In this document: positions 1 to 64,000 of the stretch, in pieces | How the letters are laid out: every line of letters starts with the position of its first letter | How positions within the stretch are numbered: the first letter of the stretch is position 1 | Source: a bacterium BMS3Abin02 | GTDB taxonomy: Bacteria; Actinomycetota; Acidimicrobiia; Spongiisociales; UBA4744 | Direction: 5' to 3' | Assembly: GCA_002897675.1 (NCBI GenBank) | Contig: BDSU01000045.1 | Location: 23,282-87,281, forward strand | Length of the DNA stretch: 64,000 bases | Notes under the pieces: model-generated | Told to the model about the DNA's origin: nothing | What the model saw: the letters and a program-made list of their open reading frames with translations, nothing else | Databases searched by the model: none | Made by a program: the position numbers and the translations under genes

Positions 1-129
1 AACCGCCCGATCGTATGGCGCGGCGCATCTGGAAGCTCGAACGCGAAGCAACACGAAGTCGGTTCACGCGTCACGGCATCGCCGTCGTGCAGTGGGATCC
101 GAGCGAACCTTTGCAGCAAGCGCTCGTGG

Positions 130-720
130 ATGCGCAGAGCTACCGAAGGAGCTGTCTCCGTGCGCGAGCGTGAATCCATCGTGTTGGAGAGGACCGGCAC
201 ACGCCGGGCTGTCCGCCGGGATGTGGTGACCGCCCTGCTGGGAGGGCTCGCCGTGCTGCTCGCCGGCGTCATTGGGGTGTTCGGCTCCACGGGGCTTCCT
301 CCCCTCCGACTTGTCGCGCTCGTGGCACTGGTGTTGCTGGCTCTCGGACTGACCGCAGGTGCGTTGTGGCCGATCACCGGCGCCGTGGTGCTGCTTGTTG
401 TCGAATGGGCCGTTGGCCTGGCCGCGGGATCGATTGTGTCCGAATGGACTCCACGCCTTGCCGTCGGGCTGTATCTGCTCATCGAGTCGGGGGTTACGGT
501 GCTCGAGCGAAGAGGCATCGTGGAGGCGCCGGGAGAGCCGGCATGGGGCAGGATCGCCGGGGTTGCCGTGACGTCACTTGTCGTGTGGACGGTGGCGGCA
601 CTGATTGTCCAGCTGAGCCGATTCGACGTGTCCGCCGGGGCCTTGACCCAGATCGCAGGCTCGGCGGCGGCGGCGGCGGTGGTCGCGACGCTCAGCTGGT
701 TGCTGCGAAAGAGGATGTGA
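130..720 (+). CDS. hypothetical polytopic membrane protein
   Basis: 196-aa ORF with several long hydrophobic segments (LLGGLAVLLAGVIGVFG..., LVALVALVLLALGLTAG...); no recognisable catalytic motif. Confidence 0.4.
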   Translation: MRRATEGAVSVRERESIVLERTGTRRAVRRDVVTALLGGLAVLLAGVIGVFGSTGLPPLRLVALVALVLLALGLTAGALWPITGAVVLLVVEWAVGLAAGSIVSEWTPRLAVGLYLLIESGVTVLERRGIVEAPGEPAWGRIAGVAVTSLVVWTVAALIVQLSRFDVSAGALTQIAGSAAAAAVVATLSWLLRKRM

Positions 721-870
721 GCCGAACTCGGCCGGCTGCACCGGGTCGCGACGGTCCCCATGCCTGGGCGGCGACTCTTTCGAGCACGGAGCGGTTCGTG
801 ATTCCGATTCTGGGACAGCCGGTCACCTCTTTGAGAGGATGGGCAACGGCCCGGTCTGGCTGCCCGTGCC

Positions 871-1503
871 CTATCGAGCTTCTCGTGCGGGGCGGAGGAG
901 CACCTCGCCCCCGATCGGACGGAAACCCGCAGCGAGGAAAGCCCGCAGTGACGCCGCATTGCCGGGCGAAACCGACGCAAAGAGCCAACCGGCCTCGCAG
1001 GCGAGTCCCCGTGCATCAGTGATGAGGCTGCGACCCGCACCCCTTGAACGAGCATGTTCGGGTATCTCGACACTCACGTCCAGCCGCCCTGCCATGCCGG
1101 TACCGATGATGACCAGTCCGCGGTCGTCGCCGTAGACATGCACGTCGACCCGTAGATTCCGGGCAAGTCGAACCCGTGGATGATCGTCGAGATCGGACCG
1201 TTCCGGCAGCGCCGGAGCGTCGAGTCCGGGTGCGACGAGGAGATTGTCGAGACAGCCGATCCATCCGTCTTCGCCGGCAAGCCATGTGAGGAACCTCGCG
1301 TCGTGCGCGCCGCCGTATCCGTCCGCCCCCGCCGCTCGGATTGCATCCGCCTCGAGAGCGGTAGCGACGAAGGCGTGTCCGGTGAAAGCGATGACCGCTT
1401 CGAGGCTGCGCCACCGGGGCAGCACGTCGACAGCTCCGTCGACGGGAGGGAAACGGCCCGCCGCGGCATTCTGGAGCACGGCGAGAAGGGGATGCGCTGC
1501 CAT
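871..1503 (-). CDS. GNAT-family acetyltransferase-like protein (start at internal Met MAAHPLL)
   Basis: C-terminus ...GNAASLRAFLAAGFRPIGGEVLL resembles the GNAT fold C-terminal motif. An ATG at 1503 was located on the sequence; the longer track ORF upstream is Arg/Ser-rich and unlikely to be coding. Confidence 0.4.
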   Translation of the reverse strand: MAAHPLLAVLQNAAAGRFPPVDGAVDVLPRWRSLEAVIAFTGHAFVATALEADAIRAAGADGYGGAHDARFLTWLAGEDGWIGCLDNLLVAPGLDAPALPERSDLDDHPRVRLARNLRVDVHVYGDDRGLVIIGTGMAGRLDVSVEIPEHARSRGAGRSLITDARGLACEAGWLFASVSPGNAASLRAFLAAGFRPIGGEVLLRPAREAR

Positions 1504-1879
1504 GACGAGGGATGGTACCGAGAAGTCAGTGGGCTGCGAACGCCTCTGGTGTGACCGGACTGTTCGCCGGCATGATGTCCAGAGCAAACCCGTGCAGATT
1601 CGCCATGCTTGCCGCGTGCCTCGGTCACAGGACGAAGAGCGAGGAGAGGAAGATGGCACCGCCGACGACTTGAGCGATGGTCGCGATCATGATCGAGACA
1701 GGCGGCAGATACGGGCACTCCACATGTCCTTCTTTGCCGGTGGGCCCTTCCTCGGTGAAGGGCCCACCGCCCGTGGGACGTGCAACGCTGCCGGAAGAGA
1801 GGATCTGCACGGCTTGTCGACAGGCGACGATATGTGCGCTTTCCGCCACCATCGTCGGTGAGCGGTATCCTCATCCGTC

Positions 1880-3436
1880 ATGCAACCCTCTCGCCACCGT
1901 GGCGGAACCCGAGGAGCCGTTGCGGCGTTTTGGTCCGCGATCCTTCCCGGCCTCGGGCAGCTCTACACAGGGCACCGGCGGCGAGGATGGGCGATGCTTC
2001 TGGTCACGTTGACGCTGGTGGTCGCCGTCGGAGCTGTTGCCTCCGCAGGGCTGTCGACGCTGCTGAAGGCGCTTGTTCAGCCGGACGTTCTCGTTGGTAT
2101 CTTTGTCGGCAACATCGTGCTCTTTGTGTTGCGGGTGGCAGCTGCGATCGACGCGTACCGGCTCGGAGCCGGGATTCCGGGTGGTTTGCTTCGGCCCGAT
2201 TTCGCGGGGCTGTTCATCGTCCTCGCCGCGATCCTCCTCGTTGTTCCCCACGCGTATCTCGGATACGCGGACGTCGTCACCCATCGAGCGATCAGCTCCG
2301 TGTTCGAGTCGGTGTCTCCGACTTTGGCGACCGCGGAATCGGTGGCATCGACAACGACGGTCGCGGGGAGGGATGCGATTTCCCCGACCAGCACAGCCAC
2401 GTTGCCGACGACGACCACGACGACTGCCCCTCTCTGGGCAGGCCAGGGAAGGTTCAACATCTTGTTGCTCGGCGGTGACGCGGGAGTGGGGAGGACCGGG
2501 ATACGCACCGACACGATGATGGTGGTGAGCATCGATCCCGAAACCGGGGACTCGGCGATCCTGCAAGTGCCACGCAACTTTGCGCAGATGCCGCTGCCGG
2601 AGAATCTGCAGATCAACGAGTGCAACTGCTTTTCCGACATTGCCAACGCGATCTATCAGTTCGGAGAGCAGCATCCGGATCTCTATCCCGACGTAGCCGA
2701 TCCCGGAGCGGCGCTGATCATGGCCTCGTTCCAACGGCTGATGGGCATCCAGATCCACTACTACGCGCTCGTCGACCTGGAGGGCTTCGTCGACATGGTG
2801 GACGCCGTGGGGGGCGTCTCGATCTATGTTTCCGAGCGCGTATACGACAAGAACTACCCGCATGAGGATGGAACGACCGAAGTGATCGACATCCAGCCGG
2901 GCGAATACAAGATGGATGGCCATCTGGCGCTCGCATACGCACGATCCCGGCACGGCTCCGACGACTACAACAGGATGGGACGGCAGCGCTGCGTCCTCGA
3001 AGCGATGCTGAAGGAGGCCAACCCCGTCACGATGGCATTGAGGATCGGACCAATCACCGACGCGATCTCCAGCTACGTGAAAACCAACATTCCGATCGAC
3101 CAGCTCCCCAATCTGATCGACCTGCTGCCGAAACTCGACTCGGACCGGATCGTCAGCGTTCGGTTCATGCCGCCGACCTATGTCGCCGGGTACACGAAGG
3201 ATCGATACTCGATTCCGGATGTCGACAAGATCAGGCAGACAGTATCCCTCGTGATGAGTGTCCCCGCACAGGAGGCGATCACCGAGCTCGGATTGGCTCC
3301 GTTGTCGTCGACCTGCGAGAAGCCGGAGCCGACCACGACGACCACGACCACCACGACCACGAGCACGACGACGACCCAGCCCACGACGACCACGAGCACG
3401 ACGACGACGCAGCCCACGACGACGACGAATCCTTGA
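1880..3436 (+). CDS. LytR-Cps2A-Psr (LCP) family cell-envelope glycopolymer transferase with a Thr/Pro-rich C-terminal tail
   Basis: N-terminal TM helices, then the LCP core (LGGDAGVGRTGIRTDTMMVVSIDPETG...ILQVPRN...HYYALVDLEGFVDMVDAVGGVSIYV...YNRMGRQRCVLEAM). C-terminus is PEPTTTTTTTTTTSTTTTQPTTTT repeats. Confidence 0.85.
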   Translation: MQPSRHRGGTRGAVAAFWSAILPGLGQLYTGHRRRGWAMLLVTLTLVVAVGAVASAGLSTLLKALVQPDVLVGIFVGNIVLFVLRVAAAIDAYRLGAGIPGGLLRPDFAGLFIVLAAILLVVPHAYLGYADVVTHRAISSVFESVSPTLATAESVASTTTVAGRDAISPTSTATLPTTTTTTAPLWAGQGRFNILLLGGDAGVGRTGIRTDTMMVVSIDPETGDSAILQVPRNFAQMPLPENLQINECNCFSDIANAIYQFGEQHPDLYPDVADPGAALIMASFQRLMGIQIHYYALVDLEGFVDMVDAVGGVSIYVSERVYDKNYPHEDGTTEVIDIQPGEYKMDGHLALAYARSRHGSDDYNRMGRQRCVLEAMLKEANPVTMALRIGPITDAISSYVKTNIPIDQLPNLIDLLPKLDSDRIVSVRFMPPTYVAGYTKDRYSIPDVDKIRQTVSLVMSVPAQEAITELGLAPLSSTCEKPEPTTTTTTTTTTSTTTTQPTTTTSTTTTQPTTTTNP

Positions 3437-3700
3437 CGGTTAGTTCGGGGTATGTCTGGAAAGCCGGGGTCGCACGGACAACGTTCTTCAGAACCGAGGA
3501 TTGCTGGATGCTCCGCGATCCGAGCCGCGGCTGCGATGGCGGTCCGGCGGTCCTACCACGGCACCCTGGCGTCAGGTGAAACGAGGCTCGTCGCGTTCTC
3601 CGCCTCGACGCAGCGTGCGACTGTGCCTTGTCGCGTCTGAGCCGTTACGCTCGCCCTACGGTCCTGCATCACCGGTGCGTCTCAGGTACCAGGTGCCCAC

Positions 3701-5467
3701 CTACTCACCGGGGTCACGAATGATTGCCGGAATCGTTGCGGCGAGGATCTTGAGGTCGAGCAGGAGCGTCCGGCTGCGGACGTACTCCGTGTCGTAGCGG
3801 TTGCGTTGCTCGGGTGAGATGGCATCTCTGCCGTGCACTTGCGCCAGCCCCGTGATCCCGGGCTTTACGATTCGCCGCGTGGGGTCGCCGAGCAGCTCCG
3901 ATTCTGCAGGGACCAGCGGTCGTGGGCCGACGAGCGACATCTCTCCCCGGATGACATTCCAGAGGTTTGGAAGCTCGTCGAGGGAGCCCTTGCGAAGCAG
4001 CCTGCCGATCGGGGTTACGCGAGGGTCGTTGTCCATTTTGAGACGATTCCGCTGCGGTTGGTCTCTGAGCTGCTCGAGATGCTCGAGATGGACGGTCTCG
4101 TCGGCGTTGTGTTGCATCGTGCGGAACTTCAACATGGCGAACTGCTTCCCGTTCAGGCCGACTCGCGTCTGGTGGAAGAACACCGGTCCGCGCGAGTTGA
4201 GCTTCACGGCGATCACCACGGCGCCCATGGCCGGCAACAGGACGAGCAGCAGTGCGGTCCCGATGACGATGTCGAGGGTGCGTTTCAGTGTCGTGTAGAC
4301 GATGGGGCTCGAAAACCGTGCCGCCATCGCTGCGAGCGTGAACACTGCCGCTCCTTCTCCGGCGAGAAACGCGACTCCGATGCGGAAGTCCGGCTCACCC
4401 GAGGCCAGGAGCAGTCCGGCCGCCGCCGCGACCAGGCCGATGACCCAGGCGAGCGTGAGCTTTCCGGTCTCCCCCCTGGCGACCAGGACCTGCCCGAGAA
4501 ACAGCGAGGCGCCCGCGAGGGTAACCCCGGCAGCGGCGAGCATCGCGAAGGCAGGCTCCGGCCTGAAGCCGATGCCGAAGAGCGCCTCGACGATGGGCGG
4601 TCCAAGCCAGAACCCCAAGAACCCTGCGGGAACGGCGGTGATGACGCCCGAAGCGAGGAGAAGGCCCACCCAGCGGGTGAGCTGTGCGTCTTCGCCACGT
4701 TGGGCCATCACCGTGAACGGAGGCAGCACTCTGGCGATCAGGTTGTATCCGAAGGTGAGCGGCGCTCGCGCCAGGGTCATGGTGACGAAGACAGTGGAGA
4801 TCAGCGCTGCCGTCGCGCCGAGGAAACCTGCGACGAGCGGGCCTGCGAGCAGAAGCACTTGTGAGGTGGCGGCAGCGAGGATGAACGTGACGAGGAATCG
4901 GGCCGGCTCCGTTCTCTGATCGGGGATGGAGGTGATGCGTAGCGAGGTGGGCCACATGAGGATCACGAGGGGTCCCACCGCAAGAGCGGCAGCGAAGCCG
5001 AGCGCACTGTCGGTCACGATTGCCACAATCACTGCAACGCTCACGCGCAGGATGGCCGCTCCGCCGCTTGCCTCTCCGTAGGAGCGAAAGCGGCGACTTC
5101 CTGCGAGTGTTCCGCGCCCGTGCACGAACAACGCGTGGGTCATCACCGTGACTGCGGCGAGGTACGCGAACCGGACGTCGCCGGCGAACAGCCGATCCTT
5201 GCCCCAGATGCCTACGGCGAAGGCGAGTGCAGCCGTCAGGACAACGGTGATCCGGCCGGTTCGGGCCGTCGCTCTGGTCAGCCCGCCCCGGATGGTGATC
5301 GCTCGGATCACGAGTTGCTCGACGGGGAGCAGCACGATGATGAATGTCAGGAAATGGATGGTGAGCAGCGACCCGATCGGCGCGAACTGCTCGGGTCCCA
5401 GAACGCGGCCACCGATGAGCTGGTAGACGTAGCTGCCGACACCGGCGATGAGTGTTCCGGTGACCAT
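3701..5467 (-). CDS. fusion protein: polytopic polysaccharide-biosynthesis/flippase-like membrane domain + C-terminal bacterial sugar transferase (polyprenyl-phosphate glycosyl-1-phosphate transferase) domain
   Basis: N-terminal ~420 aa has >10 predicted TM helices (MVTGTLIAGVGSYVYQLIGGRVLGPEQFAPIGSLLTIHFL...). C-terminal ~200 aa matches WbaP/EpsB-type sugar transferase (TLKRTLDIVIGTALLLVLLP...KLNSRGPVFFHQTRVGLNGKQFAMLKFRTM...LDELPNLWNVIRGEMSLVGPRP...ITGLAQV). Start placed at the ATG at 5467. Confidence 0.7.
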   Translation of the reverse strand: MVTGTLIAGVGSYVYQLIGGRVLGPEQFAPIGSLLTIHFLTFIIVLLPVEQLVIRAITIRGGLTRATARTGRITVVLTAALAFAVGIWGKDRLFAGDVRFAYLAAVTVMTHALFVHGRGTLAGSRRFRSYGEASGGAAILRVSVAVIVAIVTDSALGFAAALAVGPLVILMWPTSLRITSIPDQRTEPARFLVTFILAAATSQVLLLAGPLVAGFLGATAALISTVFVTMTLARAPLTFGYNLIARVLPPFTVMAQRGEDAQLTRWVGLLLASGVITAVPAGFLGFWLGPPIVEALFGIGFRPEPAFAMLAAAGVTLAGASLFLGQVLVARGETGKLTLAWVIGLVAAAAGLLLASGEPDFRIGVAFLAGEGAAVFTLAAMAARFSSPIVYTTLKRTLDIVIGTALLLVLLPAMGAVVIAVKLNSRGPVFFHQTRVGLNGKQFAMLKFRTMQHNADETVHLEHLEQLRDQPQRNRLKMDNDPRVTPIGRLLRKGSLDELPNLWNVIRGEMSLVGPRPLVPAESELLGDPTRRIVKPGITGLAQVHGRDAISPEQRNRYDTEYVRSRTLLLDLKILAATIPAIIRDPGE

Positions 5468-5629
5468 CGCGGCGGTGCCGTCTCTGGTCAGGTATCTCAG
5501 GTTGGATGCTCTCTGATGTGTCACGGGGATCGAGGGTCGGCGAACCGAACCAGCGTAGTGGGCCGGATCTCGGGACCGACGATCGATCAGGTTCTCGAAA
5601 GAGCACAAGCCGGTGGTTAACTGTCACTC

Positions 5630-7192
5630 ATGCGAACAGGTCGCACAGGAACAACCATGCTGCTCACGGCGGTGACCGTCTTCGCCGCGGTCCTCGGAGG
5701 ATGGCAGCTCGCGCGGTTTGTGGCAGGTGTGGAGACGACGAGCACGACCGTCGCTGCGGCGCCCGTCGTCACGACTGCCGAACCAACGGCGACCACACAC
5801 CCGGCCGCGACCACGACGACGACATCGACGACAACGACGACGGTTCCTTTTGCTCGGTTCGGTGACGCGCGCACGGTTGGAGGACAAGTTGGATCTGTCG
5901 ATGGACTGACGATGTTCAGGGGGAATCCGAGCCGCACGTTCTACGGGGAGGGCCCGGTTCCCGAGAAGCCGGTGGTTCTGTGGAGGTACCCGGATGCGGC
6001 AATGTGTGGCCGGTCGACCGTCCACGAAGAGACGGACCTGTGGTGTGGTACCGGATGGACGGGCCAACCCGTCGTCTGGTCACGCAACGATGGTGTTACC
6101 GAGGTCATCATCGGCGCCTACGACAAAGCGGTCCACTTCATCGATGCCGACACCGGGATGGATACGAGGCCGCCGTTTCCCACCGGGGATCTCGTCAAGG
6201 GCTCCGGTTCGCTCGATCCGGACGGGTATCCGCTGTACTACTTCGGATCGAGAGACAACAACTTGCGCATCCTGGCCCTCGATCGGGACGTTCCCACCGA
6301 GCTGTGGGCCCTGAACGCCAATGTCGTCGCAGGCATGTGGAACAACGACTGGGACGGCGATCCGGTGATCATCGACGACATCCTGTTCGAGGGGGGCGAG
6401 AACAGTTACTTCTTCGCGTACCGGCTCAACCGCTCGTACGGTCCAGACGGGTTGGTGGAAGTGAATCCCGAGCCGCTCATCCAGTTCCCCGTCTTCACCG
6501 ACGAGCTCGTCCGGAAGCTGGGAAGGGAGCAGAGCATCGAGAACTCGGTGGCCGTGTACGAGAACCGCGTGTACTTCGCCAACTCGGCAGGGCGGGTCGT
6601 CGGACTCGACCTGACCCGTATCGACGATAGGGAAGCCCCAGTCGTATTCGACTACTGGGACGGTGACGACACGGACGCCACGATCACGGTCGATCGCGAG
6701 GGGATGCTGTACGTCGCCATCGAGATGCAGCGATTCAACGAGCGGTCGAGAGAGGTCGGGCAGATCATCAAACTCGATCCATACACGGATGGTGACCCTC
6801 GGCTGTGGGGGGTTGCGGTTCCTCCGGTCGGCAATGGCCAGGGAGGTGTGTGGGCGACTCCTGCGTTGGGTGACGGGGTGCTCTACGTTGCCACCCAACC
6901 CGGGGAGCTCCTGGCGATCGACACCGAAACCGGCGAGGTCGTGTGGCGTGACGATGTCGGCTGGCACGCCTGGTCGTCACCGGTGATCGTGGACGACACG
7001 CTGGTCCAAGCGGTGAACTGTGGTGTGGGCGGGGCGCTACGAGCCTACGACCTCACGGATCCCCGGTCTCCCGTGCAGGTGTGGGAGACCGACGCGGTGG
7101 GCGGATGCATCGAATCGACCCCGGCGATATGGAAGGGGCGGATCTACGTGGGGTCTCGGGACGGGTTCTTCTACGCGTTCGGGAACGAGTAG
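5630..7192 (+). CDS. PQQ-like beta-propeller repeat protein, membrane-anchored or secreted, with a Thr-rich linker
   Basis: N-terminal TM/signal segment, TTTTSTTTTT linker, then repeated W/G-rich propeller blades (VVWRDDVGWHAWSSPVIVDDTLV..., GRIYVGSRDGFFYAFG) typical of PQQ/BamB-like beta-propellers. Confidence 0.65.
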   Translation: MRTGRTGTTMLLTAVTVFAAVLGGWQLARFVAGVETTSTTVAAAPVVTTAEPTATTHPAATTTTTSTTTTTVPFARFGDARTVGGQVGSVDGLTMFRGNPSRTFYGEGPVPEKPVVLWRYPDAAMCGRSTVHEETDLWCGTGWTGQPVVWSRNDGVTEVIIGAYDKAVHFIDADTGMDTRPPFPTGDLVKGSGSLDPDGYPLYYFGSRDNNLRILALDRDVPTELWALNANVVAGMWNNDWDGDPVIIDDILFEGGENSYFFAYRLNRSYGPDGLVEVNPEPLIQFPVFTDELVRKLGREQSIENSVAVYENRVYFANSAGRVVGLDLTRIDDREAPVVFDYWDGDDTDATITVDREGMLYVAIEMQRFNERSREVGQIIKLDPYTDGDPRLWGVAVPPVGNGQGGVWATPALGDGVLYVATQPGELLAIDTETGEVVWRDDVGWHAWSSPVIVDDTLVQAVNCGVGGALRAYDLTDPRSPVQVWETDAVGGCIESTPAIWKGRIYVGSRDGFFYAFGNE

Positions 7193-7499
7193 GGAGATTC
7201 GGCCCATGTGGCCGACGCGAGAAGTGGGAGCGTCGGAGACATGGTGCTTCCGAAGGTGTGACATGGGCCTGGGCGGCGTGATCATCTTGGATCTCGACGG
7301 ATCCGCGCACCGGATCGGGGAGATCACTGATCGGTCGGTGGCCGGAGTCGTCGATGCGGACGGCGAACCGGCTCATGCGTATCGGGGTGCCGGTGTTGGT
7401 GGCTCTCCCGAGGTGTGTTCCTTGGGTTCTTGCGACCGTGGAGCACGCCTGCACGCGAGGCAGGCCCCCGCTTTCGCAAGGACCTGCCGGTGGAGATCC

Positions 7500-7724
7500 T
7501 CAGACGCTGTCATCCTCTTGGGTCTCGAGTCGTTCGGCCTTTCTGCGATCCGGCCGCAGCGCCGATCCGGCGATCAGAACACCGGCGACGATCACGGCCG
7601 TCGGCCACAGCCACCGTATCTCCAGACGGAGGGGAGTGTCCGAGATCAGAACCGGCAGGGCGATGACGATGAAGATCAGGCCGAACACCAGTGAGACGAT
7701 GTCGAGTGTGTGCTGTTCTCTCAT
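7500..7724 (-). CDS. small membrane protein (74 aa), translationally coupled downstream of the PspC-domain gene
   Basis: Two hydrophobic helices (LVFGLIFIVIALPVLI, WLWPTAVIVAGVLIAGSAL). ATGA overlap with the upstream ORF stop at 7721-7724. Confidence 0.4.
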   Translation of the reverse strand: MREQHTLDIVSLVFGLIFIVIALPVLISDTPLRLEIRWLWPTAVIVAGVLIAGSALRPDRRKAERLETQEDDSV

Positions 7725-8875
7725 CGATTGCCTTCCTGTGTCACGGTGATCTTGCCTGCCCCGACGCTCAGGTCGATGCGGGCGTTTCCGGCGGTGCTGG
7801 TGCCATCGATGGAAACCGTTCTTCCTACGCCGAGGCCCTGGCTCGTCGTTCCCAGCACGTTCAGCTCGCCGACGCCGAGGCGGGAGTTGATCGTTGCGCC
7901 GATGCCCTCGGGGAGGATGACGTTGAGCTCTCCCGCTCCGAGATTGGCGCGGAATGCGAAGTCGGAAGAGGGAATGTCCGACAGGTCGATGGTGAGCGTG
8001 CCGGCATCGAGCTCGTAGCGACTGCTGACCTGTGCGGCGGACTGCGGGTTGTAGGTGACCACCTGGCGGTCCTGGACGGCGTTGACCGTGCTGTCAATCG
8101 CGGCGATTCCCATGGCGAACGCCAGGATCAGGCCGACGGCGATCAGACCCCGGGAACGTCCCCAAACTGCGCCGACGACCAGACCTGCTCCGACGATGAC
8201 CAGAGCCGCCGCGAAGTAGTGTCGGGGTTCGGGGAAAAGAACCCCGGCATTGTCGAGCAGTGCGAGGATGCCTAGACCGATCAGCGTCGCGGCAAGGGTG
8301 AACCGACCGAGGTTGGACTGCTGCCGCGGCTCTCGTCGAGGTCGTGGTCGGCGCTGTTTCGCTCGGGTCGTGACCAGAGCGGATTCAGAGAAGGCCGCTG
8401 CTTGCTTCGATGCCTTTGGTTCTCTCGGTGTCTTTGGTCGCCTGGCCGGGCCTTCTCCCAGATACAGGAGGATGCCGATTCCGAGCAGGGCAAACGCAAC
8501 CAGGACACCGGATCCTCCGACGTTCAACGACGAGAGGATCCAGATTGCAGCGATGACGATCAGCGCCACGCCGATCCAGGCCGGTCCTGTGGAGATCCCC
8601 TGCACCCATCCTTCGACAATCGAGTCATCCGATCCTTCTTCCGGGATGACCAGCCAACCTGCCAGATACAGCAGAATGCCGAGGCCGCCCGCGAAGACGA
8701 GGAGGAAGAAGGCGAGACGAATCAGCCATGCTTCCACGTTGAAGTAGCCGGCAATGCCGGCTGCAACGCCACCCAGGACGCCGTGAACACGACGTAGGGG
8801 CGGGCGGCCCACCCCTGGTCCGCCTTCGGTTCGGTCTTCTACCTCCGGTGGCGGGGCTTCCTTGTGATTACTCAT
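7721..8875 (-). CDS. PspC-domain membrane protein with a C-terminal beta-rich (putative adhesin/LiaF-like) domain
   Basis: PspC motif (LRRVHGVLGGVAAGIAGYFNVEAWLIRLAFFLLVFAGGLGILLYLAGWL), multiple TM segments, C-terminal repeats (...GVGELNVLG...RIDLSVGAGKITV). Start chosen at Met MSNHKEAPPPE. Confidence 0.7.
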   Translation of the reverse strand: MSNHKEAPPPEVEDRTEGGPGVGRPPLRRVHGVLGGVAAGIAGYFNVEAWLIRLAFFLLVFAGGLGILLYLAGWLVIPEEGSDDSIVEGWVQGISTGPAWIGVALIVIAAIWILSSLNVGGSGVLVAFALLGIGILLYLGEGPARRPKTPREPKASKQAAAFSESALVTTRAKQRRPRPRREPRQQSNLGRFTLAATLIGLGILALLDNAGVLFPEPRHYFAAALVIVGAGLVVGAVWGRSRGLIAVGLILAFAMGIAAIDSTVNAVQDRQVVTYNPQSAAQVSSRYELDAGTLTIDLSDIPSSDFAFRANLGAGELNVILPEGIGATINSRLGVGELNVLGTTSQGLGVGRTVSIDGTSTAGNARIDLSVGAGKITVTQEGNR

Positions 8876-8994
8876 GGGGCCATCTTCACCCTCGTGTCCC
8901 ATCCGGTCTATGAGGACTGTCCCTGATGAAACCCTGACGCTTCTCCGGGTCTGTAGGGGGTATCCCCTGTTGTGGAGCGCAGCTGTCCTGTGCA

Positions 8995-10218
8995 ATGATC
9001 CACACAGGTTCCTTCCAGGGGTTCACGATCAAGGATCACCGTTTCAAGATTGCCATCCGCAGAAGTGAAGACCGGCTGGTCACCGGTCTTGCCGCGGGCG
9101 TCGCCGAGACACTTGGGGTTGCCTCCGTGTTCGTGCGTGCGGCATTCGTGGCGCTGGCGTTTGCGGGTGGCGTGGGCGTGTTGCTCTATCTGATCGGCTG
9201 GGTACTGACTCTGGAAGACGCAGACCCATCGGCCGTCGAGGCACTTCGGAAACGAGTAGCTGCTCGCACCAGCAGGCAAAGGTTCGCACTGGCGGTCATG
9301 TTCCTCGGTGTCTTGCTACTGCTGAGATCGATGGGGCTCTGGTTCGGGGATTCTCTCGTCTGGCCGGTGTCACTGGTCGCCTTCGGCTTCGCTCTCACGT
9401 GGTCGCGGCTCGACGAAGCGGGGCGAACCCGATGGGCACGCCGAACGTTCTCCACCGAGGACCTGAAAGGGACACTCGCCCGTCTCGCCGTCGGAGGGCT
9501 CCTCATGACGGTGGGGCTCGGCCTGTACTTGCGTTCGATCGACGCCGTAGCCTTGGTCGGCGGCGTCGTTCTGGCCGTACTGATGACCGCCGTAGGTCTC
9601 GGTCTGATCCTCGGTCCGTGGGTGTGGCGGCTCATTACGCAGCTCACCACGGAACGGAGAGAACGAATCCGATCCGACGAGAGAGCGGAAGTGGCCGCCC
9701 ACTTGCACGACTCGGTGCTCCAGACACTGGCGCTCATCCAACGTGCCGACGATGTGCACGCCATGGTGATGCTGGCACGGCGGCAGGAGCGGGAACTGCG
9801 AGCCTGGCTGTACGGCGGTCCTGTCCCTGAAGGGGGGACATTGCGTGGTGCGCTGGAACAGGCCGCGGCTCGGTTGGAGGAAGTCCATCAGGTACCCGTC
9901 GATGTCGTAGCGGTCGGAGATGCACCGCTGGACGATAAGTTGCGCGCACTCGTCGCGGCTGCCGGAGAGGCGATGACGAACGCCGCTCGTCATTCGGGAA
10001 GTGATCATGTCTCCGTGTTCGCCGAAGTCTCGAATGGCACGATCGACGTGTACGTGAGCGATCAGGGGATCGGCTTCGATACGGCGGTGGTGCCCGATGG
10101 CCACCGTGGAATCGCAGAGTCGATCGTCGGCAGGATGCAGCGTCAGGGTGGCGAGGCGGCAATTGCAAGCGAGGTGGGTGTTGGCACCGAGGTGCATCTG
10201 AAAGTGGGGCGTTCATGA
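8995..10218 (+). CDS. PspC-domain sensor histidine kinase (LiaS/VraS-like, HisKA_3 + HATPase_c)
   Basis: N-terminal PspC domain (RRSEDRLVTGLAAGVAETLGVASVFVRAAFVALAFAGGVGVLLYLIGW), TM segments, H-box EVAAHLHDSVLQTLALIQ, ATPase region GIGFD...GGEAAIASEVGVGTEV. Divergent from the PspC protein gene. Confidence 0.85.
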   Translation: MIHTGSFQGFTIKDHRFKIAIRRSEDRLVTGLAAGVAETLGVASVFVRAAFVALAFAGGVGVLLYLIGWVLTLEDADPSAVEALRKRVAARTSRQRFALAVMFLGVLLLLRSMGLWFGDSLVWPVSLVAFGFALTWSRLDEAGRTRWARRTFSTEDLKGTLARLAVGGLLMTVGLGLYLRSIDAVALVGGVVLAVLMTAVGLGLILGPWVWRLITQLTTERRERIRSDERAEVAAHLHDSVLQTLALIQRADDVHAMVMLARRQERELRAWLYGGPVPEGGTLRGALEQAAARLEEVHQVPVDVVAVGDAPLDDKLRALVAAAGEAMTNAARHSGSDHVSVFAEVSNGTIDVYVSDQGIGFDTAVVPDGHRGIAESIVGRMQRQGGEAAIASEVGVGTEVHLKVGRS

Positions 10219-10847
10219 TCAGCGTGTTCCTCGTCGATGATCACCAACTGTTTCTCTCCGGCGTGCGAGCGGAGCTGGATCGCTCATTCGAAGTCGCCGG
10301 AGTTGCGTCGGATGTCGACAGAGCGATCGATGAGATCCGGTCGACCAAGCCGGACGTTGTCCTCGTCGACGTTCACATGCCAGGAGGAGGTGGCTTGGCG
10401 GTGGTTGGTGCGGTTCACGAGACAAACCCCGATGTCCGTTTTCTCGCCCTGTCGGTCTCCGACGCCGCCGAGGACGTCATCGCGATGATCCGTGCGGGAG
10501 CACGCGGCTACGTGACGAAGTCGATCAGCCCGGACGATCTCGCCGGGGCGATCCGAAGGGTGCATGACGGCGATGCCGTGTTCTCGCCGAGACTGGCCGG
10601 CTTCGTGCTCGACGCGTTCGCGGATACGATCCCGGCCGAACTCGACCCCGAACTCGATCAGCTCACACCGCGTGAGCGAGAGGTTCTCCGCCTGATCGCG
10701 CGAGGTTACCCGTACAAGCAGGTGGCGAGGAAGCTCTCGATCTCCATCAAGACGGTCGAGTCGCACGTGTCGGCCGTATTGCGGAAGCTTCAGCTCTCAT
10801 CCCGATACGAGTTGACTCGCTGGGCGACGGATCGCCGCCTCATCTAG
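10215..10847 (+). CDS. NarL/LuxR-family response regulator (REC + LuxR HTH)
   Basis: VFLVDDHQLF...VVLVDVHMPGGGG...LSVSD receiver motifs; C-terminal LTPREREVLRLIARGYPYKQVARKLSISIKTVESHVSAVLRKL HTH. Overlaps the HK stop (ATGA). Confidence 0.9.
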   Translation: MISVFLVDDHQLFLSGVRAELDRSFEVAGVASDVDRAIDEIRSTKPDVVLVDVHMPGGGGLAVVGAVHETNPDVRFLALSVSDAAEDVIAMIRAGARGYVTKSISPDDLAGAIRRVHDGDAVFSPRLAGFVLDAFADTIPAELDPELDQLTPREREVLRLIARGYPYKQVARKLSISIKTVESHVSAVLRKLQLSSRYELTRWATDRRLI

Positions 10848-10854
10848 AAACCCC

Positions 10855-10903
10855 GAACCCAGGGTTCGCAGGCACGCTCAGCGCACCTACGAGCCCAGGG
10901 TTC
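10855..10903. repeat. 49-bp palindromic interspersed repeat, copy A
   Basis: gaacccagggttcgcaggcacgc-tca-gcgcacctacgagcccagggttc. Shares both termini and the 3' arm with copies at 18109 and 43077. It lies 8 nt after the response-regulator stop and contains the stop codon of the truncated parA fragment. Confidence 0.8.
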
Positions 10904-11033
10904 AACGATATTGAGGATCGAGATCGACCAGAAGCACATCGAGGCCCAGGTCCACGAAGGCGGCGCCGAGGGTCTGGACGGTCGTCGTCTTGGCGACCCC
11001 ACCCTTCTGGTTGGCGACCGCGATGATGTCCAT
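10902..11033 (-). pseudogene. truncated ParA/Soj-family ATPase fragment (N-terminal 43 aa only, Walker A present)
   Basis: MDIIAVANQKGGVAKTTTVQTLGAAFVDLGLDVLLVDLDPQYR* is a canonical ParA N-terminus with KGGVAKTT, terminated by a stop lying inside the palindromic repeat. The in-frame upstream extension of the track ORF is low-complexity and overlaps the + strand gene. Confidence 0.55.
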
Positions 11034-11232
11034 GGAGGAAGTGTAGGTTGTGTCGGGATGTCGGGATCTGGCAAGAGATCGTCTCCCGACGGTTCCTTGC
11101 GTCGTGGTCGTCGTGGTCTCGGTGCCCCGTGCCGGCGGTGTGTCTGACCGGATCCGACCATCGGCACCGGCCTTCCGACGAGATCGTGGCGAGTCGATTC
11201 CCAGGACCTTATGGTGGACACGGAGGGAAGTG

Positions 11233-11688
11233 ATGACGGAGTTCTGGAGGAGATGGCTGATCGTCGCAGCGGGAGTCACTGCCCTGGCCGGGTTGGGGTT
11301 TGCGGCTTCGGCGGCGGTGGAGGCGACCGGAGTCCTCCGCGCCATCTTCAGGCTCGTCTACCTCCCGGGTGAGCTGCAGGCGCCCGCCGGCGAGGTGGCG
11401 TCGTTCTCGATCGGCGTGGCGGGTGCGGTGATGATGGGTTGGGCCGCGATGATGCTCGTCCTGCTCGGCAGTCGGAATGCGAGCGTCCTGCCCTCGACGT
11501 GGTGGGCGTTGACGGTCGGCTTGCTCGTCTGGTTCGTCGTGGACGCCATTGTGTCGATCACTTCGGGCGCCATCGGCAACGTTGTCCTGAACGTCGCCTT
11601 TCTTGCGCTGTTCACGCCACCCCTCATCCTCACGCGACCCGGCCGCGCCCGAATCGCGGCCGGCGGAACTTCGGCTACCCACACGTAA
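11233..11688 (+). CDS. hypothetical membrane protein (151 aa)
   Basis: Start at the ATG (11233) preceded by GGAGGG; four hydrophobic helices (WLIVAAGVTALAGLGF..., MMGWAAMMLVLLG..., LTVGLLVWFVVDAIV..., VVLNVAFLALF). Confidence 0.45.
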   Translation: MTEFWRRWLIVAAGVTALAGLGFAASAAVEATGVLRAIFRLVYLPGELQAPAGEVASFSIGVAGAVMMGWAAMMLVLLGSRNASVLPSTWWALTVGLLVWFVVDAIVSITSGAIGNVVLNVAFLALFTPPLILTRPGRARIAAGGTSATHT

Positions 11689-11882
11689 TCCCCGGCCGTG
11701 TCCCCATGAGGATCGTATCCCGGGGTACGTCGGCCATGCAGACCGGAGCCCGGATGTGCCAGGGATGATTCACGACGGTGATGTCGTGGTACGGGCCTTC
11801 GCCATGCTCGGACGAGTCTGGGGTGGCACCCGGCACCCCACAGAGGATTGCCGGCACCTGGCCCGGTCGGGGCGGGGATCCG

Positions 11883-12620
11883 TCATGTCTCCGGTCTGCG
11901 GTAGATCGACAGGTGTTGTTCACTGCGCGCGGTGAATGCGTGGCGCTTCCAGTCCTCCCACCGGTGTTCCAGGTCGAGGCCGGCAAGCCGGGCCATGAGA
12001 TCCAGCTCGGCCGGGTATGCGTAGCGAATCGTGACCGGGAAGAAGTCGATCGAGTCTTTGGAGAGGACGATCTTCCGGCTTTGCACGAGCTGGTTCGCCT
12101 GATCGTGCAGATCCACGTTGAGCGTGGCCGATTCCGGCTCGATCTTGGTCACGTAAGTTCTCTGACCACGGTCGAAGCGGGTCAGGTCCGGGATGAACGC
12201 CTCGATCAGGAAGCGTCCTCCCGGCAGGAGGCGGTTGGCGACCCGGCTGAAGCATCGCACCTGGTCGTCCTGGGTGAGCAGTGCGAAGAACGTGTTGAAT
12301 GCCGCGTAGATCAGGGAGAACGAGCCCTCGACGGGAACGTCTGCGAAGTCGCCGATCACGACGGGGATGTCCGCACCTCCGGGTTTCTCCCGAAGCCGGG
12401 CGACCATCGCCGTGGATGCGTCGACACCGTGGACCTCGACTCCACGTGCACGAAGCGGCAGAGCGATTCTGCCGGTGCCGACTCCCAGTTCGAGAACAGG
12501 ACCGGCACCGGCGAGGTCGCTCAGCAGCGCTACGGCGTCACCTGGGTCGAGCTGCTCATACAGATCGTCGTAGACGCCGGCAATGCGGTCACCGTACGTG
12601 CATGCCTCATAAGCGTCCAT
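11883..12620 (-). CDS. class I SAM-dependent methyltransferase
   Basis: Motif I VLELGVGTGRIALPL, acidic loop EVHGVDAS, motif post-II LLPGGRFLIE. Start at MDAYEACTYG, ATG located at 12620. Confidence 0.75.
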   Translation of the reverse strand: MDAYEACTYGDRIAGVYDDLYEQLDPGDAVALLSDLAGAGPVLELGVGTGRIALPLRARGVEVHGVDASTAMVARLREKPGGADIPVVIGDFADVPVEGSFSLIYAAFNTFFALLTQDDQVRCFSRVANRLLPGGRFLIEAFIPDLTRFDRGQRTYVTKIEPESATLNVDLHDQANQLVQSRKIVLSKDSIDFFPVTIRYAYPAELDLMARLAGLDLEHRWEDWKRHAFTARSEQHLSIYRRPET

Positions 12621-12703
12621 ACGCCGATGCTCGCAGAACTCACGGGACGACGCGGGATGTTTTCGAGAGACGCCCGCGGACGTGGGGCGTCTCTCGCTCT
12701 CGT

Positions 12704-13285
12704 TCAGTCCGTATGGATCTCCGTGCCCAGAAGTTCGAGGAACAGCGCCAGCCATTTCGGATGTGCCGGCCAGGCCGGTGCGGTCACGAAGTTCCCGTCG
12801 ACGACTGCATCGTCGATTGCGATGTCCGCGAACTCCGCACCGGCGCTGGTCACGTCTGGTCCTACGGCCGGGTAGGCGGAGATCCGCCGACCATTGATGA
12901 CGCCGGCTGCTGCGAGCACCTGGGCGCCGTGGCAGACCGCAGCGATCGGCTTGTTGTTCTCGGCGAAGTGGCGGGTGACCTCGATGACCTTCGCGTCGAG
13001 CCTGATGTACTCCGGAGCCCGTCCTCCCGCGATCAGCAGGGCGTCGTAGTCGGCAGGATCGACGTCGGCGAACGTGGTGTTGAGGGTGAAGTTGTGCCCG
13101 GGCTTCTCACTGTACGTCTGGTCGCCTTCGAAGTCGTGAATCGCGGTACGGATCTGCTCTCCGCCCGCCTTGTCCGGACACACCGTGTGCACCGTATGAC
13201 CGACCATCTGGAGCGCCTGAAACGGCACCATCGTCTCGTAATCTTCCGCGAAGTCTCCAACGAGCATGAGGATCTTCTTGGCCAT
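12704..13285 (-). CDS. DJ-1/PfpI family protein (intracellular protease/amidase-type glutamine amidotransferase fold)
   Basis: [15 protein letters not shown]...[14 protein letters not shown]...[16 protein letters not shown]; conserved nucleophile-elbow Cys-His. Confidence 0.85.
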
Positions 13286-13602
13286 GACCTCTCCTTCCTC
13301 ACGACCAACCGTTGGCCGCTCCTACATCCATACTCGCGCGCGCCGGCCCGGGTTGGGACGGGAACGGCGGTTTTTCGGAATCTGTTCGTTCTCGTACGAG
13401 TCGGCGCACAGGGTTCGCCGCGAGAAGGGACGGGGACTCACGGTGACACACCCGTTCGGAAGTGTGGAACCCGGCGTTTTGCCGTGCGAATGCAAATGGG
13501 GATTCCGGCGACGGCCTTCGGTAGCATGGCGTTCAGCACCGGAGCCGCTGGAGCCACGGTTTCCAGCGGCCGCTCTTCAGCCAGAGATTCGAGGAGATCA
13601 CG

Positions 13603-16314
<2,712 letters not shown>

Positions 16315-16330
16315 CCACACCGGTATCGAC

Positions 16331-16366
16331 ACGAGAGGGGCGCCCGGCCGGGCGCCCCTCTCGTGT
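16331..16366. terminator. perfect 36-nt GC-rich palindrome (bidirectional terminator candidate) between convergent ppdK and the anti-sigma gene
   Basis: cacgagaggggcgcccgg|ccgggcgcccctctcgtg; perfect 18-bp arms; 17 nt after the ppdK stop. Confidence 0.55.
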
Positions 16367-16385
16367 GGATGATCACAGGCGGTGC

Positions 16386-17384
16386 TTATGGATGTGTGGT
16401 TCCCGGACCAGAACCGTTTCCGCCCGAATCGCCGGTCCCATCTCGGAGGCCGGCGTCCGAACCGGACGTGGCCGGCATCGTCGTTGGATTCGTCGGCATG
16501 GTCGGCATTGCCGGGACGGTGATCGTCGGTCTGGTCGGCATCTCGGGGACGGTGATCGTTGGTCTGGTCGGCATCTCGGGGACGGTGATCGTTGTGGTCG
16601 GCCGTCCCACCTCCTGCTTCATCTGGCGGGTCATCTCTTGGGTTGTCTCTCGAACTTGCCGTGCCGTTTCCGCCACATGTTGAACGTTGATGTCCTGCTG
16701 CTTCATCTCTTGAGACATGAGTCGCAGCATCTCGGCCACTTGATCCCGGTACTCCTGGGTGGCCTGGTACCCCTTGGCGTCGGTGTGCTGGGCGGCGACA
16801 TGTGCAGCCGCCTCCTCGAGCGCCGAAGCGGCCTGCTCGAGACCGCGGTCGCGGTCGACTCTCCCGATTGCCTTGCCTGCGAACTCGAGGCCTTCTGCGA
16901 TGTGGTCCTGAGCAACAAGTCGCTGTGCTTCCTGGAGCCGTTCGGTCGTACCACCGTTGAACACGCCGACATGCTCGAGAGCGATGTCGACTCCGTACAA
17001 GGGATCGCCGGGCGCCGACTGATTCGCGATAGCGCCGACTCCACCCGTCACAGCGGCCAGCGCAACGGATGCAGCCAGCACCTTGGTCAGGATGGTGAAT
17101 ATGAAACTCGTGAACACGGTGCGTCTCCTCCATCGATATCTCTTTGATTCCCGGCTTCTGGCCGGGCGTGGGGAGAGACGGGCGGCTTCCGCAGCCGCGA
17201 CGATCTGCCGGGCGCCCAGCGCCGGATCGACGGATTCGGAACCGGTGTCCCGAATCCGTTCGACCAGCGCCGCGACATCGGCAAGGTCGGCAAGAGCGGA
17301 CCCGTTGAGGATCGCCTCGATCTCCTGGTCGCTGAGGCTGTGGAACTTTGCCATCTCGTGTTCGTTACCGTTCGAGCGTCTCAA
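16386..17384 (-). CDS. anti-sigma factor-like membrane protein with a Pro/Thr-rich repeat C-terminus
   Basis: Immediately downstream of, and overlapping (ATGA), the ECF sigma gene. Single TM segment (RRTVFTSFIFTILTKVLAASVALAAVTGGVGAI). Extracytoplasmic tail has ITVPEMPTRPT x3 encoded by a 33-bp tandem DNA repeat at ~16480-16580. Start could instead be Met-11 (MAKFHSL, 17354). Confidence 0.55.
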   Translation of the reverse strand: MRRSNGNEHEMAKFHSLSDQEIEAILNGSALADLADVAALVERIRDTGSESVDPALGARQIVAAAEAARLSPRPARSRESKRYRWRRRTVFTSFIFTILTKVLAASVALAAVTGGVGAIANQSAPGDPLYGVDIALEHVGVFNGGTTERLQEAQRLVAQDHIAEGLEFAGKAIGRVDRDRGLEQAASALEEAAAHVAAQHTDAKGYQATQEYRDQVAEMLRLMSQEMKQQDINVQHVAETARQVRETTQEMTRQMKQEVGRPTTTITVPEMPTRPTITVPEMPTRPTITVPAMPTMPTNPTTMPATSGSDAGLRDGTGDSGGNGSGPGTTHP

Positions 17385-17941
17385 AGGGGTACGTCCTTTG
17401 CGAGCTCTTTTCGGAGGGCGTTCAGTCCCCGACGCTGGAGCGCCTTGACCGCGCCGGGACGCTTTCTCAGGATGTGCGCGATCTCCGTCACGGTGAGCCC
17501 CCCGATGATGCGCAGAGTGAGGACGTCACGTTGGTCATGCGAGAGACCTTTGAGGCTCTGTCGAATATCCCTCGTAGCCAGGTCCGTCATTGCTTCGGCT
17601 TCGGCGGATTGCCGAGGGTCCGATATTGCATCGAGCTCCTGGTCCTCACCGATGAGATGTTCCCTGTGCCGGGATCGTTTGCGTCGTTCATCGATGAGAC
17701 GGTGGTGGGCGACCATGAAGACCCAGGAGCGGAAGGCGGCCTCGTCACCTTTGAATGTCCCGATGTTTCGGGCCAGTTGGAGGAACACGTCGCCAAGGCG
17801 GTCTTCAGGGTCGGAGGCGCCGCGTGATCTGAGGTAACCGAGAACCTGTCCGGCGAGGTCGTGGTAGAGCACTTCCCACGCCCATTCGGCCCCCGTCTGG
17901 GCGGAGGCGAGTACAGAATCGAAACTTGGCCCGATCACCAT
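17381..17941 (-). CDS. ECF (sigma-70 family) RNA polymerase sigma factor
   Basis: Region 2 (VFLQLARNIGTFKGDEAAFRSWVFMVAHHRLIDERRKR) and region 4 HTH (QRDVLTLRIIGGLTVTEIAHILRKRPGAVKALQRRGLNALRK). Start at Met MVIGPSF, ATG found at 17941. Confidence 0.85.
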   Translation of the reverse strand: MVIGPSFDSVLASAQTGAEWAWEVLYHDLAGQVLGYLRSRGASDPEDRLGDVFLQLARNIGTFKGDEAAFRSWVFMVAHHRLIDERRKRSRHREHLIGEDQELDAISDPRQSAEAEAMTDLATRDIRQSLKGLSHDQRDVLTLRIIGGLTVTEIAHILRKRPGAVKALQRRGLNALRKELAKDVPL

Positions 17942-18108
17942 GTGGAGAAGAGTACGGCCGCGCCTGCAATCACAAAACCGGCCAGAGCGATGCGGGATCG
18001 TGTGCATCTCTCGGATGTCGCGGCAGGCCGCAGCGGTGCGAGGCCCCGTGCATGTACTCGTTACCGCCGAACGGTGACAAAAGGGTACGGCCGCCCCCCA
18101 CACTCATT

Positions 18109-18157
18109 GAACCCAGGGCTCAGGGACACCCACAGGGTCACTACGAGCCCAGGGTTC
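18109..18157. repeat. 49-bp palindromic interspersed repeat, copy B (most divergent 5' arm)
   Basis: gaacccagggctcagggacacccacagggtcactacgagcccagggttc; same length and termini as copies A and C; lies between the upstream membrane-protein stop and the ECF sigma start. Confidence 0.75.
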
Positions 18158-18179
18158 AGTCGTGGCGGCCGCCGAGGGA

Positions 18180-18968
18180 CTACCAGCCGACCCAGACCCC
18201 GAGAGCGGTGAGCAGCGCAACCATCAGGCCGACACCCATCTGGGTCCAACCGACGACCTTGGCAGGAACCGGCGGTCTGGTCAGTGAGACGATCGCGACG
18301 ATACCGAGCAGGCCGATCGCCACCGCGCCGAGCCATGGGAGCATTCCGACGGCGGCGCCTGCCGCAACGACCCCGAAGGCTGCGAGCTGCACCAGGTAGA
18401 TCCGCGCTCGATCGATCGACTTGTCCTTGAAACGGCGAACCATGCCCCGTGCAAGGACGATTGCAGCGACGTCTCTTGCCGCGAGGACGAGCCACAGTCC
18501 GAACGCCGGGATCCACTCCCATCCTGCCCCAATCGCGATCGCGGCCACGGTGGAGCCCATGGCGATCGATCCGGCCAGTTGCGGGGCCAGCGCGCGGTTG
18601 CGGCTGTGGGCGTCCGCCCGCAAGGAGAAGGCCGCAAAAGGCAGAGCGACGACCAGCGGCCACCAGAATGGGCCGAGCGTGGTGACAATGGCACCGGCAG
18701 CACCGGCGATTGCCACCGCCGAGTAGACGGCCGCGACTGCAAGCGCAGTGGTGGACCGGGGAAGCCATCGACCGCGGATGACATCGGTGGAGAACAGTTT
18801 GACGGGCCGTCGAGCCAGGAAGACGCCAAGCGCGGCCGCCGCGATTTCCCAGCCTGCCGGCGACGGCGCGACGAGGAGTCCCAAGATGATCGGCTCCAGC
18901 GTGAAGCCCCACCCGCCGTGCTCAGTCGGCATCGCCACCGACCGTAGGCGAACGGAAGGAGTGGTCAT
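18180..18968 (-). CDS. hypothetical polytopic membrane protein
   Basis: About 8 hydrophobic helices; start chosen at Met MTTPSVRL, which gives an ATGA overlap with the tag gene stop. The track ORF extends further upstream through low-complexity sequence. Confidence 0.45.
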   Translation of the reverse strand: MTTPSVRLRSVAMPTEHGGWGFTLEPIILGLLVAPSPAGWEIAAAALGVFLARRPVKLFSTDVIRGRWLPRSTTALAVAAVYSAVAIAGAAGAIVTTLGPFWWPLVVALPFAAFSLRADAHSRNRALAPQLAGSIAMGSTVAAIAIGAGWEWIPAFGLWLVLAARDVAAIVLARGMVRRFKDKSIDRARIYLVQLAAFGVVAAGAAVGMLPWLGAVAIGLLGIVAIVSLTRPPVPAKVVGWTQMGVGLMVALLTALGVWVGW

Positions 18969-19561
18969 CGCAGTTTCGCCGCCTCGACGGCCGACCTGAT
19001 CGAACAGCCATCGAGATGATCGTTCGTCATGCCGATGGCCTGCATGAAGGCGTAGATGACGGTCGGCCCGACGAACTTCCAACCCCGGCTGCGGAGATCC
19101 GCGCTCAGCGTCTTGGACTCTTCGGTGACGGCGGGGATGTCGTAGGTGGGGGCCTGCCCAGGAGTCGGTGCGAAACGCCACAGGTATGTCGCCAGGGATC
19201 CGAACTCGTCGATCATTCCCAGAGCGAGTCGGGCATTGGTGATCGTCGCTTCGATCTTGCCTCTGTGCCGGATGATGCCCGGATTCGCCAGCAGAGCCTC
19301 GACGTCTCCGCTGTCATAGGACGCCACCGTCTCGATGTCGAAACCATCGAAAGCTTCCCGAAAGGCCTCCCGCTTGCGCAGAATCGTGATCCAGGCGAGC
19401 CCTGCCTGGAAGGCGTCGAGGCTGATCTTCTGGAATAGGGCCCGGTCGTCGGTTACCGGGTAACCCCACTCGTCGTCGTGGTAGGCCACGTACAGGGGAT
19501 CGTCCCCCGGCCACCAGCAGCGGACGACCCCGTCGGGTCCGATTCGCAGTCGATCGTTCAT
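18965..19561 (-). CDS. tag: DNA-3-methyladenine glycosylase I
   Basis: VVRCWWPGDDPLYVAYHDDEWGYPVTDDRALFQKISLDAFQAGLAWITILRKREAFREAFDGFD...GIIRHRGKIEATITNA...FVGPTVIYAFMQAIGMTNDH is the hallmark Tag sequence. ATG located at 19561. Confidence 0.85.
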   Translation of the reverse strand: MNDRLRIGPDGVVRCWWPGDDPLYVAYHDDEWGYPVTDDRALFQKISLDAFQAGLAWITILRKREAFREAFDGFDIETVASYDSGDVEALLANPGIIRHRGKIEATITNARLALGMIDEFGSLATYLWRFAPTPGQAPTYDIPAVTEESKTLSADLRSRGWKFVGPTVIYAFMQAIGMTNDHLDGCSIRSAVEAAKLR

Positions 19562-19572
19562 CGGCAAGATGA

Positions 19573-20115
19573 TACGGGGATTGGAATCCGACGGCCTGTC
19601 GACTGGACGCCGGACGTTACCCGACGATCGCGCACGGATTCCCTGCTCGCCTCGTCGTCGCGGGCCTGTACGGGTATGTCTCGGCGACAAAGTGGCTGAC
19701 CGAGATCGAGCTGACGACTTGGGAAGCGTTCGACGCGTATTGGATTCCGAGGGGCTGGGCGAAGGAGGCTCCAATCAAGACCCAATCGAGAATCGATGTG
19801 CCGGCTCCAGGGAGGGTCGTCATCGAGGGACGTCGACCCGTCGCGGGTGTCGCTTGGGCGCCGACGAAGGGGGTGGGCAAGGTTGAGGTGCAGATCGATG
19901 ACGGGTCGTGGCAGATGGCCCGACTCGGCGACGATGTCGGCGCCGAGTCCTGGCGTCAATGGGTTCTGGACTGGGATGCAACGCCCGGCGACCACACGAT
20001 CTCCGTGCGGGCGACCGACGGTGACGGTGTAGTTCAAGACGGGCAGCGCCAGACATCGCGACCCGACGGAGCGACCGGATGGCACACGGTGCGTGTCGTC
20101 GTCCGACGTGCCTGA
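19573..20115 (+). pseudogene. C-terminal remnant (~180 aa) of a sulfite-oxidase-family molybdopterin oxidoreductase (MsrP/YedY/SUOX-like) with no N-terminus or start codon
   Basis: Frame continues upstream of the track ORF to a stop at 19570-19572 with no ATG. Translation ...GRYPTIAHGFPARLVVAGLYGYVSATKWLTEIELTTWEAFDAYWIPRGWAKEAPIKTQSRIDVP...GDHTISVRATDGDG matches the Moco-domain C-terminus plus the Ig-like dimerisation domain. It abuts the tag start codon. Confidence 0.55.
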
Positions 20116-20118
20116 CCA

Positions 20119-20148
20119 GCGCAGGTGCCCGGTACCGGGCACCTGCGC
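20119..20148. terminator. perfect 30-nt palindrome (bidirectional terminator candidate)
   Basis: gcgcaggtgcccgg|taccgggcacctgcgc between the convergent Mo-enzyme remnant and the acyl-CoA dehydrogenase stop. Confidence 0.5.
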
Positions 20149-21945
20149 TCAGAACTGCTCGGGTTCGAGAGCGGCCAGTAGATCATTGCCCGCGGTGACC
20201 GCTCCGAAGAGCGCGGCATCCTGGGGGAGGAGCTGCTCGGCATAGAAGCGTGCCGTGACGATCTTCGCTTCGAGGAACTCCTTGTTCTCGGCGCCCTCGT
20301 CCAGCAGCGCCGACGCAATGAGTGCCTCTCGTGCCAAGTAGTAGGCGCCGAGGGTCGACCCGAGCATGCGCAGGTAGGGAGTTGCCCCCGCGAGCGCCTG
20401 GTTGGGATCCTGCATCCCGTTCGTCGCAAGCCAACCCGTTGCCTTTTCGACCGCTTCGACTGCCGAAGACAGATTGGTGCGAATGAGAGAGAATCGTTCC
20501 CCGGCGGCTTCGAGTTCACCGTCGATCGCCTTCATCTCGGCGATGAGGCCCATGATCGTTGCCCCGCTCGCCATCGGGAGTCTTCGTCCGACCAGGTCCA
20601 TGGCCTGAATGCCGTTGGTTCCCTCGTAGATCGGGCCGATACGCGCGTCCCGGTAGTACTGAGGGATGCCGCTGTCCTCGATGAACCCCATGCCCCCGTA
20701 GACCTGCGAGGCCAGGCCGGTGATCTCGATACCCATGTCGGTCAGCCACGCCTTGGTGATCGGTGTGAGCAACTCGGCGAACAGTTGGTTCTTCTGCCGT
20801 TCCGATTCATCCGGGTGGCTTGTGGCCAGATCGAAGGCAAGCGCGTTGGTGAGCTCGATGGCTCGCATCGCGTCGAGCTTCGCTTTCATCGTCATGAGCA
20901 TTCGTCGCACATCCGGGTGCTCGATGATCGCGACGGAAACGGTCTTGGGTGCACCGATCGGTCGCCCCTGAATCCTTTCCTGTGCGTATTGCACGGCGTT
21001 CTGGTAGGCGACCTCACCGATGCCGGTGCCGCTGATACCCACTTCGACCCTGGCCGCGTTCATCATCGTGAACATGTAGTGCATGCCCTTGTGCTCTTCG
21101 CCAACGATGTAGCCGACGGCACCGTCGCCGTCGTCTCCGTACGCGATCACGCAGGTCGCCGATGCCCTGATCCCCAACTTGTGCTCGATCGACACGGTCT
21201 TCACGTCGTTACGTTCGCCAAGCGATCCATCTGGATTCACGAGATACTTCGGTACGACGAACATGCTGATTCCCTTGGTGCCCGGGGGGGAGTCCGGCGT
21301 CCTGGCCAACACCAGATGGATGATGTTCTCTGTGATGTCTTGGTCGCCCCACGAGATGAACGATTTCGTACCGGTCAAGCGGTAGGTACCATCCGGCTGA
21401 GGGATCGCCTTCGTGATGAGCGCGCCGACGTCCGATCCGGCTTGGGGCTCGGTGAGGTTCATGGTCCCTGACCATTCGCCGGATACGAGTTTCGGGACGA
21501 ACGTCGCGACCAGATCGTCGGAAGCGTGTTCGATGAGCGCGTGCGCGGCCCCTTGGGTGAGCCCGAGCATGATCGAGAGACTGGCGTTCGTGGAATCGAG
21601 CATCTCCGTGATCGCAGCGACGATGACCTGGGGGAGTTGACCGCCACCGTGTGCTTCGTCGAAGGGGGTGCTGAGCCATCCGTTCCGGGCGGCCATCTCA
21701 TACGCTTCTTTGAAGCCTTCGGGTGCGGTGACCGCACCATCCGCGAAGGTGGAACCGACTTCGTCGCCCGGTTTGTTGAGGGGGAACCATTGTTCTGTCA
21801 GGAACTTGCCGGCTTCGCTGAGAATCGCGTCGATGAGATCGGCGTCCAGCTCCGAATAGCGAGGGAGTGCGGTGAGGCGTTCGAGGCCGAGGAGGTGATT
21901 GAGGACGAAGCTGAATTCGTCGAGGGGTGGTGCGTAGACAGTCAT
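20149..21945 (-). CDS. long-chain acyl-CoA dehydrogenase (AidB/FadE5-like, with C-terminal extension)
   Basis: 598 aa. ACAD N-terminal, middle (SGEWSGTMNLTEPQAGSDVGAL...GTKSFISWGDQD) and C-terminal domains (YGGMGFIEDSGIPQYYRDARIGPIYEGTNGIQAMDLV), plus a ~150-aa C-terminal extension. Confidence 0.9.
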   Translation of the reverse strand: MTVYAPPLDEFSFVLNHLLGLERLTALPRYSELDADLIDAILSEAGKFLTEQWFPLNKPGDEVGSTFADGAVTAPEGFKEAYEMAARNGWLSTPFDEAHGGGQLPQVIVAAITEMLDSTNASLSIMLGLTQGAAHALIEHASDDLVATFVPKLVSGEWSGTMNLTEPQAGSDVGALITKAIPQPDGTYRLTGTKSFISWGDQDITENIIHLVLARTPDSPPGTKGISMFVVPKYLVNPDGSLGERNDVKTVSIEHKLGIRASATCVIAYGDDGDGAVGYIVGEEHKGMHYMFTMMNAARVEVGISGTGIGEVAYQNAVQYAQERIQGRPIGAPKTVSVAIIEHPDVRRMLMTMKAKLDAMRAIELTNALAFDLATSHPDESERQKNQLFAELLTPITKAWLTDMGIEITGLASQVYGGMGFIEDSGIPQYYRDARIGPIYEGTNGIQAMDLVGRRLPMASGATIMGLIAEMKAIDGELEAAGERFSLIRTNLSSAVEAVEKATGWLATNGMQDPNQALAGATPYLRMLGSTLGAYYLAREALIASALLDEGAENKEFLEAKIVTARFYAEQLLPQDAALFGAVTAGNDLLAALEPEQF

Positions 21946-22049
21946 CGCTTCCCTTTCTGTATCACCTGGAGGACCGTGCGGTCACTCCGTGTGGATCAAC
22001 CCGGGAAACCCGGGATAGTTTGCCATTGTTTGCATTATCGCATTTTCTG

Positions 22050-22063
22050 CTTGCATTTGCAAG
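22050..22063. promoter_or_regulatory. 14-bp perfect palindrome CTTGCA-TT-TGCAAG inside an AT-rich divergent promoter region (candidate repressor operator)
   Basis: Lies in ...tgccattgtttgcattatcgcattttctgcttgcatttgcaagc..., the only AT-rich stretch between the divergent acyl-CoA dehydrogenase and ABC exporter genes. TTGCAT occurs three times. Confidence 0.45.
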
Positions 22064-22211
22064 CTGCTGGCGTCGCTCGTGACAGCACGATCGGGGTGAG
22101 TGCTTGGCCTGCGCATCAGGTCTGGGACGGTCTCATCGGCCGGGGCACGGGTAGGCGGCGGGAGGATATTCGACCGTGACGGGAAGTGTCGACCGGTAGC
22201 CTTCTCCTCTC

Positions 22212-23963
22212 ATGCTTCGTCGCTATCTGGCTCTGCTCGTTGGCTATCTGCGTCCGCAGCGCGGTCGTGTCGTCGTGCTCACCCTGCTGTTGCTCGCGGG
22301 GATCACCTTCCAGCTGATCAACCCGCAGATCGTGCGACGGTTCATCGACGGGGCGACTTCGGGTTCTCCTCGTTCTGCTCTCGTTGTTCTGGCGGTGCTG
22401 TTCATGGCGCTGGCAATGGCGCAGCAGGCATTCTCCGTTTGCGCCACCTACCTGGCGGAAACGGTGGGATGGGCGGCGACGAACGAACTGCGTGGCGATC
22501 TCGCCGACCATCTCCTTCGTCTCGATATGAGCTTCCACAAGTCCCACACGCCCGGTGAGCTCATCGAACGGATCGACGGAGACATCACGGCCCTGTCGAA
22601 CTTCTTCTCCCAGTTCGTCATCCACGTCGCCGGGAACCTGGTGCTCCTCCTCGGAATCCTCGTTCTTCTGTTCAGAGAGAACCCGTGGATCGGTCTCGGG
22701 ATCTCGGTGTTTGCCGTCACGGCGCTCGCGGGAATGATCGGTATCCAGGCTCTTGCGATGCCGTGGTGGAAACGCGTCCGTCAGAAGAGCGCAGAGTTCT
22801 ACGGATTCCTCGGTGAGCAACTCGGTGGCACGGAGGATGTCCGGGCGAACGGTGGTGTCGCGTTCGTCGTCGAGCGGTTCTCGCAGCATCTGCGGGAATG
22901 GCTTCCCGCCTCGGTCCGGGGCTTCATGGGATGGGCACATCTGTGGTCGACCAACATCGTGTTGTTCTCGGCGCTCACCGCACTGGTGTACTGGCTGGGT
23001 TCCAGGTTCTTCGGAGAAGGAGCGTTGAGCATCGGCTCGGTGTACCTCGTCTTCTCCTACAGCGAACTGATGCGGCAGCCCATGGATCGCATTCGGACGC
23101 AGATGCAGGATCTTCAGAAGGCTGCCGCAGCTCTCACCAGGGTCGAAACCCTGCTTGCCCTCGAGTCGCGTCTGCCACAGGACGGAACGATGCTGCTTCC
23201 CACCGGCGCGCTCTCGGTGGCGCTCCAGGGTGTCTCATTTGCCTATCACGACGGAGATGACGGATCCGGCGAGATCGTTCTTCATGATCTCGATGTTGCT
23301 CTCAAAGCCGGCAGGATCCTTGGCGTGCTCGGACGCACCGGCAGCGGGAAGACGACACTGGTCAGGCTCCTGACGCGCCTGCATGACCCGGTCGAGGGCA
23401 CGGTGACGCTTGGGGACGTGACACTGCGGCAAACTGACATGGCGGATCTGCGCCGGCGGGTGGGGATGGTCACACAGGACGTCCAGCTCTTTCGTGCGAC
23501 GGTGCGGGACAACCTCAGTTTCTTCGACTCGGAGATAGACGATCGGAAGATCCACGCGGTCCTCGACGAGCTTGGACTGTCCGATTGGGTACAGGCACTT
23601 CCTCACGGTCTCGACACGACCCTCGAGGCCGGAGGCGGCGGGTTGTCCGCGGGCGAAGCGCAACTTCTTGCTTTCACTCGCATCTTCCTTCGAGACCCCG
23701 GCCTGGTCATCTTGGACGAGGCTTCGTCGAGACTCGATCTGGCGACCGAGCAGCTCATCGATCGCGCCGTCGACCGTCTCATGGCCGGCAGAACCGGGAT
23801 CGTGATCGCCCATCGGCTCTCAACGGTGACGCGCGCCGACGACATACTGATCCTCGAAGGCGGCAGGGTCGTGGAGTTCGGGAGCAGAGAGGCGCTCGTG
23901 GGAGACCCCGACTCTCGGTTTTCGTTCTTCCTTCGGGTTGGCATGGAGGAGGTGCTCGAGTGA
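22212..23963 (+). CDS. ABC exporter, fused transmembrane + ATP-binding subunit (first of a heterodimer pair)
   Basis: Six TM helices then an NBD with Walker A GRTGSGKTT, signature LSAGEAQLLAFTRIF, Walker B LVILDEASSRLD. Confidence 0.9.
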   Translation: MLRRYLALLVGYLRPQRGRVVVLTLLLLAGITFQLINPQIVRRFIDGATSGSPRSALVVLAVLFMALAMAQQAFSVCATYLAETVGWAATNELRGDLADHLLRLDMSFHKSHTPGELIERIDGDITALSNFFSQFVIHVAGNLVLLLGILVLLFRENPWIGLGISVFAVTALAGMIGIQALAMPWWKRVRQKSAEFYGFLGEQLGGTEDVRANGGVAFVVERFSQHLREWLPASVRGFMGWAHLWSTNIVLFSALTALVYWLGSRFFGEGALSIGSVYLVFSYSELMRQPMDRIRTQMQDLQKAAAALTRVETLLALESRLPQDGTMLLPTGALSVALQGVSFAYHDGDDGSGEIVLHDLDVALKAGRILGVLGRTGSGKTTLVRLLTRLHDPVEGTVTLGDVTLRQTDMADLRRRVGMVTQDVQLFRATVRDNLSFFDSEIDDRKIHAVLDELGLSDWVQALPHGLDTTLEAGGGGLSAGEAQLLAFTRIFLRDPGLVILDEASSRLDLATEQLIDRAVDRLMAGRTGIVIAHRLSTVTRADDILILEGGRVVEFGSREALVGDPDSRFSFFLRVGMEEVLE

Positions 23964-25744
23964 AACGCGACCGCTTGACACTCCATCTGATGTGGGGGCT
24001 GATCCGATTCCAGCCGTTGCGGTATCTTGCGAACGTGGCTGCATGGGCGACGGTGTGGGTGATGCCGGCGATACCAGGGCTGATCACGAAGGCCTTCTTC
24101 GACCGCATCACCGGGGACCAGGCCGCAGGCTTCACCGTTGGAACACTCATTGCGTTCCTCGGCGCGTACGCGGTGGCTCGAGTCGGCGTCGTCCAGTTCG
24201 GGATGTTCAACGATGAGAACTTCCGTTTCCGAGGCTCCGCTCTGTTGCGCAGGAACCTGCTCGAACGGATCCTCGAGCTCCCCGGCGCGCGGGCGATTCC
24301 CGACTCGCCGGGAGAGGCGATCAGTCGCTTCCGCGACGACGTGGACCAGGTTGCCGAGACGATTTCGTGGACGAGCGACATGATTGGCACGGTGCTGTTC
24401 GCAGCGGTCGCGGTGGGGATCTTGTCGTCGATCAATGCGCGGATCACCCTCATCATCTTCGTCCCGTTGGTGTTGGTGATCGTTGCTGCGGAACGGGCGG
24501 GTACTCGCATTCGCGTATACCGGACCGCGGCTCGTGAGGCGACCGGCCGCGTGACCGGTGCAATTGGAGAGATGTTCGGATCGGTGCAGGCGATCAAGGT
24601 GGCCGGGGCAGAAGAAGGCATGGTTCGCCACTTCCGCAGACTCAACGACGAGCGAAGAGTCGTCGCCGTCAGAGATCGAGTGTTCACCGCGATCCTCGAG
24701 TCGATCTTCTGGAACACGGTCAACATCGGGACCGGAATCATCCTGATCTTGGCCGCAGGGACAATGAGCCCCGGGGGGACGTTCACCGTCGGCGACTTCG
24801 CGATCTTCGTGTACTTTCTGACGTTCGCCACCGACATGGTGCACTTCATGGGACTGTTCATCGCGAGACTGCGGCAGTCGTCTGTCGCGTTCGATCGCCT
24901 GCATGAACTACTTCAGGGCGCACCCGCGGATCGGATGGTGGAATCCAGGGCGTTGCATCTCATAGGCGACGTTCCGACCCTCCCCGATCTTCCGGAGCGA
25001 GAACCGCTGGAACGACTCGAAGTGCGCGGGCTCACGTACCACTACCCCGGGAGCGGCAATGGGATCGAGAGCATCGACATGACGCTCGAGCGGGGCAGTT
25101 TCACCGTCATCACCGGAAGGATCGGTTCCGGAAAGACGACACTGTTGAGGACACTCCTGGGTCTGTTCGATGCGTGTGACGGGGAGATCTTCTGGAACGG
25201 TCGTCGTGTCGGTGACCCCGCCACGTTCTTCGTGCCGCCCCGCAGCGCATACACCCCGCAGGTCTCGTTGCTGTTCTCGATGAGCCTGAGGGACAATCTG
25301 GCGATGGGCTTGCCTGTAGACGACGACGCGATCTCCGCGGCGATCCGTGCCGCGGTGCTCGAGGAGGACGTCGCCGCCATGCCCGAGGGTCTGGAAACAC
25401 AAGTCGGCCCCCTTGGGGTTCGATTGTCGGGCGGACAGGTGCAGCGCACTGCAGCCGCACGCATGTTCATGCGGGAACCGGAGCTGTACGTGTTCGACGA
25501 CCTGTCGAGCGCACTCGACGTGGATACGGAACGCACTCTGTGGGAACGGATGTTCGCCGAGCACGCCCAGGCAACCAGCCTGGTCGTGTCCCATCGCCGA
25601 GCCGCGCTGCGGCGCGCCGATGAGATCGTCGTGATGGATGGGGGTCGTATCTCTGCCAGAGGGACCCTCGCGGAGCTGTTGGAGTCCAGCGAGGAGCTGC
25701 GCCGCCTGTGGTCCGATGAACCGGGTCAGGGCAGTGAAGGATGA
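23960..25744 (+). CDS. ABC exporter, fused transmembrane + ATP-binding subunit (second of the pair)
   Basis: GTG start overlapping the previous stop (GTGA). TMD then NBD with GRIGSGKTT, LSGGQVQRTAAARMF, LYVFDDLSSALD. An alternative ATG start at ~23991 is possible. Confidence 0.85.
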   Translation: MKRDRLTLHLMWGLIRFQPLRYLANVAAWATVWVMPAIPGLITKAFFDRITGDQAAGFTVGTLIAFLGAYAVARVGVVQFGMFNDENFRFRGSALLRRNLLERILELPGARAIPDSPGEAISRFRDDVDQVAETISWTSDMIGTVLFAAVAVGILSSINARITLIIFVPLVLVIVAAERAGTRIRVYRTAAREATGRVTGAIGEMFGSVQAIKVAGAEEGMVRHFRRLNDERRVVAVRDRVFTAILESIFWNTVNIGTGIILILAAGTMSPGGTFTVGDFAIFVYFLTFATDMVHFMGLFIARLRQSSVAFDRLHELLQGAPADRMVESRALHLIGDVPTLPDLPEREPLERLEVRGLTYHYPGSGNGIESIDMTLERGSFTVITGRIGSGKTTLLRTLLGLFDACDGEIFWNGRRVGDPATFFVPPRSAYTPQVSLLFSMSLRDNLAMGLPVDDDAISAAIRAAVLEEDVAAMPEGLETQVGPLGVRLSGGQVQRTAAARMFMREPELYVFDDLSSALDVDTERTLWERMFAEHAQATSLVVSHRRAALRRADEIVVMDGGRISARGTLAELLESSEELRRLWSDEPGQGSEG

Positions 25745-25940
25745 CCGGTCATGACACCACCGTATCGGACGGCGTTGGTGGCGGACTCGGCCGGCAGCCG
25801 TCCCGAAACAGCCGGCGCTCGTAGGGATGTCCGCCGGCGCGGCCGTCCGGACCTCTTGCCGGTGAGAAGCAGAGACGTTCCCGGCTGCGAATCCAGCACC
25901 CTGTGGGAGCCGCTCCGACCCGTATGAGACGTGCCTCTCT

Positions 25941-26846
25941 GTGGGTATCCTGCGGGTCGTGAACGTGCGCGCCGAACGAATCCACACCGTCCGCAAGACC
26001 TTGTGGATCGTTCTCGGCCTGAATCTGGCGGTCGCCGGCGCCAAGCTCGGCTACGGGGTGATTACGGGATCGGTGGCAATGACCGCCGACGGATTCCACT
26101 CGCTCTTCGATGGGTTGTCCAACGTGATCGGGCTGCTCGGGATGGCCATCGCCGGACGTCCTCCGGATGAGGGGCATCCGTACGGCCACGGCAAGTACGA
26201 GACGTACGCTGCAGCGGCGATCGGAGGGGTACTGGTCGTCGTGGCATGGGAAGTCGGTCGCAGCGCCATGGAAGGACTCACCAGCGGTGCTCAGCCACCC
26301 CTCGTCACCTCGATTTCGTTCATCGTGATGTTGGTGACTCTGGCGGTGAATGTCGGGGTGACGATAGGCGAACGTCGCGTCGGCAAGCGAGTGGGCAGTG
26401 ACCTCTTGCTCGCCGACGCCAGCGACACCGCCTCGGACATCATCGTCAGCCTCGGTGTGATCGGCAGCCTGGTGGCCGTCCGGCTCGGCTATCCGACGGC
26501 CGACCCGATCATCGCGCTTCTCGTAGCGTTGGCCATCATTCGTACCGCGATCTCCGTTCTGGCACGTGCCGAAGCGACGTTCTCGGATCGGGCACGCCTC
26601 GACGCAGACGAAGTCTGTCGGGTCGTGAGAACCGTAGAGGGTGTGCAGGGGTGCCATTCGGTTCGGACGCGAGGCTCGATGTCGGAGGTATTCGTCGATC
26701 TGCACGCCGAAGTCGACCCCGACACCACCGTCGAGGAGGGGCACCGCATGAGCAGGGCCGTCATGGAGCAGGTTCGTGAGGCGTTCCCCGAGGTGGTCGA
26801 CGTGCTCGTGCATCTGTGCCCTTCCGGGGTCCGACACTCGGGATGA
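25941..26846 (+). CDS. cation diffusion facilitator (CDF) family divalent-metal efflux transporter
   Basis: TM II/V signature (AMTADGFHSLFDGLSNVIGLLG; ASDTASDIIVSLGVIGSL) and a cytoplasmic C-terminal domain. Confidence 0.9.
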   Translation: MGILRVVNVRAERIHTVRKTLWIVLGLNLAVAGAKLGYGVITGSVAMTADGFHSLFDGLSNVIGLLGMAIAGRPPDEGHPYGHGKYETYAAAAIGGVLVVVAWEVGRSAMEGLTSGAQPPLVTSISFIVMLVTLAVNVGVTIGERRVGKRVGSDLLLADASDTASDIIVSLGVIGSLVAVRLGYPTADPIIALLVALAIIRTAISVLARAEATFSDRARLDADEVCRVVRTVEGVQGCHSVRTRGSMSEVFVDLHAEVDPDTTVEEGHRMSRAVMEQVREAFPEVVDVLVHLCPSGVRHSG

Positions 26847-27392
26847 TCAGGGCCTCTTGCGGGCCTTCCAGATCTCTTCGGGCGGCCGGCGGCGGGCCCG
26901 GTCGAGGTCGACGAACTCGCCGCCGGGTCGCAACACCCGGGCGGCTTCGGGGATACGGCGGTACGGGTCGGACCAGATGGCGGCGCCGTACTCGGAGATG
27001 ACCAGATCCAAGCTCTCGTCGGCGAATGGCAGCGCCTCTGCGATTCCGTGAATCAGCGGGAACCGCAGGGCACGCTCGTCCTGGAGTGGTCGTGCAGTGG
27101 CGAGCTGCGCAGGAGAGTTGTCGAGTCCGACGACCCTGGCTCCCCGTCTGGCCGGCCACGCGGAGACATAGGCAGTCCCACAGTCATCTTCGAGCACGTC
27201 CTTGCCGTCGACGTCGGAGAGGAGCCGGAGTTCGGTCTCGGCCATGCCCCGGATTCCCCATGACGGTTCGCTCACCCAGTCGTGTTCCCCGGCGGCGACG
27301 TAGTCGCCGGCGGAGTCGTTCCACACGGTCCGGCTGCACCGATGTAGTCGGGCAGGTTCATCGAGACTCGCGCTATTCGACGAGTCCCGCAC
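26847..27392 (-). CDS. class I SAM-dependent methyltransferase-like protein, possibly C-terminally truncated
   Basis: Motif I VLEDDCGTAYVSAW, motif II LPFADESLDLVISEYG, LRPGGEF. Only ~25 aa follow the post-II motif, so it is shorter than a complete Rossmann MTase. Confidence 0.45.
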   Translation of the reverse strand: MRDSSNSASLDEPARLHRCSRTVWNDSAGDYVAAGEHDWVSEPSWGIRGMAETELRLLSDVDGKDVLEDDCGTAYVSAWPARRGARVVGLDNSPAQLATARPLQDERALRFPLIHGIAEALPFADESLDLVISEYGAAIWSDPYRRIPEAARVLRPGGEFVDLDRARRRPPEEIWKARKRP

Positions 27393-27426
27393 CGCTATGA
27401 TTTGGTGATCGGCGAAAGGAAGTTCT

Positions 27427-27621
27427 TTGGCAATCCCGTGGGCGGCCCTGGCTCCGCTGATAGCGCTTTCCCTCGCCTTCGTCGTCTACTGCTGGGTCGA
27501 CATCGCCCGGTCGCGCGTGCGATATCTCCCCAAATGGCTGTGGGCGGTCATCTGCATCATCTCTGTGCCCGCCGGGGGCATCATCTATCTGCTGATCGGC
27601 CGGGAAGAGGGAAGTCCGTGA
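27427..27621 (+). CDS. PLD-nuclease N-terminal (PLDc_N) domain small membrane protein
   Basis: 64 aa, two TM helices, conserved YLPKWLWAVICIISVPAGGIIYLLIG. Stop overlaps the GTG start of the downstream ABC ATPase. Confidence 0.6.
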   Translation: MAIPWAALAPLIALSLAFVVYCWVDIARSRVRYLPKWLWAVICIISVPAGGIIYLLIGREEGSP

Positions 27622-28499
27622 TCGTCCACACCACCGGCCTCGTCAAGGAGTACGGTTCCACGACCGCCTTGGCGGGGGTCGATCTCGAGGTGAGTGAGGG
27701 TTCGGTGTACGGATTGGTCGGGCCGAACGGCGCGGGCAAGACGACGCTGCTCGCGATCCTCTCCGGGTTGCGGCACTCGACTCGCGGGTCGGTGCATCTT
27801 GGCGTTTCCTCTGCCGAGATGGCCGTGCTCCCGGACACTCCCCATTTCGACAAGTGGCTGACGGGTCGAGAAGTCGTCGACCTCGCTCGAAACCTGTCAG
27901 AGCGCTCGATCGCCGAGTCACGCGTGGGAGAGGTTCTGGAGCTGACCGGAATCATCGACGCGGCAGAGCAGAAGGTCGGCGGATACTCACGAGGCATGCT
28001 CCAACGCCTCGGGCTTGCCGCAACTGTCGTGGCCGAACCGAAACTGCTGCTCCTCGATGAGCCGTCGGCCGCACTCGATCCGGCCGGCCGTCGAGAGGTG
28101 CTGGATCTCGTTGCGAAGATTCGTGGCGAGGCGACCGTCGTGTTCTCGAGCCACATCCTCTCCGACGTGCAAGAGGTCTGTGACACGGTCGGAATCCTGG
28201 ACCATGGCCGGCTTCGGTTCCAAGGACCGATCGGTGAGCTGCTGAGCGGCCGGGCGGCACCCGCGTACCGGGTGCGTCTTCGGCCTCCGGCTGCGCCTGC
28301 GGTCGCTGCTCTCGAAGAGCAGTCGTGGGTGCAGCAGGTTGCCGTGCTCGGTGATGGCGACCTGCGTGTGTCGGTGACCTCACTCGAGGCCGCGGAGCGA
28401 TACCTGCCCGGCGTACTCGCGGGCGTGGAGGCGCGTGTCGTGTCGATCGCTCCGGAAGCCGCCACGCTCGAAGAGGTGTTCCTGGAGCTGACCCGATGA
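27618..28499 (+). CDS. ABC transporter ATP-binding protein (ABC-2 type)
   Basis: GPNGAGKTTLLAILSGL (Walker A), YSRGMLQRLGLAATV (signature), LLLLDEPSAALD (Walker B). GTG start at 27618 overlapping the upstream stop. Confidence 0.85.
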   Translation: MIVHTTGLVKEYGSTTALAGVDLEVSEGSVYGLVGPNGAGKTTLLAILSGLRHSTRGSVHLGVSSAEMAVLPDTPHFDKWLTGREVVDLARNLSERSIAESRVGEVLELTGIIDAAEQKVGGYSRGMLQRLGLAATVVAEPKLLLLDEPSAALDPAGRREVLDLVAKIRGEATVVFSSHILSDVQEVCDTVGILDHGRLRFQGPIGELLSGRAAPAYRVRLRPPAAPAVAALEEQSWVQQVAVLGDGDLRVSVTSLEAAERYLPGVLAGVEARVVSIAPEAATLEEVFLELTR

Positions 28500-29245
28500 A
28501 CCTCTGGCGGCTGGAGTGGCTTCGACTGTGGCGCACCAAGCGATGGATCGCCCTGGTGGGTGTGTACCTCTTCTTCGGGTTCCTCGGCCCCCTCAGCGCC
28601 CGCTACCTCAACGAGATCCTGGCCCGGACCGCACAGCTGCAGGAAGGTGCGGTCATCAAACTGCCGCCTCCGACTCCCGCGGATGGGATCGCCCAGTACG
28701 TCGGAAACGCCGCGCAGCTGGGCATCCTGGTCGTGGTCGTGGTCGCTGCCGGCGCGTTCGTGATGAAACCGGAGATGGCAACATTCCTGCGCACGCGTGT
28801 CCAGGGGATGGTCCGGCTGCTCGCTCCACGCTACGTCGTCAGCGTGGCCGCGGCCACCGGAGCGTTTCTGCTGGGGACCGGCGCGGCATGGTACGAGACG
28901 AGCGTGCTCCTCGGTGGTCTTCCGGCAGGACGGATGCTTGCAGGCGCCGGCTACGGGGTCCTGGCGCTCCTGTTTGTCGTGTCGGTGGTCGCTGCCGTGT
29001 CCTCTCGGTCCAAGAACACGCTTGGGACGGTCCTGATCTCCATCGTTGTCCTGCTGCTGCTCCCGCTGGTCGGCCTGATTCACGGCGTGGCCAAGTGGGT
29101 GCCCACTTCGCTGATCTCGGCGATGAGCGACCTCGCCCGGGATGCCTCCGTGGGCGACTTCACAAAGACGGCGATCGTGACGGTGGTTGTCACCGCGGGG
29201 CTGCTGTGGTTCGCCGTGTGGGGGCATGCGCACCGCGAGGTGTGA
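28496..29245 (+). CDS. ABC-2 type transporter permease
   Basis: ATGA overlap with the ATPase gene; six hydrophobic helices. Confidence 0.6.
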   Translation: MNLWRLEWLRLWRTKRWIALVGVYLFFGFLGPLSARYLNEILARTAQLQEGAVIKLPPPTPADGIAQYVGNAAQLGILVVVVVAAGAFVMKPEMATFLRTRVQGMVRLLAPRYVVSVAAATGAFLLGTGAAWYETSVLLGGLPAGRMLAGAGYGVLALLFVVSVVAAVSSRSKNTLGTVLISIVVLLLLPLVGLIHGVAKWVPTSLISAMSDLARDASVGDFTKTAIVTVVVTAGLLWFAVWGHAHREV

Positions 29246-29319
29246 TGGGCCGGGTCGCGAGTATGAGCGCTTCCTGGTAGCTCTCATGCTCGGAAGCGGA
29301 GGAGGCGGGCGGCCTGTCG

Positions 29320-30516
29320 TCAACCCGTTCGCAGCGCTTCGGTCGGTGACATCCTCGCGGCACGCATGGCGGGGTAGAGGCCGGCGATCGCTCCGATGGC
29401 CAGAGCGGCACCCAGCCCGCCGACCCACGAGATCGTCGGGATCAGCGTCGTCCAACCTTTCAGCTGTGAGTAGGCGGCCGTGACCGCAGCTCCGAGGGCG
29501 ACGCCGCCGAGTCCACCGACCGCCGAGAGCAGGAACGACTCTCCGAGGAATTGGAGTGCCACGTGCCGTCGCGTTGCGCCGAGAGCTCTTCGAAGCCCGA
29601 TCTCGGAGCGACGCTCCAGCACCGAGATCACCATGACATTCGCGATGCCGACGCCCCCGACGAGGAGCGCGATGGCACCGAGCCCGAGAAAGAGCGCGGT
29701 GAGCGCGTCGTCCGCCGCTTCGCGTGCTTCGAGAGCATCGGTCGGTCGGGAGACCTCCACTTCTTCGGGGTTCTCCGGGTTGGTCGTCGCGGCGAGCACA
29801 CCCATGACCGCGTCGACCTGATCCGGAGTCGTTCTCACGTAGAGGGTGCTCGGTACGCCGTCGGCGTCGAGGTAGGTTTTCGCAGCCTGGATCGGTACGA
29901 TCGCGGCACGATCGAGATCGGGGCTCAGATCGAGCGGGTCGAGGATTCCCCGGACGGCGAACCATTGATCCCCGAGCCATACCTTCGGGGCGGCGTCCAG
30001 GCTGGAGATCCCCAGCCGTTCAGCGGCGACGGCACCGAGTACGACGGTTGGGTAGGAACCTTGCTCATCGAGGAACGTGCCGTCGGCAACGGTGCCTTGG
30101 AGCGTGTCGAGAAGGCTCGGATTCGCAGCCCTGACGGTGATCCCGCCGCTCTGTGTGGAGGGCACGTAATCGGTGCGATAGACCTTCGCGTCGACGTTGC
30201 TGACCGAGGAGACGGCCTGCACCGGTCCGATCCGCTCGATCATGGACACGGCCGTATCGGGAAGCTCCCCTCTGCCGATGCCGATTCCCTGGCCGGCTTC
30301 CACGGTGAGGAGGTTCGTGCCGAGCCGATCGAGTTTGGCCAGCAGATCCGACTTGCTCGACTCGGAGAGTCCGAGCACGCCGACGATCGCTGCGATGCCG
30401 ATCATGATGCCGAGCATCGACAGGGCCGCGCGCAGCTTGCGCGTGCGGAGGCCCACCGTGGCCGTGCGGAACACGTCACCGATGTGCAGTTTGGACGGAG
30501 TCAGGCCATCCGGCAT
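29320..30516 (-). CDS. ABC transporter permease, MacB/FtsX-like
   Basis: N-terminal TM, large extracytoplasmic domain, C-terminal FtsX 3-TM bundle (ALTALFLGLGAIALLVGGVGIANVMVISVLERRSEIGLRRALGATRRHVALQFLGESFLLS). Confidence 0.85.
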   Translation of the reverse strand: MPDGLTPSKLHIGDVFRTATVGLRTRKLRAALSMLGIMIGIAAIVGVLGLSESSKSDLLAKLDRLGTNLLTVEAGQGIGIGRGELPDTAVSMIERIGPVQAVSSVSNVDAKVYRTDYVPSTQSGGITVRAANPSLLDTLQGTVADGTFLDEQGSYPTVVLGAVAAERLGISSLDAAPKVWLGDQWFAVRGILDPLDLSPDLDRAAIVPIQAAKTYLDADGVPSTLYVRTTPDQVDAVMGVLAATTNPENPEEVEVSRPTDALEAREAADDALTALFLGLGAIALLVGGVGIANVMVISVLERRSEIGLRRALGATRRHVALQFLGESFLLSAVGGLGGVALGAAVTAAYSQLKGWTTLIPTISWVGGLGAALAIGAIAGLYPAMRAARMSPTEALRTG

Positions 30517-31220
30517 CAGGCCGCGACCCCGGTGTCGTAGTCGATGATGCCGTCCCTGATACCGACGCGACGGGGCATCTGCTCGGCGATCTCGCGGTTG
30601 TGGGTGATCACGACGATCGTGACTCCGTCGGTGTTGAGATCTTCGAGGAGTTCCACGATGGCGTCACTCGAGAGCGTGTCGAGGTTTCCGGTCGGCTCGT
30701 CGGCAAGGACGATGGCCGGGTTTCCCACGATGGCCCTGGCGACGGCGACCCGCTGTCGTTCGCCACCGGACAGCTTGTTCGACACCTGATCGAGGCGGTG
30801 CCCGAGTCCGACACGTTCCAGCGCCGCGGCGGCCATCTCGCGGCGCTTCCTGGCCGGGATTCCCGTGTAGAGAAGGCCGTCCGCCACGTTGTCGAGTGCC
30901 GTGTAGTCGCTGAGAAGAAAGAACTGCTGGAAGACGAAGCCGATGTGACGCGAGCGCAACGCGGACATCTGTCTGTCCGACAGAGAGGCGATGTCGAAAC
31001 CGGCGACATGGATCCGGCCGGACGAAGGGCGATCGAGCGTCCCCATGATGTGGAGCAGCGTCGATTTGCCCGATCCGGACGGTCCGACGACGGAGACGAG
31101 CTCGCCGGAGCGGATCTGCAGATCGACCCCGCGAAGTGCCCGCACCGGCGGCGTACCGGCATACGTCTTGACCACATTGGAGAGTGACAGGACGACCGAG
31201 GGTCCGGTGGGCTCCGTCAC
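30516..31220 (-). CDS. ABC transporter ATP-binding protein, MacB/LolD-type
   Basis: GPSGSGKSTLLHIMG, LSGGERQRVAVARAI, VLADEPTGNLD; ATGA-type overlap with the permease gene. Confidence 0.9.
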   Translation of the reverse strand: MTEPTGPSVVLSLSNVVKTYAGTPPVRALRGVDLQIRSGELVSVVGPSGSGKSTLLHIMGTLDRPSSGRIHVAGFDIASLSDRQMSALRSRHIGFVFQQFFLLSDYTALDNVADGLLYTGIPARKRREMAAAALERVGLGHRLDQVSNKLSGGERQRVAVARAIVGNPAIVLADEPTGNLDTLSSDAIVELLEDLNTDGVTIVVITHNREIAEQMPRRVGIRDGIIDYDTGVAA

Positions 31221-32260
31221 GGAACCACGACCCGGTCGCCGGTCCCCAAATCACCGGAGGTGATCTCGACGAGCCCATCGGCGTACATGCCCGGCTCGAC
31301 GGCCACGAGATGCGTCGAATCGCCATCGTCGACCTCCACGGCGTAGCCGCCTTCCGAGAGTGCCAGCAGTGCGGTCACGGGTACGGCCAGGACGCCATAC
31401 GCCGCGTCGGTGACGATGCTGACGTCGACCGTCGAGTTCCCGAAACTCGCTGCGGCCTTCGGATCATCCAGAGAGATCGTCACCGAGGTCGATGCCACCC
31501 CTCCTTGACCGACACTCGTATCGAGCGATGTCACGGTTCCGCCCATGTCGGTATCGTTGGGAAGTGTCACCGTGACACGGTCGTCCACCTCGAACAGTCC
31601 TTCGTCCGAAGGGTCCAGGATCACGGTGACCACCGAGTCGCTGGAAGACGTGGACAGCACAGGTGTTCCGTCGCGGACACCTGAACCCAGTTGAACGAGC
31701 GTGTCGGCCACTCGCACCGGTCCTGGAAGGAACACGACCTCGCCGAGGTCGACGACCCCATCGACGGGGGCGCCGATGTCCTCTTGCCAATCCCTGACCA
31801 TCGTTCGCGTGTAGGAGGTGAACTCCTCGTCGACGGTCACTTTGCCGTCGGGGTCATAGCCGAGAGCCACGAGCGCGTCCTCCAGCTGCCTCACATCGGC
31901 ACCCTCGCTGCCCTTTCGCATCGGACGCCACGCAGGCGAATCTCCGTAGAGGAGGGTGACGGGCTGGTCGTTGATGACGAAGAGGGTGTCTCCCTGCTCG
32001 AGGGTCGAGTCATCGTCGGCGGAGGAGACGAGAGTTCCGTTGAGACGATTCAGAATCGGGTCTGTGGAGGTGTAGCCGAGAGTCCCGCTCACCGTCTCGG
32101 TCTGTTTGAGGTCGGTGACGGCCGCTTCAGCGAATCGGAGGGTTCTGGTGGTCGTGGCAGTCGCGTTCTCTGTCCCACCTTTGACGGAATACCAGATGCC
32201 GGCTCCTCCGGCGACCAGAATCACGATGATGGCGGCAATCCAGCGTCCCACTCGCCCCAT
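31217..32260 (-). CDS. membrane-anchored periplasmic adaptor (HlyD/MacA-like) with a peptidoglycan-binding domain
   Basis: N-terminal TM anchor. PG_binding_1-like segment (RQLEDALVALGYDPDGKVTVDEEFTSYTRTMVRDWQEDIG), then a beta-barrel/lipoyl-like region ending VEITSGDLGTGDRVVVP typical of MFP adaptors. Confidence 0.6.
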   Translation of the reverse strand: MGRVGRWIAAIIVILVAGGAGIWYSVKGGTENATATTTRTLRFAEAAVTDLKQTETVSGTLGYTSTDPILNRLNGTLVSSADDDSTLEQGDTLFVINDQPVTLLYGDSPAWRPMRKGSEGADVRQLEDALVALGYDPDGKVTVDEEFTSYTRTMVRDWQEDIGAPVDGVVDLGEVVFLPGPVRVADTLVQLGSGVRDGTPVLSTSSSDSVVTVILDPSDEGLFEVDDRVTVTLPNDTDMGGTVTSLDTSVGQGGVASTSVTISLDDPKAAASFGNSTVDVSIVTDAAYGVLAVPVTALLALSEGGYAVEVDDGDSTHLVAVEPGMYADGLVEITSGDLGTGDRVVVP

Positions 32261-32868
32261 CAGCCGCCTCCTACTCCCGGTCCGACGGCACCCCGGGTTC
32301 CTCCGAGGAACCCGGGAAGGTTCGTGAAGATGCTCTGGCAGGCATCGTTGGCTTCGATGAAGGCCGGATCACTCGGGTCGATATCGGCGAAGGGTCCGCG
32401 AGGCGGGCTGTTTCCGGATCCGGGTGAACCAACGTTGGAGAAGTCGGGGTCCGGCATGTCGTAGCCATTCTCACGCATGCAGACTGCATACTCGACGAAC
32501 GTGTCTTCGAGCTGTGTTCGATCCTGCTGCCGGAACCCGATGGCGACCCGTTGGAGAATCGGACCGCACGCATCCCGTGCCTTCTGGAAGAGTTCCCGAT
32601 CATTCGGGTCGAAGTTGGTGGGACGGGAGAGCCGCAGGTTGCCGTTCGCGTCGACGACCGGATCCTCGATCTCGATCCCCTGCTCACGAAGGCACGCCGT
32701 GAAGTCGAGCATCGCCTGCTCGAAATCGACCTCGGTGGTCGTCGTCGTGCTGCTTTGGGGGGTGGTGTCGTCGAGCGATGCCACCGCGTCATTGCTCGTG
32801 CTCCCTCCGCCGCATGCTGCAGCGACCAGCCCGAAGGCTGCCACGAGGGTGATAAGTCTGATGCTCAT
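32260..32868 (-). CDS. lipoprotein with an internally duplicated Cys-containing module
   Basis: Signal peptide + lipobox (LITLVAAFGLVAAAC). Two similar modules (FTACLREQG...ARDACGPI / YAVCMRENG...ANDACQSIF). First gene of a four-gene operon with the adaptor, ATPase and permease. Confidence 0.5.
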   Translation of the reverse strand: MSIRLITLVAAFGLVAAACGGGSTSNDAVASLDDTTPQSSTTTTTEVDFEQAMLDFTACLREQGIEIEDPVVDANGNLRLSRPTNFDPNDRELFQKARDACGPILQRVAIGFRQQDRTQLEDTFVEYAVCMRENGYDMPDPDFSNVGSPGSGNSPPRGPFADIDPSDPAFIEANDACQSIFTNLPGFLGGTRGAVGPGVGGG

Positions 32869-33125
32869 GGGCTTCCTCTCGGGAGTATCCGGAAGCACGA
32901 TCGCGTACCGGCCTTAACGGCACGTGAAGGGAGCATGAGAATGTGATGAGAATGAGATGGGGTCGTTGTGAAGAGAGGCAGCGATCCGTACCGGGTAGAT
33001 CGCGGGCCATCTTCCGTCGGTCTCCGAGGACGCGCCTCGTCCTGCTGCATCACTCCCGGGCTCGAAAGCACCCGGCCCCAGATGGGGCCGGGTGCTTCTG
33101 TTCGGCTGGTAGGGAAGGTGTGCGG

Positions 33126-34250
33126 CTAGTTGCCGGCCAGATCCAGGAATGCCAACGGGCTGACAGGCGGCGCCTGGAAACGCACGTACCCGTGACCGGT
33201 CATACCGTGGCAGGCGTTGCAGGCTGCTATCGCAGAAGCGTAGGAAGTCTCGAACGCTGCCTTGTCCTTGGCGTTGATCGCGTCGACCACGGCCTGAAGT
33301 GGGCCCTGCTCGAAGGTCTTGAGCAAATCGGCATTGGCGGGCCGGGTTGTCTCTCCGACTTCCTGGTACTCGACAGCTTCCTTGATCTGGTATGCGGCGT
33401 GATCCCAGTTGCCGGCGTCGACTGCCAGCTTTGCGAGCGCGAACCGCTGACCATACTCCATCATGATCGTGCCGAGACCCGGCTGGATGTTCCACAGTGT
33501 CAGACCGCGATCGATGTTGTTCATCCGATCGGTGATCATCGCCTTGGCGTCATCCAAGGTCGGAGTTCCTTCCGGTGCGGTCCATGGCGCCAGTTCGTGA
33601 GAGCCTTCCGGTCCTGGTGCGGCCGATTCACTGGCAGCGGCGACGAGGAACGCCTGCGGGCTGGTGGTCGGCGTCTGGAACCGCACGTAGGCGTGTCCGG
33701 TGCCGACGTGGCACTGGTTGCAGCCGGTGACGGCCGCTTCGTAGGCACTGTCGAACGCGGACTTGTCCATCGCCACGATCGCGTCTGTGACCGGGTCCAG
33801 GTATGTGTGCTCGAAGGACGCAAGTAGTTCGGCCTTGCCGGGTCGTGTCGCTTCTCCGACTTCCTGGATCTCGATCTGCTCCTTCAACTGGTACTGGGCC
33901 ATACCCCAGTCGCCGGCGTCGGCAGCTTGCTTCGTCATCGCGAAGCGCTTTCCGTACTCGATCATCACGGTGCCGAGACCTGGCTGGATGTCCCAGAGGG
34001 TCAGATCACGGTTGGACGTGTTGAACGTGTCCATGATGAGCTGCTGAACTTGCAGCGCGGTGACGCCCTCGACAGGCGCCGCCGTCGTGGTGGGCGCGGC
34101 CGCGGTGGTGGGCGCCGCCGTCGTCGTGGGCGCCGCCGTCGTCGTGGGCGCCGTCGTCGTCGTCGTCGTGGTTCCCGTGTTGGTGCAAGCAGCGACCGTT
34201 AGTGCGAGGGCAAGTATCAGTGATGCTATCCCAATGGGTTTCTTCCTCAT
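33126..34250 (-). CDS. lipoprotein with two tandem helical CXXCH (c-type haem-binding motif) domains, cytochrome c'-like
   Basis: Lipobox LALALTVAAC then a Thr/Ala/Pro linker. Two ~150-aa repeats, each ending in CXXCH (GCNQCHVGTGHAYVRFQ and ACNACHGMTGHGYVRFQ) and each preceded by ...LTLWDIQPGLGTVMIEYGKRFA... / ...LTLWNIQPGLGTIMMEYGQRFA.... Confidence 0.55.
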   Translation of the reverse strand: MRKKPIGIASLILALALTVAACTNTGTTTTTTTAPTTTAAPTTTAAPTTAAAPTTTAAPVEGVTALQVQQLIMDTFNTSNRDLTLWDIQPGLGTVMIEYGKRFAMTKQAADAGDWGMAQYQLKEQIEIQEVGEATRPGKAELLASFEHTYLDPVTDAIVAMDKSAFDSAYEAAVTGCNQCHVGTGHAYVRFQTPTTSPQAFLVAAASESAAPGPEGSHELAPWTAPEGTPTLDDAKAMITDRMNNIDRGLTLWNIQPGLGTIMMEYGQRFALAKLAVDAGNWDHAAYQIKEAVEYQEVGETTRPANADLLKTFEQGPLQAVVDAINAKDKAAFETSYASAIAACNACHGMTGHGYVRFQAPPVSPLAFLDLAGN

Positions 34251-34558
34251 GATCCGCTCCCTCCGTGGTGGTATTAGGATCATAGTGAGATTGTATTGCA
34301 CGGCATAATGGTGTTCAGGGCATGGGGTCTCTTTATGGTTGATGCACGTTCATCCCTATTGTTCGTGCATGGTGACTGTGACTGTCCACTCCTACCGATT
34401 GCTACCCAGCATCCATTCATGTCCCCATGGTTGATGCAGACATATGGCGTTGCATTATCAGAGTTATTGCAGATATGCTTATGACCATCTGCACTTCCAC
34501 TGCACCAGGGCCAAAAGACCCTATATGGATGTGACAAAAGTCCCTTCTTATGTCCAAT

Positions 34559-36253
34559 TCAGTCCGGGACTTCGCTGGGCAGAGGGAACCAGCGCATGGC
34601 TTCTGCGGAGGGTGACAGCCTGATCGGCTCACCATCGAACGGTACCGGGGACTGCCCGAGGATCCGACGCGCCGCAGACAGATAGGTCGGAAGGCGATCG
34701 AGGGATTCGACCAGTCGACGCTTCGGGTAGGTCATCGCCGCTCCCTCGTAGGCAATATCGGCAAGTGCCATCGGAGGCGTGCCGGTCTCCGCCCGATGCC
34801 GCCACACGGCTGTTGCAGGGTCGACGTTGTACCGGCTCAGGACGCGCCAACCGCCGTTGGCGATGAGGTGCACTGCCTCGACGATGTAGGAAAACTCTTC
34901 CTCTGCGATGAAATAGTTGAAGTTCACACGAGCCCATCCCGGCTTGATGACCTCGCAGCCGTCCTCGACTTCCATCTCGAGTCGCCGACTCATCTCGCTG
35001 TCGATACCGAGGAGACGATGTCCGTACGGTCCTGCGCAGGAACAACCGCCACGCGCCTGGATGCCGAAGAGATCGTTCAGGAGTGCAACGACGTAGTTGT
35101 GATGGAGCCACCTGTCATCCCCGAAACGCTCCGGGGCGCGCAGCTCGAACGACACGATCGAGAGTCGATCGGCGTCGGGGTTGCCGAGGATGCGGATGTT
35201 TGGATCGCTCCGCCACGAATCGATTGCCCGACGGATGAACGCGGATTCGCGGCGCCGGATCTCGTCGGGTCCGACCGTCTCCTTGAGTTGGAACACGAGT
35301 CCGGCTCTGATCGACTCGATGATCGCCGGTGTGCCGCCTTCCTCACGGTGCTCCTGGTCGCGGAGGTAGTGATGCTCGAACGAGCTCACGTAGCTGACCG
35401 TTCCTCCGCCCGGTACCGACGGAACCCGGTTGTGGAGGAGGTCGCGACGTACAGCGAGCACGCCGGGAGTCTGTGGCCCGCCGATGAACTTGTGTGGAGA
35501 GACGAACACGGCGTCTTTGTAGTCGTCACCGTGGGTGTTCGGGGATCGGAGCTCGACCGCGACGTAGGGTGCCGCAGCCGCGAAATCCCAAAACGACAAG
35601 GCACCGTGACGGTGCAGCAACGACGAGACCGCCGAGGCGTCGGTGATGATGCCTGTGACGTTGGAGGCAGCGGAGAAACTGCCGATCCGCAGGGGACGGT
35701 CCCTGTATTCGACGAGCATTGTTTCGAGGTGTCCGAGGTCGACGTGGCCGTCGTCGTCTTCACGGATCTCGACAACGTCGGCGATCGATTCGAGCCAGGG
35801 GAGTTCGTTGGAATGATGCTCATACGGGCCGACGAAGACGACTGGCCTGTCCTTTGACGGAATATGGTCTGTGAGATGGTGGCGCTCGTCGAGCTCGGCC
35901 GGGATTCTGATGCCCAGGATTGTGGTCAGCTTGTCGATCGCTCCGGTCGACCCCGACCCACAGAAGATGACGGCGTGCTCATCGTCGTTGCCGCCGAGGC
36001 ATCGCTTGATGATCGATCTCGCCTCTTCGCGGAATCGAGTTGTCTGAAGTCCGGTTCCGGACGTCTCGGTATGGGTATTGGCGTAGAAGGGCAAGACCAC
36101 ATCGCGGATGTAGCTCTCGATGAACGACAGCGGCTTCCCCGAGGCCGTGTAGTCGGCATAGGTGACCCGCCGGGGGCCGAACGGACCGTCGATCGCCGTA
36201 TCGGCGCCGACTACAGAAGAGCGAATCAACTCGATGAGGTCTTCGGTTGCCAT
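34559..36253 (-). CDS. PLP-dependent aminotransferase class V family protein (cysteine desulfurase/epimerase-like fold)
   Basis: ANTHTETSGTG...FCGSGSTGAIDKL...SFSAASNVTGIITD...VFVSPHKFIGGPQTPGVLAVR matches the class V fold including the PLP-Lys region (SPHKF). Start at MATEDLIELI. Confidence 0.75.
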   Translation of the reverse strand: MATEDLIELIRSSVVGADTAIDGPFGPRRVTYADYTASGKPLSFIESYIRDVVLPFYANTHTETSGTGLQTTRFREEARSIIKRCLGGNDDEHAVIFCGSGSTGAIDKLTTILGIRIPAELDERHHLTDHIPSKDRPVVFVGPYEHHSNELPWLESIADVVEIREDDDGHVDLGHLETMLVEYRDRPLRIGSFSAASNVTGIITDASAVSSLLHRHGALSFWDFAAAAPYVAVELRSPNTHGDDYKDAVFVSPHKFIGGPQTPGVLAVRRDLLHNRVPSVPGGGTVSYVSSFEHHYLRDQEHREEGGTPAIIESIRAGLVFQLKETVGPDEIRRRESAFIRRAIDSWRSDPNIRILGNPDADRLSIVSFELRAPERFGDDRWLHHNYVVALLNDLFGIQARGGCSCAGPYGHRLLGIDSEMSRRLEMEVEDGCEVIKPGWARVNFNYFIAEEEFSYIVEAVHLIANGGWRVLSRYNVDPATAVWRHRAETGTPPMALADIAYEGAAMTYPKRRLVESLDRLPTYLSAARRILGQSPVPFDGEPIRLSPSAEAMRWFPLPSEVPD

Positions 36254-36371
36254 GCTCCGATGGTAGAGGGATCTGGCGGATTGCATCGGGTCGAGGATCG
36301 GGTCTTCTCGGTTCCCTTCTCACCGGTTTCTCATCTTCCTCTCACCATGTTCCTAAGCCTCGCCGGTACAG

Positions 36372-37064
36372 TTGTTCCTCATGAGTGGTTCCCGAATTCT
36401 GATCGCGGAAGACGATCGGGGCGTGCGCCAATCGCTGGAGCGCGCTCTGCGTTTCGAGGGTTACGATGTGTCCGCCGTCAAGGATGGCGCAGAGGCGCTG
36501 GAAGTGCTCATCCAGGACGTTCCCGAGCTGCTGCTACTGGACGTGATGATGCCGCACATCGACGGTCTTACCGTGTGCCGGCGACTCCGCGCCACGGGCA
36601 ACGATGTTCCGGTTCTCATGCTGACGGCACGGCACGAGGTTCGCGACCGGGTCGCCGGTCTCGACGCGGGTGCCGACGATTACCTCGTCAAGCCGTTCGC
36701 ATTGGAGGAATTGCTGGCGCGAATCCGTGCGCTCCTTCGGCGCAACGTACCTTCCGAAGGGGCCGAAACGCTGGCGGTCGGAGATCTGACTCTCGATCCC
36801 CGGACGCGCACGGTCATGAGGGGGGATCGTGAGCTCAACCTCACGAAGACCGAGTTCGATCTCCTGGAGCTGCTCCTCGTGAATGCCGGTGTGGTCCTGA
36901 CGAGAGAGGTCATCTACGAGCGAATCTGGGGGTACGATTTCGGAACGAGTTCGAACTCTCTGGATGTCTACATCGGCTACCTACGACGGAAGATGGAGGA
37001 AGGCGACGAGCCGAGGCTCATCAGCACCGTGCGCGGCGTCGGTTACGTGATTCGCAAGCCATGA
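36372..37064 (+). CDS. OmpR-family response regulator (MprA/MtrA-like)
   Basis: REC ([18 protein letters not shown]...[14 protein letters not shown]...) plus winged-helix Trans_reg_C ([34 protein letters not shown]...VYIGYLRRK). Confidence 0.9.
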
Positions 37065-38401
37065 AACTGAGAGCAAGACTCACGATGCTGGTTACCGGCG
37101 CGGTGGCACTTGCCGTGATTCTCGTTTCTGCTTCGGCGTTTTTTCTGGCTCGCGCGCAAATGCGTTCGGTGATCGACGAGTCGCTCCTGGAACGTATCGC
37201 GTTCGCCGCCCGAGTCGAGAATGCCAGCGGGATGATGCGCCGTGTAGGTCCGCTGCTGCTCGCCGGCGCTGCGGGTGATCTCTTCCGACTGGATCAATAC
37301 GTGCAGGTGGTCTTCGCCGATGGGTCGATCGAGACTCCTATCGGTCAGGAGCTCATACTGCCGGTTACCGATCATGACGTGGCGATCGCCGCGGGTGCCG
37401 AGCACGGGATCATTCGCGACGTCTACGTCGACGACCTGCACCTCAGGATGGTGACCGGCCCGGCCGGCAGGGGCCAGGCGGTCCAGTACGCGCGCCCGCT
37501 CACCGAGATCGACCAGACACTCGCCAAACTCGCATTGGTGCTGGGCCTCGTTGGTCTCGGCGGTGTTGCGATCGCGGCCGCCCTTGGGATGATCGTCTCA
37601 CGCAGCAGCCTCGCGCCGGTGATCGCACTCACGGCGACTGCGGAGCATGTCGCGGAAACGCAGGACCTCGAGGCACGGATCGACGTCGATCGCGACGACG
37701 AGATCGGTCGTCTTGCAGCGTCCTTCAACACGATGCTGGAGGCATTGGAGGCCTCGCGTGAGCAGCAGCGCAGGCTGGTTGCCGACGCCTCACACGAACT
37801 GCGAACACCTCTCACGAGCCTGCGCACCAACATCGAGTTCCTTGCCCGGGCCAAGGGGATGGGTGACGAAGACCGGTTGGCTCTCATGGACGACGTGTCC
37901 TTCGAGATGCGTGAGTTGAGCAGCCTGGTCGGGGAAATGGTCGAGCTCGCGACCGATCCGAAAGCAGGCGATGAGCCACTGGAGGGTGTCGACCTCACCG
38001 AGACGGTCCACGAGGTTGTCGGGCGGGCACAGCGGAGAACCGGAAGGACGATTGAGGTTTCGGGTGATGCCGGACAGATCGAGGGGCGTCCCAATTCGCT
38101 CCAACGTGCCATGTCGAACCTGATCGACAACGCCCACAAGTGGAGCCCTCCGGAGGCGCCGATAACGATCACCCTCTCGCCGGGCAGAGTCGAGGTCGCG
38201 GATCGCGGGCCAGGGATTCCTGCCGAAGATCTGGCCCATGTCTTCGACCGTTTCTATCGGGCGACCGAAGCGAGGTCCCTTCCCGGATCCGGGCTTGGTC
38301 TGTCGATCGTCAAGGAGATCGTCGAGAACCACGGTGGCAGTGTGTTCGCGTTCAATCGGGGCGGTGCTGTCGTCGGGTTCGAGATCCCGATTCTCACCTG
38401 A
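37061..38401 (+). CDS. sensor histidine kinase (HAMP-HisKA-HATPase_c; MprB-like)
   Basis: Two TM helices flanking a ~140-aa periplasmic loop, HAMP, H-box [16 protein letters not shown] boxes ([35 protein letters not shown]). ATGA overlap with the RR gene. Confidence 0.9.
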
Positions 38402-38484
38402 TTCTCACGTTCCTCTCAGGTTCCTCTCATGGCGGGGATGCATGCTGTACATGCAACTCGACAAAGAGTTCGTCTTCCCTCCCC

Positions 38485-38512
38485 AAAGACCCGGCCTTCG
38501 AGCCGGGTCTTT
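38485..38512 (+). terminator. hairpin terminator candidate downstream of the mprB-like HK
   Basis: aaagacccggc-cttcgag-ccgggtcttt, 11-bp stem, followed by TTG. Confidence 0.45.
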
Positions 38513-38943
38513 GCCTGGGTGAGACAGAGGAAGACCCGGAGACACTTCGGCAGTGAGCCGCCGCATGAGGACCAGCATGCGGATCTCCAGGTCCCGGTGG
38601 TCCGGTTGTTAGTCGCCACCTGAGGGAAGCGACATCGTGGCCGCTTCAGCGACCGGCCACCTCCAGAGTCCTGTCAAGACTGTTTACCAAGACCACCTCC
38701 TTTCTCTGGTGGCGTCATTCTGGCACAGAACGCCGCTCGATCTGCGGGGTTTTTTCGGCGGTGAGCCCCGGTTTGGGTCGAGGAGGGGGGAGATGGCTGG
38801 GCGGCTCCCTCTCTTCGTTGCTTCTCCTGATGGGGAACAGGCCGAGGCGAAGGGACGGAGCGTGAAGTGAGGCAGTGCTCGGAACATCCCGATCGCCTCG
38901 CCGGGTTCGGTACCGCCCCTCGATGGACGGGCCGGAGGGCTGC

Positions 38944-39990
38944 TCAGCGTTCACCGACGGTGACGTCGATCATGCCTTGCTGTCGACCTCGGACGACGGT
39001 CAGCTCGAGCACGTTCCCGGGCTCGGCAGCGACGATGGTCGCCTCGAGGCTCGACTCGTCTACCACGTTCTGACCATCCACCGCGATGATGATGTCGCCG
39101 ACACGGAGGCCCGCGATGTCGGCCGGACCGGTTGGGAGCACGGTCGTGACGATCACACCTTCGTTCGTCGCCAATCCGAAGCGCTGTTGGTACTCGCTGT
39201 TGTTCGTGACGAATCCGATGCCGATGAATGCCTTGCCGAGACCCTCGAGGATGCGGTCGACATCAGGGAGTGCAGTTTCGATCGGTATTGCAAAACCGAT
39301 GTTCTGGGCGTTGCCCGCGATCGCGGTGTTGATCCCGATCACCTCGCCGGCCTGGTTCAGCAGCGGCCCACCGGAGTTGCCGGGGTTGATTGCAGCGTCC
39401 GTTTGCAGGAGGCCGGTGAGCTGACCGGTTCGTGTCCGGATCGTGCGATCGACGGCGGAGAGAATGCCGACGGTCACCGTCGGCGAAGAGCTGTCCAGAC
39501 CAAGAGCGTTGCCGATGGCAACCACCGGGTCACCGACGTCCATCGAGTCTGCTCTTCCCATCGGGAGGGGCTCGAGACCCTCTGCATCATCGACTCTGAG
39601 GATTGCCACGTCGTCCGCCGGGAAACCGCCGATCACCTTGGCGGTTCGTATTCGGGCATCCTCTCCAACGATCGTCACCTGGTCTGCCCCCGCGATGACG
39701 TGGAAGTTGGTGAGGATGTGACCCTCGTTGTCGATGACGATGCCGGTACCGGTACCCGACTCGCTCAGTTCCTGGCGGAGGAACATATCGAGGGTGGCTC
39801 TGCTCTGCGTCACCGTGACGATGCCGGATCGGACCGCGTCCACGAGATCCGAGACGTCGTAGAGGATCACTCCTTTCTGCGCGACGGCGGGCGGGGTGGC
39901 GGGAGCCGTGGCCGGTGGTGCGTCGATCGTGTCGAGACCTGCGCATGCCGACAGCACGATCGAGAACACTGCAACGGAGATTCGGCGCAT
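38944..39990 (-). CDS. HtrA/DegP-family trypsin-like serine protease with a C-terminal PDZ domain (PepD-like)
   Basis: Signal/lipobox-like N-terminus (SIVLSACAG), catalytic His (ILTNFHVIAGA), Asp (DVAILRV), Ser (GNSGGPLL). PDZ region (GVIVTTVLPTGPADIAGLRVGDIIIAVDGQNV). Confidence 0.9.
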   Translation of the reverse strand: MRRISVAVFSIVLSACAGLDTIDAPPATAPATPPAVAQKGVILYDVSDLVDAVRSGIVTVTQSRATLDMFLRQELSESGTGTGIVIDNEGHILTNFHVIAGADQVTIVGEDARIRTAKVIGGFPADDVAILRVDDAEGLEPLPMGRADSMDVGDPVVAIGNALGLDSSSPTVTVGILSAVDRTIRTRTGQLTGLLQTDAAINPGNSGGPLLNQAGEVIGINTAIAGNAQNIGFAIPIETALPDVDRILEGLGKAFIGIGFVTNNSEYQQRFGLATNEGVIVTTVLPTGPADIAGLRVGDIIIAVDGQNVVDESSLEATIVAAEPGNVLELTVVRGRQQGMIDVTVGER

Positions 39991-40101
39991 GGCGGTGAGT
40001 GTACGTGCTCGTGGCGGGTGTCCTGGAGGTAGGGACGTTCGGCCCTTTCACAGAGGACCTTCGGGTGGATTCCAGGTACCCCCGGGGACGTTAGCAACGA
40101 C

Positions 40102-40374
40102 ATGGTGAGGCTCGTAAGGCCCGAGGTGTGTCCGGAGCCGGAATACGAGCTGCTTCACCCTGTCTGGTCTCGCCACGTGGATCCGGATCCTGTGGCGGTC
40201 GATGCGTTGGTCCCCGAGTTGAACGACAACCCGGCCAGGACCGTCGTGGCGCCGATGAGCGGCGACGAGACCGCTGCAACCGAGGCGTGGAAGGTGCACG
40301 TCGCCGACGAGGTGCCGGATGTGTGCATCCACGAAGATGGCATCAACGAATGGCCGGAGACGCTCGGTGGATGA
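40102..40374 (+). CDS. hypothetical small protein (90 aa)
   Basis: ORF only; acidic, no recognised motif; sits in an otherwise unassigned 650-bp gap. Confidence 0.2.
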   Translation: MVRLVRPEVCPEPEYELLHPVWSRHVDPDPVAVDALVPELNDNPARTVVAPMSGDETAATEAWKVHVADEVPDVCIHEDGINEWPETLGG

Positions 40375-40644
40375 GAAGCACAAGAGGCACACAGGCCGTG
40401 GGTGACGATCGACTCCGCCTTGTCTTCGCGTGCGCGCTTGCTGACGCATACCCGGCGGCGAAACCGGATCCCGAAGGGTACGAGCTGGAGTTCGCGTCCA
40501 AGGTGAAGCCGGCAGCGAAGGCCGGCCCATCCGCCGGCGGCTGCGGCTGACGTTCCCTCGTGTCCTCGATCGCTCGTGCCGTTTCGGATGAGGGGACGGG
40601 CCTCTGGAAGACCGACGGTCGACGGCTGACGGGTAGCGACTACA

Positions 40645-41319
40645 TTGGCGGCCGTGGAGAGCGCATTCCCTTTCCCCGAGGCGAACAAGCCGCTGGTCAT
40701 CGGTATCGCGGGCGGCTCCGGATCGGGCAAGACGACGATCGCCTCCGCCGTCGTGGCGGACGTGGGGGTCGGGGAAGTCGCCGTCCTCGAGCACGACTCG
40801 TACTACCGGCACTTCGAGGGACTCAGCTTCGAGGAGCGGTCCAGGATCAACTACGACCACCCCGGTTCACTCGAGACCGAGCTGCTGGTCCGGCATCTCG
40901 AGATGTTGCTCGACGGCCATTCGGTCGAGAAGCCTGTCTACGACTTCACGACGCATCTGCGGTCCTCCGAGACGGTCACCGTCGAACCGGCCCCGGTGAT
41001 CGTCGTGGACGGCATCCTGGTTCTCGCCGATTCTCAGCTTCGTGCCCTTCTGGATCTCAAGGTGTTCGTCGACACCGACCCCGATCTGAGGGTGCTGCGA
41101 CGCTTGCAGCGAGACATCGAAGAGCGCGGCAGGACGATGCGCTCGGTGATCGAGCAATACTTGGCCACGGTTCGACCGATGCACCTGCAGTTCGTCGAGC
41201 CGTCGAAGGTCCACGCGGACCTGATCATCCCGGAGGGGTACAACCGTGGTGCGGTCGCCGCCGTTCTGGGGCTGGTTCGGCAACGTCTCGACGGTGGCCC
41301 GGACGCCGGGTCCGTATAA
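40645..41319 (+). CDS. udk: uridine kinase
   Basis: P-loop LVIGIAGGSGSGKTT, DSYYR, DHPGSLE, VIVVDGILVLAD, Udk lid LRVLRRLQRDIEERGR. Confidence 0.85.
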   Translation: MAAVESAFPFPEANKPLVIGIAGGSGSGKTTIASAVVADVGVGEVAVLEHDSYYRHFEGLSFEERSRINYDHPGSLETELLVRHLEMLLDGHSVEKPVYDFTTHLRSSETVTVEPAPVIVVDGILVLADSQLRALLDLKVFVDTDPDLRVLRRLQRDIEERGRTMRSVIEQYLATVRPMHLQFVEPSKVHADLIIPEGYNRGAVAAVLGLVRQRLDGGPDAGSV

Positions 41320-41327
41320 TCGCTCGG

Positions 41328-42152
41328 ATGACACATCCAACAGTCGGAGTTCTCGGTGTCGGCGCAATGGGCGAGGCACTCGTCGTCGGCCTCCTGCATG
41401 CCTCCTGGGAGCCGGACGAATTGGCACTCGGCGTACGGCGAGAAGAGCAGCGTGAGGAACTGGCCGCTCGATACGGGTGTCCGGTCAGTCTCGACCCGGC
41501 TACCGTGATCACCGGTCGTGACGTGATCGTCGTCGCGGTGAAGCCTCGTTCGGTTCCACGGTTGCTCTCGGCAATCGCCGGTACGGTGACCGTGGAGCAA
41601 ACCGTGGTGTCTCTCGCAGCCGGCGTCGCGACGGGTCTCTACGAGGATGCGCTCGGTGACGTACCGGTCGTGCGGGCGATGCCGAACACTCCGGCGCTCG
41701 TCGACGAGGGTATCACCGGGATTGCGCCGGGTCGCTTTGCAGGCGAGCGCTCGATGCGGCACGCCGACATCGTGCTTCAGGCAGTTGGCGGCGTGATCCA
41801 GATGGAGGAGCAGCACCTGGACGCCGTTACCGCGGTATCCGGTACGGGTCCCGCCTACGCGTTCCTTCTTGCCGAGGCGCTCACGGAAGCAGCCGTCAGA
41901 GAGGGACTCTCCCGAAGTGTGGCCCAGCGCCTCGTCAATCAGACCATCAAGGGTGCCGGCGCACTCCTCGTGGAGACGGGCAAAGGACCGTTCGAACTGC
42001 GCGCGCAGGTGACATCGCCCGGTGGCACGACCGCCGCTGCGATGCACGTCCTGGAGGGACGGGGATTCCGGGCGTTGGTGGAGGACGCGGTCGCGGCAGC
42101 GGCGAACCGGTCACGGGAGCTGGGTGAGGCGGCTCGGCAGGAGGAGACGTAG
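41328..42152 (+). CDS. proC: pyrroline-5-carboxylate reductase
   Basis: N-terminal NADP Rossmann (VGVLGVGAMGEALVVGLL), C-terminal P5CR dimerisation motif (VTSPGGTTAAAMHVLE). Confidence 0.85.
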   Translation: MTHPTVGVLGVGAMGEALVVGLLHASWEPDELALGVRREEQREELAARYGCPVSLDPATVITGRDVIVVAVKPRSVPRLLSAIAGTVTVEQTVVSLAAGVATGLYEDALGDVPVVRAMPNTPALVDEGITGIAPGRFAGERSMRHADIVLQAVGGVIQMEEQHLDAVTAVSGTGPAYAFLLAEALTEAAVREGLSRSVAQRLVNQTIKGAGALLVETGKGPFELRAQVTSPGGTTAAAMHVLEGRGFRALVEDAVAAAANRSRELGEAARQEET

Positions 42153-42155
42153 GCG

Positions 42156-43070
42156 GTGTCGACACTCTTTCGCAAAGGTCTGCTGACGGTGACCGATCAG
42201 AAGCTGGTCCAGAAGTTGTTCACCGAGTACCAGGCCGGGCGTTCCGTCGCCACTCGGTTCGTCGCCGGCGAGAGTCTCGACGACGCAGTGGCTGTTGCCC
42301 GCCGGCTCAACGAGTCCGGCGCCATGGTCTCCCTCGACCATCTGGGCGAGGATGTGCACGACGCGGCATCGGCCAAGGCGGCAAAGGAGGACTACCTCGC
42401 CATTCTCGACCGGATCGCGTCAGAGGGTCTCGACGCCAACATCTCCATCAAACTGACGCAACTCGCAATGGCGTTCGATGAGGAGCAGACCCGGGAGGCA
42501 CTCGAGGAGCTCGCCACCAAGGCGGCCGAGGTGGGAACGTCGGTGACGATCGACATGGAGGAGTCCGCCTGGACCGGCACCACGATCGATCTGTATGAGA
42601 CGGTGCAGCGCAGTCACGGGAACCTGGGCATTGCCGTCCAGGCCTATCTGCACCGCACCGCAAGCGACCTCGAGCGGTTGATTCCGCTTGGTGGCCATAT
42701 CAGGTTGTGCAAAGGCGCCTATGCCGAACCGGCCGACATCGCCTACCAGTCCAAGGGAGAGGTCGACGAGTCGTACGACCGGCTGTTGGAGACCCTGATG
42801 GCTGCCGAAGCAACCAAGCCCGCGGTCGCGACCCACGACGAACGTCTGATCGAACGCGCCTATGTACTCGCCGGATCGAGAGAGGGACCGTTCGAGTTCC
42901 AGATGCTCTACGGGATCAGAGAGGACCTTCAGCACGAGATCGTGGCGAAGGGATATGCGCTGCGCGTGTACGTGCCGTACGGATCCCAGTGGTATCCCTA
43001 CCTGACCCGGCGACTTGCGGAGCGTCCCGCCAACCTCTGGTTCTTCGCGAGGGCACTGGTCGGCAGGTAA
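42156..43070 (+). CDS. proline dehydrogenase (monofunctional PRODH, TIM-barrel)
   Basis: RFVAGESLDDAV...VSLDHLGE...ISIKLTQL...CKGAYAE...FQMLYGIRED matches the PRODH family. GTG start at 42156. Confidence 0.85.
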   Translation: MSTLFRKGLLTVTDQKLVQKLFTEYQAGRSVATRFVAGESLDDAVAVARRLNESGAMVSLDHLGEDVHDAASAKAAKEDYLAILDRIASEGLDANISIKLTQLAMAFDEEQTREALEELATKAAEVGTSVTIDMEESAWTGTTIDLYETVQRSHGNLGIAVQAYLHRTASDLERLIPLGGHIRLCKGAYAEPADIAYQSKGEVDESYDRLLETLMAAEATKPAVATHDERLIERAYVLAGSREGPFEFQMLYGIREDLQHEIVAKGYALRVYVPYGSQWYPYLTRRLAERPANLWFFARALVGR

Positions 43071-43076
43071 CTCCCT

Positions 43077-43125
43077 GAACCCTGGGCTCGTAGGTGCGCT
43101 GGGCGCACCTACGAGCCCAGGGTTC
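43077..43125. repeat. 49-bp palindromic interspersed repeat, copy C (perfect palindrome)
   Basis: gaaccctgggctcgtaggtgcgc-tgg-gcgcacctacgagcccagggttc with 23-nt arms that are perfectly complementary; 6 nt after the PRODH stop, between convergent genes. Confidence 0.8.
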
Positions 43126-43136
43126 GCAGCGAAGGG

Positions 43137-44249
43137 TTAGTCGTCGAGCCTTCCGAGTAGGTCGTCGAACAGTCCTGCCTCGTCGTGGAGTGGACGGACG
43201 GCACCGGCGCCATGGCGACACCAGGTGCAGAGAATCCGTCCGTCGGCGCCAACCTTGGACACCGTCGGGGTCTCACAGCTTTCGCAGGCGGCCAGGGCTC
43301 CGGCCACGAGCGTTCTGACGTTGTTCAACCCTTCGATGCGGTCGCCGAAGCTCACCGCCGAGTCCGGACAGGCCACGGCGCAGATCCCACAGTCGAGGCA
43401 CGACGCCGGCAGAAACGAAATGGCGAAGTCCTCATCTCCCGGTGGCATCATCAGCGCATCGGTGGGACAGAACTGCACGCACGCTCCACACGCGGTGCAG
43501 GCATCCGGATCGATACGGACATCGGCGAAAGGAACCTGCCCCGTTTCCATCTCGTCGACCATGGGAAGGTGGGCGAGTAGCCGGGCGCGCGACGACGGGA
43601 CGCTGCCGACGGGGTCCCGGTCGGCCAATTCGGCTGCCCGGTCACGGACCAAACCGAAGAGTGCTCGTCGAGTGAAATGCGGGTGGGCTCCGTCGATGAT
43701 CTCTCGAACACCGGAGGTCCCTGCCGTTTCCGAGGCGAGGAGGATGGCCTTGGGGTTTCCGAGAAGGGCATTCACCGAATCGGCCGTTGTGGTGATGACC
43801 GTATGTGCCGAGCCGATGGGGCACTCCTCACAGAGGGTGTCGTCCAGCACGATCGGTCGGTTCCCTTGGTCGGACAGTTTCAGGAGGTCGCCCATATCGA
43901 GGCTGCCCAGGCAGCTGCGGTGGGTGACGACGGTGGCTGTCGGGACGGGGGCCTCTCGTGGGTTGGTGCGGCGAACGCACACGACGCCGAGCTCGTCCGG
44001 TGCGTAGAGCGAGACCGCTCGGAGGAGCGTAGGTTCGGTACGGTCTTCTTCTCCGAAGACGTCCGTGGGACAGACCGCGACACAGACACCGCAGGCAACA
44101 CATGTTTCGGTGTCGAGGATCGGTGCCGGATGCTCCAAGCTGATCGCATCGACCGGACAAGCATCCGCGCACAGTCGACAGCCTGCGCGCCGATGGACGA
44201 GGTTGAGGCATCGGTCGAGGTCTGACGATGGGACGTGTTCGCCGATCAC
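43137..44249 (-). CDS. multi-cluster 4Fe-4S ferredoxin-domain protein (polyferredoxin), last gene of the molybdoenzyme operon
   Basis: Several CxxCxxCxxxCP motifs (CRLCADACP, CVACGVCVAVCP, CTACGACVQFCP, CLDCGICAVACP); no signal peptide. Confidence 0.75.
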   Translation of the reverse strand: MIGEHVPSSDLDRCLNLVHRRAGCRLCADACPVDAISLEHPAPILDTETCVACGVCVAVCPTDVFGEEDRTEPTLLRAVSLYAPDELGVVCVRRTNPREAPVPTATVVTHRSCLGSLDMGDLLKLSDQGNRPIVLDDTLCEECPIGSAHTVITTTADSVNALLGNPKAILLASETAGTSGVREIIDGAHPHFTRRALFGLVRDRAAELADRDPVGSVPSSRARLLAHLPMVDEMETGQVPFADVRIDPDACTACGACVQFCPTDALMMPPGDEDFAISFLPASCLDCGICAVACPDSAVSFGDRIEGLNNVRTLVAGALAACESCETPTVSKVGADGRILCTWCRHGAGAVRPLHDEAGLFDDLLGRLDD

Positions 44250-44331
44250 CCGTGGCCTCCAGACACGATCATGGGTCCGACGGGACCCATGATCGCTGCC
44301 TGGGAAGGACAGTGCAATGTGACCGAAGCCG

Positions 44332-47300
44332 CTACACCTTCTCGACCCTCACCTTCGTGTCGTAGAAGCTGGCGCTGCCACCGATCGGATCGGTGAGGCA
44401 GACATCGCCGACCACCGGGTCGATTCGCATTGCCGGGTTCGGCACCGTACCGGACGCTCGGGCCGGGTCGCCCTTGATCGTGAGACCGTCGATGACGACG
44501 TCGTTGGAGCCATACGCCCAGTGGCCTCGCCACGAAAGTGCGATGGTGCCGGGGCGCATCCCCTCCATCACATCCACTTCGGCTTCGACGGCGTAGGTAC
44601 GGCCATCACGGAGATCGAAGGCTCCGGTCGGGAGGCTTGCCGACACGATGCGGGCACGGTCGCCCGACTTGAGCCCTCGTGCGGCCGCGTCCCTCGTGTT
44701 CATCTGGATGTGGTTCCTGGGGGATACCGCCTTCTGAAGCCAGGCGGATCCTCGGCTACGGCTCTGACCTTCCCAGATCTCCTTGAAGGTGATGAGCGCA
44801 AGGTCGAATGCTCCGTCGTCGATCTCGTTGCCGGCGGCATCCTTGACCGGCTGCCACTTCGGCAGACCGTCGAACCGTTTGCCGGTCATGCTGTCCTTCA
44901 CTTTGGACACATTCTCGATGAACAGGTTCCACCGGCCGTTCCACTGGTGGGTGAGCCATTCGGTGTCCTTGTACAGCTTGTCGCTGGGCTCGAATCGCCC
45001 GCCGCGGTTGAGCAGGTACACGACACTGGGCCAGAGCTTCGCCGGTACGGCGCGCATCCACACGTCCTCGTCGAAGACAGTCTTCGGGAGGTGGCGCCTC
45101 GCTTGCCGAAAGATGCGGAACTCCTCGCTGTCCGCCTCCGGCAGCGTTTCGGAGCCGTCCTCCTTGTCCCCGAACGCCAGGTTGGCGAAGAACGCCAGAA
45201 AGTACTGTTCCGGACGGTCCAGCGGGTAACCGGATCCGAGCCCGTCCTTTCCGAACCCTGCCAGGCCGAGTTTCTTGCCGACGGCGATCAAGAACGCGTC
45301 GAACGAGATCGGCATCCGCTCGCCATCGACTTCGATGATCTCGGTCAGTGGGGCCATCGTGGGTTGGCGCACCTTGCTCATCTTCGTCAGGATCGTGGGT
45401 GACGTGTGTGGCGTCCCCCAGCGCTCCATGTAGGTGAGGTCCGGCACGATGTAGTCGGCGTACATGGAAGTCTCGCCGACGACGATGTCGCACGCGATGA
45501 AGAGCGGGATCTTGGCGGGATCTCGCAGCAGATCGATCTGGGCTTGTCCTGCCGGAGAGGAGAGGACCACAGTCCCCATGTTGGTGAGAACCACCTTGGC
45601 CGTGTACGGATATCCTGCCGCGGCGCTGGGGATGACGTGCTGGTAGACGTCGTTCGTGAACGGGTACCACGGTCGCTTGGCCGGGAACCCGTCGAACAGC
45701 GTCGTCTTGTCGTAGGTCGCCTGTTGGCGGTTGATGTGGATGCCCCACTTCTTCAGACCGCCGGGGGCCGCGGCAACGACACTCTTCGGGAAGGGCGCCC
45801 CGGGCTTGGAACCGTCCTCGTGCCAGTGGCCGCCACCTGCGGTGAGTCCGCCGCGATGGTTCACGTTGCCGATCAGCACATTGAGGGTGATGATCGCCTG
45901 ACCGTTGTGGTAGCCGTTGGTGTGCTGCACCGGGCCCCGATACATGTCGGTGGCGGCACGCTTTCCATGACTCGTGAACTCGTCGGCCAGGTCGGCGATG
46001 TCCCGCTCACGTATGCCGCAGATGTCTGCGTACTCGGCGAGTGTCCTCTCATTCGCTCGATCTGTCAGCAACTGAAACGCCGGCTTGACCGCGATACCGT
46101 TGACGGTGAACTCGCCTTGCAGGACACCGGCCGGTGCAGCGTCGGCAAGTGCCGGACCACCGTCGGTCATAACGACACGAGCTCCCGCCACCGGCTCGCC
46201 GTTCTTGTCGGTGGGAGGCTCGAGTCCGGCGTCTTCCGCCGTGAGGAACACCATGTCGTCGATCCGGACCAGATGGGTGGCGTCGGAGTAGGTGACTTCG
46301 CCGTTCGTCTTTGCCGCATCCATACTCGGTGCGGACAGGTAGGCGGAGTCGTAACGCCCACTCTCGATGATCCAGCGGATCATGCCCAGTGCCAGGGCGC
46401 CATCGGCACCCGGGTTCACCGGGACCCACTTCCAGGCTTTCGCCGCCGTCTTGCTGAGCCGCGGGTCGACGACGGCGAACTTGAACTTGTTCCTGATCAG
46501 TGAGTCGGTGACCTGTTCGGCCATCGGTGTCGGGCCGAAGTTCGCCTCGAACGCGCCGGTTCCGAAGAAGATGACGAACTCGGCCGAGAGGAGATCCGGC
46601 TTCAAGTGATCCTTGCCGCCCGTCATTTGCTTGAACGCGATGTGGTGGCTCTGCTCGCAGATCGTGGTGTGCAGGTAGTAGTTCACCGAGCCCATGCCGT
46701 CATACGTGAAGCGCTTGCTCAGCTCCTTGCGGCCGTGCTCCACGCGTCCACCCAAGAACACGAACTGGTTGTTCACCGGCCCCAGATCCGGATGGTCGGG
46801 ATCGATGAGAAGATCGAGGTGGGCGGCGTGCTTCTTTTTGAACTCGTCGACCGTCATGTCTCCGGCAACGACGCTGCTCGTATCGGCGGCGAGTTCCTTG
46901 GCGAGCCCGGGATCCCGGAGCTTGTAGACGTCCTGGAGTCCATCGACAGGACCCTCTCCGAAGAGATCGCCGCCGCTGGTGACCTCATCGATGAACTGGT
47001 CCCATTCGATGGCCTGCCACTGCCCTTGGCCTCTCTGACCGACCCTCTTGAGTACTTTGCGGACCCGGTAGGGGTCATAGGCGATCTGCACCGACGATTG
47101 GCCCTTCGGGCAGAGCTTCGCATCGTCCTTGGCTGCCTCGGGTAGTGCGGTGTTCTCCCACAATGCAGGCAGCAGATTCATCGGGCTGTACGGGTTGCCG
47201 TCGACCTTCACGAGCACGCCGTCTTGGAGCTTTGCCTTGAGCGTGCAGGCCGTGTGGCAGCTCAGACACACCGAGTAGATGAGGTTTTCGGGGTTGTTCA

Positions 47301-47490
47301 GCGGATAGGCGACGCTTGCTGCGGCGGCTGTGGGTTCCACGATGTTCCCGGTGATTCGTGCCAACGCCGGAAGGGAGCCGGCCATGGCGATCGATCCGCC
47401 GACGAGGGCGCTCGTCTTGACGAAATCTCGTCGAGTTACCGACAACGTGCTGTCGCTTTGTTGGGTGTCGGCCTGGCGTTCATCGGCCAT
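44332..47490 (-). CDS. TAT-exported molybdopterin (bis-MGD) oxidoreductase catalytic subunit, PsrA/PhsA/TtrA/SrdA clade
   Basis: 1052 aa. Twin-arginine signal (SVTRRDFVKTSALVGGSIAMAGSLPALA), N-terminal Cys cluster CLSCHTAC for a 4Fe-4S, and molybdopterin oxidoreductase and MopB-binding domains throughout. Confidence 0.9.
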   Translation of the reverse strand: MADERQADTQQSDSTLSVTRRDFVKTSALVGGSIAMAGSLPALARITGNIVEPTAAAASVAYPLNNPENLIYSVCLSCHTACTLKAKLQDGVLVKVDGNPYSPMNLLPALWENTALPEAAKDDAKLCPKGQSSVQIAYDPYRVRKVLKRVGQRGQGQWQAIEWDQFIDEVTSGGDLFGEGPVDGLQDVYKLRDPGLAKELAADTSSVVAGDMTVDEFKKKHAAHLDLLIDPDHPDLGPVNNQFVFLGGRVEHGRKELSKRFTYDGMGSVNYYLHTTICEQSHHIAFKQMTGGKDHLKPDLLSAEFVIFFGTGAFEANFGPTPMAEQVTDSLIRNKFKFAVVDPRLSKTAAKAWKWVPVNPGADGALALGMIRWIIESGRYDSAYLSAPSMDAAKTNGEVTYSDATHLVRIDDMVFLTAEDAGLEPPTDKNGEPVAGARVVMTDGGPALADAAPAGVLQGEFTVNGIAVKPAFQLLTDRANERTLAEYADICGIRERDIADLADEFTSHGKRAATDMYRGPVQHTNGYHNGQAIITLNVLIGNVNHRGGLTAGGGHWHEDGSKPGAPFPKSVVAAAPGGLKKWGIHINRQQATYDKTTLFDGFPAKRPWYPFTNDVYQHVIPSAAAGYPYTAKVVLTNMGTVVLSSPAGQAQIDLLRDPAKIPLFIACDIVVGETSMYADYIVPDLTYMERWGTPHTSPTILTKMSKVRQPTMAPLTEIIEVDGERMPISFDAFLIAVGKKLGLAGFGKDGLGSGYPLDRPEQYFLAFFANLAFGDKEDGSETLPEADSEEFRIFRQARRHLPKTVFDEDVWMRAVPAKLWPSVVYLLNRGGRFEPSDKLYKDTEWLTHQWNGRWNLFIENVSKVKDSMTGKRFDGLPKWQPVKDAAGNEIDDGAFDLALITFKEIWEGQSRSRGSAWLQKAVSPRNHIQMNTRDAAARGLKSGDRARIVSASLPTGAFDLRDGRTYAVEAEVDVMEGMRPGTIALSWRGHWAYGSNDVVIDGLTIKGDPARASGTVPNPAMRIDPVVGDVCLTDPIGGSASFYDTKVRVEKV

Positions 47491-47491
47491 G

Positions 47492-48730
47492 TCAGACGAC
47501 CTCCTTCTGACGGATGATTGGGAGTAGCTGATAACCGGCCAGGAACAGGAGTCCGGCCAGAGAAACCACCCAAACGAAGACGAGCCATTCGCCGAGGCTC
47601 GGGTAGTAGTTGAACGTCAGGCCGGGACCGGTGAAGGCCCGCTTGAGTCCGACGAGTTCTTCGACGTCGAGGCCGGGAAGGACGATGTTGAGTCGCACGG
47701 TGAGGAAGGTGGATGCGATGAGCGCACCTGCCCATCCGATCGCCGCCTTCGACCGGCTGCGGAAGGTCAAGAGCGCGACCGGCACAATGACGCCGAGCAG
47801 GACGTGAACGATCCAGAACGCCCACCAGTAGGGTCCGAACATGACCAGCCGGATGCTCTCGGTCATCGAGGGCACCGCCGATATGAGACCCGTGGAGTAC
47901 TCGGCCCATTCGAGGAGAATGTCGAGAGCCAGGAGCCCAAGGACGATCTGCCCGAGGAAGATGACGGTGCTGCGGTGTGCTCGAGAACCTCGGTCGGGAC
48001 CCCAGATGACGGTGAGGAACGTGAGGAGGGCGCCTCCTGACACCAGGGCTCCGACCAGGAACACGATCGGTGTGAGGCCGCCGTGCCAGAACGGTCGTGC
48101 ACCGACCACACCGAAGAGTGCTCCGACACCTCCGTGGAAGGCGATGGCGAGGGGAACACCGATCGATCCGAGGATCTTGAGGATTCTGTGATCTCGCTCG
48201 ACACTTTCGGTCGACCGGTCCTTGCGTCCAAACGTCAGGAAGCCACAGAGCTTGCCTCGAAGTCCTGGATCGCTCGCGCACGCGGCCAGGTCGGCCCGCA
48301 TGGCGAACCAGAGTTCGACGAGTAGGAGGGCGAAGTAGCTGCTGTACAGCCACGCCATCCATCCCATCATCGACGTGAAGTGGGTGTGGGTGATCAGGCG
48401 GTATGCCCGCAGTGGATGTCCCAGGTCGAACCACACCAACAGCATCGCTCCGAAGAGTGTGATCAGAGCGGTGAAGAGTGCCAGTTTGCCGACTCCTTCG
48501 AGTCGTTTCACCCGAAACACGTAGACGAGTGTCGACAGCAGGAATGCTCCGGCAGACAGGCCGATGAGGTAGATGTAGGCGGCAACCCACAAGCCCCACG
48601 GTATGTAGCTGCCGTAGTTGGCCATCTGGTGGCCTTCGGTGATTCGTTGGACCACGCCGACGGTTCCCACGAGGAACCCTACGCCGGCGAGTGCCCAAGC
48701 GATGGTTTTCGATGTCTTGGTCACAGTCAC
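47492..48730 (-). CDS. NrfD/PsrC-family polytopic membrane (quinol-interacting) subunit
   Basis: About 10 TM helices; GTG start at 48730 preceded by GAGGAGG, 9 nt after the FeS-subunit stop. The track ORF's upstream extension overlaps the FeS gene in another frame. Confidence 0.8.
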   Translation of the reverse strand: MTVTKTSKTIAWALAGVGFLVGTVGVVQRITEGHQMANYGSYIPWGLWVAAYIYLIGLSAGAFLLSTLVYVFRVKRLEGVGKLALFTALITLFGAMLLVWFDLGHPLRAYRLITHTHFTSMMGWMAWLYSSYFALLLVELWFAMRADLAACASDPGLRGKLCGFLTFGRKDRSTESVERDHRILKILGSIGVPLAIAFHGGVGALFGVVGARPFWHGGLTPIVFLVGALVSGGALLTFLTVIWGPDRGSRAHRSTVIFLGQIVLGLLALDILLEWAEYSTGLISAVPSMTESIRLVMFGPYWWAFWIVHVLLGVIVPVALLTFRSRSKAAIGWAGALIASTFLTVRLNIVLPGLDVEELVGLKRAFTGPGLTFNYYPSLGEWLVFVWVVSLAGLLFLAGYQLLPIIRQKEVV

Positions 48731-48738
48731 ACCTCCTC

Positions 48739-49455
48739 TCACACCAGGTAGTAGACCGACGGTTCTGTCCCCATCTCTTCCTTGAGCCGGATCGCGTTCG
48801 GCTGTGCGACCATCTTGGCGACAAGGGAATTCGGATCGTTGATGTCGCCGAAGTAGTTCGCGGCGCCGATGCACGTCGTCACGCAGGCGGGCAGCAGCCC
48901 TTGTTCCAGCCGGTGGAGGCAGAAGGTGCACTTTCGTGCGTTGCCTTCGGGCGACCCACCGTCGCGCGGCCATTCCTTGCCATACTCGAAGTTCGGCAGC
49001 AGCTCGTACTCCATCTGCTGGGGGGAGCCCTCGGTGTACGTGCGGCCGGTATCGAAGGTCCTTGCGGAGTAGGGGCAGGCGGTGATGCAGTACCGGCATC
49101 CGATGCACTGGTCGTAGTCGATCTCGGTGATGCCGTCGTCGCGTTTCCAGGTCGCGCCGACCGGGCATACTTCGACGCATGGTGGTTCTTGGCACTGCAT
49201 GCACGGCCGCGGCATGAACCGTCGGGTCACGTTGGGGAACGTGCCGAGCTCCGTATCCAACACCGGGCGGTAGACGACACCCGGCGGAAGCTTGTTCTCG
49301 GCGACGCAGCTGACGGTGCACGCGTGGCAGCCGACACACTTTCGCAGGTCGATCACCATCACCCAGTGGCGTTGATCGACCGGCTTCTGGAGCGCCCGTT
49401 CGATGTCCGTTCGCATTCGGACGAGCACACTCTCATGTTGGAGCAAGTCAGGCAT
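48739..49455 (-). CDS. four-cluster 4Fe-4S electron-transfer subunit (PsrB/TtrB/NrfC-like)
   Basis: [57 protein letters not shown]. Confidence 0.9.
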
Positions 49456-49759
49456 GCAACATCCTCCTCTCGCATGACCCGGAGGTATTGCATCATCGAG
49501 CGCCGGCGGCTGCTAGCGGGAGAATCCCTGGTTCGTGTCCGTGAGGTCCTGCATGTCGCGAGGCCCGATGTCGGGGAGATCCCCTACACGCCGGAGGACG
49601 CAGCTGCCGAGGTTTGACCGGAAATCACCGGGCGCGATGGGATTCGCCGCGTGGGTTCGAAGTTCCCCATGAGACGACGGGCAGTCGATATCACGGCCGC
49701 ATGGGCCGTGTGGCCGAGAGAAGCGAACGACGCTCGGCGGAGCGGCGCCCAGGAGTCGT

Positions 49760-50416
49760 CTACTGAAGCACCTCGAGTTCCAGGGCGAGCCGCACGAGGG
49801 ATGCTCGGCTGTGGAGGTCGAGTTTGCGCATCATGCGCGCTTTGTACGTCTCGACGGTCTTGACGCTGAGGTACAGCATGTCGGCGATCTCGGTGTTCGA
49901 GTGACCGAGTGCCGTAAGTTCGAAGATCTCGGCCTCTCGCTCGCTGAGTGAGTCGTAGCGTTCGTGCTTCTGGTCGGTCGGTTCCTGTGGGGTATCGAGG
50001 GTGTCTTCGAGCAAGAGCTTGGTGTGGCGGGGGCTGACGTACACACCTCCCTCGTGGACGGCTCGGATAGCGGTGAGCAGCTCCTCTGCGGCGGATTGTT
50101 TGAGCAGAAAACCTGCGCCGCCGGATTCGAGAATCGTCCGCAGGTATCCGGGATCGTCGTACATGGTGAGGACCAGCACCTTGCAGTCGGGAGCCCGTTC
50201 ACGGATCATCGGAAGCGCTTCGAGGCCGCTGCATACGGGCATGTTGATGTCCATCACGACGACGTCGGGGTTGAGGTCGGCGACGAGATTCACGCACATC
50301 GATCCGTCGCCGGCTTCTCCGACGACCTCCAGGTCGGCTTCCGCGCTGAGAAGTGATTTCAGTCCGGCACGGAGTACGGCATGGTCGTCGGCGAGGACGA
50401 TGCGAATCGGATTCAC
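49760..50416 (-). CDS. NarL/LuxR-family response regulator
   Basis: REC (IVLADDHAVLRAGL...VVVMDINMP) + LuxR HTH (LSEREAEIFELTALGHSNTEIADMLYLSVKTVETYKARMMRKL). Confidence 0.9.
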   Translation of the reverse strand: MNPIRIVLADDHAVLRAGLKSLLSAEADLEVVGEAGDGSMCVNLVADLNPDVVVMDINMPVCSGLEALPMIRERAPDCKVLVLTMYDDPGYLRTILESGGAGFLLKQSAAEELLTAIRAVHEGGVYVSPRHTKLLLEDTLDTPQEPTDQKHERYDSLSEREAEIFELTALGHSNTEIADMLYLSVKTVETYKARMMRKLDLHSRASLVRLALELEVLQ

Positions 50417-51837
50417 GTGGGTACCTCGATGTATACGGAGGTTCCGCCGCTGCCACTTTCGAATCGCACCCGCCCACCGAGGAGGTCGGCGCGTTCGCTG
50501 ATGCTGTGGATGCCGACACTCTTGCCTGAGCGTCGCATTGCGTTTACATCGAAACCGACTCCGTCGTCCTCGATGATCGCCTGGACCAAGCCGTTCCTTT
50601 GCGTGACAAGGACACTGATCGTTCTTCCGTGGCTGTGGCGGGCTGCGTTGGTCATGCCTTCCTGCACCATACGGTACAGCGCGATTTCCACCGTCGACTG
50701 AAGACGGGTGGTGAGATCGAAATGGGTGTCCACCGAGAACTCGGGATATGTGCTCCTGAAGTCGGCGGCGTAGTTGCGCAATGCCTCGGCGAGCCCAAGA
50801 TCGTCGAGAACGCTCGGACGCAGGTCGCGTCCGAGCTGGCGCACCGTCTGAAGAGTCTCATCGGTGATCGCACGCAACTCGGAGGCTCTGGCATTGGCAT
50901 CTTCGGTGCCATTGGCCAGTGCCAGGGCGGAGATCCCCAGAGTCAGGGAGTTGAGGGCCTGGCCCACGTCATCGTGGAGTTCACGAGCGATCCTCTTTCG
51001 CTCTTCTTCCTGGGCGGTGATGAGCTGTTCGAGCAGGCGCGTCCTGGCCGCTTCCTTCTCATCGATGGTTGCCTGGCTTTGCTGGAGGTCATTGACCATG
51101 TGGTTGAATGCATCTGCCAGCACGCCGATCTCGTCTTTCGCCCAGCGCCGGGCGCGCGCCGCGAGATCTCCCGACCCGACCTTCCTGGTGGTCTGCACCA
51201 GATCGAGGATCGGGCGGGTGAGGATCCAGGTGAGGAAGATGGCGGCAGCGATACCGACGAGGGCGACGACCAACGTCGTGAGCAACATCTGGCCGGTTAT
51301 CGCATTGATCACATTCTGCAGCCTCGTTTCTGAGAGCCCCACCCGGGCCGTGCCGGCGCGACCGTCGAAAATGGGCGCAGAGAACTCATGTATGGTGCCT
51401 TCACTGCTCTCGTAGATGCTCTCGCCGTCGGCGTCGTGATGGATATCGAAGAGCTGGGTGGGGAATCCGTCGACTCCGAACGTGTGGGCTACGACGTTGC
51501 CGCTCGGATCGACGACGTAGGCATAGAGGGCGTCTGGGTGGTGGGCGACCGTATCGGCGAGGAGATCGTGCAGTGAGAGCGTGTCGTCCAGGAGGAGCGG
51601 ATCGACGCTACGACCCGCGATGTCACTGGCCATGGATCGGCCCCGGCTGTCCAGTTCACCGATCAGAACTTGGCGGAGGACCGCTCTCACCTGCCAGGTG
51701 ATGCCGAGGCCGAGGACGGTGGTGAGGGCAAGGACGATGCCCAGAATCTTGGTTCTGACGCTGACGGCACCCAGCAGTTGTTTCGTTTGACCTGCATACC
51801 GTTCGAGCCCTGACGGGTCGGCCGTGCGGGTGGTCAT
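50413..51837 (-). CDS. sensor histidine kinase (NarX-like; periplasmic sensor domain, HAMP, HisKA_3, HATPase_c)
   Basis: Two TM helices flanking a ~150-aa periplasmic loop, HAMP, H-box ARELHDDVGQALNSL, ATPase GMTNAARHS...DDGVGFD...GGTSV. ATGA overlap with the RR gene. Confidence 0.85.
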   Translation of the reverse strand: MTTRTADPSGLERYAGQTKQLLGAVSVRTKILGIVLALTTVLGLGITWQVRAVLRQVLIGELDSRGRSMASDIAGRSVDPLLLDDTLSLHDLLADTVAHHPDALYAYVVDPSGNVVAHTFGVDGFPTQLFDIHHDADGESIYESSEGTIHEFSAPIFDGRAGTARVGLSETRLQNVINAITGQMLLTTLVVALVGIAAAIFLTWILTRPILDLVQTTRKVGSGDLAARARRWAKDEIGVLADAFNHMVNDLQQSQATIDEKEAARTRLLEQLITAQEEERKRIARELHDDVGQALNSLTLGISALALANGTEDANARASELRAITDETLQTVRQLGRDLRPSVLDDLGLAEALRNYAADFRSTYPEFSVDTHFDLTTRLQSTVEIALYRMVQEGMTNAARHSHGRTISVLVTQRNGLVQAIIEDDGVGFDVNAMRRSGKSVGIHSISERADLLGGRVRFESGSGGTSVYIEVPT

Positions 51838-52751
51838 GGGGTCTGCTCGACCGCGTCGATGACTTCGCGTACGCCGTCGTACGCGCTGTCGGCGATAGGG
51901 ACGAATCCGTCGATGCCCAACGCGGCCAGGACCGTCACACCCGCCGGATCCGTCGAGATCGAGAGAAGAAGGTCCCTGAGCTCGGCTGCCTGGCGTGGTG
52001 AGACATCCGGAGAGACGACCACGGGTGGGATGGTGAATGCAGGCGATCGGTCGATTACTTTGATCTGCGAGGCAAGGTTCGGATCTCTCCTCAGCGCGTA
52101 GTCGAGGACGAGACTGTCGACTCCGGCCGCATCGGCGACTCCGGCCGCCACGGCTTTGATGGCCCGATCGTGACTGTAGGTGAAGAATGTCCGGGCGAAG
52201 AACGTCTCCGGTGTCTCTCCGAGTTGTTCGACGAGGTAGGTGGGATAGATACGTCCCGTCGTGCTGATCGGATCGGTGAAGGCAAAGACGACTCCGCGCA
52301 GATCGCTCATGTCTTTAGCCGTGCTGTCGTAGGGAACGATGAGTTCGGAGTAGTAGACGGTCCGGTCCTCGATCTCGGGTGCAACGAGGAGACGGAGGCC
52401 GAACTGATCGTGACCGGCAACGTAGGCGCTGGTGCACACGAATCCGACGTCGACCTCGCCGGACTTGAGAAGATCGTTGATTTCCTGATAGGTTCGGCGT
52501 TGGACGATCTCGACCGGACGTTCCAGTTTGGAACTGAGGTAGTCGGCGAGGGCGCCGTAGTTCTCGATGTTGCCTTCCGGTGACAGGATGGCGGCGACGG
52601 CGATGCGCAGAGGCTTCACCTGCCCGCCGCCGGCGGGAGGTATGGGCTGTCGTTGCGCGAAGTCGACGAATGGAAGTTGGCTCGCTCCGGGTGTGGCGCA
52701 CGCCGCAAGGAGGATGGAAAGGATCGTGACCAGGGCGATCCGGACCTTCAT
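51834..52751 (-). CDS. PhnD/SsuA-like periplasmic substrate-binding lipoprotein (candidate third component of the sensor system)
   Basis: Lipobox ILLAACA. Type-2 SBP fold (LRIAVAAILSPEGNIENYGALADYLSSKL...VDVGFVCTSAYV...YYSELIV...VFAFTDPISTTG). No ABC permease or ATPase adjacent; overlaps the HK start. Confidence 0.7.
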   Translation of the reverse strand: MKVRIALVTILSILLAACATPGASQLPFVDFAQRQPIPPAGGGQVKPLRIAVAAILSPEGNIENYGALADYLSSKLERPVEIVQRRTYQEINDLLKSGEVDVGFVCTSAYVAGHDQFGLRLLVAPEIEDRTVYYSELIVPYDSTAKDMSDLRGVVFAFTDPISTTGRIYPTYLVEQLGETPETFFARTFFTYSHDRAIKAVAAGVADAAGVDSLVLDYALRRDPNLASQIKVIDRSPAFTIPPVVVSPDVSPRQAAELRDLLLSISTDPAGVTVLAALGIDGFVPIADSAYDGVREVIDAVEQTP

Positions 52752-53317
52752 CGTCTGTCTCCCACGTAGTGCTGCAAGAACCCGGCCAGTCCTACGACGT
52801 CGTCGAGGTCGAATTGGGGTACCGGCAGGTCCCAGGGTTGGTCGGTGACGAGGGCGAGCATCTCGGTGACGTCGCATAGGAGTTCGTCACTGCGCTCGGA
52901 CCGATGCACTTCGATCTTTGGGTATGTCCCTCGCTTGTAGCCTTCGGTCAGGACGAGGTCCATGCCGGCGAAGTTCTGGGCGATCACCGCATCGAGGTCA
53001 CCTGATCCGTTTTCCCGGCGGAATACTGCAACTTGAACGGGGCTCGCACCAACGACCACGTCGGCGCCTGCCTCGGCGAGCCGGTAGGTGTCCTTGCCGG
53101 GGACGTCGAACGACGACAGGTGGCTGTGATGTTTCAGGACGCCCACGGCGAGGCCGTGTCCCTTCAGTTCGGGCAGGAGCTTCTCCAGGAGAGTGGTCTT
53201 GCCGGTCCCGGACTTGGCGACGATCGAGACGACCGGCGGCTTGAAAGTGCGAAAGGGACCATTTGTGGCATGGCCACGTTGTGGGGTCACCACGGTGCGT
53301 TCAGGCGTCGTTGGCAT
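52748..53317 (-). CDS. mobB: molybdopterin-guanine dinucleotide biosynthesis adaptor protein
   Basis: P-loop VSIVAKSGTGKTTLLEKLL, VLKHHSH, TYPKIEVHR are characteristic of MobB. Confidence 0.8.
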   Translation of the reverse strand: MPTTPERTVVTPQRGHATNGPFRTFKPPVVSIVAKSGTGKTTLLEKLLPELKGHGLAVGVLKHHSHLSSFDVPGKDTYRLAEAGADVVVGASPVQVAVFRRENGSGDLDAVIAQNFAGMDLVLTEGYKRGTYPKIEVHRSERSDELLCDVTEMLALVTDQPWDLPVPQFDLDDVVGLAGFLQHYVGDRR

Positions 53318-53377
53318 GGACCAGAGATCCCCCTCTCGAGATCATCGTCACGATGGTACACGTGAAGAAAGGGTGGA

Positions 53378-53505
53378 GAAGACGGGGTCTCGGGGGTTGT
53401 CACGCACCGAGGTAGGACATCTCGGCTATTGGCAGGTCGCCGGTCGCTCCTGTGCAAAGTTCCGAGTGGCGGTTGCTGCGGCCTTGCGGACACTGCGATG
53501 AAGTC
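53378..53505 (-). pseudogene. degenerate 128-bp duplicate of the 3' end of moaA (last ~35 codons + stop + 3' flank)
   Basis: Nucleotide-level similarity (~85%) to 56598..56725. Translation ...HSELCTGATGDLPIAEMSYLGA* versus the MoaA C-terminus ...YSELRTVATGDLPRAEMSYLGG*. Confidence 0.6.
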
Positions 53506-53718
53506 TGCAGTGCCATCGGGCGCAACTGGTCGAGGGTTGAGGAGCCCGAGAGCGATCGGGGCGAGTGCTACGGCGATACGGTCTCGTATTCATCCTGCGT
53601 CATGATGTGAGACACGTGATCACCCGAGCAAAACGAGCTTGTGGCCAACCTGCACAGCCGTCGATCTACGCATCGGCACCATTCGGCAGGCCCTTGCCGA
53701 TCAAGGAGATTGCCTGTC

Positions 53719-55221
53719 TCATGCTCTCTTCGGTTTGGCGATACGCTGGAAGACCGTGGCGGTCACCGCGGCGAGTACGACGAGCCAGGCCAGGCCGAGC
53801 AGAAGTGCGCCGAGCTGGTCGAAGGTGGTGGTGAATGCCGCGTCGACGATGACTTGGGAGGCACCCCGGCCGGGGAGTACGAGGCCCCAACTCGGAGGGG
53901 CTGCCGAGAACATGATGTTCTGAGCCATTCCGACATCGATGAACGGCACCAAGAACATCACATAGAGTCCGCCGAGGCGTCCAAACAAGACACCGACGAG
54001 AACACCGATCATGCCGTAGGTGATGGCGATCAACCCGCTCCCCACTGCGAACCAGCCCCAATCCTTGGGAGTGAAGTCGAGAGCTGTGACACCGAGCGCC
54101 ACTGCCGTGGCCAGCAACGCTGCAACCACGATCGTGCCGAGCCTGGAGGAAAGGATCTCGCGGGGGCGAAATCCTGCGATGGCGAGGCGAGAATCGGCCT
54201 CGAGCGATCCCTGGACGACGAACAGGCCTGAGAGCCCGGCGAGAAACGCGAGGGTGATTGGCACCATGATGGCGCCGTGAACGTCGGCCAAGGAAAGGGT
54301 CTTCACCACTTTGATGCCGTTTTCGGTGAGCTCGACCGGTGTCGGGTCACCCGGCGTGACGTAGAAGCTGAGTGAGATGAACAGGACCGGGAGCACGATC
54401 AGCAGCACCCACATGGCGACGTTGCGGCGATAGTCGCGTTGACCGAAGCGAAACCCTGCTCGGAGACGGTTCCAGCTCGCCCGTACAGGGCCCGCTGCAC
54501 GCCTGATTCCTCGTGTCGAAGTGGCAGCGATGAACACCGCCGCGGCGACACCGAGAGCACCAAAGGTCCATAAGAGGGCCCAACCGAGGTTACCGATGGA
54601 GCCCGAATGTCCCGAGGGGGTATCGAGCATCACCAGCGTGATGAAGTGCGACGGGAACAGCCGGGTGATCCAGATGTCGCTGTCGGACATTGCGGGGCCG
54701 AGGAACACGTCGAACATCCAGATGAAGATCACGATCAGCGATCCGTTGATATCGCTGCGAACCAGGGAACCGATGGCGACGCCGATTCCCAGATAGAGGA
54801 TGGAGAACATGACCACTCCGGCGATGGTTCGACCCGGGTTGGTGAGACCGGTCCTCAACGCGAGCGCGGCTATCGACGCTCCTGCGGCGAGCAGAGCGAG
54901 GGCGAGCCCGGAGGCAAGCCGGCCTGCCACGATGCGGCGGGCGCCCATCCCGGCGGCGGCGAGACGACGGTCCGCGTCGCGAGAGCCGAGCACATGGAAG
55001 AACCCGGCCACTCCGGCAATGAATGCCGCAGCCCATCCTGCGGTAGGTGCGACGAGGTTGCTGGGATCTCCGGCGAAACCCAGGGCCTCGGCGAAATCGG
55101 CGATGGTTCCCGCAGTGAGAATGACGAAGATGAGGGGCACGAGTACGAGCAGGACCAGGTTGATGGGGCGGCGGGCGTATTCCGCGAGGTATCGTCCTGT
55201 GAGTCGTGTTGTGACCGTCAT
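53719..55221 (-). CDS. ABC-2 family transporter permease (large, ~12 TM)
   Basis: 500 aa, entirely hydrophobic helices; ATGA-type overlap with the upstream ATPase gene. Confidence 0.6.
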   Translation of the reverse strand: MTVTTRLTGRYLAEYARRPINLVLLVLVPLIFVILTAGTIADFAEALGFAGDPSNLVAPTAGWAAAFIAGVAGFFHVLGSRDADRRLAAAGMGARRIVAGRLASGLALALLAAGASIAALALRTGLTNPGRTIAGVVMFSILYLGIGVAIGSLVRSDINGSLIVIFIWMFDVFLGPAMSDSDIWITRLFPSHFITLVMLDTPSGHSGSIGNLGWALLWTFGALGVAAAVFIAATSTRGIRRAAGPVRASWNRLRAGFRFGQRDYRRNVAMWVLLIVLPVLFISLSFYVTPGDPTPVELTENGIKVVKTLSLADVHGAIMVPITLAFLAGLSGLFVVQGSLEADSRLAIAGFRPREILSSRLGTIVVAALLATAVALGVTALDFTPKDWGWFAVGSGLIAITYGMIGVLVGVLFGRLGGLYVMFLVPFIDVGMAQNIMFSAAPPSWGLVLPGRGASQVIVDAAFTTTFDQLGALLLGLAWLVVLAAVTATVFQRIAKPKRA

Positions 55222-55916
55222 TGAACCGTCTTCCCGTCACTCAGATGCACGATGCGGTCGAAGCGGTCCTCGTCTGCAACGAAATGGCTGATGATGAGTA
55301 CCGCCCGACCGGCGTCGCGACGTTCACCCGTCAGCTCCCAGAACCGCACGTAGGTGTCCCAGTCGAAGCCCGAGTACGGCTCGTCGAGCAGCAGGACGTC
55401 GGGATCGTGCAGCAGTGCCAAACCGAGATTGAGCTTGGCCTTCGTCCCGCCGGACAGTTCCTCGACCCGCATGTCGTGGTAGTCGGCGAAACTGAAGACG
55501 TCGTAGATGTCTTCACGATTCCTCTTGATCGTGCCACGATCGAGGCCGTATGCCTCGCCGAAGAGCTCGAAGTGTTCGTCAGGGTTGAGTCGCTCATACA
55601 GAAGCGGCTCCTGTGGGCAGTACCCGAAACTCCCGCGGATGTTCACACGCCCACCGTCGCCGTCCAGCGCGCCGACGACGATCTTCATCAGCGTCGACTT
55701 GCCGGATCCGTTCTCACCGACCAGTCCCACGACCTCGCCGGCCCTGACGGTGAGGTTCGCATCGGTGAGGACCTGGTTCTCGGTCCGGCGCCAGCGGCGC
55801 CGGTAGGCCTTGGAGATGTGCTCGGCTTTCAACAGGACACTTGGTTCCATGGGTATGGTTGGTGCGCCGCCGGCACCGGATCGTGGGTCGGTCTGTTGCT
55901 CGGTTTGCCGGGTCAT
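55218..55916 (-). CDS. ABC transporter ATP-binding protein
   Basis: GENGSGKSTLMKIVVG, LSGGTKAKLNLGLALL, VLLLDEPYSGFD. Confidence 0.85.
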   Translation of the reverse strand: MTRQTEQQTDPRSGAGGAPTIPMEPSVLLKAEHISKAYRRRWRRTENQVLTDANLTVRAGEVVGLVGENGSGKSTLMKIVVGALDGDGGRVNIRGSFGYCPQEPLLYERLNPDEHFELFGEAYGLDRGTIKRNREDIYDVFSFADYHDMRVEELSGGTKAKLNLGLALLHDPDVLLLDEPYSGFDWDTYVRFWELTGERRDAGRAVLIISHFVADEDRFDRIVHLSDGKTVQ

Positions 55917-56289
55917 GTGTTCGCTTCCTTACCGGTCTAGTGGGTCACCTTGCTTGGTGGCGTGGAATCTGAGGCCGTCTACCATCACTCTTCTCCTGGT
56001 GGTCGAGGGTCTCCATCGTGGAGCCAGAACCTGCAATAACACGAAGGTACACCTTCCGGTCGAATGGAATGTCAACAACATTTCTGGCTCATGTGACCGG
56101 TCCTTGGGTGACCGAGTGGCGATTCGCGATTGCATTCCCCTTCCCTATCCTGCGCCTCGGGCTTGTGAAGGTCGAGGGCGACGGGAGGAGAAGCGCGTGC
56201 GGTCGGCAATGTCATGGGCTGGGCTGTTGGGACCGGTGAAGGCTGTCGTCGAGGGCGTTGCGGGAAGCACTGCCCGGGTTACGACCAGG

Positions 56290-56500
56290 GCGAGGTCCGT
56301 CGACTCGCCAAGGTCCGCAAAGAAACGTTCGCCACACCGCCCACATCCGCACCTGCAACGCCGTGGACCAACGGGATGATCGAACGGTTCTGTCGAGTGG
56401 TCGAGTGCGAGCGCTCGAACCGCAGCGAGATCGCAGACCGTCTCGCCCTCGCCGCCGAAGCAGGGAACCGCCGGCCGATCCACAACTCCATCAGACCCCG
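56290..56500 (+). mobile_element. decayed C-terminal fragment of a DDE (rve-type) IS transposase/integrase
   Basis: Translation ...TPWTNGMIERFCRVVECE...AGNRRPIHNSIRPRETIAMP parallels the conserved integrase-core C-terminus (P-Q-T-N-G-K-V-E-R-F ... Y-N-x-x-R-P-H-x-x-L-G-x-x-T-P). No intact N-terminus, start codon or inverted repeats were found. Confidence 0.5.
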
Positions 56501-56615
56501 CGAGACCATCGCAATGCCCCAACCCCTCGAACGCTGCAGACAGACCCCACGGCCAAACCCTCCGGACCGCGAATCTGTCTCGAATCCTCGACACCGGACG
56601 GAGTCTCGGGGGTTG

Positions 56616-57611
56616 TCACCCTCCGAGGTATGACATCTCGGCTCTTGGCAGGTCGCCGGTTGCCACTGTGCGAAGTTCCGAGTAGCGGTCGCTGCGGTCT
56701 CTCCAGACACTTGCGATGAAGTCCGCGACGTCACCCCCGGTGCGCAGCAGTTTGCGGAGATCGCGACCTCTGTTCGAGAAGAGGCATGTGAAGAGCTTCC
56801 CGTCCGCCGAGAGGCGGAGCCGGGTGCAGTCGCCGCAGAAGGGCCGGGTCACCGACGCGATGACCCCGACCTCGCCGGCACCGTCCTTGTAGCGGTAGCG
56901 TCGAGCGACCTCACCGCGGTAGGCGGGGTTGATCGGTTCGAGGGGGAACTCGGCGGCGATCATCGCGAGGATCTCGGAGGCGGGGACGACCTCGTTGAGG
57001 CGCCAGCCGTTCGTGGTCCCGACGTCGAGGTACTCGATGAATCGCACGATGTGTCCCGTGTGACGGAACTGGCGGGCCATGTCGACGACGGTCTGATCGT
57101 TGACGCCTCTGCGGACCACCGCATTGACCTTGAGCGGAGTGAGGCCGGCAGCGGAGGCCGCCTCGATTCCCTCGAGTACCCGGTCGACAGGGAAGTCCAC
57201 GTCGTTCATGTGTCGGAACACGTCGTCGTCGACGGAATCGAGGCTCACCGAGACCCGGTCGAGGCCGGCGGCGGCGAGCGTCTCGGCATTGTGCGCGAGC
57301 AGCGATCCGTTCGTTGTCAGCGTGAGTTCGATGTCGCCGATGGCGGCTACGCGGGCGACGAGGTCTGGGAAGTCGCGTCGGAGCAGCGGTTCGCCGCCGG
57401 TGAAGCGGATCTTGCGGATACCGAGACCGTACGCGGCCGAGGCCACCTGCTCGATCTCCTCGAAGGTCAAGAGTTGGTCACGCGGGAGAAACTCCCACTC
57501 CCGGCCGAACACTTCTTTCGGCATGCAGTAGACGCACCGGAAGTTGCACCGGTCTGTCACCGAGATGCGCAGATCCCTCAGGGGTCGGCCATGTGTATCG
57601 AGAGTGGCCAT
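56616..57611 (-). CDS. moaA: GTP 3',8-cyclase (molybdenum cofactor biosynthesis protein A, radical SAM)
   Basis: LRISVTDRCNFRCVYCMP radical-SAM cluster motif, C-terminal second cluster CxxC...C, ends ...MSYLGG. Coordinates follow the ORF-track frame with start at Met-55 (MATLDTHG); my hand count of the sequence lines was off by 1 nt near this start. Confidence 0.9.
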   Translation of the reverse strand: MATLDTHGRPLRDLRISVTDRCNFRCVYCMPKEVFGREWEFLPRDQLLTFEEIEQVASAAYGLGIRKIRFTGGEPLLRRDFPDLVARVAAIGDIELTLTTNGSLLAHNAETLAAAGLDRVSVSLDSVDDDVFRHMNDVDFPVDRVLEGIEAASAAGLTPLKVNAVVRRGVNDQTVVDMARQFRHTGHIVRFIEYLDVGTTNGWRLNEVVPASEILAMIAAEFPLEPINPAYRGEVARRYRYKDGAGEVGVIASVTRPFCGDCTRLRLSADGKLFTCLFSNRGRDLRKLLRTGGDVADFIASVWRDRSDRYSELRTVATGDLPRAEMSYLGG

Positions 57612-57742
57612 GTGCTCAGGCAATCTACACAGGTTTGAGCCCTGCTCCCGTGTGGGGATGCCGAGGCAATCGGGATGTTCCCGCTGCTCGACACGCCCGG
57701 AGGGCGGGCGACATGGGGCATACGTCCCGAAGACAGAGTCCC

Positions 57743-58060
57743 CTAGCCGGCTTCGAGTACCTCGTCGATCCATCCGAGGGCGGCGACCGCGGCCGGGAAC
57801 CCGACCGTTGTGATCGCGCCGAGCGCAACCTGGCGAATCTCCTGCGGGGATGATCCGGCCTGGAGGGATTTGCGGACATTGGAACGGACGGCACCTTCGG
57901 CAAGAGCTCCGATGGCGATCCCGAGTTTGACGAGTCGTGCGGCGCGGGCGTCGAGGGGGCCGGCGGCGTCGACGGCGCCGGCAAGGCGATCCAGTGCGTC
58001 ACTCACCTCGGGGTATGCCTGGCGGAAATCGAGATGCGCGCGCGGCAGATAATCGGACAT
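57743..58060 (-). CDS. carboxymuconolactone decarboxylase (AhpD-like) family protein
   Basis: 105 aa, all-helical, ...ARLVKLGIAIGALAEGAVRSNV...GSSPQEIRQVALGAITTVGFPAAV typical of the CMD/AhpD fold. Confidence 0.65.
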   Translation of the reverse strand: MSDYLPRAHLDFRQAYPEVSDALDRLAGAVDAAGPLDARAARLVKLGIAIGALAEGAVRSNVRKSLQAGSSPQEIRQVALGAITTVGFPAAVAALGWIDEVLEAG

Positions 58061-58189
58061 GTTCCTCCTTCTCGCAGCAGCTTACCGGAAGCGCAGCGAG
58101 CGTCTCAGGACGATTCGGTCGTTCTCCTCGGAAGGGGGAGCGTATCCGTCTCGTTAGGATGGAAGGGATCGCCGCAAGGACTTCGTGAC

Positions 58190-58690
58190 GTGGGACCGAC
58201 CGACATCGGGTTGTTGATTCTCAGGGTCGTCGCCGGCGCCGTCATGGTCGCGCACGGTGTCAATCATGGCCGCAACCTCGACGGGACCGCCTCGTGGTTT
58301 GCATCGATCGGGTTCCGGCGGGAACGCCTGCAGGCGGTGCTGTCCTCGATGGGCGAAGTGTCCATCGGCGTCGGTCTCGTCTTTGGGTTCTTGACGTCCT
58401 TCGCCGGTGCGGCGCTCATCGCAACGATGCTGGTGGCGTTCGTCTCGAACCACCGTTCCGCAGGATTCTTCGTGTTCAACCGTCCCGTCGAGGGATGGGA
58501 GTACCTGATGATCCTGGCCACGATCGGCGCCGTGGTCGCTGTCGCCGGACCGGGTGCGTTCTCCGTTGACGGGGCGATCGGACTCGATCTCACCGGATCG
58601 ACCGGCGGGGTCGTCGCCCTTGCCGGTGTTCTCGTAGGCGCGCTGCAATTGGCGGCGTTCTGGCGGCGGCCGTCCCTATCGGACCGATGA
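58190..58690 (+). CDS. DoxX-family membrane protein
   Basis: LLILRVVAGAVMVAHGVNH...EVSIGVGLVFGFLT... is the DoxX signature. GTG start at 58190 preferred over the upstream ATG, which would overlap the divergent gene. Confidence 0.55.
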   Translation: MGPTDIGLLILRVVAGAVMVAHGVNHGRNLDGTASWFASIGFRRERLQAVLSSMGEVSIGVGLVFGFLTSFAGAALIATMLVAFVSNHRSAGFFVFNRPVEGWEYLMILATIGAVVAVAGPGAFSVDGAIGLDLTGSTGGVVALAGVLVGALQLAAFWRRPSLSDR

Positions 58691-58892
58691 GGAATCCACG
58701 TTGACTGCCGTTCTCTCGCACCGGGACGGCAAGAGCCATGAACCGTTCGACGGTTCTTCGCCATGCGGGCGACGAGCGATGCAGCGAGCAGATCGGCCGA
58801 ACGACGAAGACGATGTGGTTCTCCTTCGCGTACAGAACGGGGTTGGAGCGTTAAATCCGTGAACGTGATACTCGAGGCCCGGCTCGCTCACC

Positions 58893-59951
58893 TCATCGCA
58901 GCGCTCCTGCCGGATAGAAGCGACGGCGCGCCCACAGTGCGACGTACACGAGGCCGATGAGGGCGGGGACTTCGATCAGAGGGCCGACGACACCGGCGAG
59001 GGCCTCACCTGAGGAGATGCCGAAGATGCCGATGGTGACGGCTATGGCCAGTTCGAAGTTGTTCCCGGCGGCCGTGAACGAGAGCGTTACGTTCTTCGGG
59101 TAGGAGAGTCGCAGACGCAGGCCGAGCGCGAACGAGACACCCCACATGATAGCGAAGTACGCGACCAGTGGCAGGGCGATGCGGGCGACGTCGAAGGGCT
59201 GTGAGGTGATCGCCTCACCTTGAAGGGCGAACAACAGCACGACGGTGAACAGCAGACCCCAGAGGGCGATCGGCCCGACCCTCGGCAAGAACGTTTCCTC
59301 GTACCATTCGACGCCCTTGAATCGCTCACCCCACAGCCGGGTCAGCCACCCTGCAAGCAGTGGGATGCCGAGGAAGATGAGCACCGACTTGGCGATCGCC
59401 CACATCGAGATCGAGACCGTGTGTGTTTCCAGGCCGAGCCACCCCGGGAGCACCACGAGATAGAAATACCCGAGGATCGCGTACGCGACGATCTGAAAGA
59501 GTGAGTTGAGCGCTACGAGGACCGCAGCGGCCTCACGGTGCCCGTCGGCGAGGTCGTTCCAGATGAGCACCATCGCGATACACCGAGCCAGGCCAACGAG
59601 GATGAGTCCGGTGCGATAGGCGGGGAGGTCAGGGAGCAGGAGCCAAGCGAGGGTGAACATGAGTGCGGGACCGACTATCCAGTTGAGCAGCAGAGAGGCG
59701 ATCATGAGGGTGTGGTCGGTGGCGACCTCACCGATGCGTGAGTACCGCACCTTGGCGAGCACCGGGTACATCATCGCCAGCAGGCCGAGAGCGATGGGCA
59801 GCGAGACGGTGTCGATCTTGACCGCATCGAGCCAATTGTTCAGGTTGGGGATCGACCGTCCGAGAAGCAGGCCGGCTGCCATGGCGAGCCCGATCCAGAC
59901 CGGCAGGAATCGGTCGAGAAGCGAAAGGCGTTCGACGATCGACTCCTCCAT
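58893..59951 (-). CDS. acr3: arsenite efflux permease, ACR3 family
   Basis: LSLLDRFLPVWIGLAMAAGLLLG...MMYPVLAKVRY...NWIVGPALMF and 10 TM helices are diagnostic of ACR3. Start at MEESIVERL; an upstream Met at 59984 is possible. Confidence 0.9.
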   Translation of the reverse strand: MEESIVERLSLLDRFLPVWIGLAMAAGLLLGRSIPNLNNWLDAVKIDTVSLPIALGLLAMMYPVLAKVRYSRIGEVATDHTLMIASLLLNWIVGPALMFTLAWLLLPDLPAYRTGLILVGLARCIAMVLIWNDLADGHREAAAVLVALNSLFQIVAYAILGYFYLVVLPGWLGLETHTVSISMWAIAKSVLIFLGIPLLAGWLTRLWGERFKGVEWYEETFLPRVGPIALWGLLFTVVLLFALQGEAITSQPFDVARIALPLVAYFAIMWGVSFALGLRLRLSYPKNVTLSFTAAGNNFELAIAVTIGIFGISSGEALAGVVGPLIEVPALIGLVYVALWARRRFYPAGALR

Positions 59952-60060
59952 CGCCCCGCTTCGGGTATGTGGTGACGGCGTCATTCCTCCCACACCCGGA
60001 ACTGATTCATGAGAGACGCGGTCTTGGGTGCTTTGCCGTCGTGGGTTGGGATGCCAACGA

Positions 60061-60375
60061 TCATCGTGCGGTCTCCAACAGCCCGTATTCCGCGGGGATC
60101 GCCCTACGCAGTTTGTCCCAGGCGCCGGAGGCGATCGAGTAGTCGACCCATCGGCCACGCTTGTCGCCGACGATGAGTCCGGCTTCCCTGAGGACCTTCA
60201 AGTGATAGGAGAGGAGGTTCGGGGCGATCGCGACGGTGTCGCCGATCTCGCAAACGCACTTCGGCGTGTCCGAGAGGAGGTCGAGGATGGCCAGCCGGGT
60301 CGGGTCGGCGAGTGCTCTGAACAGTTCGGCGCTCTGTTCAAAACGTGTTGTAGCAAGATCCATTGAAACGTTCAT
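60061..60375 (-). CDS. arsR: ArsR/SmtB-family metalloregulator
   Basis: ALADPTRLAILDLLSDTPKCVCEIGDTVAIAPNLLSYHLKVLREAGLI has the CVC metal-binding site in the first helix of the HTH. Confidence 0.85.
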   Translation of the reverse strand: MNVSMDLATTRFEQSAELFRALADPTRLAILDLLSDTPKCVCEIGDTVAIAPNLLSYHLKVLREAGLIVGDKRGRWVDYSIASGAWDKLRRAIPAEYGLLETAR

Positions 60376-60594
60376 GTCCGAACTGTACCAAGCGGGACAA
60401 GGGAGGCAAACCGGATGGTGAGGAATCGTCATGGCCCGTCTCGTCGTCACCGCGAGTGGTCGCCATCGGGTACGGACGCGACGATGCCGATCGGTGGTTA
60501 CCGATCGGCATCGTGTGGCGAGGAGGATTCGCCGGTGGGGTGTAGCCGGACGTCGTCGGGCCGGATCACCCCAATCGTCGGGCGCTTTGCGGGA

Positions 60595-60822
60595 TCAGTG
60601 TCCTGCGAGCAGGTCGCTGCGCCTCGCTTCGAGCTCGAGTGCGTCGATCTCCCCGCGGGCGAATCTGGCCTCGAGGATGTCGAGGGCCCGGTCACGAGAA
60701 CTCCTCACGTTCTCCGGCCTCGAGCCTGCACTCCGAGCGACCCAGACGATTCCCCAGAGGATCGCTCCCCAGAACAAGACCATCCAAAGACCTCCGAACC
60801 ATCCTCCAAATGACCACATCAT
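60595..60822 (-). CDS. SHOCT-domain small membrane protein
   Basis: Two TM helices then SHOCT (ALDILEARFARGEIDALELEARRSDLL). Confidence 0.5.
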   Translation of the reverse strand: MMWSFGGWFGGLWMVLFWGAILWGIVWVARSAGSRPENVRSSRDRALDILEARFARGEIDALELEARRSDLLAGH

Positions 60823-60972
60823 GATGTTCTCCTTGCTCTCGATACGATCAGTACATCAGAGGAAGATGAACGGTCTACGCACGCCCGTGTAAAGCTTCTG
60901 CAACGGTCGACAGCATCTTGCAACAGGTTTGCAATAAGCTGCTGTTCGGGAGACGCCAACAGGAGAAGGGTC

Positions 60973-61746
60973 GTGCCGGAACTCATTGCCACCATTCACA
61001 CGGTTTCTCCCGTCGGCGTGGCTCTTCTCGTTTCGGCCTTCTTCCTCGGATTGCGGCATGGCATCGACTGGGACCACATCGCCGCCATCACGGATATCAC
61101 GAGCACACAGGACACGATGCGGTCCTCGCTGTGGTTCTCGACGCTCTACGCCGTCGGGCACGCGTCGGTCGTACTGGCCATCGGTGCCGCCTTGATCGTG
61201 GCCGACTTCGAAATGCCGGCAGGTCTGGAGTCGCTCATGGGCAGGGTCGTCGGGGCCACGCTCGTCGTCTTGGGAGTCTGGGTCCTCGTAGCACTGGTCC
61301 GTCACGGGGACCGTTTCCGGATGCGGAGTCGTTGGATGCTCCTGTTCTCCGCCGTGCGTTCCGGAATCCGGCGCCTTCGAGGACATCGGAGCGGGCCCGA
61401 GGCATCCGGTCAGGATCCGTTTGCCACCTATGGAGCCAAGACGTCGTTGGGTGTCGGCATGCTCCATGGGGTGGGAGCCGAGACACCCACCCAGGTGGTG
61501 ATCTTTCTCGGTGCGACAGGTGTCGGTGGGAAAGGTCTCGGGATGGGCGTACTGGTGGTCTTCGTCGTGGGACTGATTGCGGCCAACACGCTGATCGCCG
61601 TCGGCGCCTCGGTCGGCTTTCTCAGCACCACGCGCTCTCTCTGGGCGTACCGGCTGACCGGCGGCATCATTGCACTCTTCAGCCTGGTCCTCGGCACGGT
61701 ATTCCTCTTGGGTGACGCTTCGCTGCTGCCGGCCCTCGTGAGCTAG
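60973..61746 (+). CDS. NicO/RcnA-like metal (Ni/Co) transporter family membrane protein
   Basis: TM protein with LGLRHGIDWDHIAAI (H-x4-D-H metal motif) and a His-rich cytoplasmic loop (RHGDRFRMR...RGHRSG). Confidence 0.5.
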   Translation: MPELIATIHTVSPVGVALLVSAFFLGLRHGIDWDHIAAITDITSTQDTMRSSLWFSTLYAVGHASVVLAIGAALIVADFEMPAGLESLMGRVVGATLVVLGVWVLVALVRHGDRFRMRSRWMLLFSAVRSGIRRLRGHRSGPEASGQDPFATYGAKTSLGVGMLHGVGAETPTQVVIFLGATGVGGKGLGMGVLVVFVVGLIAANTLIAVGASVGFLSTTRSLWAYRLTGGIIALFSLVLGTVFLLGDASLLPALVS

Positions 61747-62106
61747 TGGTACGTCGCACGAATGATTACCGCATCTCTCCGGTCCTCTGCGCCCCTGGCT
61801 GCGTCCTCCGCCTCGACGCACCGCACAGGGTGCGCCTTCGTTGTGCGTCCTTGCCAGATGACGCAGAGTCCTCGGAGATACGCGGGCACTGATTGGGCGA
61901 CACACCACTAGTGCCTCGACCGGCAACCTTTGCGGTGTTCTGCCGACCGGCGACGCCGAGCAGCCCCCCTTTCGCCCGTTCTTGCGTGAGCTGGTTGCCC
62001 ATGGCGCGGGCGGCCTCACGCAAGAAGAGCGACACCGGTGCGACAACAGGATGGCCGACGTGTCGGACATCTCACACCGTTCGCTCGTCGACGGTCCGGG
62101 GGAATG

Positions 62107-62703
62107 TCAGCAGCGCCGGGAGCGATGTCCGCTGGACCTACGCCTTCGGCCGGTGTCGCGTCTCTCGATGCCGGCTCGGTCGGCCCGTTCTGCGTTCTGG
62201 CCGCGTCGTGACGGCGTGAGCGTCTGGCGGGGCCTTGGCTGGGCCGGTTGTCCGGCCATGGTCGCCTCGGCCGCGTCCAGATTCCAGATCGCAGTATCCA
62301 GCCGAGTGGCCAGGCGGTTCAGCTCCCTGGTGTCGTTTGGTTCGTCGAGGTCTTTCAGAATGCTTGCATAGGCGACAGACGCATCTCGGAAATGGGCGAG
62401 CACTGCCGCGTCATCCGACGTTCTGACCTGTTCTTCGAGGCGAAGGATGTCGTTCGCGACGTCGTCCAGTCGGCGGCGGAGTTCCCTCTTCGTCTCCTCC
62501 ACACGGGCCGTTCGAGAGCGTTGATTCTGCCGCCCATTCCACCAAGAGATGGTCGCCGCTGCCAGGAGGGCGACGGCCGCCAACGCGCCGAGCAACAACA
62601 GGGTCGATGACAGATCGCTGCCGCGGGAGTCGAACGCCCTGAACAGAAGGTAGAGCAGAGCGACGATGACGATGGGGGAACGGAAGGAGAACATCCTTCT
62701 CAT
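62107..62703 (-). CDS. hypothetical membrane-anchored coiled-coil protein
   Basis: Two N-terminal TM helices, then charged helical region. Start at MRRMFSFRSPIV chosen; the upstream extension overlaps the next gene. Confidence 0.3.
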   Translation of the reverse strand: MRRMFSFRSPIVIVALLYLLFRAFDSRGSDLSSTLLLLGALAAVALLAAATISWWNGRQNQRSRTARVEETKRELRRRLDDVANDILRLEEQVRTSDDAAVLAHFRDASVAYASILKDLDEPNDTRELNRLATRLDTAIWNLDAAEATMAGQPAQPRPRQTLTPSRRGQNAERADRAGIERRDTGRRRRSSGHRSRRC

Positions 62704-62758
62704 GATGGCATCTCGATTCGGATTCGACGGTGGCTCGACGGGGTGTCGAATGGGCTGC

Positions 62759-63403
62759 TCATGGTTCTGTCCGACCCTGTGGCGCGGTGGCGACGATCTC
62801 TCGCCAGACACCATCGCGTCGTACGTCTTCGAGTTCCAGGCCGGCAGCGGCCACGTTGTCTTCAGTCTGGCGGTTGATGTTGAATCCGAAGACTCTTCGT
62901 GTGATTGGGTTCAACGCGTCGAAGAGACGTGCGAGGAGCGCGTTGCGAGGGCGCACATGCTCGAGGAGCAGGACCTTCCCTCCGGGTTTGACGACCCGAG
63001 CCACCTCGCGCAAGCCTGCTACGGGGTCTGCAACGGAACAGAACACCGTGGTCGCCACCACCGTGTCGAAGCTCTCGTCGGCAAACGGAGCCTGCTGAAT
63101 GTCGGCCAGGTGGAACTCGATGGGAGCCGAGATTCGTTCGGCACGCCGCCTTGCCCGCTTCAACATGCCTTCGGAGATGTCGATACCGACGAGCTGGACA
63201 CCCTGGGGATAGTGCTCCAGGTTCTTGCCGGTGCCGACGCCCACCTCCAGGGTGGTTCCTCGCGCCCGAGACAGCAGCCGGCGTCGTCTGCGCCGCGTCC
63301 CCAGCCGCTCCAACGGCGCGTCGTACAGGTCGTAGAGAGGGGCCATCCGGTCGTAGCGGCGGGTGATCTCGGCTTGGCTCTCGACGGGACCTCGTTCAGT
63401 CAT
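62759..63403 (-). CDS. class I SAM-dependent methyltransferase (Methyltransf_11/UbiE-like)
   Basis: TLEVGVGTGKNLEHY, LVGIDISEGM, FDTVVATTVFCSV, VKPGGKVLLLEH. ATG confirmed at 63403. Confidence 0.75.
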   Translation of the reverse strand: MTERGPVESQAEITRRYDRMAPLYDLYDAPLERLGTRRRRRRLLSRARGTTLEVGVGTGKNLEHYPQGVQLVGIDISEGMLKRARRRAERISAPIEFHLADIQQAPFADESFDTVVATTVFCSVADPVAGLREVARVVKPGGKVLLLEHVRPRNALLARLFDALNPITRRVFGFNINRQTEDNVAAAGLELEDVRRDGVWREIVATAPQGRTEP

Positions 63404-63783
63404 GCGCTTTCTACGGCGGTGAGCGCCGCGACGAGGCGTGATCGGGCCTCGTCGGCGATCGGCTGGATGTCGGAGCTCTCGCTGACGGACAGCATGGCGG
63501 CGGGGTCGACGGCAGAGATCCGCGTGGCTCCGTCTTCGGTCATTCGCAGCGTCACGTTGCACGGCAGCAGGAGGCCGATGGCCGGTTCGATGTCCAGGGC
63601 CTGGTGAGCGAGGTTCGGGTTGCAGGCGCCCAGGATCTTGTAGGGCGGCGTGGTGACTCCCAACTTCGCCTCGAGCGTGGCTGCCACGTCGATTTCGGTG
63701 AGAATGCCGAAGCCCTCTGCCGTCAGCGCGGCGCGGGTTTCCTCCTCGGCGGTGGCCATGTCCGTGTCTTTGGTGATGCTCAT
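63400..63783 (-). CDS. DUF302-domain protein
   Basis: ...EGFGILTEIDVAATLEAKLGVTTPPYKILGACNPNLAHQAL... is the DUF302 core; ATGA overlap with the MTase gene. Confidence 0.55.
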   Translation of the reverse strand: MSITKDTDMATAEEETRAALTAEGFGILTEIDVAATLEAKLGVTTPPYKILGACNPNLAHQALDIEPAIGLLLPCNVTLRMTEDGATRISAVDPAAMLSVSESSDIQPIADEARSRLVAALTAVESA

Positions 63784-63909
63784 TTCGTAACCCTGCTTTT
63801 CCATGTGAAAGCCTCCTGGGTGGGTAGCGGTCGTCGTCAGGTAGTGTACGTCATCAACCCTACCCCACCCCGGGTGGGGTGCAAGTTCCCGGCATCAGGA
63901 GAATGGCCC

Positions 63910-64000
63910 ATGTTCGGATTGATCAGCTACCCCCCGATCCCCATCTTCGAGTTGGGCCCGTTGAAGCTGTCGCTGCACGGGCTCGCCGCGGGGCTCGGGT
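63910..64000 (+). CDS. lgt: partial (N-terminal 30 aa) prolipoprotein diacylglyceryl transferase-like protein; runs off the window end
   Basis: AGGAGA RBS then ATG; MFGLISYPPIPIFELGPLKLSLHGLAAGLG resembles the Lgt N-terminus (…IPSP..I..LGP..I..YAL..). Confidence 0.4.
   Translation, partial: MFGLISYPPIPIFELGPLKLSLHGLAAGLG

Follow-up and report, generated by a model that had tools for sequence, protein, structure and literature searches.

A probable REP-like family of 49-nt palindromes in marine Acidimicrobiia that brackets the gene for a predicted AbiEi-DUF559 nuclease

The window, a 64-kb stretch of DNA from bacterium BMS3Abin02, contains three 49-nt elements (copies A, B, and C), which lie exactly where an earlier note on this DNA had placed them (Table 1). 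All copies are intergenic. Copy A abuts the 3′ end of a NarL-type response-regulator gene, 7 nt past its stop codon; copy B has two minus-strand genes as neighbors, a YwiC-like gene whose stop codon it follows by 22 nt and an ECF-type sigma-factor gene whose called start it precedes by 167 nt; and copy C is situated between convergent genes, 6 nt past the stop codon of a proline dehydrogenase gene and 11 nt before that of a gene for a 4Fe-4S protein. The earlier proposal that all copies sit within 10 nt of a stop codon or in an inter-operon gap is exact as to the distance for copies A and C, with copy B lying farther from the stop codon. A fourth copy in the same organism, 9.6 kb upstream of the window, follows a stop codon by 13 nt, such that there are four copies in approximately 74 kb, all of them 6 to 22 nt past a stop codon and two of the four between convergent genes.

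Table 1. Positions of the 49-nt elements and of adjacent features in the window
Feature	Coordinates	Strand	Details
Copy A	10855..10903	.	Modules 10855-10867 (GAACCCAGGGTTC) and 10891-10903 (GAGCCCAGGGTTC); inner 23 nt, GCAGGCACGCTCAGCGCACCTAC
Copy B	18109..18157	.	Modules 18109-18121 and 18145-18157; inner 23 nt, AGGGACACCCACAGGGTCACTAC
Copy C	43077..43125	.	GAACCCTGGGCTCGTAGGTGCGC TGG GCGCACCTACGAGCCCAGGGTTC, then GCAG
NarL/GerE-type response-regulator gene	10215..10847	+	Pfam Response_reg (1e-21), GerE (5e-19); called in five assemblies
parA/soj-like remnant	10902..11033	-	N-terminal 41 codons (MDIIAVANQKGGVAKTTT...DLDPQ), then YR and stop
Deletion junction	10904..10911	.	924 nt missing relative to L182; left breakpoint 4 nt from right edge of copy A
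YwiC-like gene	18180..18968	-	Pfam YwiC (8e-19); gene call L041 17966-18754
Proline dehydrogenase gene	42156..43070	+	Last gene of proC-Pro_dh
4Fe-4S ferredoxin-domain gene	43137..44249	-	Convergent with Pro_dh

Copy C is a perfect palindrome of two 23-nt arms separated by 3 nt, as the earlier note recognized, and copies A and B have the same 23-3-23 geometry. The 3′ arm, which had been described as identical in all three, is identical over its full 23 nt only in copies A and C, with copy B sharing just the outer 17 nt. This 17-mer (CTACGAGCCCAGGGTTC) occurs four times exactly in the window, against 0.12 in shuffles, at the 3′ arms of copies A, B, and C and also at the other arm of copy C. A 13-nt module (GARCCCWGGGYTC) occurs six times without mismatches, against 0.5 expected, and is always paired 36 nt apart. 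A profile HMM for which 49 members of the family were used detects only copies A, B, and C in the window (E values of 1e-10 to 1e-16, with the next-best match at 0.86). The sequences flanking the three copies are unrelated to one another, and no larger duplicated block accounts for the copies. When folded as RNA, copies A to C reach −31 to −54 kcal/mol (z-scores of −4.2 to −10), with values of −30.8 (plus strand) and −39.9 (minus strand) for copy A, −33 to −34 for copy B, and −51.8/−54.5 for copy C. No T-tract follows the hairpin on either strand of copies A, B, or C, the flanks (cccc/aacg, catt/agtc, and ccct/gcag) contain no target-site duplication, and a scan of the window against Rfam 15 gave no match at the gathering level, only generic sub-threshold hairpin matches to miRNA precursors. 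Copy C is identical across four independent assemblies (L001 to L004), the element sequence is present in at least five independent assemblies, and related elements also occur in long-read contigs. Contigs often break at the elements, some of them ending at the repeat.

The copies extend well beyond the three in the window, to the same organism, to orthologous sites in a sister species, and to many related genomes and metagenomes, and neither of the two outcomes that the earlier note had named as grounds for rejecting its view was observed; approximately 59 distinct intergenic elements with an L-23-R layout were recovered from Acidimicrobiia MAGs and metagenomes. Each element consists of two 13-bp near-palindromic modules, left GAACCCWGGGCTC and right GAGCCCAGGGTTC, that lie exactly 36 bp apart from start to start and are usually framed by CTRC and GYAG, which gives a pair of inverted 23-bp arms with 3 bp between them. 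At the core of the module is CCWGG, the classical Vsr/Dcm context. Among neighboring modules (within 200 nt, in 1.1 Mb of loci), 41 of the 59 pairs are spaced by 36 nt, and four loci (L046, L055, L065, and L156) carry tandem module arrays with a 36-nt period. In an alignment of 49 sequences, the right module and its flanking GCAG are near-invariant. The hairpin is supported, in that 72% of cells are paired, against 26 to 44% when slid, and the covariation score is 0.145 versus 0.106 in shuffles (0/500); the inner stem shows compensatory changes, roughly 40% of its cells are unpaired, and a large subfamily with the inner sequence AGCACCTATACGCAC is not palindromic. Exact copies of the 17-mer number seven in CSMAG_619, five in 10C-St20-MC-01_bin.8, four in MAG194, and three in CSMAG_2834, all of which are fragmentary related MAGs. 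By a crude home-made gene caller, 18 contexts are codirectional, 9 convergent, and 2 divergent, and in many relatives the element lies directly upstream of start codons. These palindromes are not a local oddity; they are best read as members of a REP-like family scattered outside the genes of marine Acidimicrobiia.

Copies A and B have orthologues in a sister species, L182, at 10641-10689 and 18817-18865, respectively. Between the window and this species, flanks are 81 to 92% identical and the modules match at 24 to 26 of 26 positions, with the inner 23 nt matching at only 9 to 13; inside the sister genome, the inner sequences of two nonorthologous copies match at 20 of 23. In a related species without the element, the corresponding position past the response-regulator stop codon is taken by an ordinary GC-rich hairpin. 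The sister species also has an intact parA gene of 250 amino acids, of which the window retains a remnant that covers only positions 1 to 42 of the Pfam AAA_31/CbiA profiles (translation, and tblastn with Soj) and whose TGA stop codon overlaps the first bases of copy A on the minus strand. The 924 nt absent from the window comprise the spacer and the 3′ four-fifths of parA: by blastn, positions 10000-10693 and 11618-11772 of the sister sequence correspond to 10214-10907 and 10912-11066 of the window. This deletion beside copy A supports the view of the palindrome as a potentially fragile site and gives the recombination hotspot proposed earlier one concrete example.

Two features that the earlier note missed are the two-module architecture, with its 36-nt spacing, and the link of the elements to a gene encoding an AbiEi-DUF559 protein. 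In all 12 related lineages examined, six found through the DNA motif and six by protein search (49 to 68% identity), an element stands on either side of this gene, the two in inverted orientation; these lineages are not 12 independent events but represent four genomic contexts, namely, proC/gene/Macro, sigma-CBS/gene/DUF87, abhydrolase/gene/DinB, and L069. Each flank carries a complete two-module element, not a half, oriented such that the conserved module and GCAG point away from the gene, and an element is always present upstream of the gene. It is the only gene consistently bracketed by elements, is conserved and apparently single copy in related genomes, and in most lineages adjoins proC, in the same syntenic slot. 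Dispersed copies carry the same genome-specific inner sequence as the gene-flanking copies. No homologue was found in the 64-kb window or in the 10 kb upstream, and proC in the window is without the neighbor that relatives have there. Our literature search found no description of a palindrome paired with an AbiEi-DUF559 nuclease gene.

The protein has approximately 300 amino acids and two fused domains: a wHTH DNA-binding domain with the AbiEi fold and a nuclease domain of the Vsr/DUF559 type (EDxHD, homing-endonuclease-like). It matches AbiEi in PADLOC (E value of 1e-24) and AbiEi_4, MTES_1575, and DUF559 in Pfam (2e-5 for DUF559). An AF2 model (pLDDT of 92) resembles both AbiEi (6y8q) and the catalytic domain of I-Bth0305I (3r3p), each with a Foldseek probability of 1.0, as well as 3hrl (TM score of 0.76). 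The nuclease domain fits a PD-(D/E)XK-type fold and shows its conserved D...ExD...H pattern, and D233, E244, D246, and H251 are invariant across 46 homologues. The family is large, with 3,958 clusters at 50% identity (E ≤ 1e-30). Three distant homologues (26 to 30% identity) from cultured strains, one of Tsukamurella and two of Arthrobacter, are each bracketed by palindromes of their own, which are unrelated in sequence to the 49-nt elements. One such palindrome occurs at 21 and 14 places in two replicons; in one Arthrobacter strain the palindromes are found only around the gene, indicating that dispersal is not obligatory.

The elements have much in common with the REP and REPIN sequences that accompany RAYT (REP-associated tyrosine transposase) genes in Pseudomonas and Enterobacteria (PMC3116915, PMC5581495): both are short extragenic hairpin palindromes that number in the tens, lie for the most part at the ends of genes, and in places form tandem arrays; both include two inverted copies that bracket a conserved single-copy gene; and both show vertical inheritance, with sequence variants particular to each genome. 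The bracketed gene here, however, encodes an AbiEi-fold wHTH joined to a PD-(D/E)XK Vsr/DUF559 nuclease, whereas RAYT is a Y1 HUH protein (PF01797), and what is conserved is a near-palindromic module of 13 bp that recurs every 36 bp. The tetranucleotide GTAG (CTAC), which marks the 5′ foot of REP hairpins, is internal (GTAG/CTAC or GCAG/CTGC at element positions 14-17 and 33-36) and paired inside the long stem. Moreover, the host belongs to the Actinomycetota, and mobility of the elements is hypothetical. Tandem arrays of fixed-spacing modules recall the alternating-orientation REP arrays of Escherichia coli BIMEs, from which sequences and host differ. Like MITEs, the elements are small, noncoding, and located between genes, with terminal inverted repeats, but they have neither target-site duplications nor a parent IS with a DDE transposase. 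A MITE origin is not supported: no autonomous IS with matching ends was found, and the only cognate coding unit found is that of the wHTH-PD-(D/E)XK protein. Of the previous description as REP/MITE-like, what stands is an interspersed, extragenic, hairpin-forming repeat with REP-like placement; the MITE half is not supported, for want of target-site duplications or transposase-derived ends, and neither is an identity as classical REPs, given the internal GTAG/CTAC and that no RAYT gene was seen.

A second point of comparison is with the operators of AbiEi proteins. The binding site of Streptococcus agalactiae AbiEi comprises two inverted repeats of 23 bp with a 3-bp spacer, and Rv2827c of Mycobacterium tuberculosis, where the spacer is 13 bp, binds tandem pairs (PMC7319586). 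These operators (PabiEi and Prv2827c) match the 49-bp 23-3-23 layout, or its tandem pairs, at which binding is predicted here; they lie upstream of an AbiEi-fold gene, as do elements in the 12 related lineages and palindromes of the three distant homologues, unlike the copies in the window. Known AbiEi operators, however, occur singly, in the promoter of a toxin-antitoxin operon, whereas here the protein has a nuclease domain, a second inverted copy follows the gene, and the site is dispersed genome-wide, mostly at the 3′ ends of unrelated genes. No gene for AbiEii (DUF1814 nucleotidyltransferase) is present in any context, where the neighbors are proC, Macro, CBS, DUF87, abhydrolase, and DinB, such that the pairing with this toxin gene that marks a type IV AbiE toxin-antitoxin system is lacking. 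The C-terminal domain shares its fold and conserved acidic and His residues with I-Bth0305I (EDxHD) and DUF559/Vsr endonucleases (3r3p, 3hrl; PMC3424549); as in Caulobacter VsrA (PMC12907096) and I-Bth0305I, a site-specific nuclease domain, its specificity here being predicted, is tethered to a separate DNA-binding domain. The AbiEi-DUF559 gene, unlike homing endonuclease genes, lies outside introns and inteins, and it appears chromosomal, syntenic, and vertically inherited.

We consider it unlikely that the elements are RNA-level signals only, i.e., U-tract-less and often bidirectional terminators, or 3′-end mRNA stabilizers, that are kept by transcript selection, with the nuclease gene merely having its own operator and terminator. 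Such a role would suit the very stable hairpins with their compensatory inner-stem changes, the position of all four copies 6 to 22 nt past stop codons (two between convergent genes), the excess of convergent over divergent contexts (9 to 2), and the ordinary hairpin that takes the place of copy A in the element-less relative. Intrinsic (Rho-independent) terminators are likewise GC-rich stable hairpins 6 to 22 nt past stops, also between convergent genes, yet the elements lack a U-tract on either strand, unrelated loci and different species share their stem sequence, and many lie directly upstream of start codons. Pairing alone also leaves unexplained why the 13-nt module is conserved across species while the inner stem varies freely, as well as the fixed 36-nt spacing, the tandem arrays, and the nonpalindromic subfamily. 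A strand-specific signal is improbable, as the sense of copy B relative to its flanking genes is opposite to that of copy A. Because most lineages have the AbiEi-DUF559 gene at the same syntenic position, beside proC, its bracketing could still reflect an operator and a terminator alone, with no role in spread.

That the elements are ordinary operators of a regulon, immobile sites for an AbiEi-like transcription factor or nucleoid-associated protein whose nuclease is irrelevant or inactive, strikes us as similarly improbable. Proteins of the AbiEi family control their own expression by way of 23-bp inverted repeats (PMC7319586), an element always precedes the AbiEi-DUF559 gene, and elements persist at orthologous sites across species; but it is the gaps between convergent genes and the positions just past stop codons, not divergent promoter regions, that are enriched in sites, the inner sequences at orthologous sites differ from genome to genome in a way that suggests copying or replacement, the catalytic residues are invariant, tandem arrays exist, and a deletion abuts one element. 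Very unlikely, in our view, are classical REP/REPIN sequences mobilized by a RAYT (Y1 HUH) encoded elsewhere in the genome, or IS-derived MITEs. In favor of such elements are the short, extragenic, multicopy palindromes with an internal GTAG/CTAC and the frequent contig breaks, but tblastn with IS200 TnpA and E. coli RAYT over 1.35 Mb of loci that carry elements returned no match beside an element, only weak matches in unrelated, chance-match loci. The placement of GTAG away from the hairpin foot, the absence of target-site duplications, and the sole consistently bracketed gene being AbiEi-DUF559 also argue against them. Chance similarity or an assembly artifact can be practically dismissed: the sequence does come from a contig assembled from a metagenome, and the repeat is where some contigs stop, but the 17-mer and module counts far exceed those of shuffles, and the elements recur in independent assemblies, in long-read contigs, and at orthologous sites in the sister species.

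We favor, with moderate confidence, a family of REP-like repeats that has the AbiEi-DUF559 nuclease, and not a RAYT transposase, as its cognate protein. By analogy with characterized AbiEi operators, this protein would be the cognate binder, with one monomer per 23-bp arm. More speculatively, its nuclease domain might nick or cut the elements, with recombinational repair then copying, homogenizing, and occasionally dispersing them, and the copy upstream of the AbiEi-DUF559 gene might be its autoregulatory operator. Copies would survive mainly just past stop codons, where insertion is presumably harmless; once transcribed, the hairpin may block 3′ exonucleases or aid transcript ending, and the palindrome as DNA may form a fragile site, as the deletion beside copy A suggests.

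A further proposal, which we put forward only tentatively and regard as rather doubtful, is that the Actinomycetota harbor REP-type systems of a second class, not based on an HUH enzyme, in which a vertically inherited, single-copy gene flanked by its own 23-3-23 palindromes encodes the AbiEi-nuclease. This protein would bind the palindromes throughout the genome and nick or cut them, and recombinational repair would duplicate, homogenize, and spread them. Because the protein family is large, each lineage may carry its own coevolving palindrome family. If true, this system would be an analogue of REPIN-RAYT built on a different enzyme.

The three 49-nt palindromic elements (copies A, B, and C) that the earlier note located in the window are real and lie exactly at the coordinates it gave (see table). 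Each consists of a left module, 23 nt, and a right module, where a module is a 13-bp near-palindrome and the two starts are 36 nt apart. The 17-mer CTACGAGCCCAGGGTTC has four exact occurrences in the window (0.12 expected from shuffles), and the 13-nt module GARCCCWGGGYTC has six without mismatches (0.5 expected), always in pairs 36 nt apart. A profile HMM built from 49 family members matches only these three sites, and no diverged or asymmetric further copies were found within the window. Copy C is indeed a perfect 23-3-23 palindrome; the 3′ arm described as identical in all copies is so over its full 23 nt in A and C but only over the outer 17 nt in B, and the reported closeness to stop codons likewise describes A and C better than B. 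The window derives from an uncultured marine actinobacterium of Acidimicrobiia type. A wider search yielded many related loci and, upstream of the window in this organism, a fourth copy; with this copy included, the element density is approximately 1 per 18 kb. The window also contains other repeats (see table), two of which (at 3335-3428 and 34075-34163) are reverse-complement-like Asp/His/Val-rich tracts.

Elements, adjacent remnants, other repeats, and bracketing palindromes in distant homologues
Feature	Location	Size	Context
Copy A	window 10855-10903	49 nt	7 nt past stop of NarL-type response-regulator gene
Copy B	window 18109-18157	49 nt	22 nt past stop of YwiC-like gene; upstream of ECF sigma-factor gene
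Copy C	window 43077-43125	49 nt	flanked by two convergent genes, with the Pro_dh stop 6 nt and the 4Fe-4S gene stop 11 nt away
Fourth copy (TGAACCCAGGGCTCGTAGTGACCCTGGAGACCACTACGAGCCCTGGGTTCA)	L193 (same organism, ~9.6 kb upstream of window start) 378-426		13 nt past ABC-2 permease stop, 85 nt before dnaK start
ParA/Soj ATPase fragment, minus-strand ORF	window 10902-11066		first 41 codons only; ends in copy A
Deletion junction	window 10904-10911		left breakpoint 4 nt off right edge of copy A
Segment without Pfam match	window 11067-11735	669 nt	in place of most of the Peptidase_M15_4 gene
Peptidase_M15_4 remnant	window 11732-11875		last 48 codons only; gene intact in L182
Region without element	L183 10634-11928		related species, after regulator gene
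In-frame tandem repeat inside ORF	window 3335-3428	33 nt x2.8	
In-frame tandem repeat inside ORF	window 16499-16594	33 nt x2.9	
In-frame tandem repeat inside ORF	window 34075-34163	18 nt x4.9	
Internal duplication in one ORF	window 33307-33536 and 33808-34037	230 nt	71% identity, 501 nt apart
Repeat	window 53381-53484 and 56597-56700	104 nt	88% identity, 3.2 kb apart
Tsukamurella tyrosinosolvens (L190)	NZ_LR134454.1	42 nt	bracketing palindrome
Arthrobacter sp. StoSoilB13 (L191)	NZ_AP024648.1	60 nt	bracketing palindrome
Arthrobacter sp. ERGS1:01 (L192)	NZ_CP012477.1	20 nt	bracketing modules with GGGCCC core

When one genome of each species was scanned with the 17-mer, 36 loci emerged, of which ~25 belong to MAGs of Acidimicrobiia or Actinomycetota. 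A metagenome scan with GAGCCCAGGGTTCGCAG gave at least 120 matches, and viral contigs scanned with the 17-mer gave none. Chance or coding 17-mer matches in the metagenomes were taken out, including L047 and L161, whose collagen-like Gly-X-Y coding repeats (GGAGCCCAGGGTTCGCAGGG...) resemble the module and produce false positives in motif scans. About 59 distinct elements follow one plan, in which a left module, either GAACCCTGGGCTC or GAACTGTGGGCTG, is separated by 23 variable nt from a right module (GAGCCCAGGGTTC), after which GCAG usually follows, and neighboring module pairs within 200 nt are spaced by 36 nt in 41 of 59 cases, with tandem arrays of the same period in L046, L055, L065, and L156. 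In many relatives, the sequence past the left module recurs past the right one. The family as a whole supports the long hairpin (72% of cells paired versus 26 to 44% when slid), and covariation in the family alignment exceeds that of all 500 shuffles; in a large subfamily, the inner part is non-palindromic. Four loci (L005, L006, L008, and L023) have a longer element, in which an inner 15- to 17-nt unit (AGCACCTATACGCA) is tandemly duplicated.

In two loci, a pair of inverted elements ~1 kb apart surrounds homologous ORFs encoding a protein of ~300 aa with an AbiEi_4 wHTH domain and a DUF559/REase_MTES_1575 domain (the AbiEi-DUF559 gene). In all six lineages ascertained through the DNA motif, inverted elements flank this gene to the left and right, and their conserved module and GCAG point outward. 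A protein search recovered 284 homologues at an E value of ≤1e-10, and the six that were looked up (49 to 68% identity) are all bracketed alike, one lineage keeping the bracketing with a module altered to GTACCCAGGGTTA/TAACCCTGGGTAC. The gene lies most commonly between proC and Macro, and elsewhere between sigma-CBS and DUF87, between abhydrolase and DinB, or in the context seen in L069; in none of the four contexts does an AbiEii toxin gene adjoin it. The inner sequence is specific to a genome, being common to its dispersed and gene-flanking copies. The 64-kb window and the 10 kb upstream contain no AbiEi-DUF559 homologue, such that the link for this organism rests on the modules common to its relatives. 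In seven loci (L009, L030, L039, L026, L169, L172, and L176), the outer module of the element upstream of the gene is ~25 to 30 nt from the start codon of the divergent proC, and this element must therefore overlap the proC promoter or leader.

The PADLOC AbiEi models match residues ~5 to 200 of the encoded protein (E value of 1e-24); a PDB sequence search with the protein gave no match, and structural matches came instead from a fold search. In its AlphaFold model (pLDDT of 92), the first ~200 residues are predicted to fold like AbiEi of S. agalactiae (6y8q), and the last ~100 like two further structures, namely, the catalytic domain of I-Bth0305I (3r3p), which is a Vsr-like homing endonuclease, and 3hrl, a DUF559 protein. 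Residues D233, E244, D246, and H251 are invariant across 46 homologues, and the predicted nuclease site thus looks intact. In the literature, AbiEi binds two 23-bp inverted repeats 3 bp apart, and the sites of Rv2827c are 23-bp repeats in tandem pairs (PMC7319586); copy C, with its 23-3-23 arrangement, shares the geometry of the AbiEi operator. From this match and the bracketing, we infer that the AbiEi-Vsr-type protein binds the 23-bp arms of the elements.

A profile of the full-length fusion recovers 3,958 clusters (50% identity) at an E value of ≤1e-30; on plasmids, there are no homologues at ≤1e-10 and distant ones at ≤0.01. Three distant homologues (26 to 30% identity) lie on replicons of cultured actinomycetes, one in Tsukamurella and one in each of two Arthrobacter strains, and the palindromes that bracket them are unrelated in sequence (see table). 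The palindrome of Arthrobacter sp. StoSoilB13 was counted 21 times on one replicon and 14 times on another, i.e., at least ~10 and ~7 loci given that an imperfect palindrome is possibly counted on both strands; that of Tsukamurella has a few extra copies, and those of Arthrobacter sp. ERGS1:01 occur around the gene only. With all 15 genes examined bracketed by palindromes but dispersal varying by lineage, bracketing is general and dispersal lineage-dependent. A pairing with dispersed palindromes was not found in the literature on DUF559, AbiEi, palindromic repeats, and REPIN/RAYT in Actinobacteria, and a search for the module sequences returned mammalian primer and VDRE coincidences only, so the pairing of palindromes with an AbiEi-DUF559 nuclease gene appears to be previously undescribed. 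The closest report is that DUF559 proteins are enriched among predicted programmed-inversion targets (PMC9881135).

Modules and inner sequences evolve differently. Elements are retained at orthologous sites in different species, and L182, a locus in a sister species, has them at both site A and site B, with flanks 81 to 92% identical and 24 to 26 of 26 module positions matching; of the 23 inner positions, only 9 and 13 agree. Two non-orthologous copies inside L182 agree at 20 of 23 inner positions, the difference being a flipped loop, and orthologous sites in L010 and L020 also have genome-specific inner sequences. Divergent inner sequences within conserved modules at orthologous sites point to copying between elements or replacement, not ordinary neutral drift.

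Relative to L182, the window lacks 924 nt beside copy A. In L182, where the response regulator is 96% identical, the element occupies the same place and is followed by a ~300-nt spacer and an intact 250-aa parA. We considered whether the remainder of parA had moved to the other copies by inversion or translocation; it is absent from the window, and the sister comparison gives a simple deletion. In L183 (response regulator 90% identical), an ordinary GC-rich hairpin and a DUF222/HNH (“13E12-like”) gene follow the regulator gene. The deletion beside copy A gives one concrete case for the proposal that the elements are recombination hotspots, or fragile sites. Separately, a short-read Logan contig (DRR093005_45708; L044) ends at exactly the last base of copy A, and two ENA assemblies of the window organism both break between window positions ~27.35 kb and ~29.0 kb.

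The label “REP/MITE-like” fits the behavior of the elements, but they lack tested defining features of classical REP/RAYT and MITE elements: no RAYT or IS200 transposase was found near the elements in 1.35 Mb of loci that carry them, and there is no target-site duplication at copies A, B, or C. The same holds for intrinsic terminators, since the three copies lack a T-tract and none counts as the canonical form of the terminator that had been suggested. A pure RNA signal would accord with the folding of the copies (−31 to −54 kcal/mol; z-scores of −4 to −10); Rfam returned nothing for the whole window at the gathering threshold and only generic hairpin matches, with no family for the elements, when the copies and one related locus were searched in E-value mode, and no tRNA or tmRNA was found. 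A comparison by strand of G:U and A:C mismatches, meant to probe selection on the RNA, offered too few informative positions, and a role for the hairpins as transcript-end or stabilizer signals is speculative.

Plain regulon operators are a further alternative; the likeness to the AbiEi operator speaks for it and gene context against it, the latter by crude gene calls being co-directional for 18 elements, convergent for 9, and divergent for 2. The LexA “Cheo box” has the consensus CGAAC-N4-GTTCG; we rejected it, the elements having N5 spacing, sites at gene ends, and 36-bp pairs. Integron attC sites were rejected in the absence of GTTRRRY/RYYYAAC cores. Against an artifact, several assemblies from ENA, NCBI, and Logan contain the same genes as the window. 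Best supported is the reading that the elements form a REP-like family of dispersed repeats, with an AbiEi-Vsr-type nuclease as its cognate protein. More speculatively, nicking or cutting followed by repair would allow element copies to spread and homogenize.

REP-like repeats are common, and to our knowledge, their origin and persistence are understood only for the proteobacterial REPIN-RAYT systems. The present family resembles REPINs in its population features (dispersed, extragenic, with variants specific to each genome, and with inverted copies on either side of a conserved gene that is single-copy), but the fold of its partner, an AbiEi wHTH joined to a Vsr-like PD-(D/E)XK nuclease, is wholly different. 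A functional link would give a role to the very large DUF559/AbiEi-domain family of unknown role in Actinomycetota and would mean that repeat-enzyme partnerships arose more than once and that such repeats can spread by gene conversion instead of transposition. It would also explain why contigs of actinobacterial MAGs repeatedly break and show local deletions, and a nuclease-palindrome link may account for the enrichment of DUF559 among predicted programmed-inversion targets (PMC9881135).

Follow-up and report, generated by a model that had tools for sequence, protein, structure and literature searches.

Eight genes form a block on the minus strand of the 64-kb stretch of DNA analysed here (the window), as an earlier sequence-only reading had predicted, and their products have strong domain matches throughout (Table 1). 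A mobB-X-S-R block encodes a cofactor synthesis adaptor, a PhnD-fold binding protein (X), a sensor kinase (S) and a response regulator (R). Located 3' of it are a molybdoenzyme operon, which indeed has the B-C-A order reported before, and a polyferredoxin gene. The stop/start junctions of mobB/X, X/S and S/R read ATGA, ATGA and GTGA, and X, S and R overlap by 4 bp each. The start of the binding protein was placed at 52751 (MKV..., lipobox LLAAC, 305 aa) and not at 52877, where a 347-aa ORF begins. The kinase has hydropathy peaks at about 25–49 and 184–202.

The arsR and acr3 genes noticed previously are present, but they lie 5.6–7 kb upstream of mobB and not about 9 kb away. The acr3 ORF extends to 60158, with the profile match starting only at ORF residue 78. 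The 7-2-7 palindrome, situated 116 bp upstream of the B start, may be the operator bound by the NarL-type regulator; in L004, the most closely related locus, the motif recurs with equal spacing.

Table 1. Features of the locus, with positions in the window.
Feature	Position	Strand	Evidence
arsR-family metalloregulator, first gene of arsR-acr3 pair	60061..60450	-	NCBIfam NF033788 ArsR/SmtB 82 bits (cut-off 55)
acr3, arsenite efflux permease	58893..~59927	-	TIGR00832 equivalog 431 bits (cut-off 283); PF01758
moaA, molybdenum cofactor biosynthesis, radical SAM	56616..57773	-	PF04055 + PF06463
mobB, Mo-bisPGD cofactor synthesis adaptor, first gene of mobB-X-S-R operon	52748..53317	-	PF03205 5e-39; TIGR00176 121 bits (cut-off 76)
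X, ArrX-like lipoprotein sensor, AioX/ArxX/ArrX subfamily of PhnD-fold binding proteins	51834..52751	-	PF12974 1e-63; PDB matches; pocket residues
S, ArrS-like sensor kinase: TM1, periplasmic sCache_3_2, TM2, HAMP, HisKA_3, HATPase	50413..51837	-	Pfam; hydropathy
R, ArrR-like NarL/FixJ-type response regulator, REC + GerE	49760..50416	-	Pfam
7-2-7 palindrome TCGGGGA-GA-TCCCCTA, candidate operator	49571..49586	.	Only exact match in 64 kb
B subunit, four-cluster FeS protein, without own TAT signal	48739..49455	-	Fer4_11
C subunit, NrfD-type quinol-interacting membrane anchor, 410 aa	47492..48724	-	PF03916 2.5e-37; hydropathy
A subunit, Tat-exported Mo/W-bisPGD catalytic subunit, 1052 aa	44332..47490	-	Molybdop_Fe4S4, Molybdopterin, Molydop_binding domains
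Intercistronic hairpin, 13-bp perfect stem, A/polyferredoxin gap	44250..44331	-	-44.2 kcal/mol, z = -4.4
Cytoplasmic polyferredoxin, 370 aa, six conserved Cys4 groups, internal SRRxLF motif	43137..44249	-	Domain matches; conserved motifs
Hairpin, 23-bp perfect, operon end between convergent genes	43071..43136	.	-54.9 kcal/mol, z = -9.6

Binding protein, kinase and regulator

The best solved relative of the binding protein in the PDB is ArrX of Chrysiogenes arsenatis (6x6b; 185 bits, E 1.5e-53, 37% identity). AioX matched with 131 bits (E 3e-37, 31% identity), and transport-type relatives were much weaker (PtxB 4e-20, HtxB 1e-10, PhnD 2e-7). Seven pocket residues have been defined for AioX, ArxX and ArrX, namely Tyr88, Cys106, Tyr131, Ser161, Ser163, His192 and Asp210, of which the Cys is missing from PhnD (PMC5908839). 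The binding protein has Y-C-Y-S-T-H-D at these positions, six of the seven being identical to ArrX/AioX and Ser163 being replaced by Thr, and it groups with Chrysiogenes ArrX and the X protein of an ArrA-type Desulfopila locus. A weak match to a putative selenate-binding protein family was also obtained (86 bits, cut-off 250). No PhnC/PhnE-type importer partner adjoins the binding-protein gene, and the neighbouring ABC pair (53719–55916) is of the ABC-2 exporter type, in agreement with the earlier view that the protein has no transporter partners at the locus.

From the closest solved relatives, the conserved pocket and the overlapping X-S-R genes, we conclude that the three-part sensor is, as judged by sequence, of the known arsenic-oxyanion type; the AioX/ArxX-like architecture suggested earlier is thus upheld. 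The predicted ligand is an arsenic oxyanion, with arsenate the most likely. The pocket residues of AioX, which binds arsenite, and of ArrX, which binds arsenate, are identical, so that the pocket sequence does not fix the oxidation state of the ligand; weak phosphate binding has also been recorded for ArrX, and ArrX-family proteins bound neither tetrathionate nor thiosulfate (PMC5908839).

The sequence-only reading rightly attributed a PhnD-like domain to TtrS, which carries PF12974, but its suggestion that the binding protein is this domain split off as a separate gene was rejected: the best solved relatives are ArrX and AioX, BLASTP found no similarity to TtrS (E 8.6, about 17% identity) and none of the seven pocket residues is common to the two. 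In TtrS, an unrelated PhnD-like domain is fused to a HisKA kinase, whereas the binding protein here is encoded by a separate gene beside a HisKA_3 kinase.

The ArrX-ArrS-ArrR system of Chrysiogenes arsenatis shares with the locus the binding-protein subfamily, its pocket and a role as sensor rather than transporter (Badilla et al. 2018, PMC5908839). The regulators are also alike in being of the FixJ/LuxR type without an AAA+ domain, a type reported for ArrR of both Chrysiogenes and Firmicutes (PMC5908839). The Chrysiogenes module, however, controls a canonical arrAB and not a Ttr-like B-C-A operon, identity is about 37%, and, unlike Chrysiogenes ArrX, the binding protein here is a lipoprotein whose gene is translationally coupled to mobB.

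Catalytic subunit and its partners

A TAT signal on the A subunit, proposed previously, was recovered with TIGR01409 (19.6 bits, cut-off 16.7; motif SVTRRDFVK). The FS0 cysteines are C78, C82 and C127 plus a CxxC, and the Mo ligand is Cys278. The TtrA equivalog NF011567 is the best family model, but the score of 510 bits is under a third of its cut-off of 1750, and the ArrA equivalog NF041714 gave 123 bits against a cut-off of 1600. A Gly-Arg motif in A (G248-R249) aligns to G164-R165 of ArrA; E. coli TtrA has T-S instead, and the motif is missing from the whole E. coli TtrA clade. The motif has been reported for every arsenic-metabolising enzyme but for no bona fide Ttr (PMC12949373). Among the arsenate-binding residues of ArrA, Arg165 alone discriminates and is kept, with Tyr166 and Lys198 replaced by Val and His. 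The motif is widespread across the superclade, and may be simply ancestral.

In a neighbour-joining tree of catalytic subunits (100 bootstraps, distance-based only), A lies outside the true Ttr clade, and the clade of E. coli TtrA is joined by Tepidibacillus/Desulfitobacterium sequences. The nearest neighbouring clade consists of haloarchaea and Bacillus/Neobacillus (bootstrap 96) and shares an insertion of about 30 residues. This sister clade, whose Bacillus/Neobacillus members are 35% identical to A and lack the Gly-Arg motif, may include the selenate reductase SrdA. TtrA, SrdA and archaeal arsenate reductase have been treated as one lineage (PMC7331816). The TtrA/SrdA affiliation of A that had been read from gene order is supported, while membership of the true Ttr clade is not. 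A does not match a true tetrathionate reductase in its model score, its position outside the Ttr clade and its Gly-Arg motif, nor a canonical ArrA in its model score, its length (1052 aa, not about 850 aa) and its gene order (B-C-A, not A-B).

The TtrBCA-TtrSR system of Salmonella and E. coli resembles the locus in its B-C-A order, NrfD-type anchor, TAT-bearing A subunit and LuxR-type regulator, but its TtrA is only 30% identical to A. In true Ttr enzymes, A and B each have a TAT leader (PMC12949373), whereas the N-terminus of B here (MPDLLQHES...) has no TAT signal and no RR motif, compared with SKRQFLQ in E. coli TtrB. B scored 191 bits on the TtrB model (cut-off 416), 188 on DsrO and 174 on ArrB. 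By a crude and coarse hydropathy analysis, C has about 9–10 hydrophobic segments, versus 8 for E. coli TtrC. With canonical ArrAB(C)(D), the locus shares Cys-ligated Mo-bisPGD, the equivalent of Arg165, an X-S-R-type sensor and, in the case of Desulfopila (L071), a homologous polyferredoxin downstream. Canonical Arr is also associated with a TorD-type chaperone, for which tblastn found no gene in the 64-kb window.

Related loci and probable function

A first search returned 1908 protein clusters at E <= 1e-20, the best 120 of which are 55–100% identical and, where named, mostly from Chloroflexota. Considering the clade with at least 49% identity to A, homologues of X-S-R accompany the B-C-A operon in eight of the nine loci with usable flanks (the window, L004, L005, L006, L011, L025, L012 and L092), in varying arrangements; the ninth, L091, has no X-S-R sensor within 10 kb. 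Among more distant loci, the X-S-R module is present in Desulfosporosinus (L015, 41% identity to A), and no sensor was found within 10 kb in Omnitrophota (L014, 44%). ArsR-family genes adjoin homologous operons in L005, L015/L016, L027 and L007, and on Citrobacter plasmids the operon lies beside arsRDABC. In the aerobe Litorilinea aerophila and in L092, a small cytochrome c gene replaces that of the polyferredoxin after A.

The architecture itself is not new, as a Ttr-like operon with ArrT/X-S-R and ars genes has been known since 2017 (PMC5492636). In Melioribacter roseus, a Ttr-type operon is preceded by ArrTSR, ars genes are found nearby and ttrA transcription increases with arsenate (Gavrilov et al. 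2017, PMC5492636). In both loci, genes for a kinase, a regulator and a PhnD-like protein of the periplasm precede those of a Ttr-lineage molybdoenzyme, and arsRPCB is close by in M. roseus. That organism belongs to another phylum (Ignavibacteriae) and was compared by description, not sequence; the paper mentions neither mobB joined to the sensor operon nor a polyferredoxin (PMC5492636). TtrA homologues of Anaeromyxobacter sp. PSR-1 and Geobacter sp. OR-1 are described as arsenate-induced and as having As(V) reductase activity (Muramatsu et al. 2020, as reported in PMC11462812 and PMC12949373). By those descriptions, not by sequence, they resemble A in lying outside the true Ttr clade and in having the Gly-Arg motif. 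Paddy soil that releases arsenic contains ttrA-like transcripts of Chloroflexota (PMC11462812), and at least two separate clades of Ttr-like arsenate reductases are known from the literature.

The earlier view that sequence does not reveal the substrate was too pessimistic, since the sensor type, the Gly-Arg motif, the nearby arsR-acr3 pair and the published precedents indicate an arsenic oxyanion, most likely arsenate. Given the arsenic-oxyanion sensor, the operon most likely encodes an alternative respiratory arsenate reductase, a type of enzyme put forward before for other bacteria. We consider it probable that the block specifies a molybdoenzyme of the TtrA/SrdA/arsenate-reductase lineage that depends on quinol, is exported by Tat, is switched on through ArrXSR by an arsenic oxyanion and most likely serves to reduce arsenate to arsenite in respiration. 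As homology and the conserved pocket suggest, the lipid-anchored ArrX-like protein would bind arsenate outside the membrane. Once loaded, it would dock on the HisKA_3 kinase at the sCache domain. The kinase would then phosphorylate the NarL-type regulator, which would act at the palindrome and activate the B-C-A-polyferredoxin genes. While still in the cytoplasm, A would acquire its FS0 cluster and Mo-bisPGD, with cofactor supply from the nearby moaA and mobB and, as proposed below, help from the polyferredoxin in maturation. Tat would export A with the signal-less B as passenger; C would oxidise menaquinol, and the four clusters of B would relay the electrons to the Mo site, with Arg249 among the residues that hold arsenate there. 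Arsenite entering the cell would be expelled by ACR3 under ArsR control.

A reductase for a different oxyanion, e.g. selenate (SrdBCA-like) or antimonate, with an ArrX-family member that has drifted to sense it, seems unlikely to us. The gene order is that of srdBCA, the insertion is shared with a clade holding Bacillus/Neobacillus sequences, TtrA, SrdA and archaeal arsenate reductase are treated as one lineage (PMC7331816), and the weak match of the binding protein to the putative selenate-binding family points the same way. However, neither the Bacillus/Neobacillus nor the haloarchaeal clade has the Gly-Arg motif, their loci were seen without X-S-R, and the locus here retains the complete arsenic pocket, including its Cys, and has arsR-acr3 nearby.

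We also regard the opposite direction as improbable, that is, an Arx-like arsenite oxidase delivering electrons to the quinone pool or cytochrome c, with a sensor responding to arsenite. It would fit the cytochrome c genes after A in Litorilinea aerophila and L092, the identical pockets of AioX, ArxX and ArrX (PMC5908839) and the close relationship of Arr and Arx, which work in opposite directions (PMC7331816). Yet the binding protein is nearer to ArrX than to AioX by both identity and score, it groups with the ArrX proteins of Chrysiogenes and the ArrA-type Desulfopila locus, and all published Ttr-like cases are reductases.

A genuine reductase of tetrathionate, thiosulfate or polysulfide is very unlikely, despite the database name 'tetrathionate reductase subunit A', the TtrA annotation at the source, TtrA as best family model, the equal match of B to TtrB and DsrO and a MAG name that reads as a (deep-sea) sulfide-deposit origin, as the TtrA score is below a third of the equivalog cut-off, A is outside the true Ttr clade and has a Gly-Arg motif that true Ttr lacks, B is without the TAT signal of true TtrB, the sensor is unrelated to TtrS and ArrX-family proteins did not bind tetrathionate or thiosulfate (PMC5908839).

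In surveys of arsenic mobilisation, respiratory arsenate reduction is tracked by arrA, and Ttr-like enzymes under ArrXSR control would escape them. The sensor, which can be identified from its seven pocket residues and from the kinase and regulator linked to it, would offer a sequence-based means to separate arsenic-linked members of the ambiguous TtrA/SrdA lineage from sulfur- or selenium-linked ones. The clade around A is large and uncharacterised; as cultured Litorilinea aerophila carries the whole module, the prediction is directly testable.

The polyferredoxin and its family

Although it had been read as a four-cluster ferredoxin, the polyferredoxin contains six conserved four-Cys groups. 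A further ferredoxin domain is present at the N-terminus, the middle domain has four Cys and a CxxC...CxxC stands at the C-terminus; the SRRxLF motif, invariant in the family, is internal (residues 193–198 of 370). By analogy with NapF, which has a role in NapA maturation (PMC10609526), we propose that it is a NapF-like maturation factor. NapF is likewise a cytoplasmic multi-cluster ferredoxin encoded with a Tat-exported molybdoenzyme, and has a twin-arginine-like SRRG(I/L) motif without a hydrophobic signal core. NapF has 164 aa, however, its motif is N-terminal and sequence similarity between the two is confined to the ferredoxin motifs.

A broader proposal, to which we give little credence, is that A belongs to a distinct clade of arsenic-oxyanion oxidoreductases of Chloroflexota and Desulfobacterales, transferred to Acidimicrobiia, that is neither Arr/Arx/Aio nor published Ttr-like and perhaps acts as an arsenite oxidase in aerobic, cytochrome c-partnered carriers; the polyferredoxin would then be a widespread, undescribed maturation factor of Tat molybdoenzymes with an internal NapF-like twin-arginine decoy motif. 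The polyferredoxin family is large and uncharacterised, is found in operons of Tat-exported molybdoenzymes and is possibly of interest for work on molybdoenzyme maturation. In Desulfopila aestuarii (L071), full-length homologues, which count in favour of the arsenate reading, come after arrA-arrB-arrD, and the A subunit encoded there scores 1130 bits on the ArrA model.

Gene organization and candidate regulatory elements

The gene set described in the sequence-only reading was recovered exactly as proposed, with all genes on the minus strand, and an independent gene call on public copies of the contig agreed. The junctions between the genes for MobB, the binding protein, the kinase and the regulator are ATGA, ATGA and GTGA overlaps, so that translation couples these four genes into a single unit. 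We place the start of the binding protein, which begins with a lipoprotein signal (MKVRIALVTILSILLAAC), at 52751 and not at the ATG farther upstream in the long ORF. A gap of 304 bp separates the regulator gene from the closely packed genes for the FeS (B), NrfD-type membrane (C) and catalytic (A) subunits, with a ribosome-binding site in the B-C junction and a single base separating the stop codon of C from the start codon of A. The 82-bp spacer between A and the last gene, which encodes a polyferredoxin, contains a 13-bp perfect hairpin (−44 kcal/mol, z = −4.4) that may lower polyferredoxin expression. A 23-bp perfect hairpin without a U-tract (−55 kcal/mol, z = −9.6) separates the polyferredoxin gene from a convergent proline dehydrogenase gene. 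The region upstream of mobB contains a pair of ABC-2 type exporter genes, moaA, doxX on the opposite strand, and an arsR-acr3 pair, of which acr3 scored above its curated cut-off. No Rfam family, including the Moco riboswitch, was found at E ≤ 0.1 in 40000-64000, a sigma-70 promoter scan of the region returned 0 sites, and tblastn detected no TorD/NarJ-type chaperone in the 64-kb window. Elsewhere in the window, an ORF of 799 aa, for which Pfam gave no match at E ≤ 0.001, adjoins a MacB-type ABC transporter pair.

A palindrome (TCGGGGA-GA-TCCCCTA) is located 116 bp upstream of B. The 64-kb window has no other exact match to TMGGGGANNTCCCCKA, and seven matches were found when up to two mismatches were allowed, against 1.15 expected by chance. 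The locus of the closest relative (L004) has a 7-2-7 motif at the identical distance from B; no regulator-binding motif common to all related loci was found, the 7-2-7 palindrome being shared by this relative only. The palindrome has the 7-2-7 arrangement of NarL sites, and we regard it as a predicted operator of the NarL-type regulator.

Coordinates of features in the window and in related loci
Location	Coordinates	Strand	Feature
Window	27581-29980	−	799-aa ORF
Window	43071-43136		23-bp hairpin, 3' of polyferredoxin gene
Window	43137-53317	−	Whole gene block
Window	43137-44249	−	Polyferredoxin gene
Window	44250-44331		Spacer with 13-bp hairpin
Window	44332-47490	−	Catalytic subunit (A)
Window	47492-48724	−	Membrane subunit (C)
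Window	48739-49455	−	FeS subunit (B)
Window	49571-49586		Palindrome
Window	49760-52751	−	Binding protein, kinase and regulator genes (X-S-R)
Window	58893-60450		arsR-acr3 pair
L005	12192-12575		Monohaem cytochrome c gene
L007, NZ_CP037863.1	7034-12429		Ttr-like FeS/membrane/catalytic operon
L071	5092-6894		Sensor protein
L092	13311-13688		Monohaem cytochrome c gene
L094	2032-2400		Monohaem cytochrome c gene

Binding protein and catalytic subunit

Among all solved structures, the best match to the binding protein was ArrX of Chrysiogenes arsenatis (E = 1.5e-53), followed by AioX (3e-37), and the transport proteins PtxB, HtxB and PhnD matched much more weakly. AioX, ArxX and ArrX constitute a sensor subfamily defined by Badilla et al. 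2018 (PMC5908839), with a pocket of Tyr88, Cys106, Tyr131, Ser161, Ser163, His192 and Asp210, of which the Cys is absent in PhnD. ArrX binds arsenate with an affinity of 1 µM and phosphate with 150 µM; selenate, tetrathionate and thiosulfate were bound by none of AioX, ArxX and ArrX. In Chrysiogenes and Firmicutes, the regulator ArrR is FixJ-like and lacks an AAA+ domain (PMC5908839). The window protein has Y-C-Y-S-T-H-D at the seven pocket positions, as has every binding protein found beside related molybdoenzyme operons. A Phosphonate-bd domain is indeed present in E. coli TtrS, in line with the PhnD-like domain that the sequence-only reading ascribed to it. The further proposal, that the binding protein is this TtrS domain detached as a separate gene, was ruled out by direct comparison: none of the seven pocket residues is common to both, identity is about 17%, and BLASTP of the binding protein against E. 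coli TtrS gave no match. We therefore do not regard the binding protein as a piece of TtrS, but as a predicted arsenic-oxyanion sensor.

Among curated models, TtrA scored highest for the catalytic subunit, with 510 bits where the cut-off is 1750 (PhsA 172, ArrA 123), and the operon architecture and TtrA/SrdA lineage suggested earlier proved right. In tblastn searches against plasmids, identity was 29.8% to enterobacterial TtrA, 34-35% to haloarchaeal proteins and 36% to a second, different plasmid-borne enterobacterial operon. A neighbour-joining tree (57 sequences, 967 columns, 100 bootstraps), to be read as a rough map because it is distance-based and lacks experimentally studied references, grouped the subunit with a MAG protein of 83% identity and with Chloroflexota (Litorilinea, Ardenticatenaceae, Anaerolineae). 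An Acidimicrobiia MAG protein falls in the 90%-identity cluster of this MAG protein, so that the host is probably a member of the Acidimicrobiia; the window subunit itself is 100% identical to a protein of 'bacterium BMS3Abin02'. The next neighbours were Desulfobacterales (bootstrap 100), then Desulfosporosinus with an Omnitrophota MAG (100), and all these together were sister (96) to haloarchaeal and Bacillus/Neobacillus proteins. The E. coli TtrA clade was placed elsewhere, adjoining Tepidibacillus and Desulfitobacterium proteins. According to the alignment, an insertion of ~30 residues (residues ~186-228 of the window A; LRDPxL...A.D...G.M...F..K) is common to the window clade, Desulfosporosinus/Omnitrophota, Bacillus/Neobacillus and haloarchaeal proteins, is longer in Aquificaceae proteins, and is missing in true Ttr, the Citrobacter-type clade, Arr and the Myxococcales types. 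With the Citrobacter plasmid protein as seed, a homology search recovered relatives from Vibrio and Gammaproteobacteria; when a high-GC Myxococcales homologue served as seed, the Anaeromyxobacter PSR-1 protein was not among the matches.

A phmmer alignment with ArrA (PDB 6cz7) equates G248-R249 with G164-R165, H274 with H189, T275 with S190, C278 with the Mo ligand C193, V250 with Y166 and H283 with K198. The Gly-Arg pair has been proposed to mark all arsenic-metabolising enzymes, Ttr-like arsenate reductases included, and to be lacking in bona fide Ttr, whose listed hallmarks include TAT leaders on A as well as B and a C subunit with nine helices (PMC12949373). In our alignment the motif is missing in true Ttr, Bacillus/Neobacillus and haloarchaea, and is present almost everywhere else. 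It sets the window subunit apart from Ttr, but is probably ancestral and no proof of substrate. E. coli TtrB has a TAT signal and the window B has none; within one enzyme clade, genomes differ in whether B carries a twin-arginine signal of its own, which is present in L011-L014 and absent in the window (B start at 49455), L004 and an Ardenticatenaceae locus (L006). We place the catalytic subunit in the TtrA/SrdA/arsenate-reductase lineage and do not regard it as a tetrathionate reductase.

Conserved neighbourhood and predicted function

Among in-clade loci (at least 49% identity to the window A), X-S-R homologues accompany B-C-A in L004 (the relative with 83% identity; same order as the window, mobB included), L005 (Litorilinea aerophila; upstream, split by an ArsR-family gene and further genes), L006 and L011 (Chloroflexota MAG), both downstream, L025 (Anaerolineaceae MAG; downstream on the other strand), L012 (Desulfobacterales) and L092. 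The same X-S-R-B-C-A order occurs in the more distant locus of Desulfosporosinus metallidurans (L015, 41% identity). The module was absent within 10 kb in L091 (in-clade) and L014 (Omnitrophota), and three loci were too short to be judged. That the linkage outlasts rearrangement argues for a functional tie. In L006 and L092, a second FeS and NrfD pair comes after the X-S-R genes.

ArrX-like proteins also adjoin other molybdoenzyme types, namely a Citrobacter-type clade member (L017), an Aquificaceae operon (L047), Myxococcales A-B type operons (L035, L038) and the ArrA-type locus of Desulfopila aestuarii (L071; ArrA model 1130 bits). The L071 sensor has 600 aa with two Phosphonate-bd stretches, and is partnered by a HisKA kinase and a sigma-54 regulator, in contrast to the HisKA_3/GerE pair of the window. 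Genes of the ArsR family are direct neighbours of the operon in L005, L015/L016, L027 and L007, the last on a plasmid of Citrobacter arsenatis LY-1. On IncF plasmids of C. arsenatis and other Enterobacteriaceae, a homologous Ttr-like operon is divergent from arsRDABC; carriers of such IncF-type plasmid operons are Citrobacter, Salmonella, Enterobacter and E. coli. Its catalytic protein (36% identity to the window A, Gly-Arg motif present) is annotated only as 'molybdopterin-dependent oxidoreductase', and the operon is not the true ttr operon that other E. coli plasmids carry.

Three-component AioXSR/ArrXSR signalling, NarL-type regulators and NrfD-anchored complex iron-sulfur molybdoenzymes are the established basis of the chain of events proposed here. 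The substrate had earlier been held not to be tellable from sequence; we judge this wrong. As the best explanation, we consider it reasonably probable that the operon encodes a respiratory arsenate reductase of the Ttr-like type under ArrXSR control. A reductase for some other oxyanion is unlikely. Slightly less likely again is an arsenite oxidase; reduction appears to be the favoured direction of catalysis because the sensor is closer to ArrX than to AioX and groups with Arr-linked X proteins. A sulfur-compound reductase is highly improbable.

Arsenate reductases of the predicted kind have precedents. In Melioribacter roseus, a Ttr-clade operon is preceded by 'ArrTSR' (phosphonate-binding-like protein, kinase, regulator) and has arsRPCB nearby, and arsenate raises ttrA transcription (Gavrilov et al. 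2017, PMC5492636). For Anaeromyxobacter PSR-1 and Geobacter OR-1, the TtrA homologues are reported to be induced by arsenate and to have As(V) reductase activity, and transcription of ttrA-like genes of Chloroflexota is reported from paddy soil that releases arsenic (PMC11462812). Arsenate reduction in Limisphaera has been attributed to a Ttr-like complex (PMC13608581), arrRSX adjoins sreABC in archaeal elements (PMC13444090), and TtrA, SrdA and archaeal arsenate reductase have been handled as one lineage (PMC7331816). The window is therefore a further example of an arrangement that is already recognised and would not surprise a specialist; yet its clade and host phylum have not been studied before, and the clade is large and uncharacterised, with a cultured carrier.

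The polyferredoxin family

A search of 1.84 billion representatives at E ≤ 1e-10 retrieved 1612 polyferredoxin homologues, and most of the top 150 were full-length (380-430 aa). Among 138 full-length representatives, six Cys4 groups were kept at ≥95% and an internal (S/T)-R-R-x-(L/F)-F motif, at R194-R195, at 97-98%; an N-terminal RR motif or hydrophobic signal core was found in none. Every context sampled was the operon of a Tat-exported Mo-bisPGD enzyme. The gene follows A in the window, L004, L006 and L096, and in L094 it comes after A, a cytochrome c gene and an FmdE gene; it stands directly after a NarJ/TorD-type chaperone gene in two DmsABC-type operons (L097, L098), the Desulfopila arr locus L071 and L038. 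The N-terminus of E. coli NapF (VKIDASRRGILTG...) has the same motif and no hydrophobic core, with ferredoxin motifs next, and the napF model partially matched the window polyferredoxin. NapF is cytoplasmic and is implicated in NapA maturation before Tat export (PMC10609526). From the operon contexts, the NapF-like motif and this maturation role, we propose with moderate confidence that the polyferredoxin would be a NapF-like maturation or electron-loading factor and not a respiratory subunit. The family, a large and uncharacterised one of ~400-aa proteins, is an unexplored side-finding of our analysis. In some Chloroflexota relatives (L005, L092, L094), a small monohaem cytochrome c gene comes after the catalytic gene, at the position that the polyferredoxin gene has in the window.

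Follow-up and report, generated by a model that had tools for sequence, protein, structure and literature searches.

Prophage e14 and phage 21 integrate into the 3′ end of the E. coli icd gene and leave behind a duplicated, diverged icd tail. Campbell-type integration of a circle that carries a short homology has a related outcome, because a single crossover duplicates the homology and keeps the target gene intact. The region between moaA and mobB of 'bacterium BMS3Abin02', analysed here within a 64-kb stretch of DNA (the window), resembles both. As in icd, a housekeeping gene carries an insert at its 3′ end and is kept intact by an in-frame copy of its tail, and a second, diverged tail copy borders the insert on its other side, next to native downstream DNA. 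Unlike the icd prophages, the insert measures only 3.1 kb and consists of chromosomal operon debris with an IS fragment, it has no integrase and no recognisable identical core, and the repeat also spans about 20 nt beyond the stop codon. The direct duplication that flanks the insert and the intact target gene are those of Campbell-type integration, which describes a mechanism rather than a family, and the moaA–mobB insert has no observed circular donor. A literature search on the name of the source organism returned no papers.

The intact moaA gene (GTP 3′,8-cyclase, 331 aa) lies on the minus strand at 56616–57611. Its product contains the Pfam Radical_SAM and Mob_synth_C domains and passes the MoaA equivalog cut-off of NCBIfam (TIGR02666, 366 bits, with the cut-off at 284). 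The longest moaA ORF extends to 57773 and overlaps the upstream CMD-family gene. Gene calls in identical contigs give 331 aa, homologues are 331–333 aa long, and the annotation of moaA should begin at 57611, not at 57773. The mobB gene (52748–53317, minus strand) encodes a MobB P-loop domain (Pfam MobB, E 5e-39) and exceeds the curated cut-off of TIGR00176 (121 bits against 76).

Between these genes there is a 130-bp direct repeat with copies at 53381–53508 (copy A) and 56597–56726 (copy B), which share 86.9% identity (blastn, E 9e-39); a repeat search reports a shorter span, with 88% identity between 53381–53484 and 56597–56700. The two copies are the sole pair, with no further copy in the window (blastn). 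The sequence-only reading had placed the repeat at 53378–53505 and 56598–56725 with ~85% identity, and these coordinates are correct to within 3 nt. Copy B consists of the final ~110 nt of intact moaA and ~20 nt past its stop codon. Copy A, also on the minus strand, is a frameshifted remnant of the moaA 3′ end, again with ~20 nt past the stop, and it occupies the ancestral place beside mobB, ending 63 nt upstream of that gene. It translates in two frames, the first ending in TADFIAVS and the second reading RSNRHSELCTGATGDLPIAEMSYLGA to the stop; the MoaA counterpart ends in DVADFIASVWRDRSDRYSELRTVATGDLPRAEMSYLGG. The same reading held that copy A still encodes the C-terminal peptide of MoaA. 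The peptide is indeed recognisable, but not in an uninterrupted frame: about 37 codons can be identified, split over two frames and with no moaA sequence upstream, so that copy A does not qualify as a MoaA. Past 53508 the similarity of the repeat is not significant (local score 14, shuffled sequences averaging 15). A gapped alignment of the same region hints at up to ~20 further decayed bases.

A relative with MoaA at 78% amino acid identity (L095) carries moaA followed by mobB with 67 nt between them. The 63 nt that separate copy A from mobB (53318–53380, minus strand) align with this spacer at a score of 30 against a shuffle maximum of 22 (0 of 1000 shuffles reach the score), and the two have the exact 12-mer CGTGTACCATCG in common. 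The conserved interval in the window is the old moaA–mobB spacer, now serving as the mobB leader. The contiguity of the two genes in L095 and the homology of the spacers bear out the proposal that moaA and mobB were formerly adjacent and show that this arrangement is ancestral. At the DNA level, L095 is only ~76% identical to the window. No relative with an empty site was found that is close enough to give the exact pre-insertion sequence.

The insert (53509–56596, ~3.1 kb) is flanked exactly by the partial duplication. Its moaA-proximal end is a remnant of an IS481-like (rve_3) DDE transposase gene (56285–56593, plus strand, convergent with moaA), of which the last ~75–100 codons are left. 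The frame, running from ~56285/56358 to 56591, is homologous to the C-terminal rve_3 region of DDE transposases: it matches Pfam rve_3 with E 0.003 and the NCBIfam IS481 model with E 5.7e-5 (model positions 220–283 of 284), and a phmmer search of 1.8 billion proteins returned 23 matches, the best at 47–50% identity (E 1e-10 to 1e-9), which themselves exceed the Pfam rve_3 cut-off. All three analyses agree with the earlier assignment of this short frame to a DDE integrase C-terminus. The remnant matches the C-terminal ~65–75 residues and carries TNGMIERF and HNSIRPR, which correspond to the W-TNG-x-IERF and YN-x-IRPH motifs of the IS481 family (NF033577; rve/rve_3), and in the alignment the homologues reach their natural C-terminus at ~56585–56591. 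As in complete IS481 elements, only a few bases separate the end of the frame from a TGT... terminal sequence; this terminal repeat, TGTCGAGGATTCGAGACAGATTC, is read on the minus strand at 56571–56593 and stops 3 nt short of copy B.

Unlike a complete IS481 element, the remnant retains only some quarter of the gene and a single end, with neither the HTH nor the D-D part of the catalytic triad. It scores 22.8 bits with NF033577, against a cut-off of 224, and tblastn with longer transposase homologues gave nothing significant upstream of ~56285. A second inverted repeat and a short target duplication are also missing: no partner for the terminal sequence exists within the window with up to three mismatches allowed, and the repeat search found no inverted repeat pairing both ends of the insert. 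The transposase frame has no match among plasmids (tblastn), and scans of a metagenome contig collection that evidently lacks these samples gave 0 matches for the terminal sequence of the IS and 0 for the pattern of the mobB leader. This short transposase-like frame at 56.3–56.6 kb is IS debris, incapable of activity and no explanation for the 130-bp repeat. A composite transposon was also considered and rejected, as there is a single IS remnant and the right end of the insert (53509–53718) has no transposase or IS similarity. In this right end, similarity to a sister lineage stops 25 nt past the permease stop codon, and neither an IS end nor similarity to the IS256 or IS630 debris of that lineage was found.

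The cargo of the insert is an ABC transporter pair on the minus strand, and Pfam supports both members named in the sequence-only reading: an ATP-binding protein (55218–55916; ABC_tran, E 4e-24; 85.6% nucleotide identity to L097) and a 500-aa ABC-2 family permease (53719–55221; ABC2_membrane_3). Homologues of the permease are widespread among Acidimicrobiia-annotated MAGs. The permease of the window differs by a few residues from deposited versions, and an exact look-up returned no match. The closest orthologues of the pair (82–85% aa) are found in operons with the order copA (P1B ATPase)–cupredoxin–small ORF–ABC–permease, and the pair forms the distal end of this copper operon in related Acidimicrobiia-like genomes. 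Nucleotide homology to the cop operon of these relatives runs from 55975 to 53727 and resumes in a separate promoter block at 56043–56087. The homology to L097 begins within the small ORF, of which the last ~15 codons remain (55929–55975, minus strand; the peptide ending in LRFHATKQGDPLDR matches that ending in LRFQATKQGNTQDR in L097); the remainder of the small ORF, copA and cupredoxin are absent from the insert. A 68-aa ORF at 55929–56135 was rejected as a real gene and is a truncated remnant, since only these last ~15 codons match the small ORF of the relatives.

The block at 56043–56087 (minus strand), which precedes the start of the ABC ATPase gene by ~130 nt, resembles a MerR/CueR-type promoter. 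It consists of TTGACA, a 20-nt spacer (TTCCATTCGACCGGAAGGTG) with the dyad CATTCC..GGAAGG, and TACCTT. The E. coli copA promoter has the same layout, TTGACC and TAACCT separated by 19 nt (TTCCCCTTGCTGGAAGGTT), and in sequence the block has the −35 and −10 hexamers 19–20 bp apart and the internal dyad of such promoters. Its invariant core, TTGACATTCCATTCG...GGAAGGTGTA, is unique in the window and recurs between merR and copA in both L097 and L098, the L098 copy lying next to a divergent MerR gene. Unlike the operons of L097 and L098, the window has the promoter joined to the ABC pair, ~130 nt ahead of it, and lacks copA, cupredoxin, most of the small ORF and any merR-family gene, no merR homologue being found in all 64 kb. 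The stretch between the block and the transposase remnant (56088–56284) has no family match in the frames scanned against Pfam and NCBIfam and is conserved with the sister lineage (L094 alignment). It was considered as a merR remnant and rejected, as tblastn with the MerR, CopA and cupredoxin of L098 found nothing in the insert. A sigma-70 promoter scan of 53200–56800, limited to 16–18-nt spacers, found none, and a terminator scan of the same region gave two terminator-like sites, which is the chance level. These homologies show the identity and origin of the parts of the insert. The view that the segment is foreign to this position holds: the closest ABC orthologues belong to copper operons, and the IS481-like remnant abuts copy B. 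The G+C content is flat at ~0.62 over the insert with no skew anomaly, and a foreign origin therefore has no independent support from composition.

Ten contigs at 99.5–99.9% identity to the window all have the same structure. The same architecture recurs in a sister lineage at ~10% divergence, as put together from two contigs of different samples, L094 and L091, which match the window at 89–92% and are joined by an overlap of 76 identical nt. L094 has the order DoxX–CMD–moaA–gap–ABC–permease, and L091 has an IS256 transposase, an IS630-like HTH fragment, a 259-nt moaA remnant and mobB onwards. Because this lineage shares the architecture, the insertion appears to be old and fixed and to predate the split between the two. 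Four-sequence site patterns are divided, with four sites favouring duplication before the split and three favouring homogenised or independent copies. No relative has the transporter between moaA and mobB without the duplication; the sole relative with this arrangement has the duplication too, in a longer form. A second moaA tail was not found outside this population among 104 loci fetched (94 with a moaA match), which points to a lineage-specific event.

Compared between the two lineages, the remnants show 31 differences in 139 sites (22%). This matches the divergence at synonymous sites (flanking-gene pS 0.18–0.26), so that the remnants look neutral and the case is cleanly dated. The mobB leader is 95% identical to that of the sister lineage (three differences in 61 nt), whereas the remnant beside it reaches 78% (Fisher p 0.002). 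Copy A appears to decay neutrally while the leader appears to be constrained. The remnant of the sister lineage includes 78 nt identical to that lineage's own intact moaA; they begin within ~20 nt of the boundary of the window remnant, and this part has been re-copied from the intact gene.

Taken together, it is very likely that a ~3.1-kb mosaic insert split adjacent moaA and mobB, that ~130 bp of the target was duplicated, and that copy A is the leftover moaA tail. The sequence-only reading had likewise proposed that a mobile segment with the transporter inserted and left a partial duplication, and the former adjacency, the foreign insert and the exact flanking repeat all fit. In an ancestor of this Acidimicrobiia-like population, mobB would have directly followed moaA. 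The segment would have entered ~20 nt past the moaA stop codon and duplicated the moaA tail with these 20 nt; moaA would have stayed intact on the side of copy B, and the useless tail copy would have remained on the old spacer. The insert is a mosaic that contains, in this order, the IS481-like 3′ end and terminal repeat, ~200 unassigned nt, the MerR/CueR-type promoter, the small-ORF tail and the ABC pair, the last derived from the distal part of a copper operon whose copA and cupredoxin genes were deleted. The moaA-proximal junction might have been made by the IS end through ordinary transposition. As a 130-bp flanking duplication is too long for a transposase target duplication, we infer that a circle with the IS, the cargo and a captured moaA tail integrated by a single crossover within the tail, or that a staggered break was repaired to equivalent effect; the rest of the IS would have been deleted afterwards. 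No donor, second IS end or integrase was found.

The length of the repeat would also suit a decayed site-specific element, a tyrosine or serine recombinase island that used the moaA 3′ end as attachment site and brought a replacement tail. The geometry fits, with the insert-proximal copy keeping the gene intact and the displaced copy on the native downstream flank. We consider this unlikely, and just as unlikely its corollary that copies B and A are attL and attR of an element whose integrase has since been lost. No integrase domain occurs in the scanned frames of 53509–56596, which include part of the six frames of 53509–53718 and 56088–56284, and the only recombinase remnant is the DDE transposase piece. 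No identical core is discernible, the longest identical runs being 16–17 nt and the mismatches evenly spread, although ~20% neutral decay could mask one. The cargo is a chromosomal operon fragment and not island-like. Moreover, a second moaA tail is absent from all 80 other moaA loci fetched, and moaA therefore gives no sign of being a recurrent attachment site; these loci, with MoaA at 59–70% identity, are too distant, and mobB does not occur within 10 kb in any of them.

Slippage might instead have first produced a ~130-bp tandem duplication over the moaA stop, with the IS481-like element and cargo entering later between the copies. Short tandem duplications are common, this one would be neutral as its first copy leaves moaA intact, and the IS end sits at the joint of the two copies. 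Such a history needs a coincidental IS landing within ~3 nt of that joint, its uninterrupted tandem state is seen in no relative, and we regard it as quite improbable. That copy A has a function, as a mobB regulatory leader, as a small RNA resembling the moaA tail or through purposeful gene conversion, is hardly credible. It is retained in two lineages, and the re-copied patch might be read as maintenance. Against this stand its neutral-rate divergence beside a conserved leader, its frameshift, a left boundary and upstream neighbours that differ between the lineages, and an Rfam scan of 50000–61000 (E≤1) that found nothing, neither a Moco riboswitch nor another RNA family in or near the repeats. 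The 128 nt of moaA-like sequence ahead of mobB form a pseudogene fragment and are neither a gene nor a regulatory RNA. The 130-bp duplication and the re-copied patch together could also hint at a recurrent, integrase-independent route, in which IS-associated circles with a housekeeping-gene tail re-insert by homology, sparing the gene, and the remnant is later extended from the intact copy by templated repair; we find this generalisation doubtful.

On the preferred reading, a split by a mosaic insert, a molybdenum-cofactor operon of moaA, mobB and sensor, regulator and molybdoenzyme genes is interrupted by a copper-resistance operon fragment that brought a metal-responsive-type promoter with it. 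Transcription of the ABC pair probably starts at this imported promoter, and mobB may be transcribed from its own leader, by read-through, or both. The imported promoter could make mobB and the genes that follow it respond to metal stress in their expression, an unremarkable consequence. The scar is real, but it is an ordinary genome rearrangement and not novel, and its worth lies mainly in the annotation and reading of the locus. The neighbourhood of mobB is fluid in general: in more distant relatives the gene follows a CMD gene (L092), an NrfD gene (L093) or others (L101–L105).

An old insertion scar of a well-known type lies between moaA and mobB and is fixed; it combines the remains of an IS with a transplanted piece of an operon and a duplicated gene tail. 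The sequence-only reading, which had described a rearrangement scar here, was correct in its overall interpretation, and the scar is real. Its use is in annotation and as a tidy case of how a gene remnant decays neutrally, and nothing in it indicates a new system. Both moaA (Radical_SAM and Mob_synth_C domains; TIGR02666, 366 bits, cut-off 284) and mobB (TIGR00176, 121 bits, cut-off 76) lie on the minus strand, as do the two genes between them, an ABC ATPase (55218–55916) and a 500-residue ABC-2 permease (53719–55221). The longest moaA ORF (385 residues) starts at 57773 and runs into the upstream CMD-family gene (57743–58060). MoaA is 331–333 residues long in gene calls on near-identical contigs and in all homologues; the true start is therefore at 57611, not 57773, which gives 331 residues for the window gene.

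A repeat search of the region found a single long direct repeat, 53381–53484 versus 56597–56700, with 88% identity. When each segment is compared with the entire window by blastn, the repeat grows to 130 bp (copy A, 53381–53508; copy B, 56597–56726; 86.9%, E = 9e-39), and no third copy is present in the window. The coordinates and percentage identity given in the sequence-only reading were right. In the MAFFT alignment the mismatches are evenly distributed, with two 1-nt indels, and no significant similarity was found past 53508. Copy B comprises the final ~110 nt of the moaA ORF and ~20 nt 3' of its stop codon (56616–56618). Copy A is found upstream of mobB, at 63 nt from its start (53317); translated, copy A retains ..SELCTGATGDLPIAEMSYLGA*, with TADFIAVS, which precedes that peptide, in a different frame.

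The original arrangement of the locus is visible in L095, a relative (MoaA 78% identical in amino acids) in which moaA is followed, after 67 nt, by mobB. The L095 spacer aligns to the 63 nt separating copy A from mobB, sharing an exact CGTGTACCATCG and a CTCG.GAGGG.GA motif, with a score of 30 that none of 1000 shuffles reaches (shuffle maximum 22). Copy A therefore sits where the moaA tail originally was, and the suggestion that moaA and mobB were once adjacent is supported by both the contiguous genes and the spacer homology. In distant relatives mobB has other neighbours (CMD in L092, NrfD in L093 and others in L101–L105), and it was not found near moaA at 80 distant moaA loci; so fluid a neighbourhood does not contradict the former adjacency. 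The mobB leader (53318–53380, 63 nt, running into the start codon as ..CACGTGTACCATCGTGACGATGATCTCGAGAGGGGGATCTCTGGTCC-ATG) is 95% identical to its sister-lineage counterpart and can still be recognised in L095. Since the leader is far better conserved than the adjoining neutral sequence, the ribosome-binding site of mobB probably lies in it, perhaps together with a promoter or regulatory site.

The moaA-proximal end of the ~3.1 kb insert (53509–56596) consists of transposase debris. A plus-strand frame (56214–56633) that includes ..TPWTNGMIERF...IHNSIRPRETI.. matches Pfam rve_3 (E = 0.003) and positions 220–283 of the 284-position NCBIfam IS481 model (E = 5.7e-5), with a weaker NCBIfam match to IS3 (E = 0.005). 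A phmmer search of 1.8 billion representatives returned 23 matches, of which the best full-length ones are 47–50% identical (E = 1e-10 to 1e-9) and themselves exceed the rve_3 cut-off. These matches bear out the decayed transposase fragment of the sequence-only reading. The tblastn comparison with transposases that it had proposed, made here with the phmmer matches, places the homology at 56358–56591, with a weak extension back to 56285, and the natural C-termini of the homologues at ~56585–56591. Directly after the end of the transposase gene stands ...GAATCTGTCTCGAATCCTCGACA, which finishes at 56593, reads on the other strand as a TGT... terminal repeat and has no further copy in the window. 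Only 3 nt separate it from where copy B begins, so that the moaA-proximal repeat adjoins one end of an IS481-like element. The remaining ~three quarters of this element have been lost.

The permease belongs to a family common across MAGs annotated as Acidimicrobiia. Its closest non-self orthologues (82–85% in amino acids) are found in two related MAGs, L097 and L098, as the distal gene of a string consisting of a P1B-type ATPase (YHS/HMA/E1-E2), a cupredoxin, a 76-residue ORF, an ABC ATPase and the permease; the L098 string is preceded by a divergently oriented MerR-family gene. Nucleotide homology between the window and L097 runs from 55975 to 53727 (85.6%) and begins inside the small ORF, in its final ~15 codons. 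A separate minus-strand match (56043–56087) connects the window to the merR–copA intergenic regions of both MAGs, with an invariant core TTGACATTCCATTCG...GGAAGGTGTA. This block is the best-conserved one between the window and the sister-lineage contig L094, and is nearly invariant across the window, the sister lineage and the two MAGs. It resembles a MerR/CueR-type promoter, with TTGACA, a 20-nt spacer carrying the dyad CATTCC/GGAAGG, and TACCTT, a layout that matches the copA promoter of E. coli MG1655 (TTGACC, a 19-nt spacer TTCCCCTTGCTGGAAGGTT, and TAACCT). No merR, copA or cupredoxin homologue was found elsewhere in the 64-kb window. The L097 homology and the promoter block thus show that the cargo is what remains of a cop-type operon, with its predicted promoter, after deletion of copA, the cupredoxin gene and most of the small ORF. 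The insert also contains two stretches, 53509–53718 (~210 nt) and 56088–56284 (~200 nt), with no detectable homology to any family or to the matching positions in the relatives' cop operons; of the two, only the latter is conserved in the sister lineage.

The window MobB is identical on 11 public contigs from marine sulfide-deposit metagenomes (NCBI name 'bacterium BMS3Abin02'). The 10 listed of these 11 are 99.5–99.9% identical to the window over 52700–57800, and every one that spans the region has the matching architecture; the structure is fixed in this population. The closest non-identical MobB (87% in amino acids) and MoaA (92%) are encoded on two sister-lineage contigs, L091 and L094, respectively. 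L094 reads DoxX–CMD–moaA–(576 nt)–ABC ATPase–permease up to the contig end, and its final 76 nt reappear unchanged at the start of L091. L091 carries an opposite-strand IS256-family transposase gene (NF033543, E = 1.5e-42), a 70-residue IS630-like HTH fragment (E = 2.6e-6) and a 259-nt moaA remnant, followed by mobB and the same downstream genes. The transposase gene and the HTH fragment (L091 2–1497) are fused directly to the remnant. Identity to the window is 89–92% for L094 and 90.7% for L091, where it ends exactly at 53508. The 76-nt overlap suggests that the two contigs belong together, in which case the insertion is shared with the sister lineage, where other debris lies at its right end. 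With the IS481-like end in the window, debris of three IS families is therefore found at one junction across two lineages. The transposase remnant is partly deleted in L094, where 105 nt stand in place of window 56296–56526.

Between the window and the sister lineage, pS is 0.18–0.26 in mobB, moaA and the PhnD-like and kinase genes; in the two ABC genes (53719–55916 versus L094 11573–13770) it is lower, at 0.136, possibly because the cargo was exchanged between the lineages later or because codon constraint is stronger there. The remnants of the two lineages differ at 31 of 139 sites (22%), a neutral rate, versus 3 of 61 in the adjoining mobB leader (Fisher p = 0.002). The intact copies of the two lineages differ by 10%, and copies A and B by 19% in the same columns. 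These values date the duplication roughly to the lineage split or slightly earlier; the site patterns, with 4 against 3 informative sites, do not fix the order. Aligned to the intact moaA of its own lineage (L091 1498–1756 versus L094 10757–11015), the L091 remnant falls into two parts: the 5' half shows differences at just 4 of 118 sites, with a 78-nt identical run and 7 of 7 sister-specific alleles, and the 3' half at 25 of 141 sites (18%; Fisher p = 0.0002). The change point, at alignment column ~146–149, is at most ~20 nt from the left boundary of copy A. In the simplest reading, the ancestral remnant was ~130 nt long and the sister lineage later lengthened it by copying the intact gene; the copying could have been gene conversion, or templated repair of a break close to the IS debris.

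DDE transposases of this kind produce target duplications of a few bases. Here, a 130-bp direct duplication flanks the insert, moaA is intact and the displaced tail is joined to native downstream DNA. This geometry differs from that of a DDE-type duplication and fits single-crossover integration of a circle bearing those 130 bp, a site-specific element with a replacement tail, or repair of a widely staggered break. Where copy B meets the IS end, the junction has the look of a genuine transposition joint, and no IS end was found at the other junction (53508/53509), a combination that favours the circle. In that sequence of events, a donor chromosome would have had the IS and the adjoining cargo beside the moaA tail, illegitimate joining would have produced a circle that took the tail along, and the circle would have integrated by homology into a naive moaA–mobB locus, with the IS eroding later.

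A site-specific integrative element carrying a replacement moaA tail would account for the same geometry, but no integrase was found in the scanned frames of the insert and there is no recurrence at other moaA loci. Had a tandem duplication come first, the IS would later have had to hit the joint within 3 nt. The idea that copy A is functional is contradicted by its divergence at the neutral rate, its frameshift and the lack of an RNA family match.

Downstream, in the stretch 50413–52877, mobB overlaps (ATGA) the gene of a PhnD-like periplasmic binding protein, followed by genes of an sCache/HAMP histidine kinase and a LuxR-type response regulator, all on the minus strand, and, as seen in contig L081, by a Fer4_11–NrfD–molybdopterin oxidoreductase set. 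The module recurs in relatives, sometimes twice (L093), which suggests a putative oxyanion-sensing regulator of a molybdoenzyme. A weak match, at 87 bits and under the cut-off, links the binding protein to the putative selenate-binding family TIGR04553.
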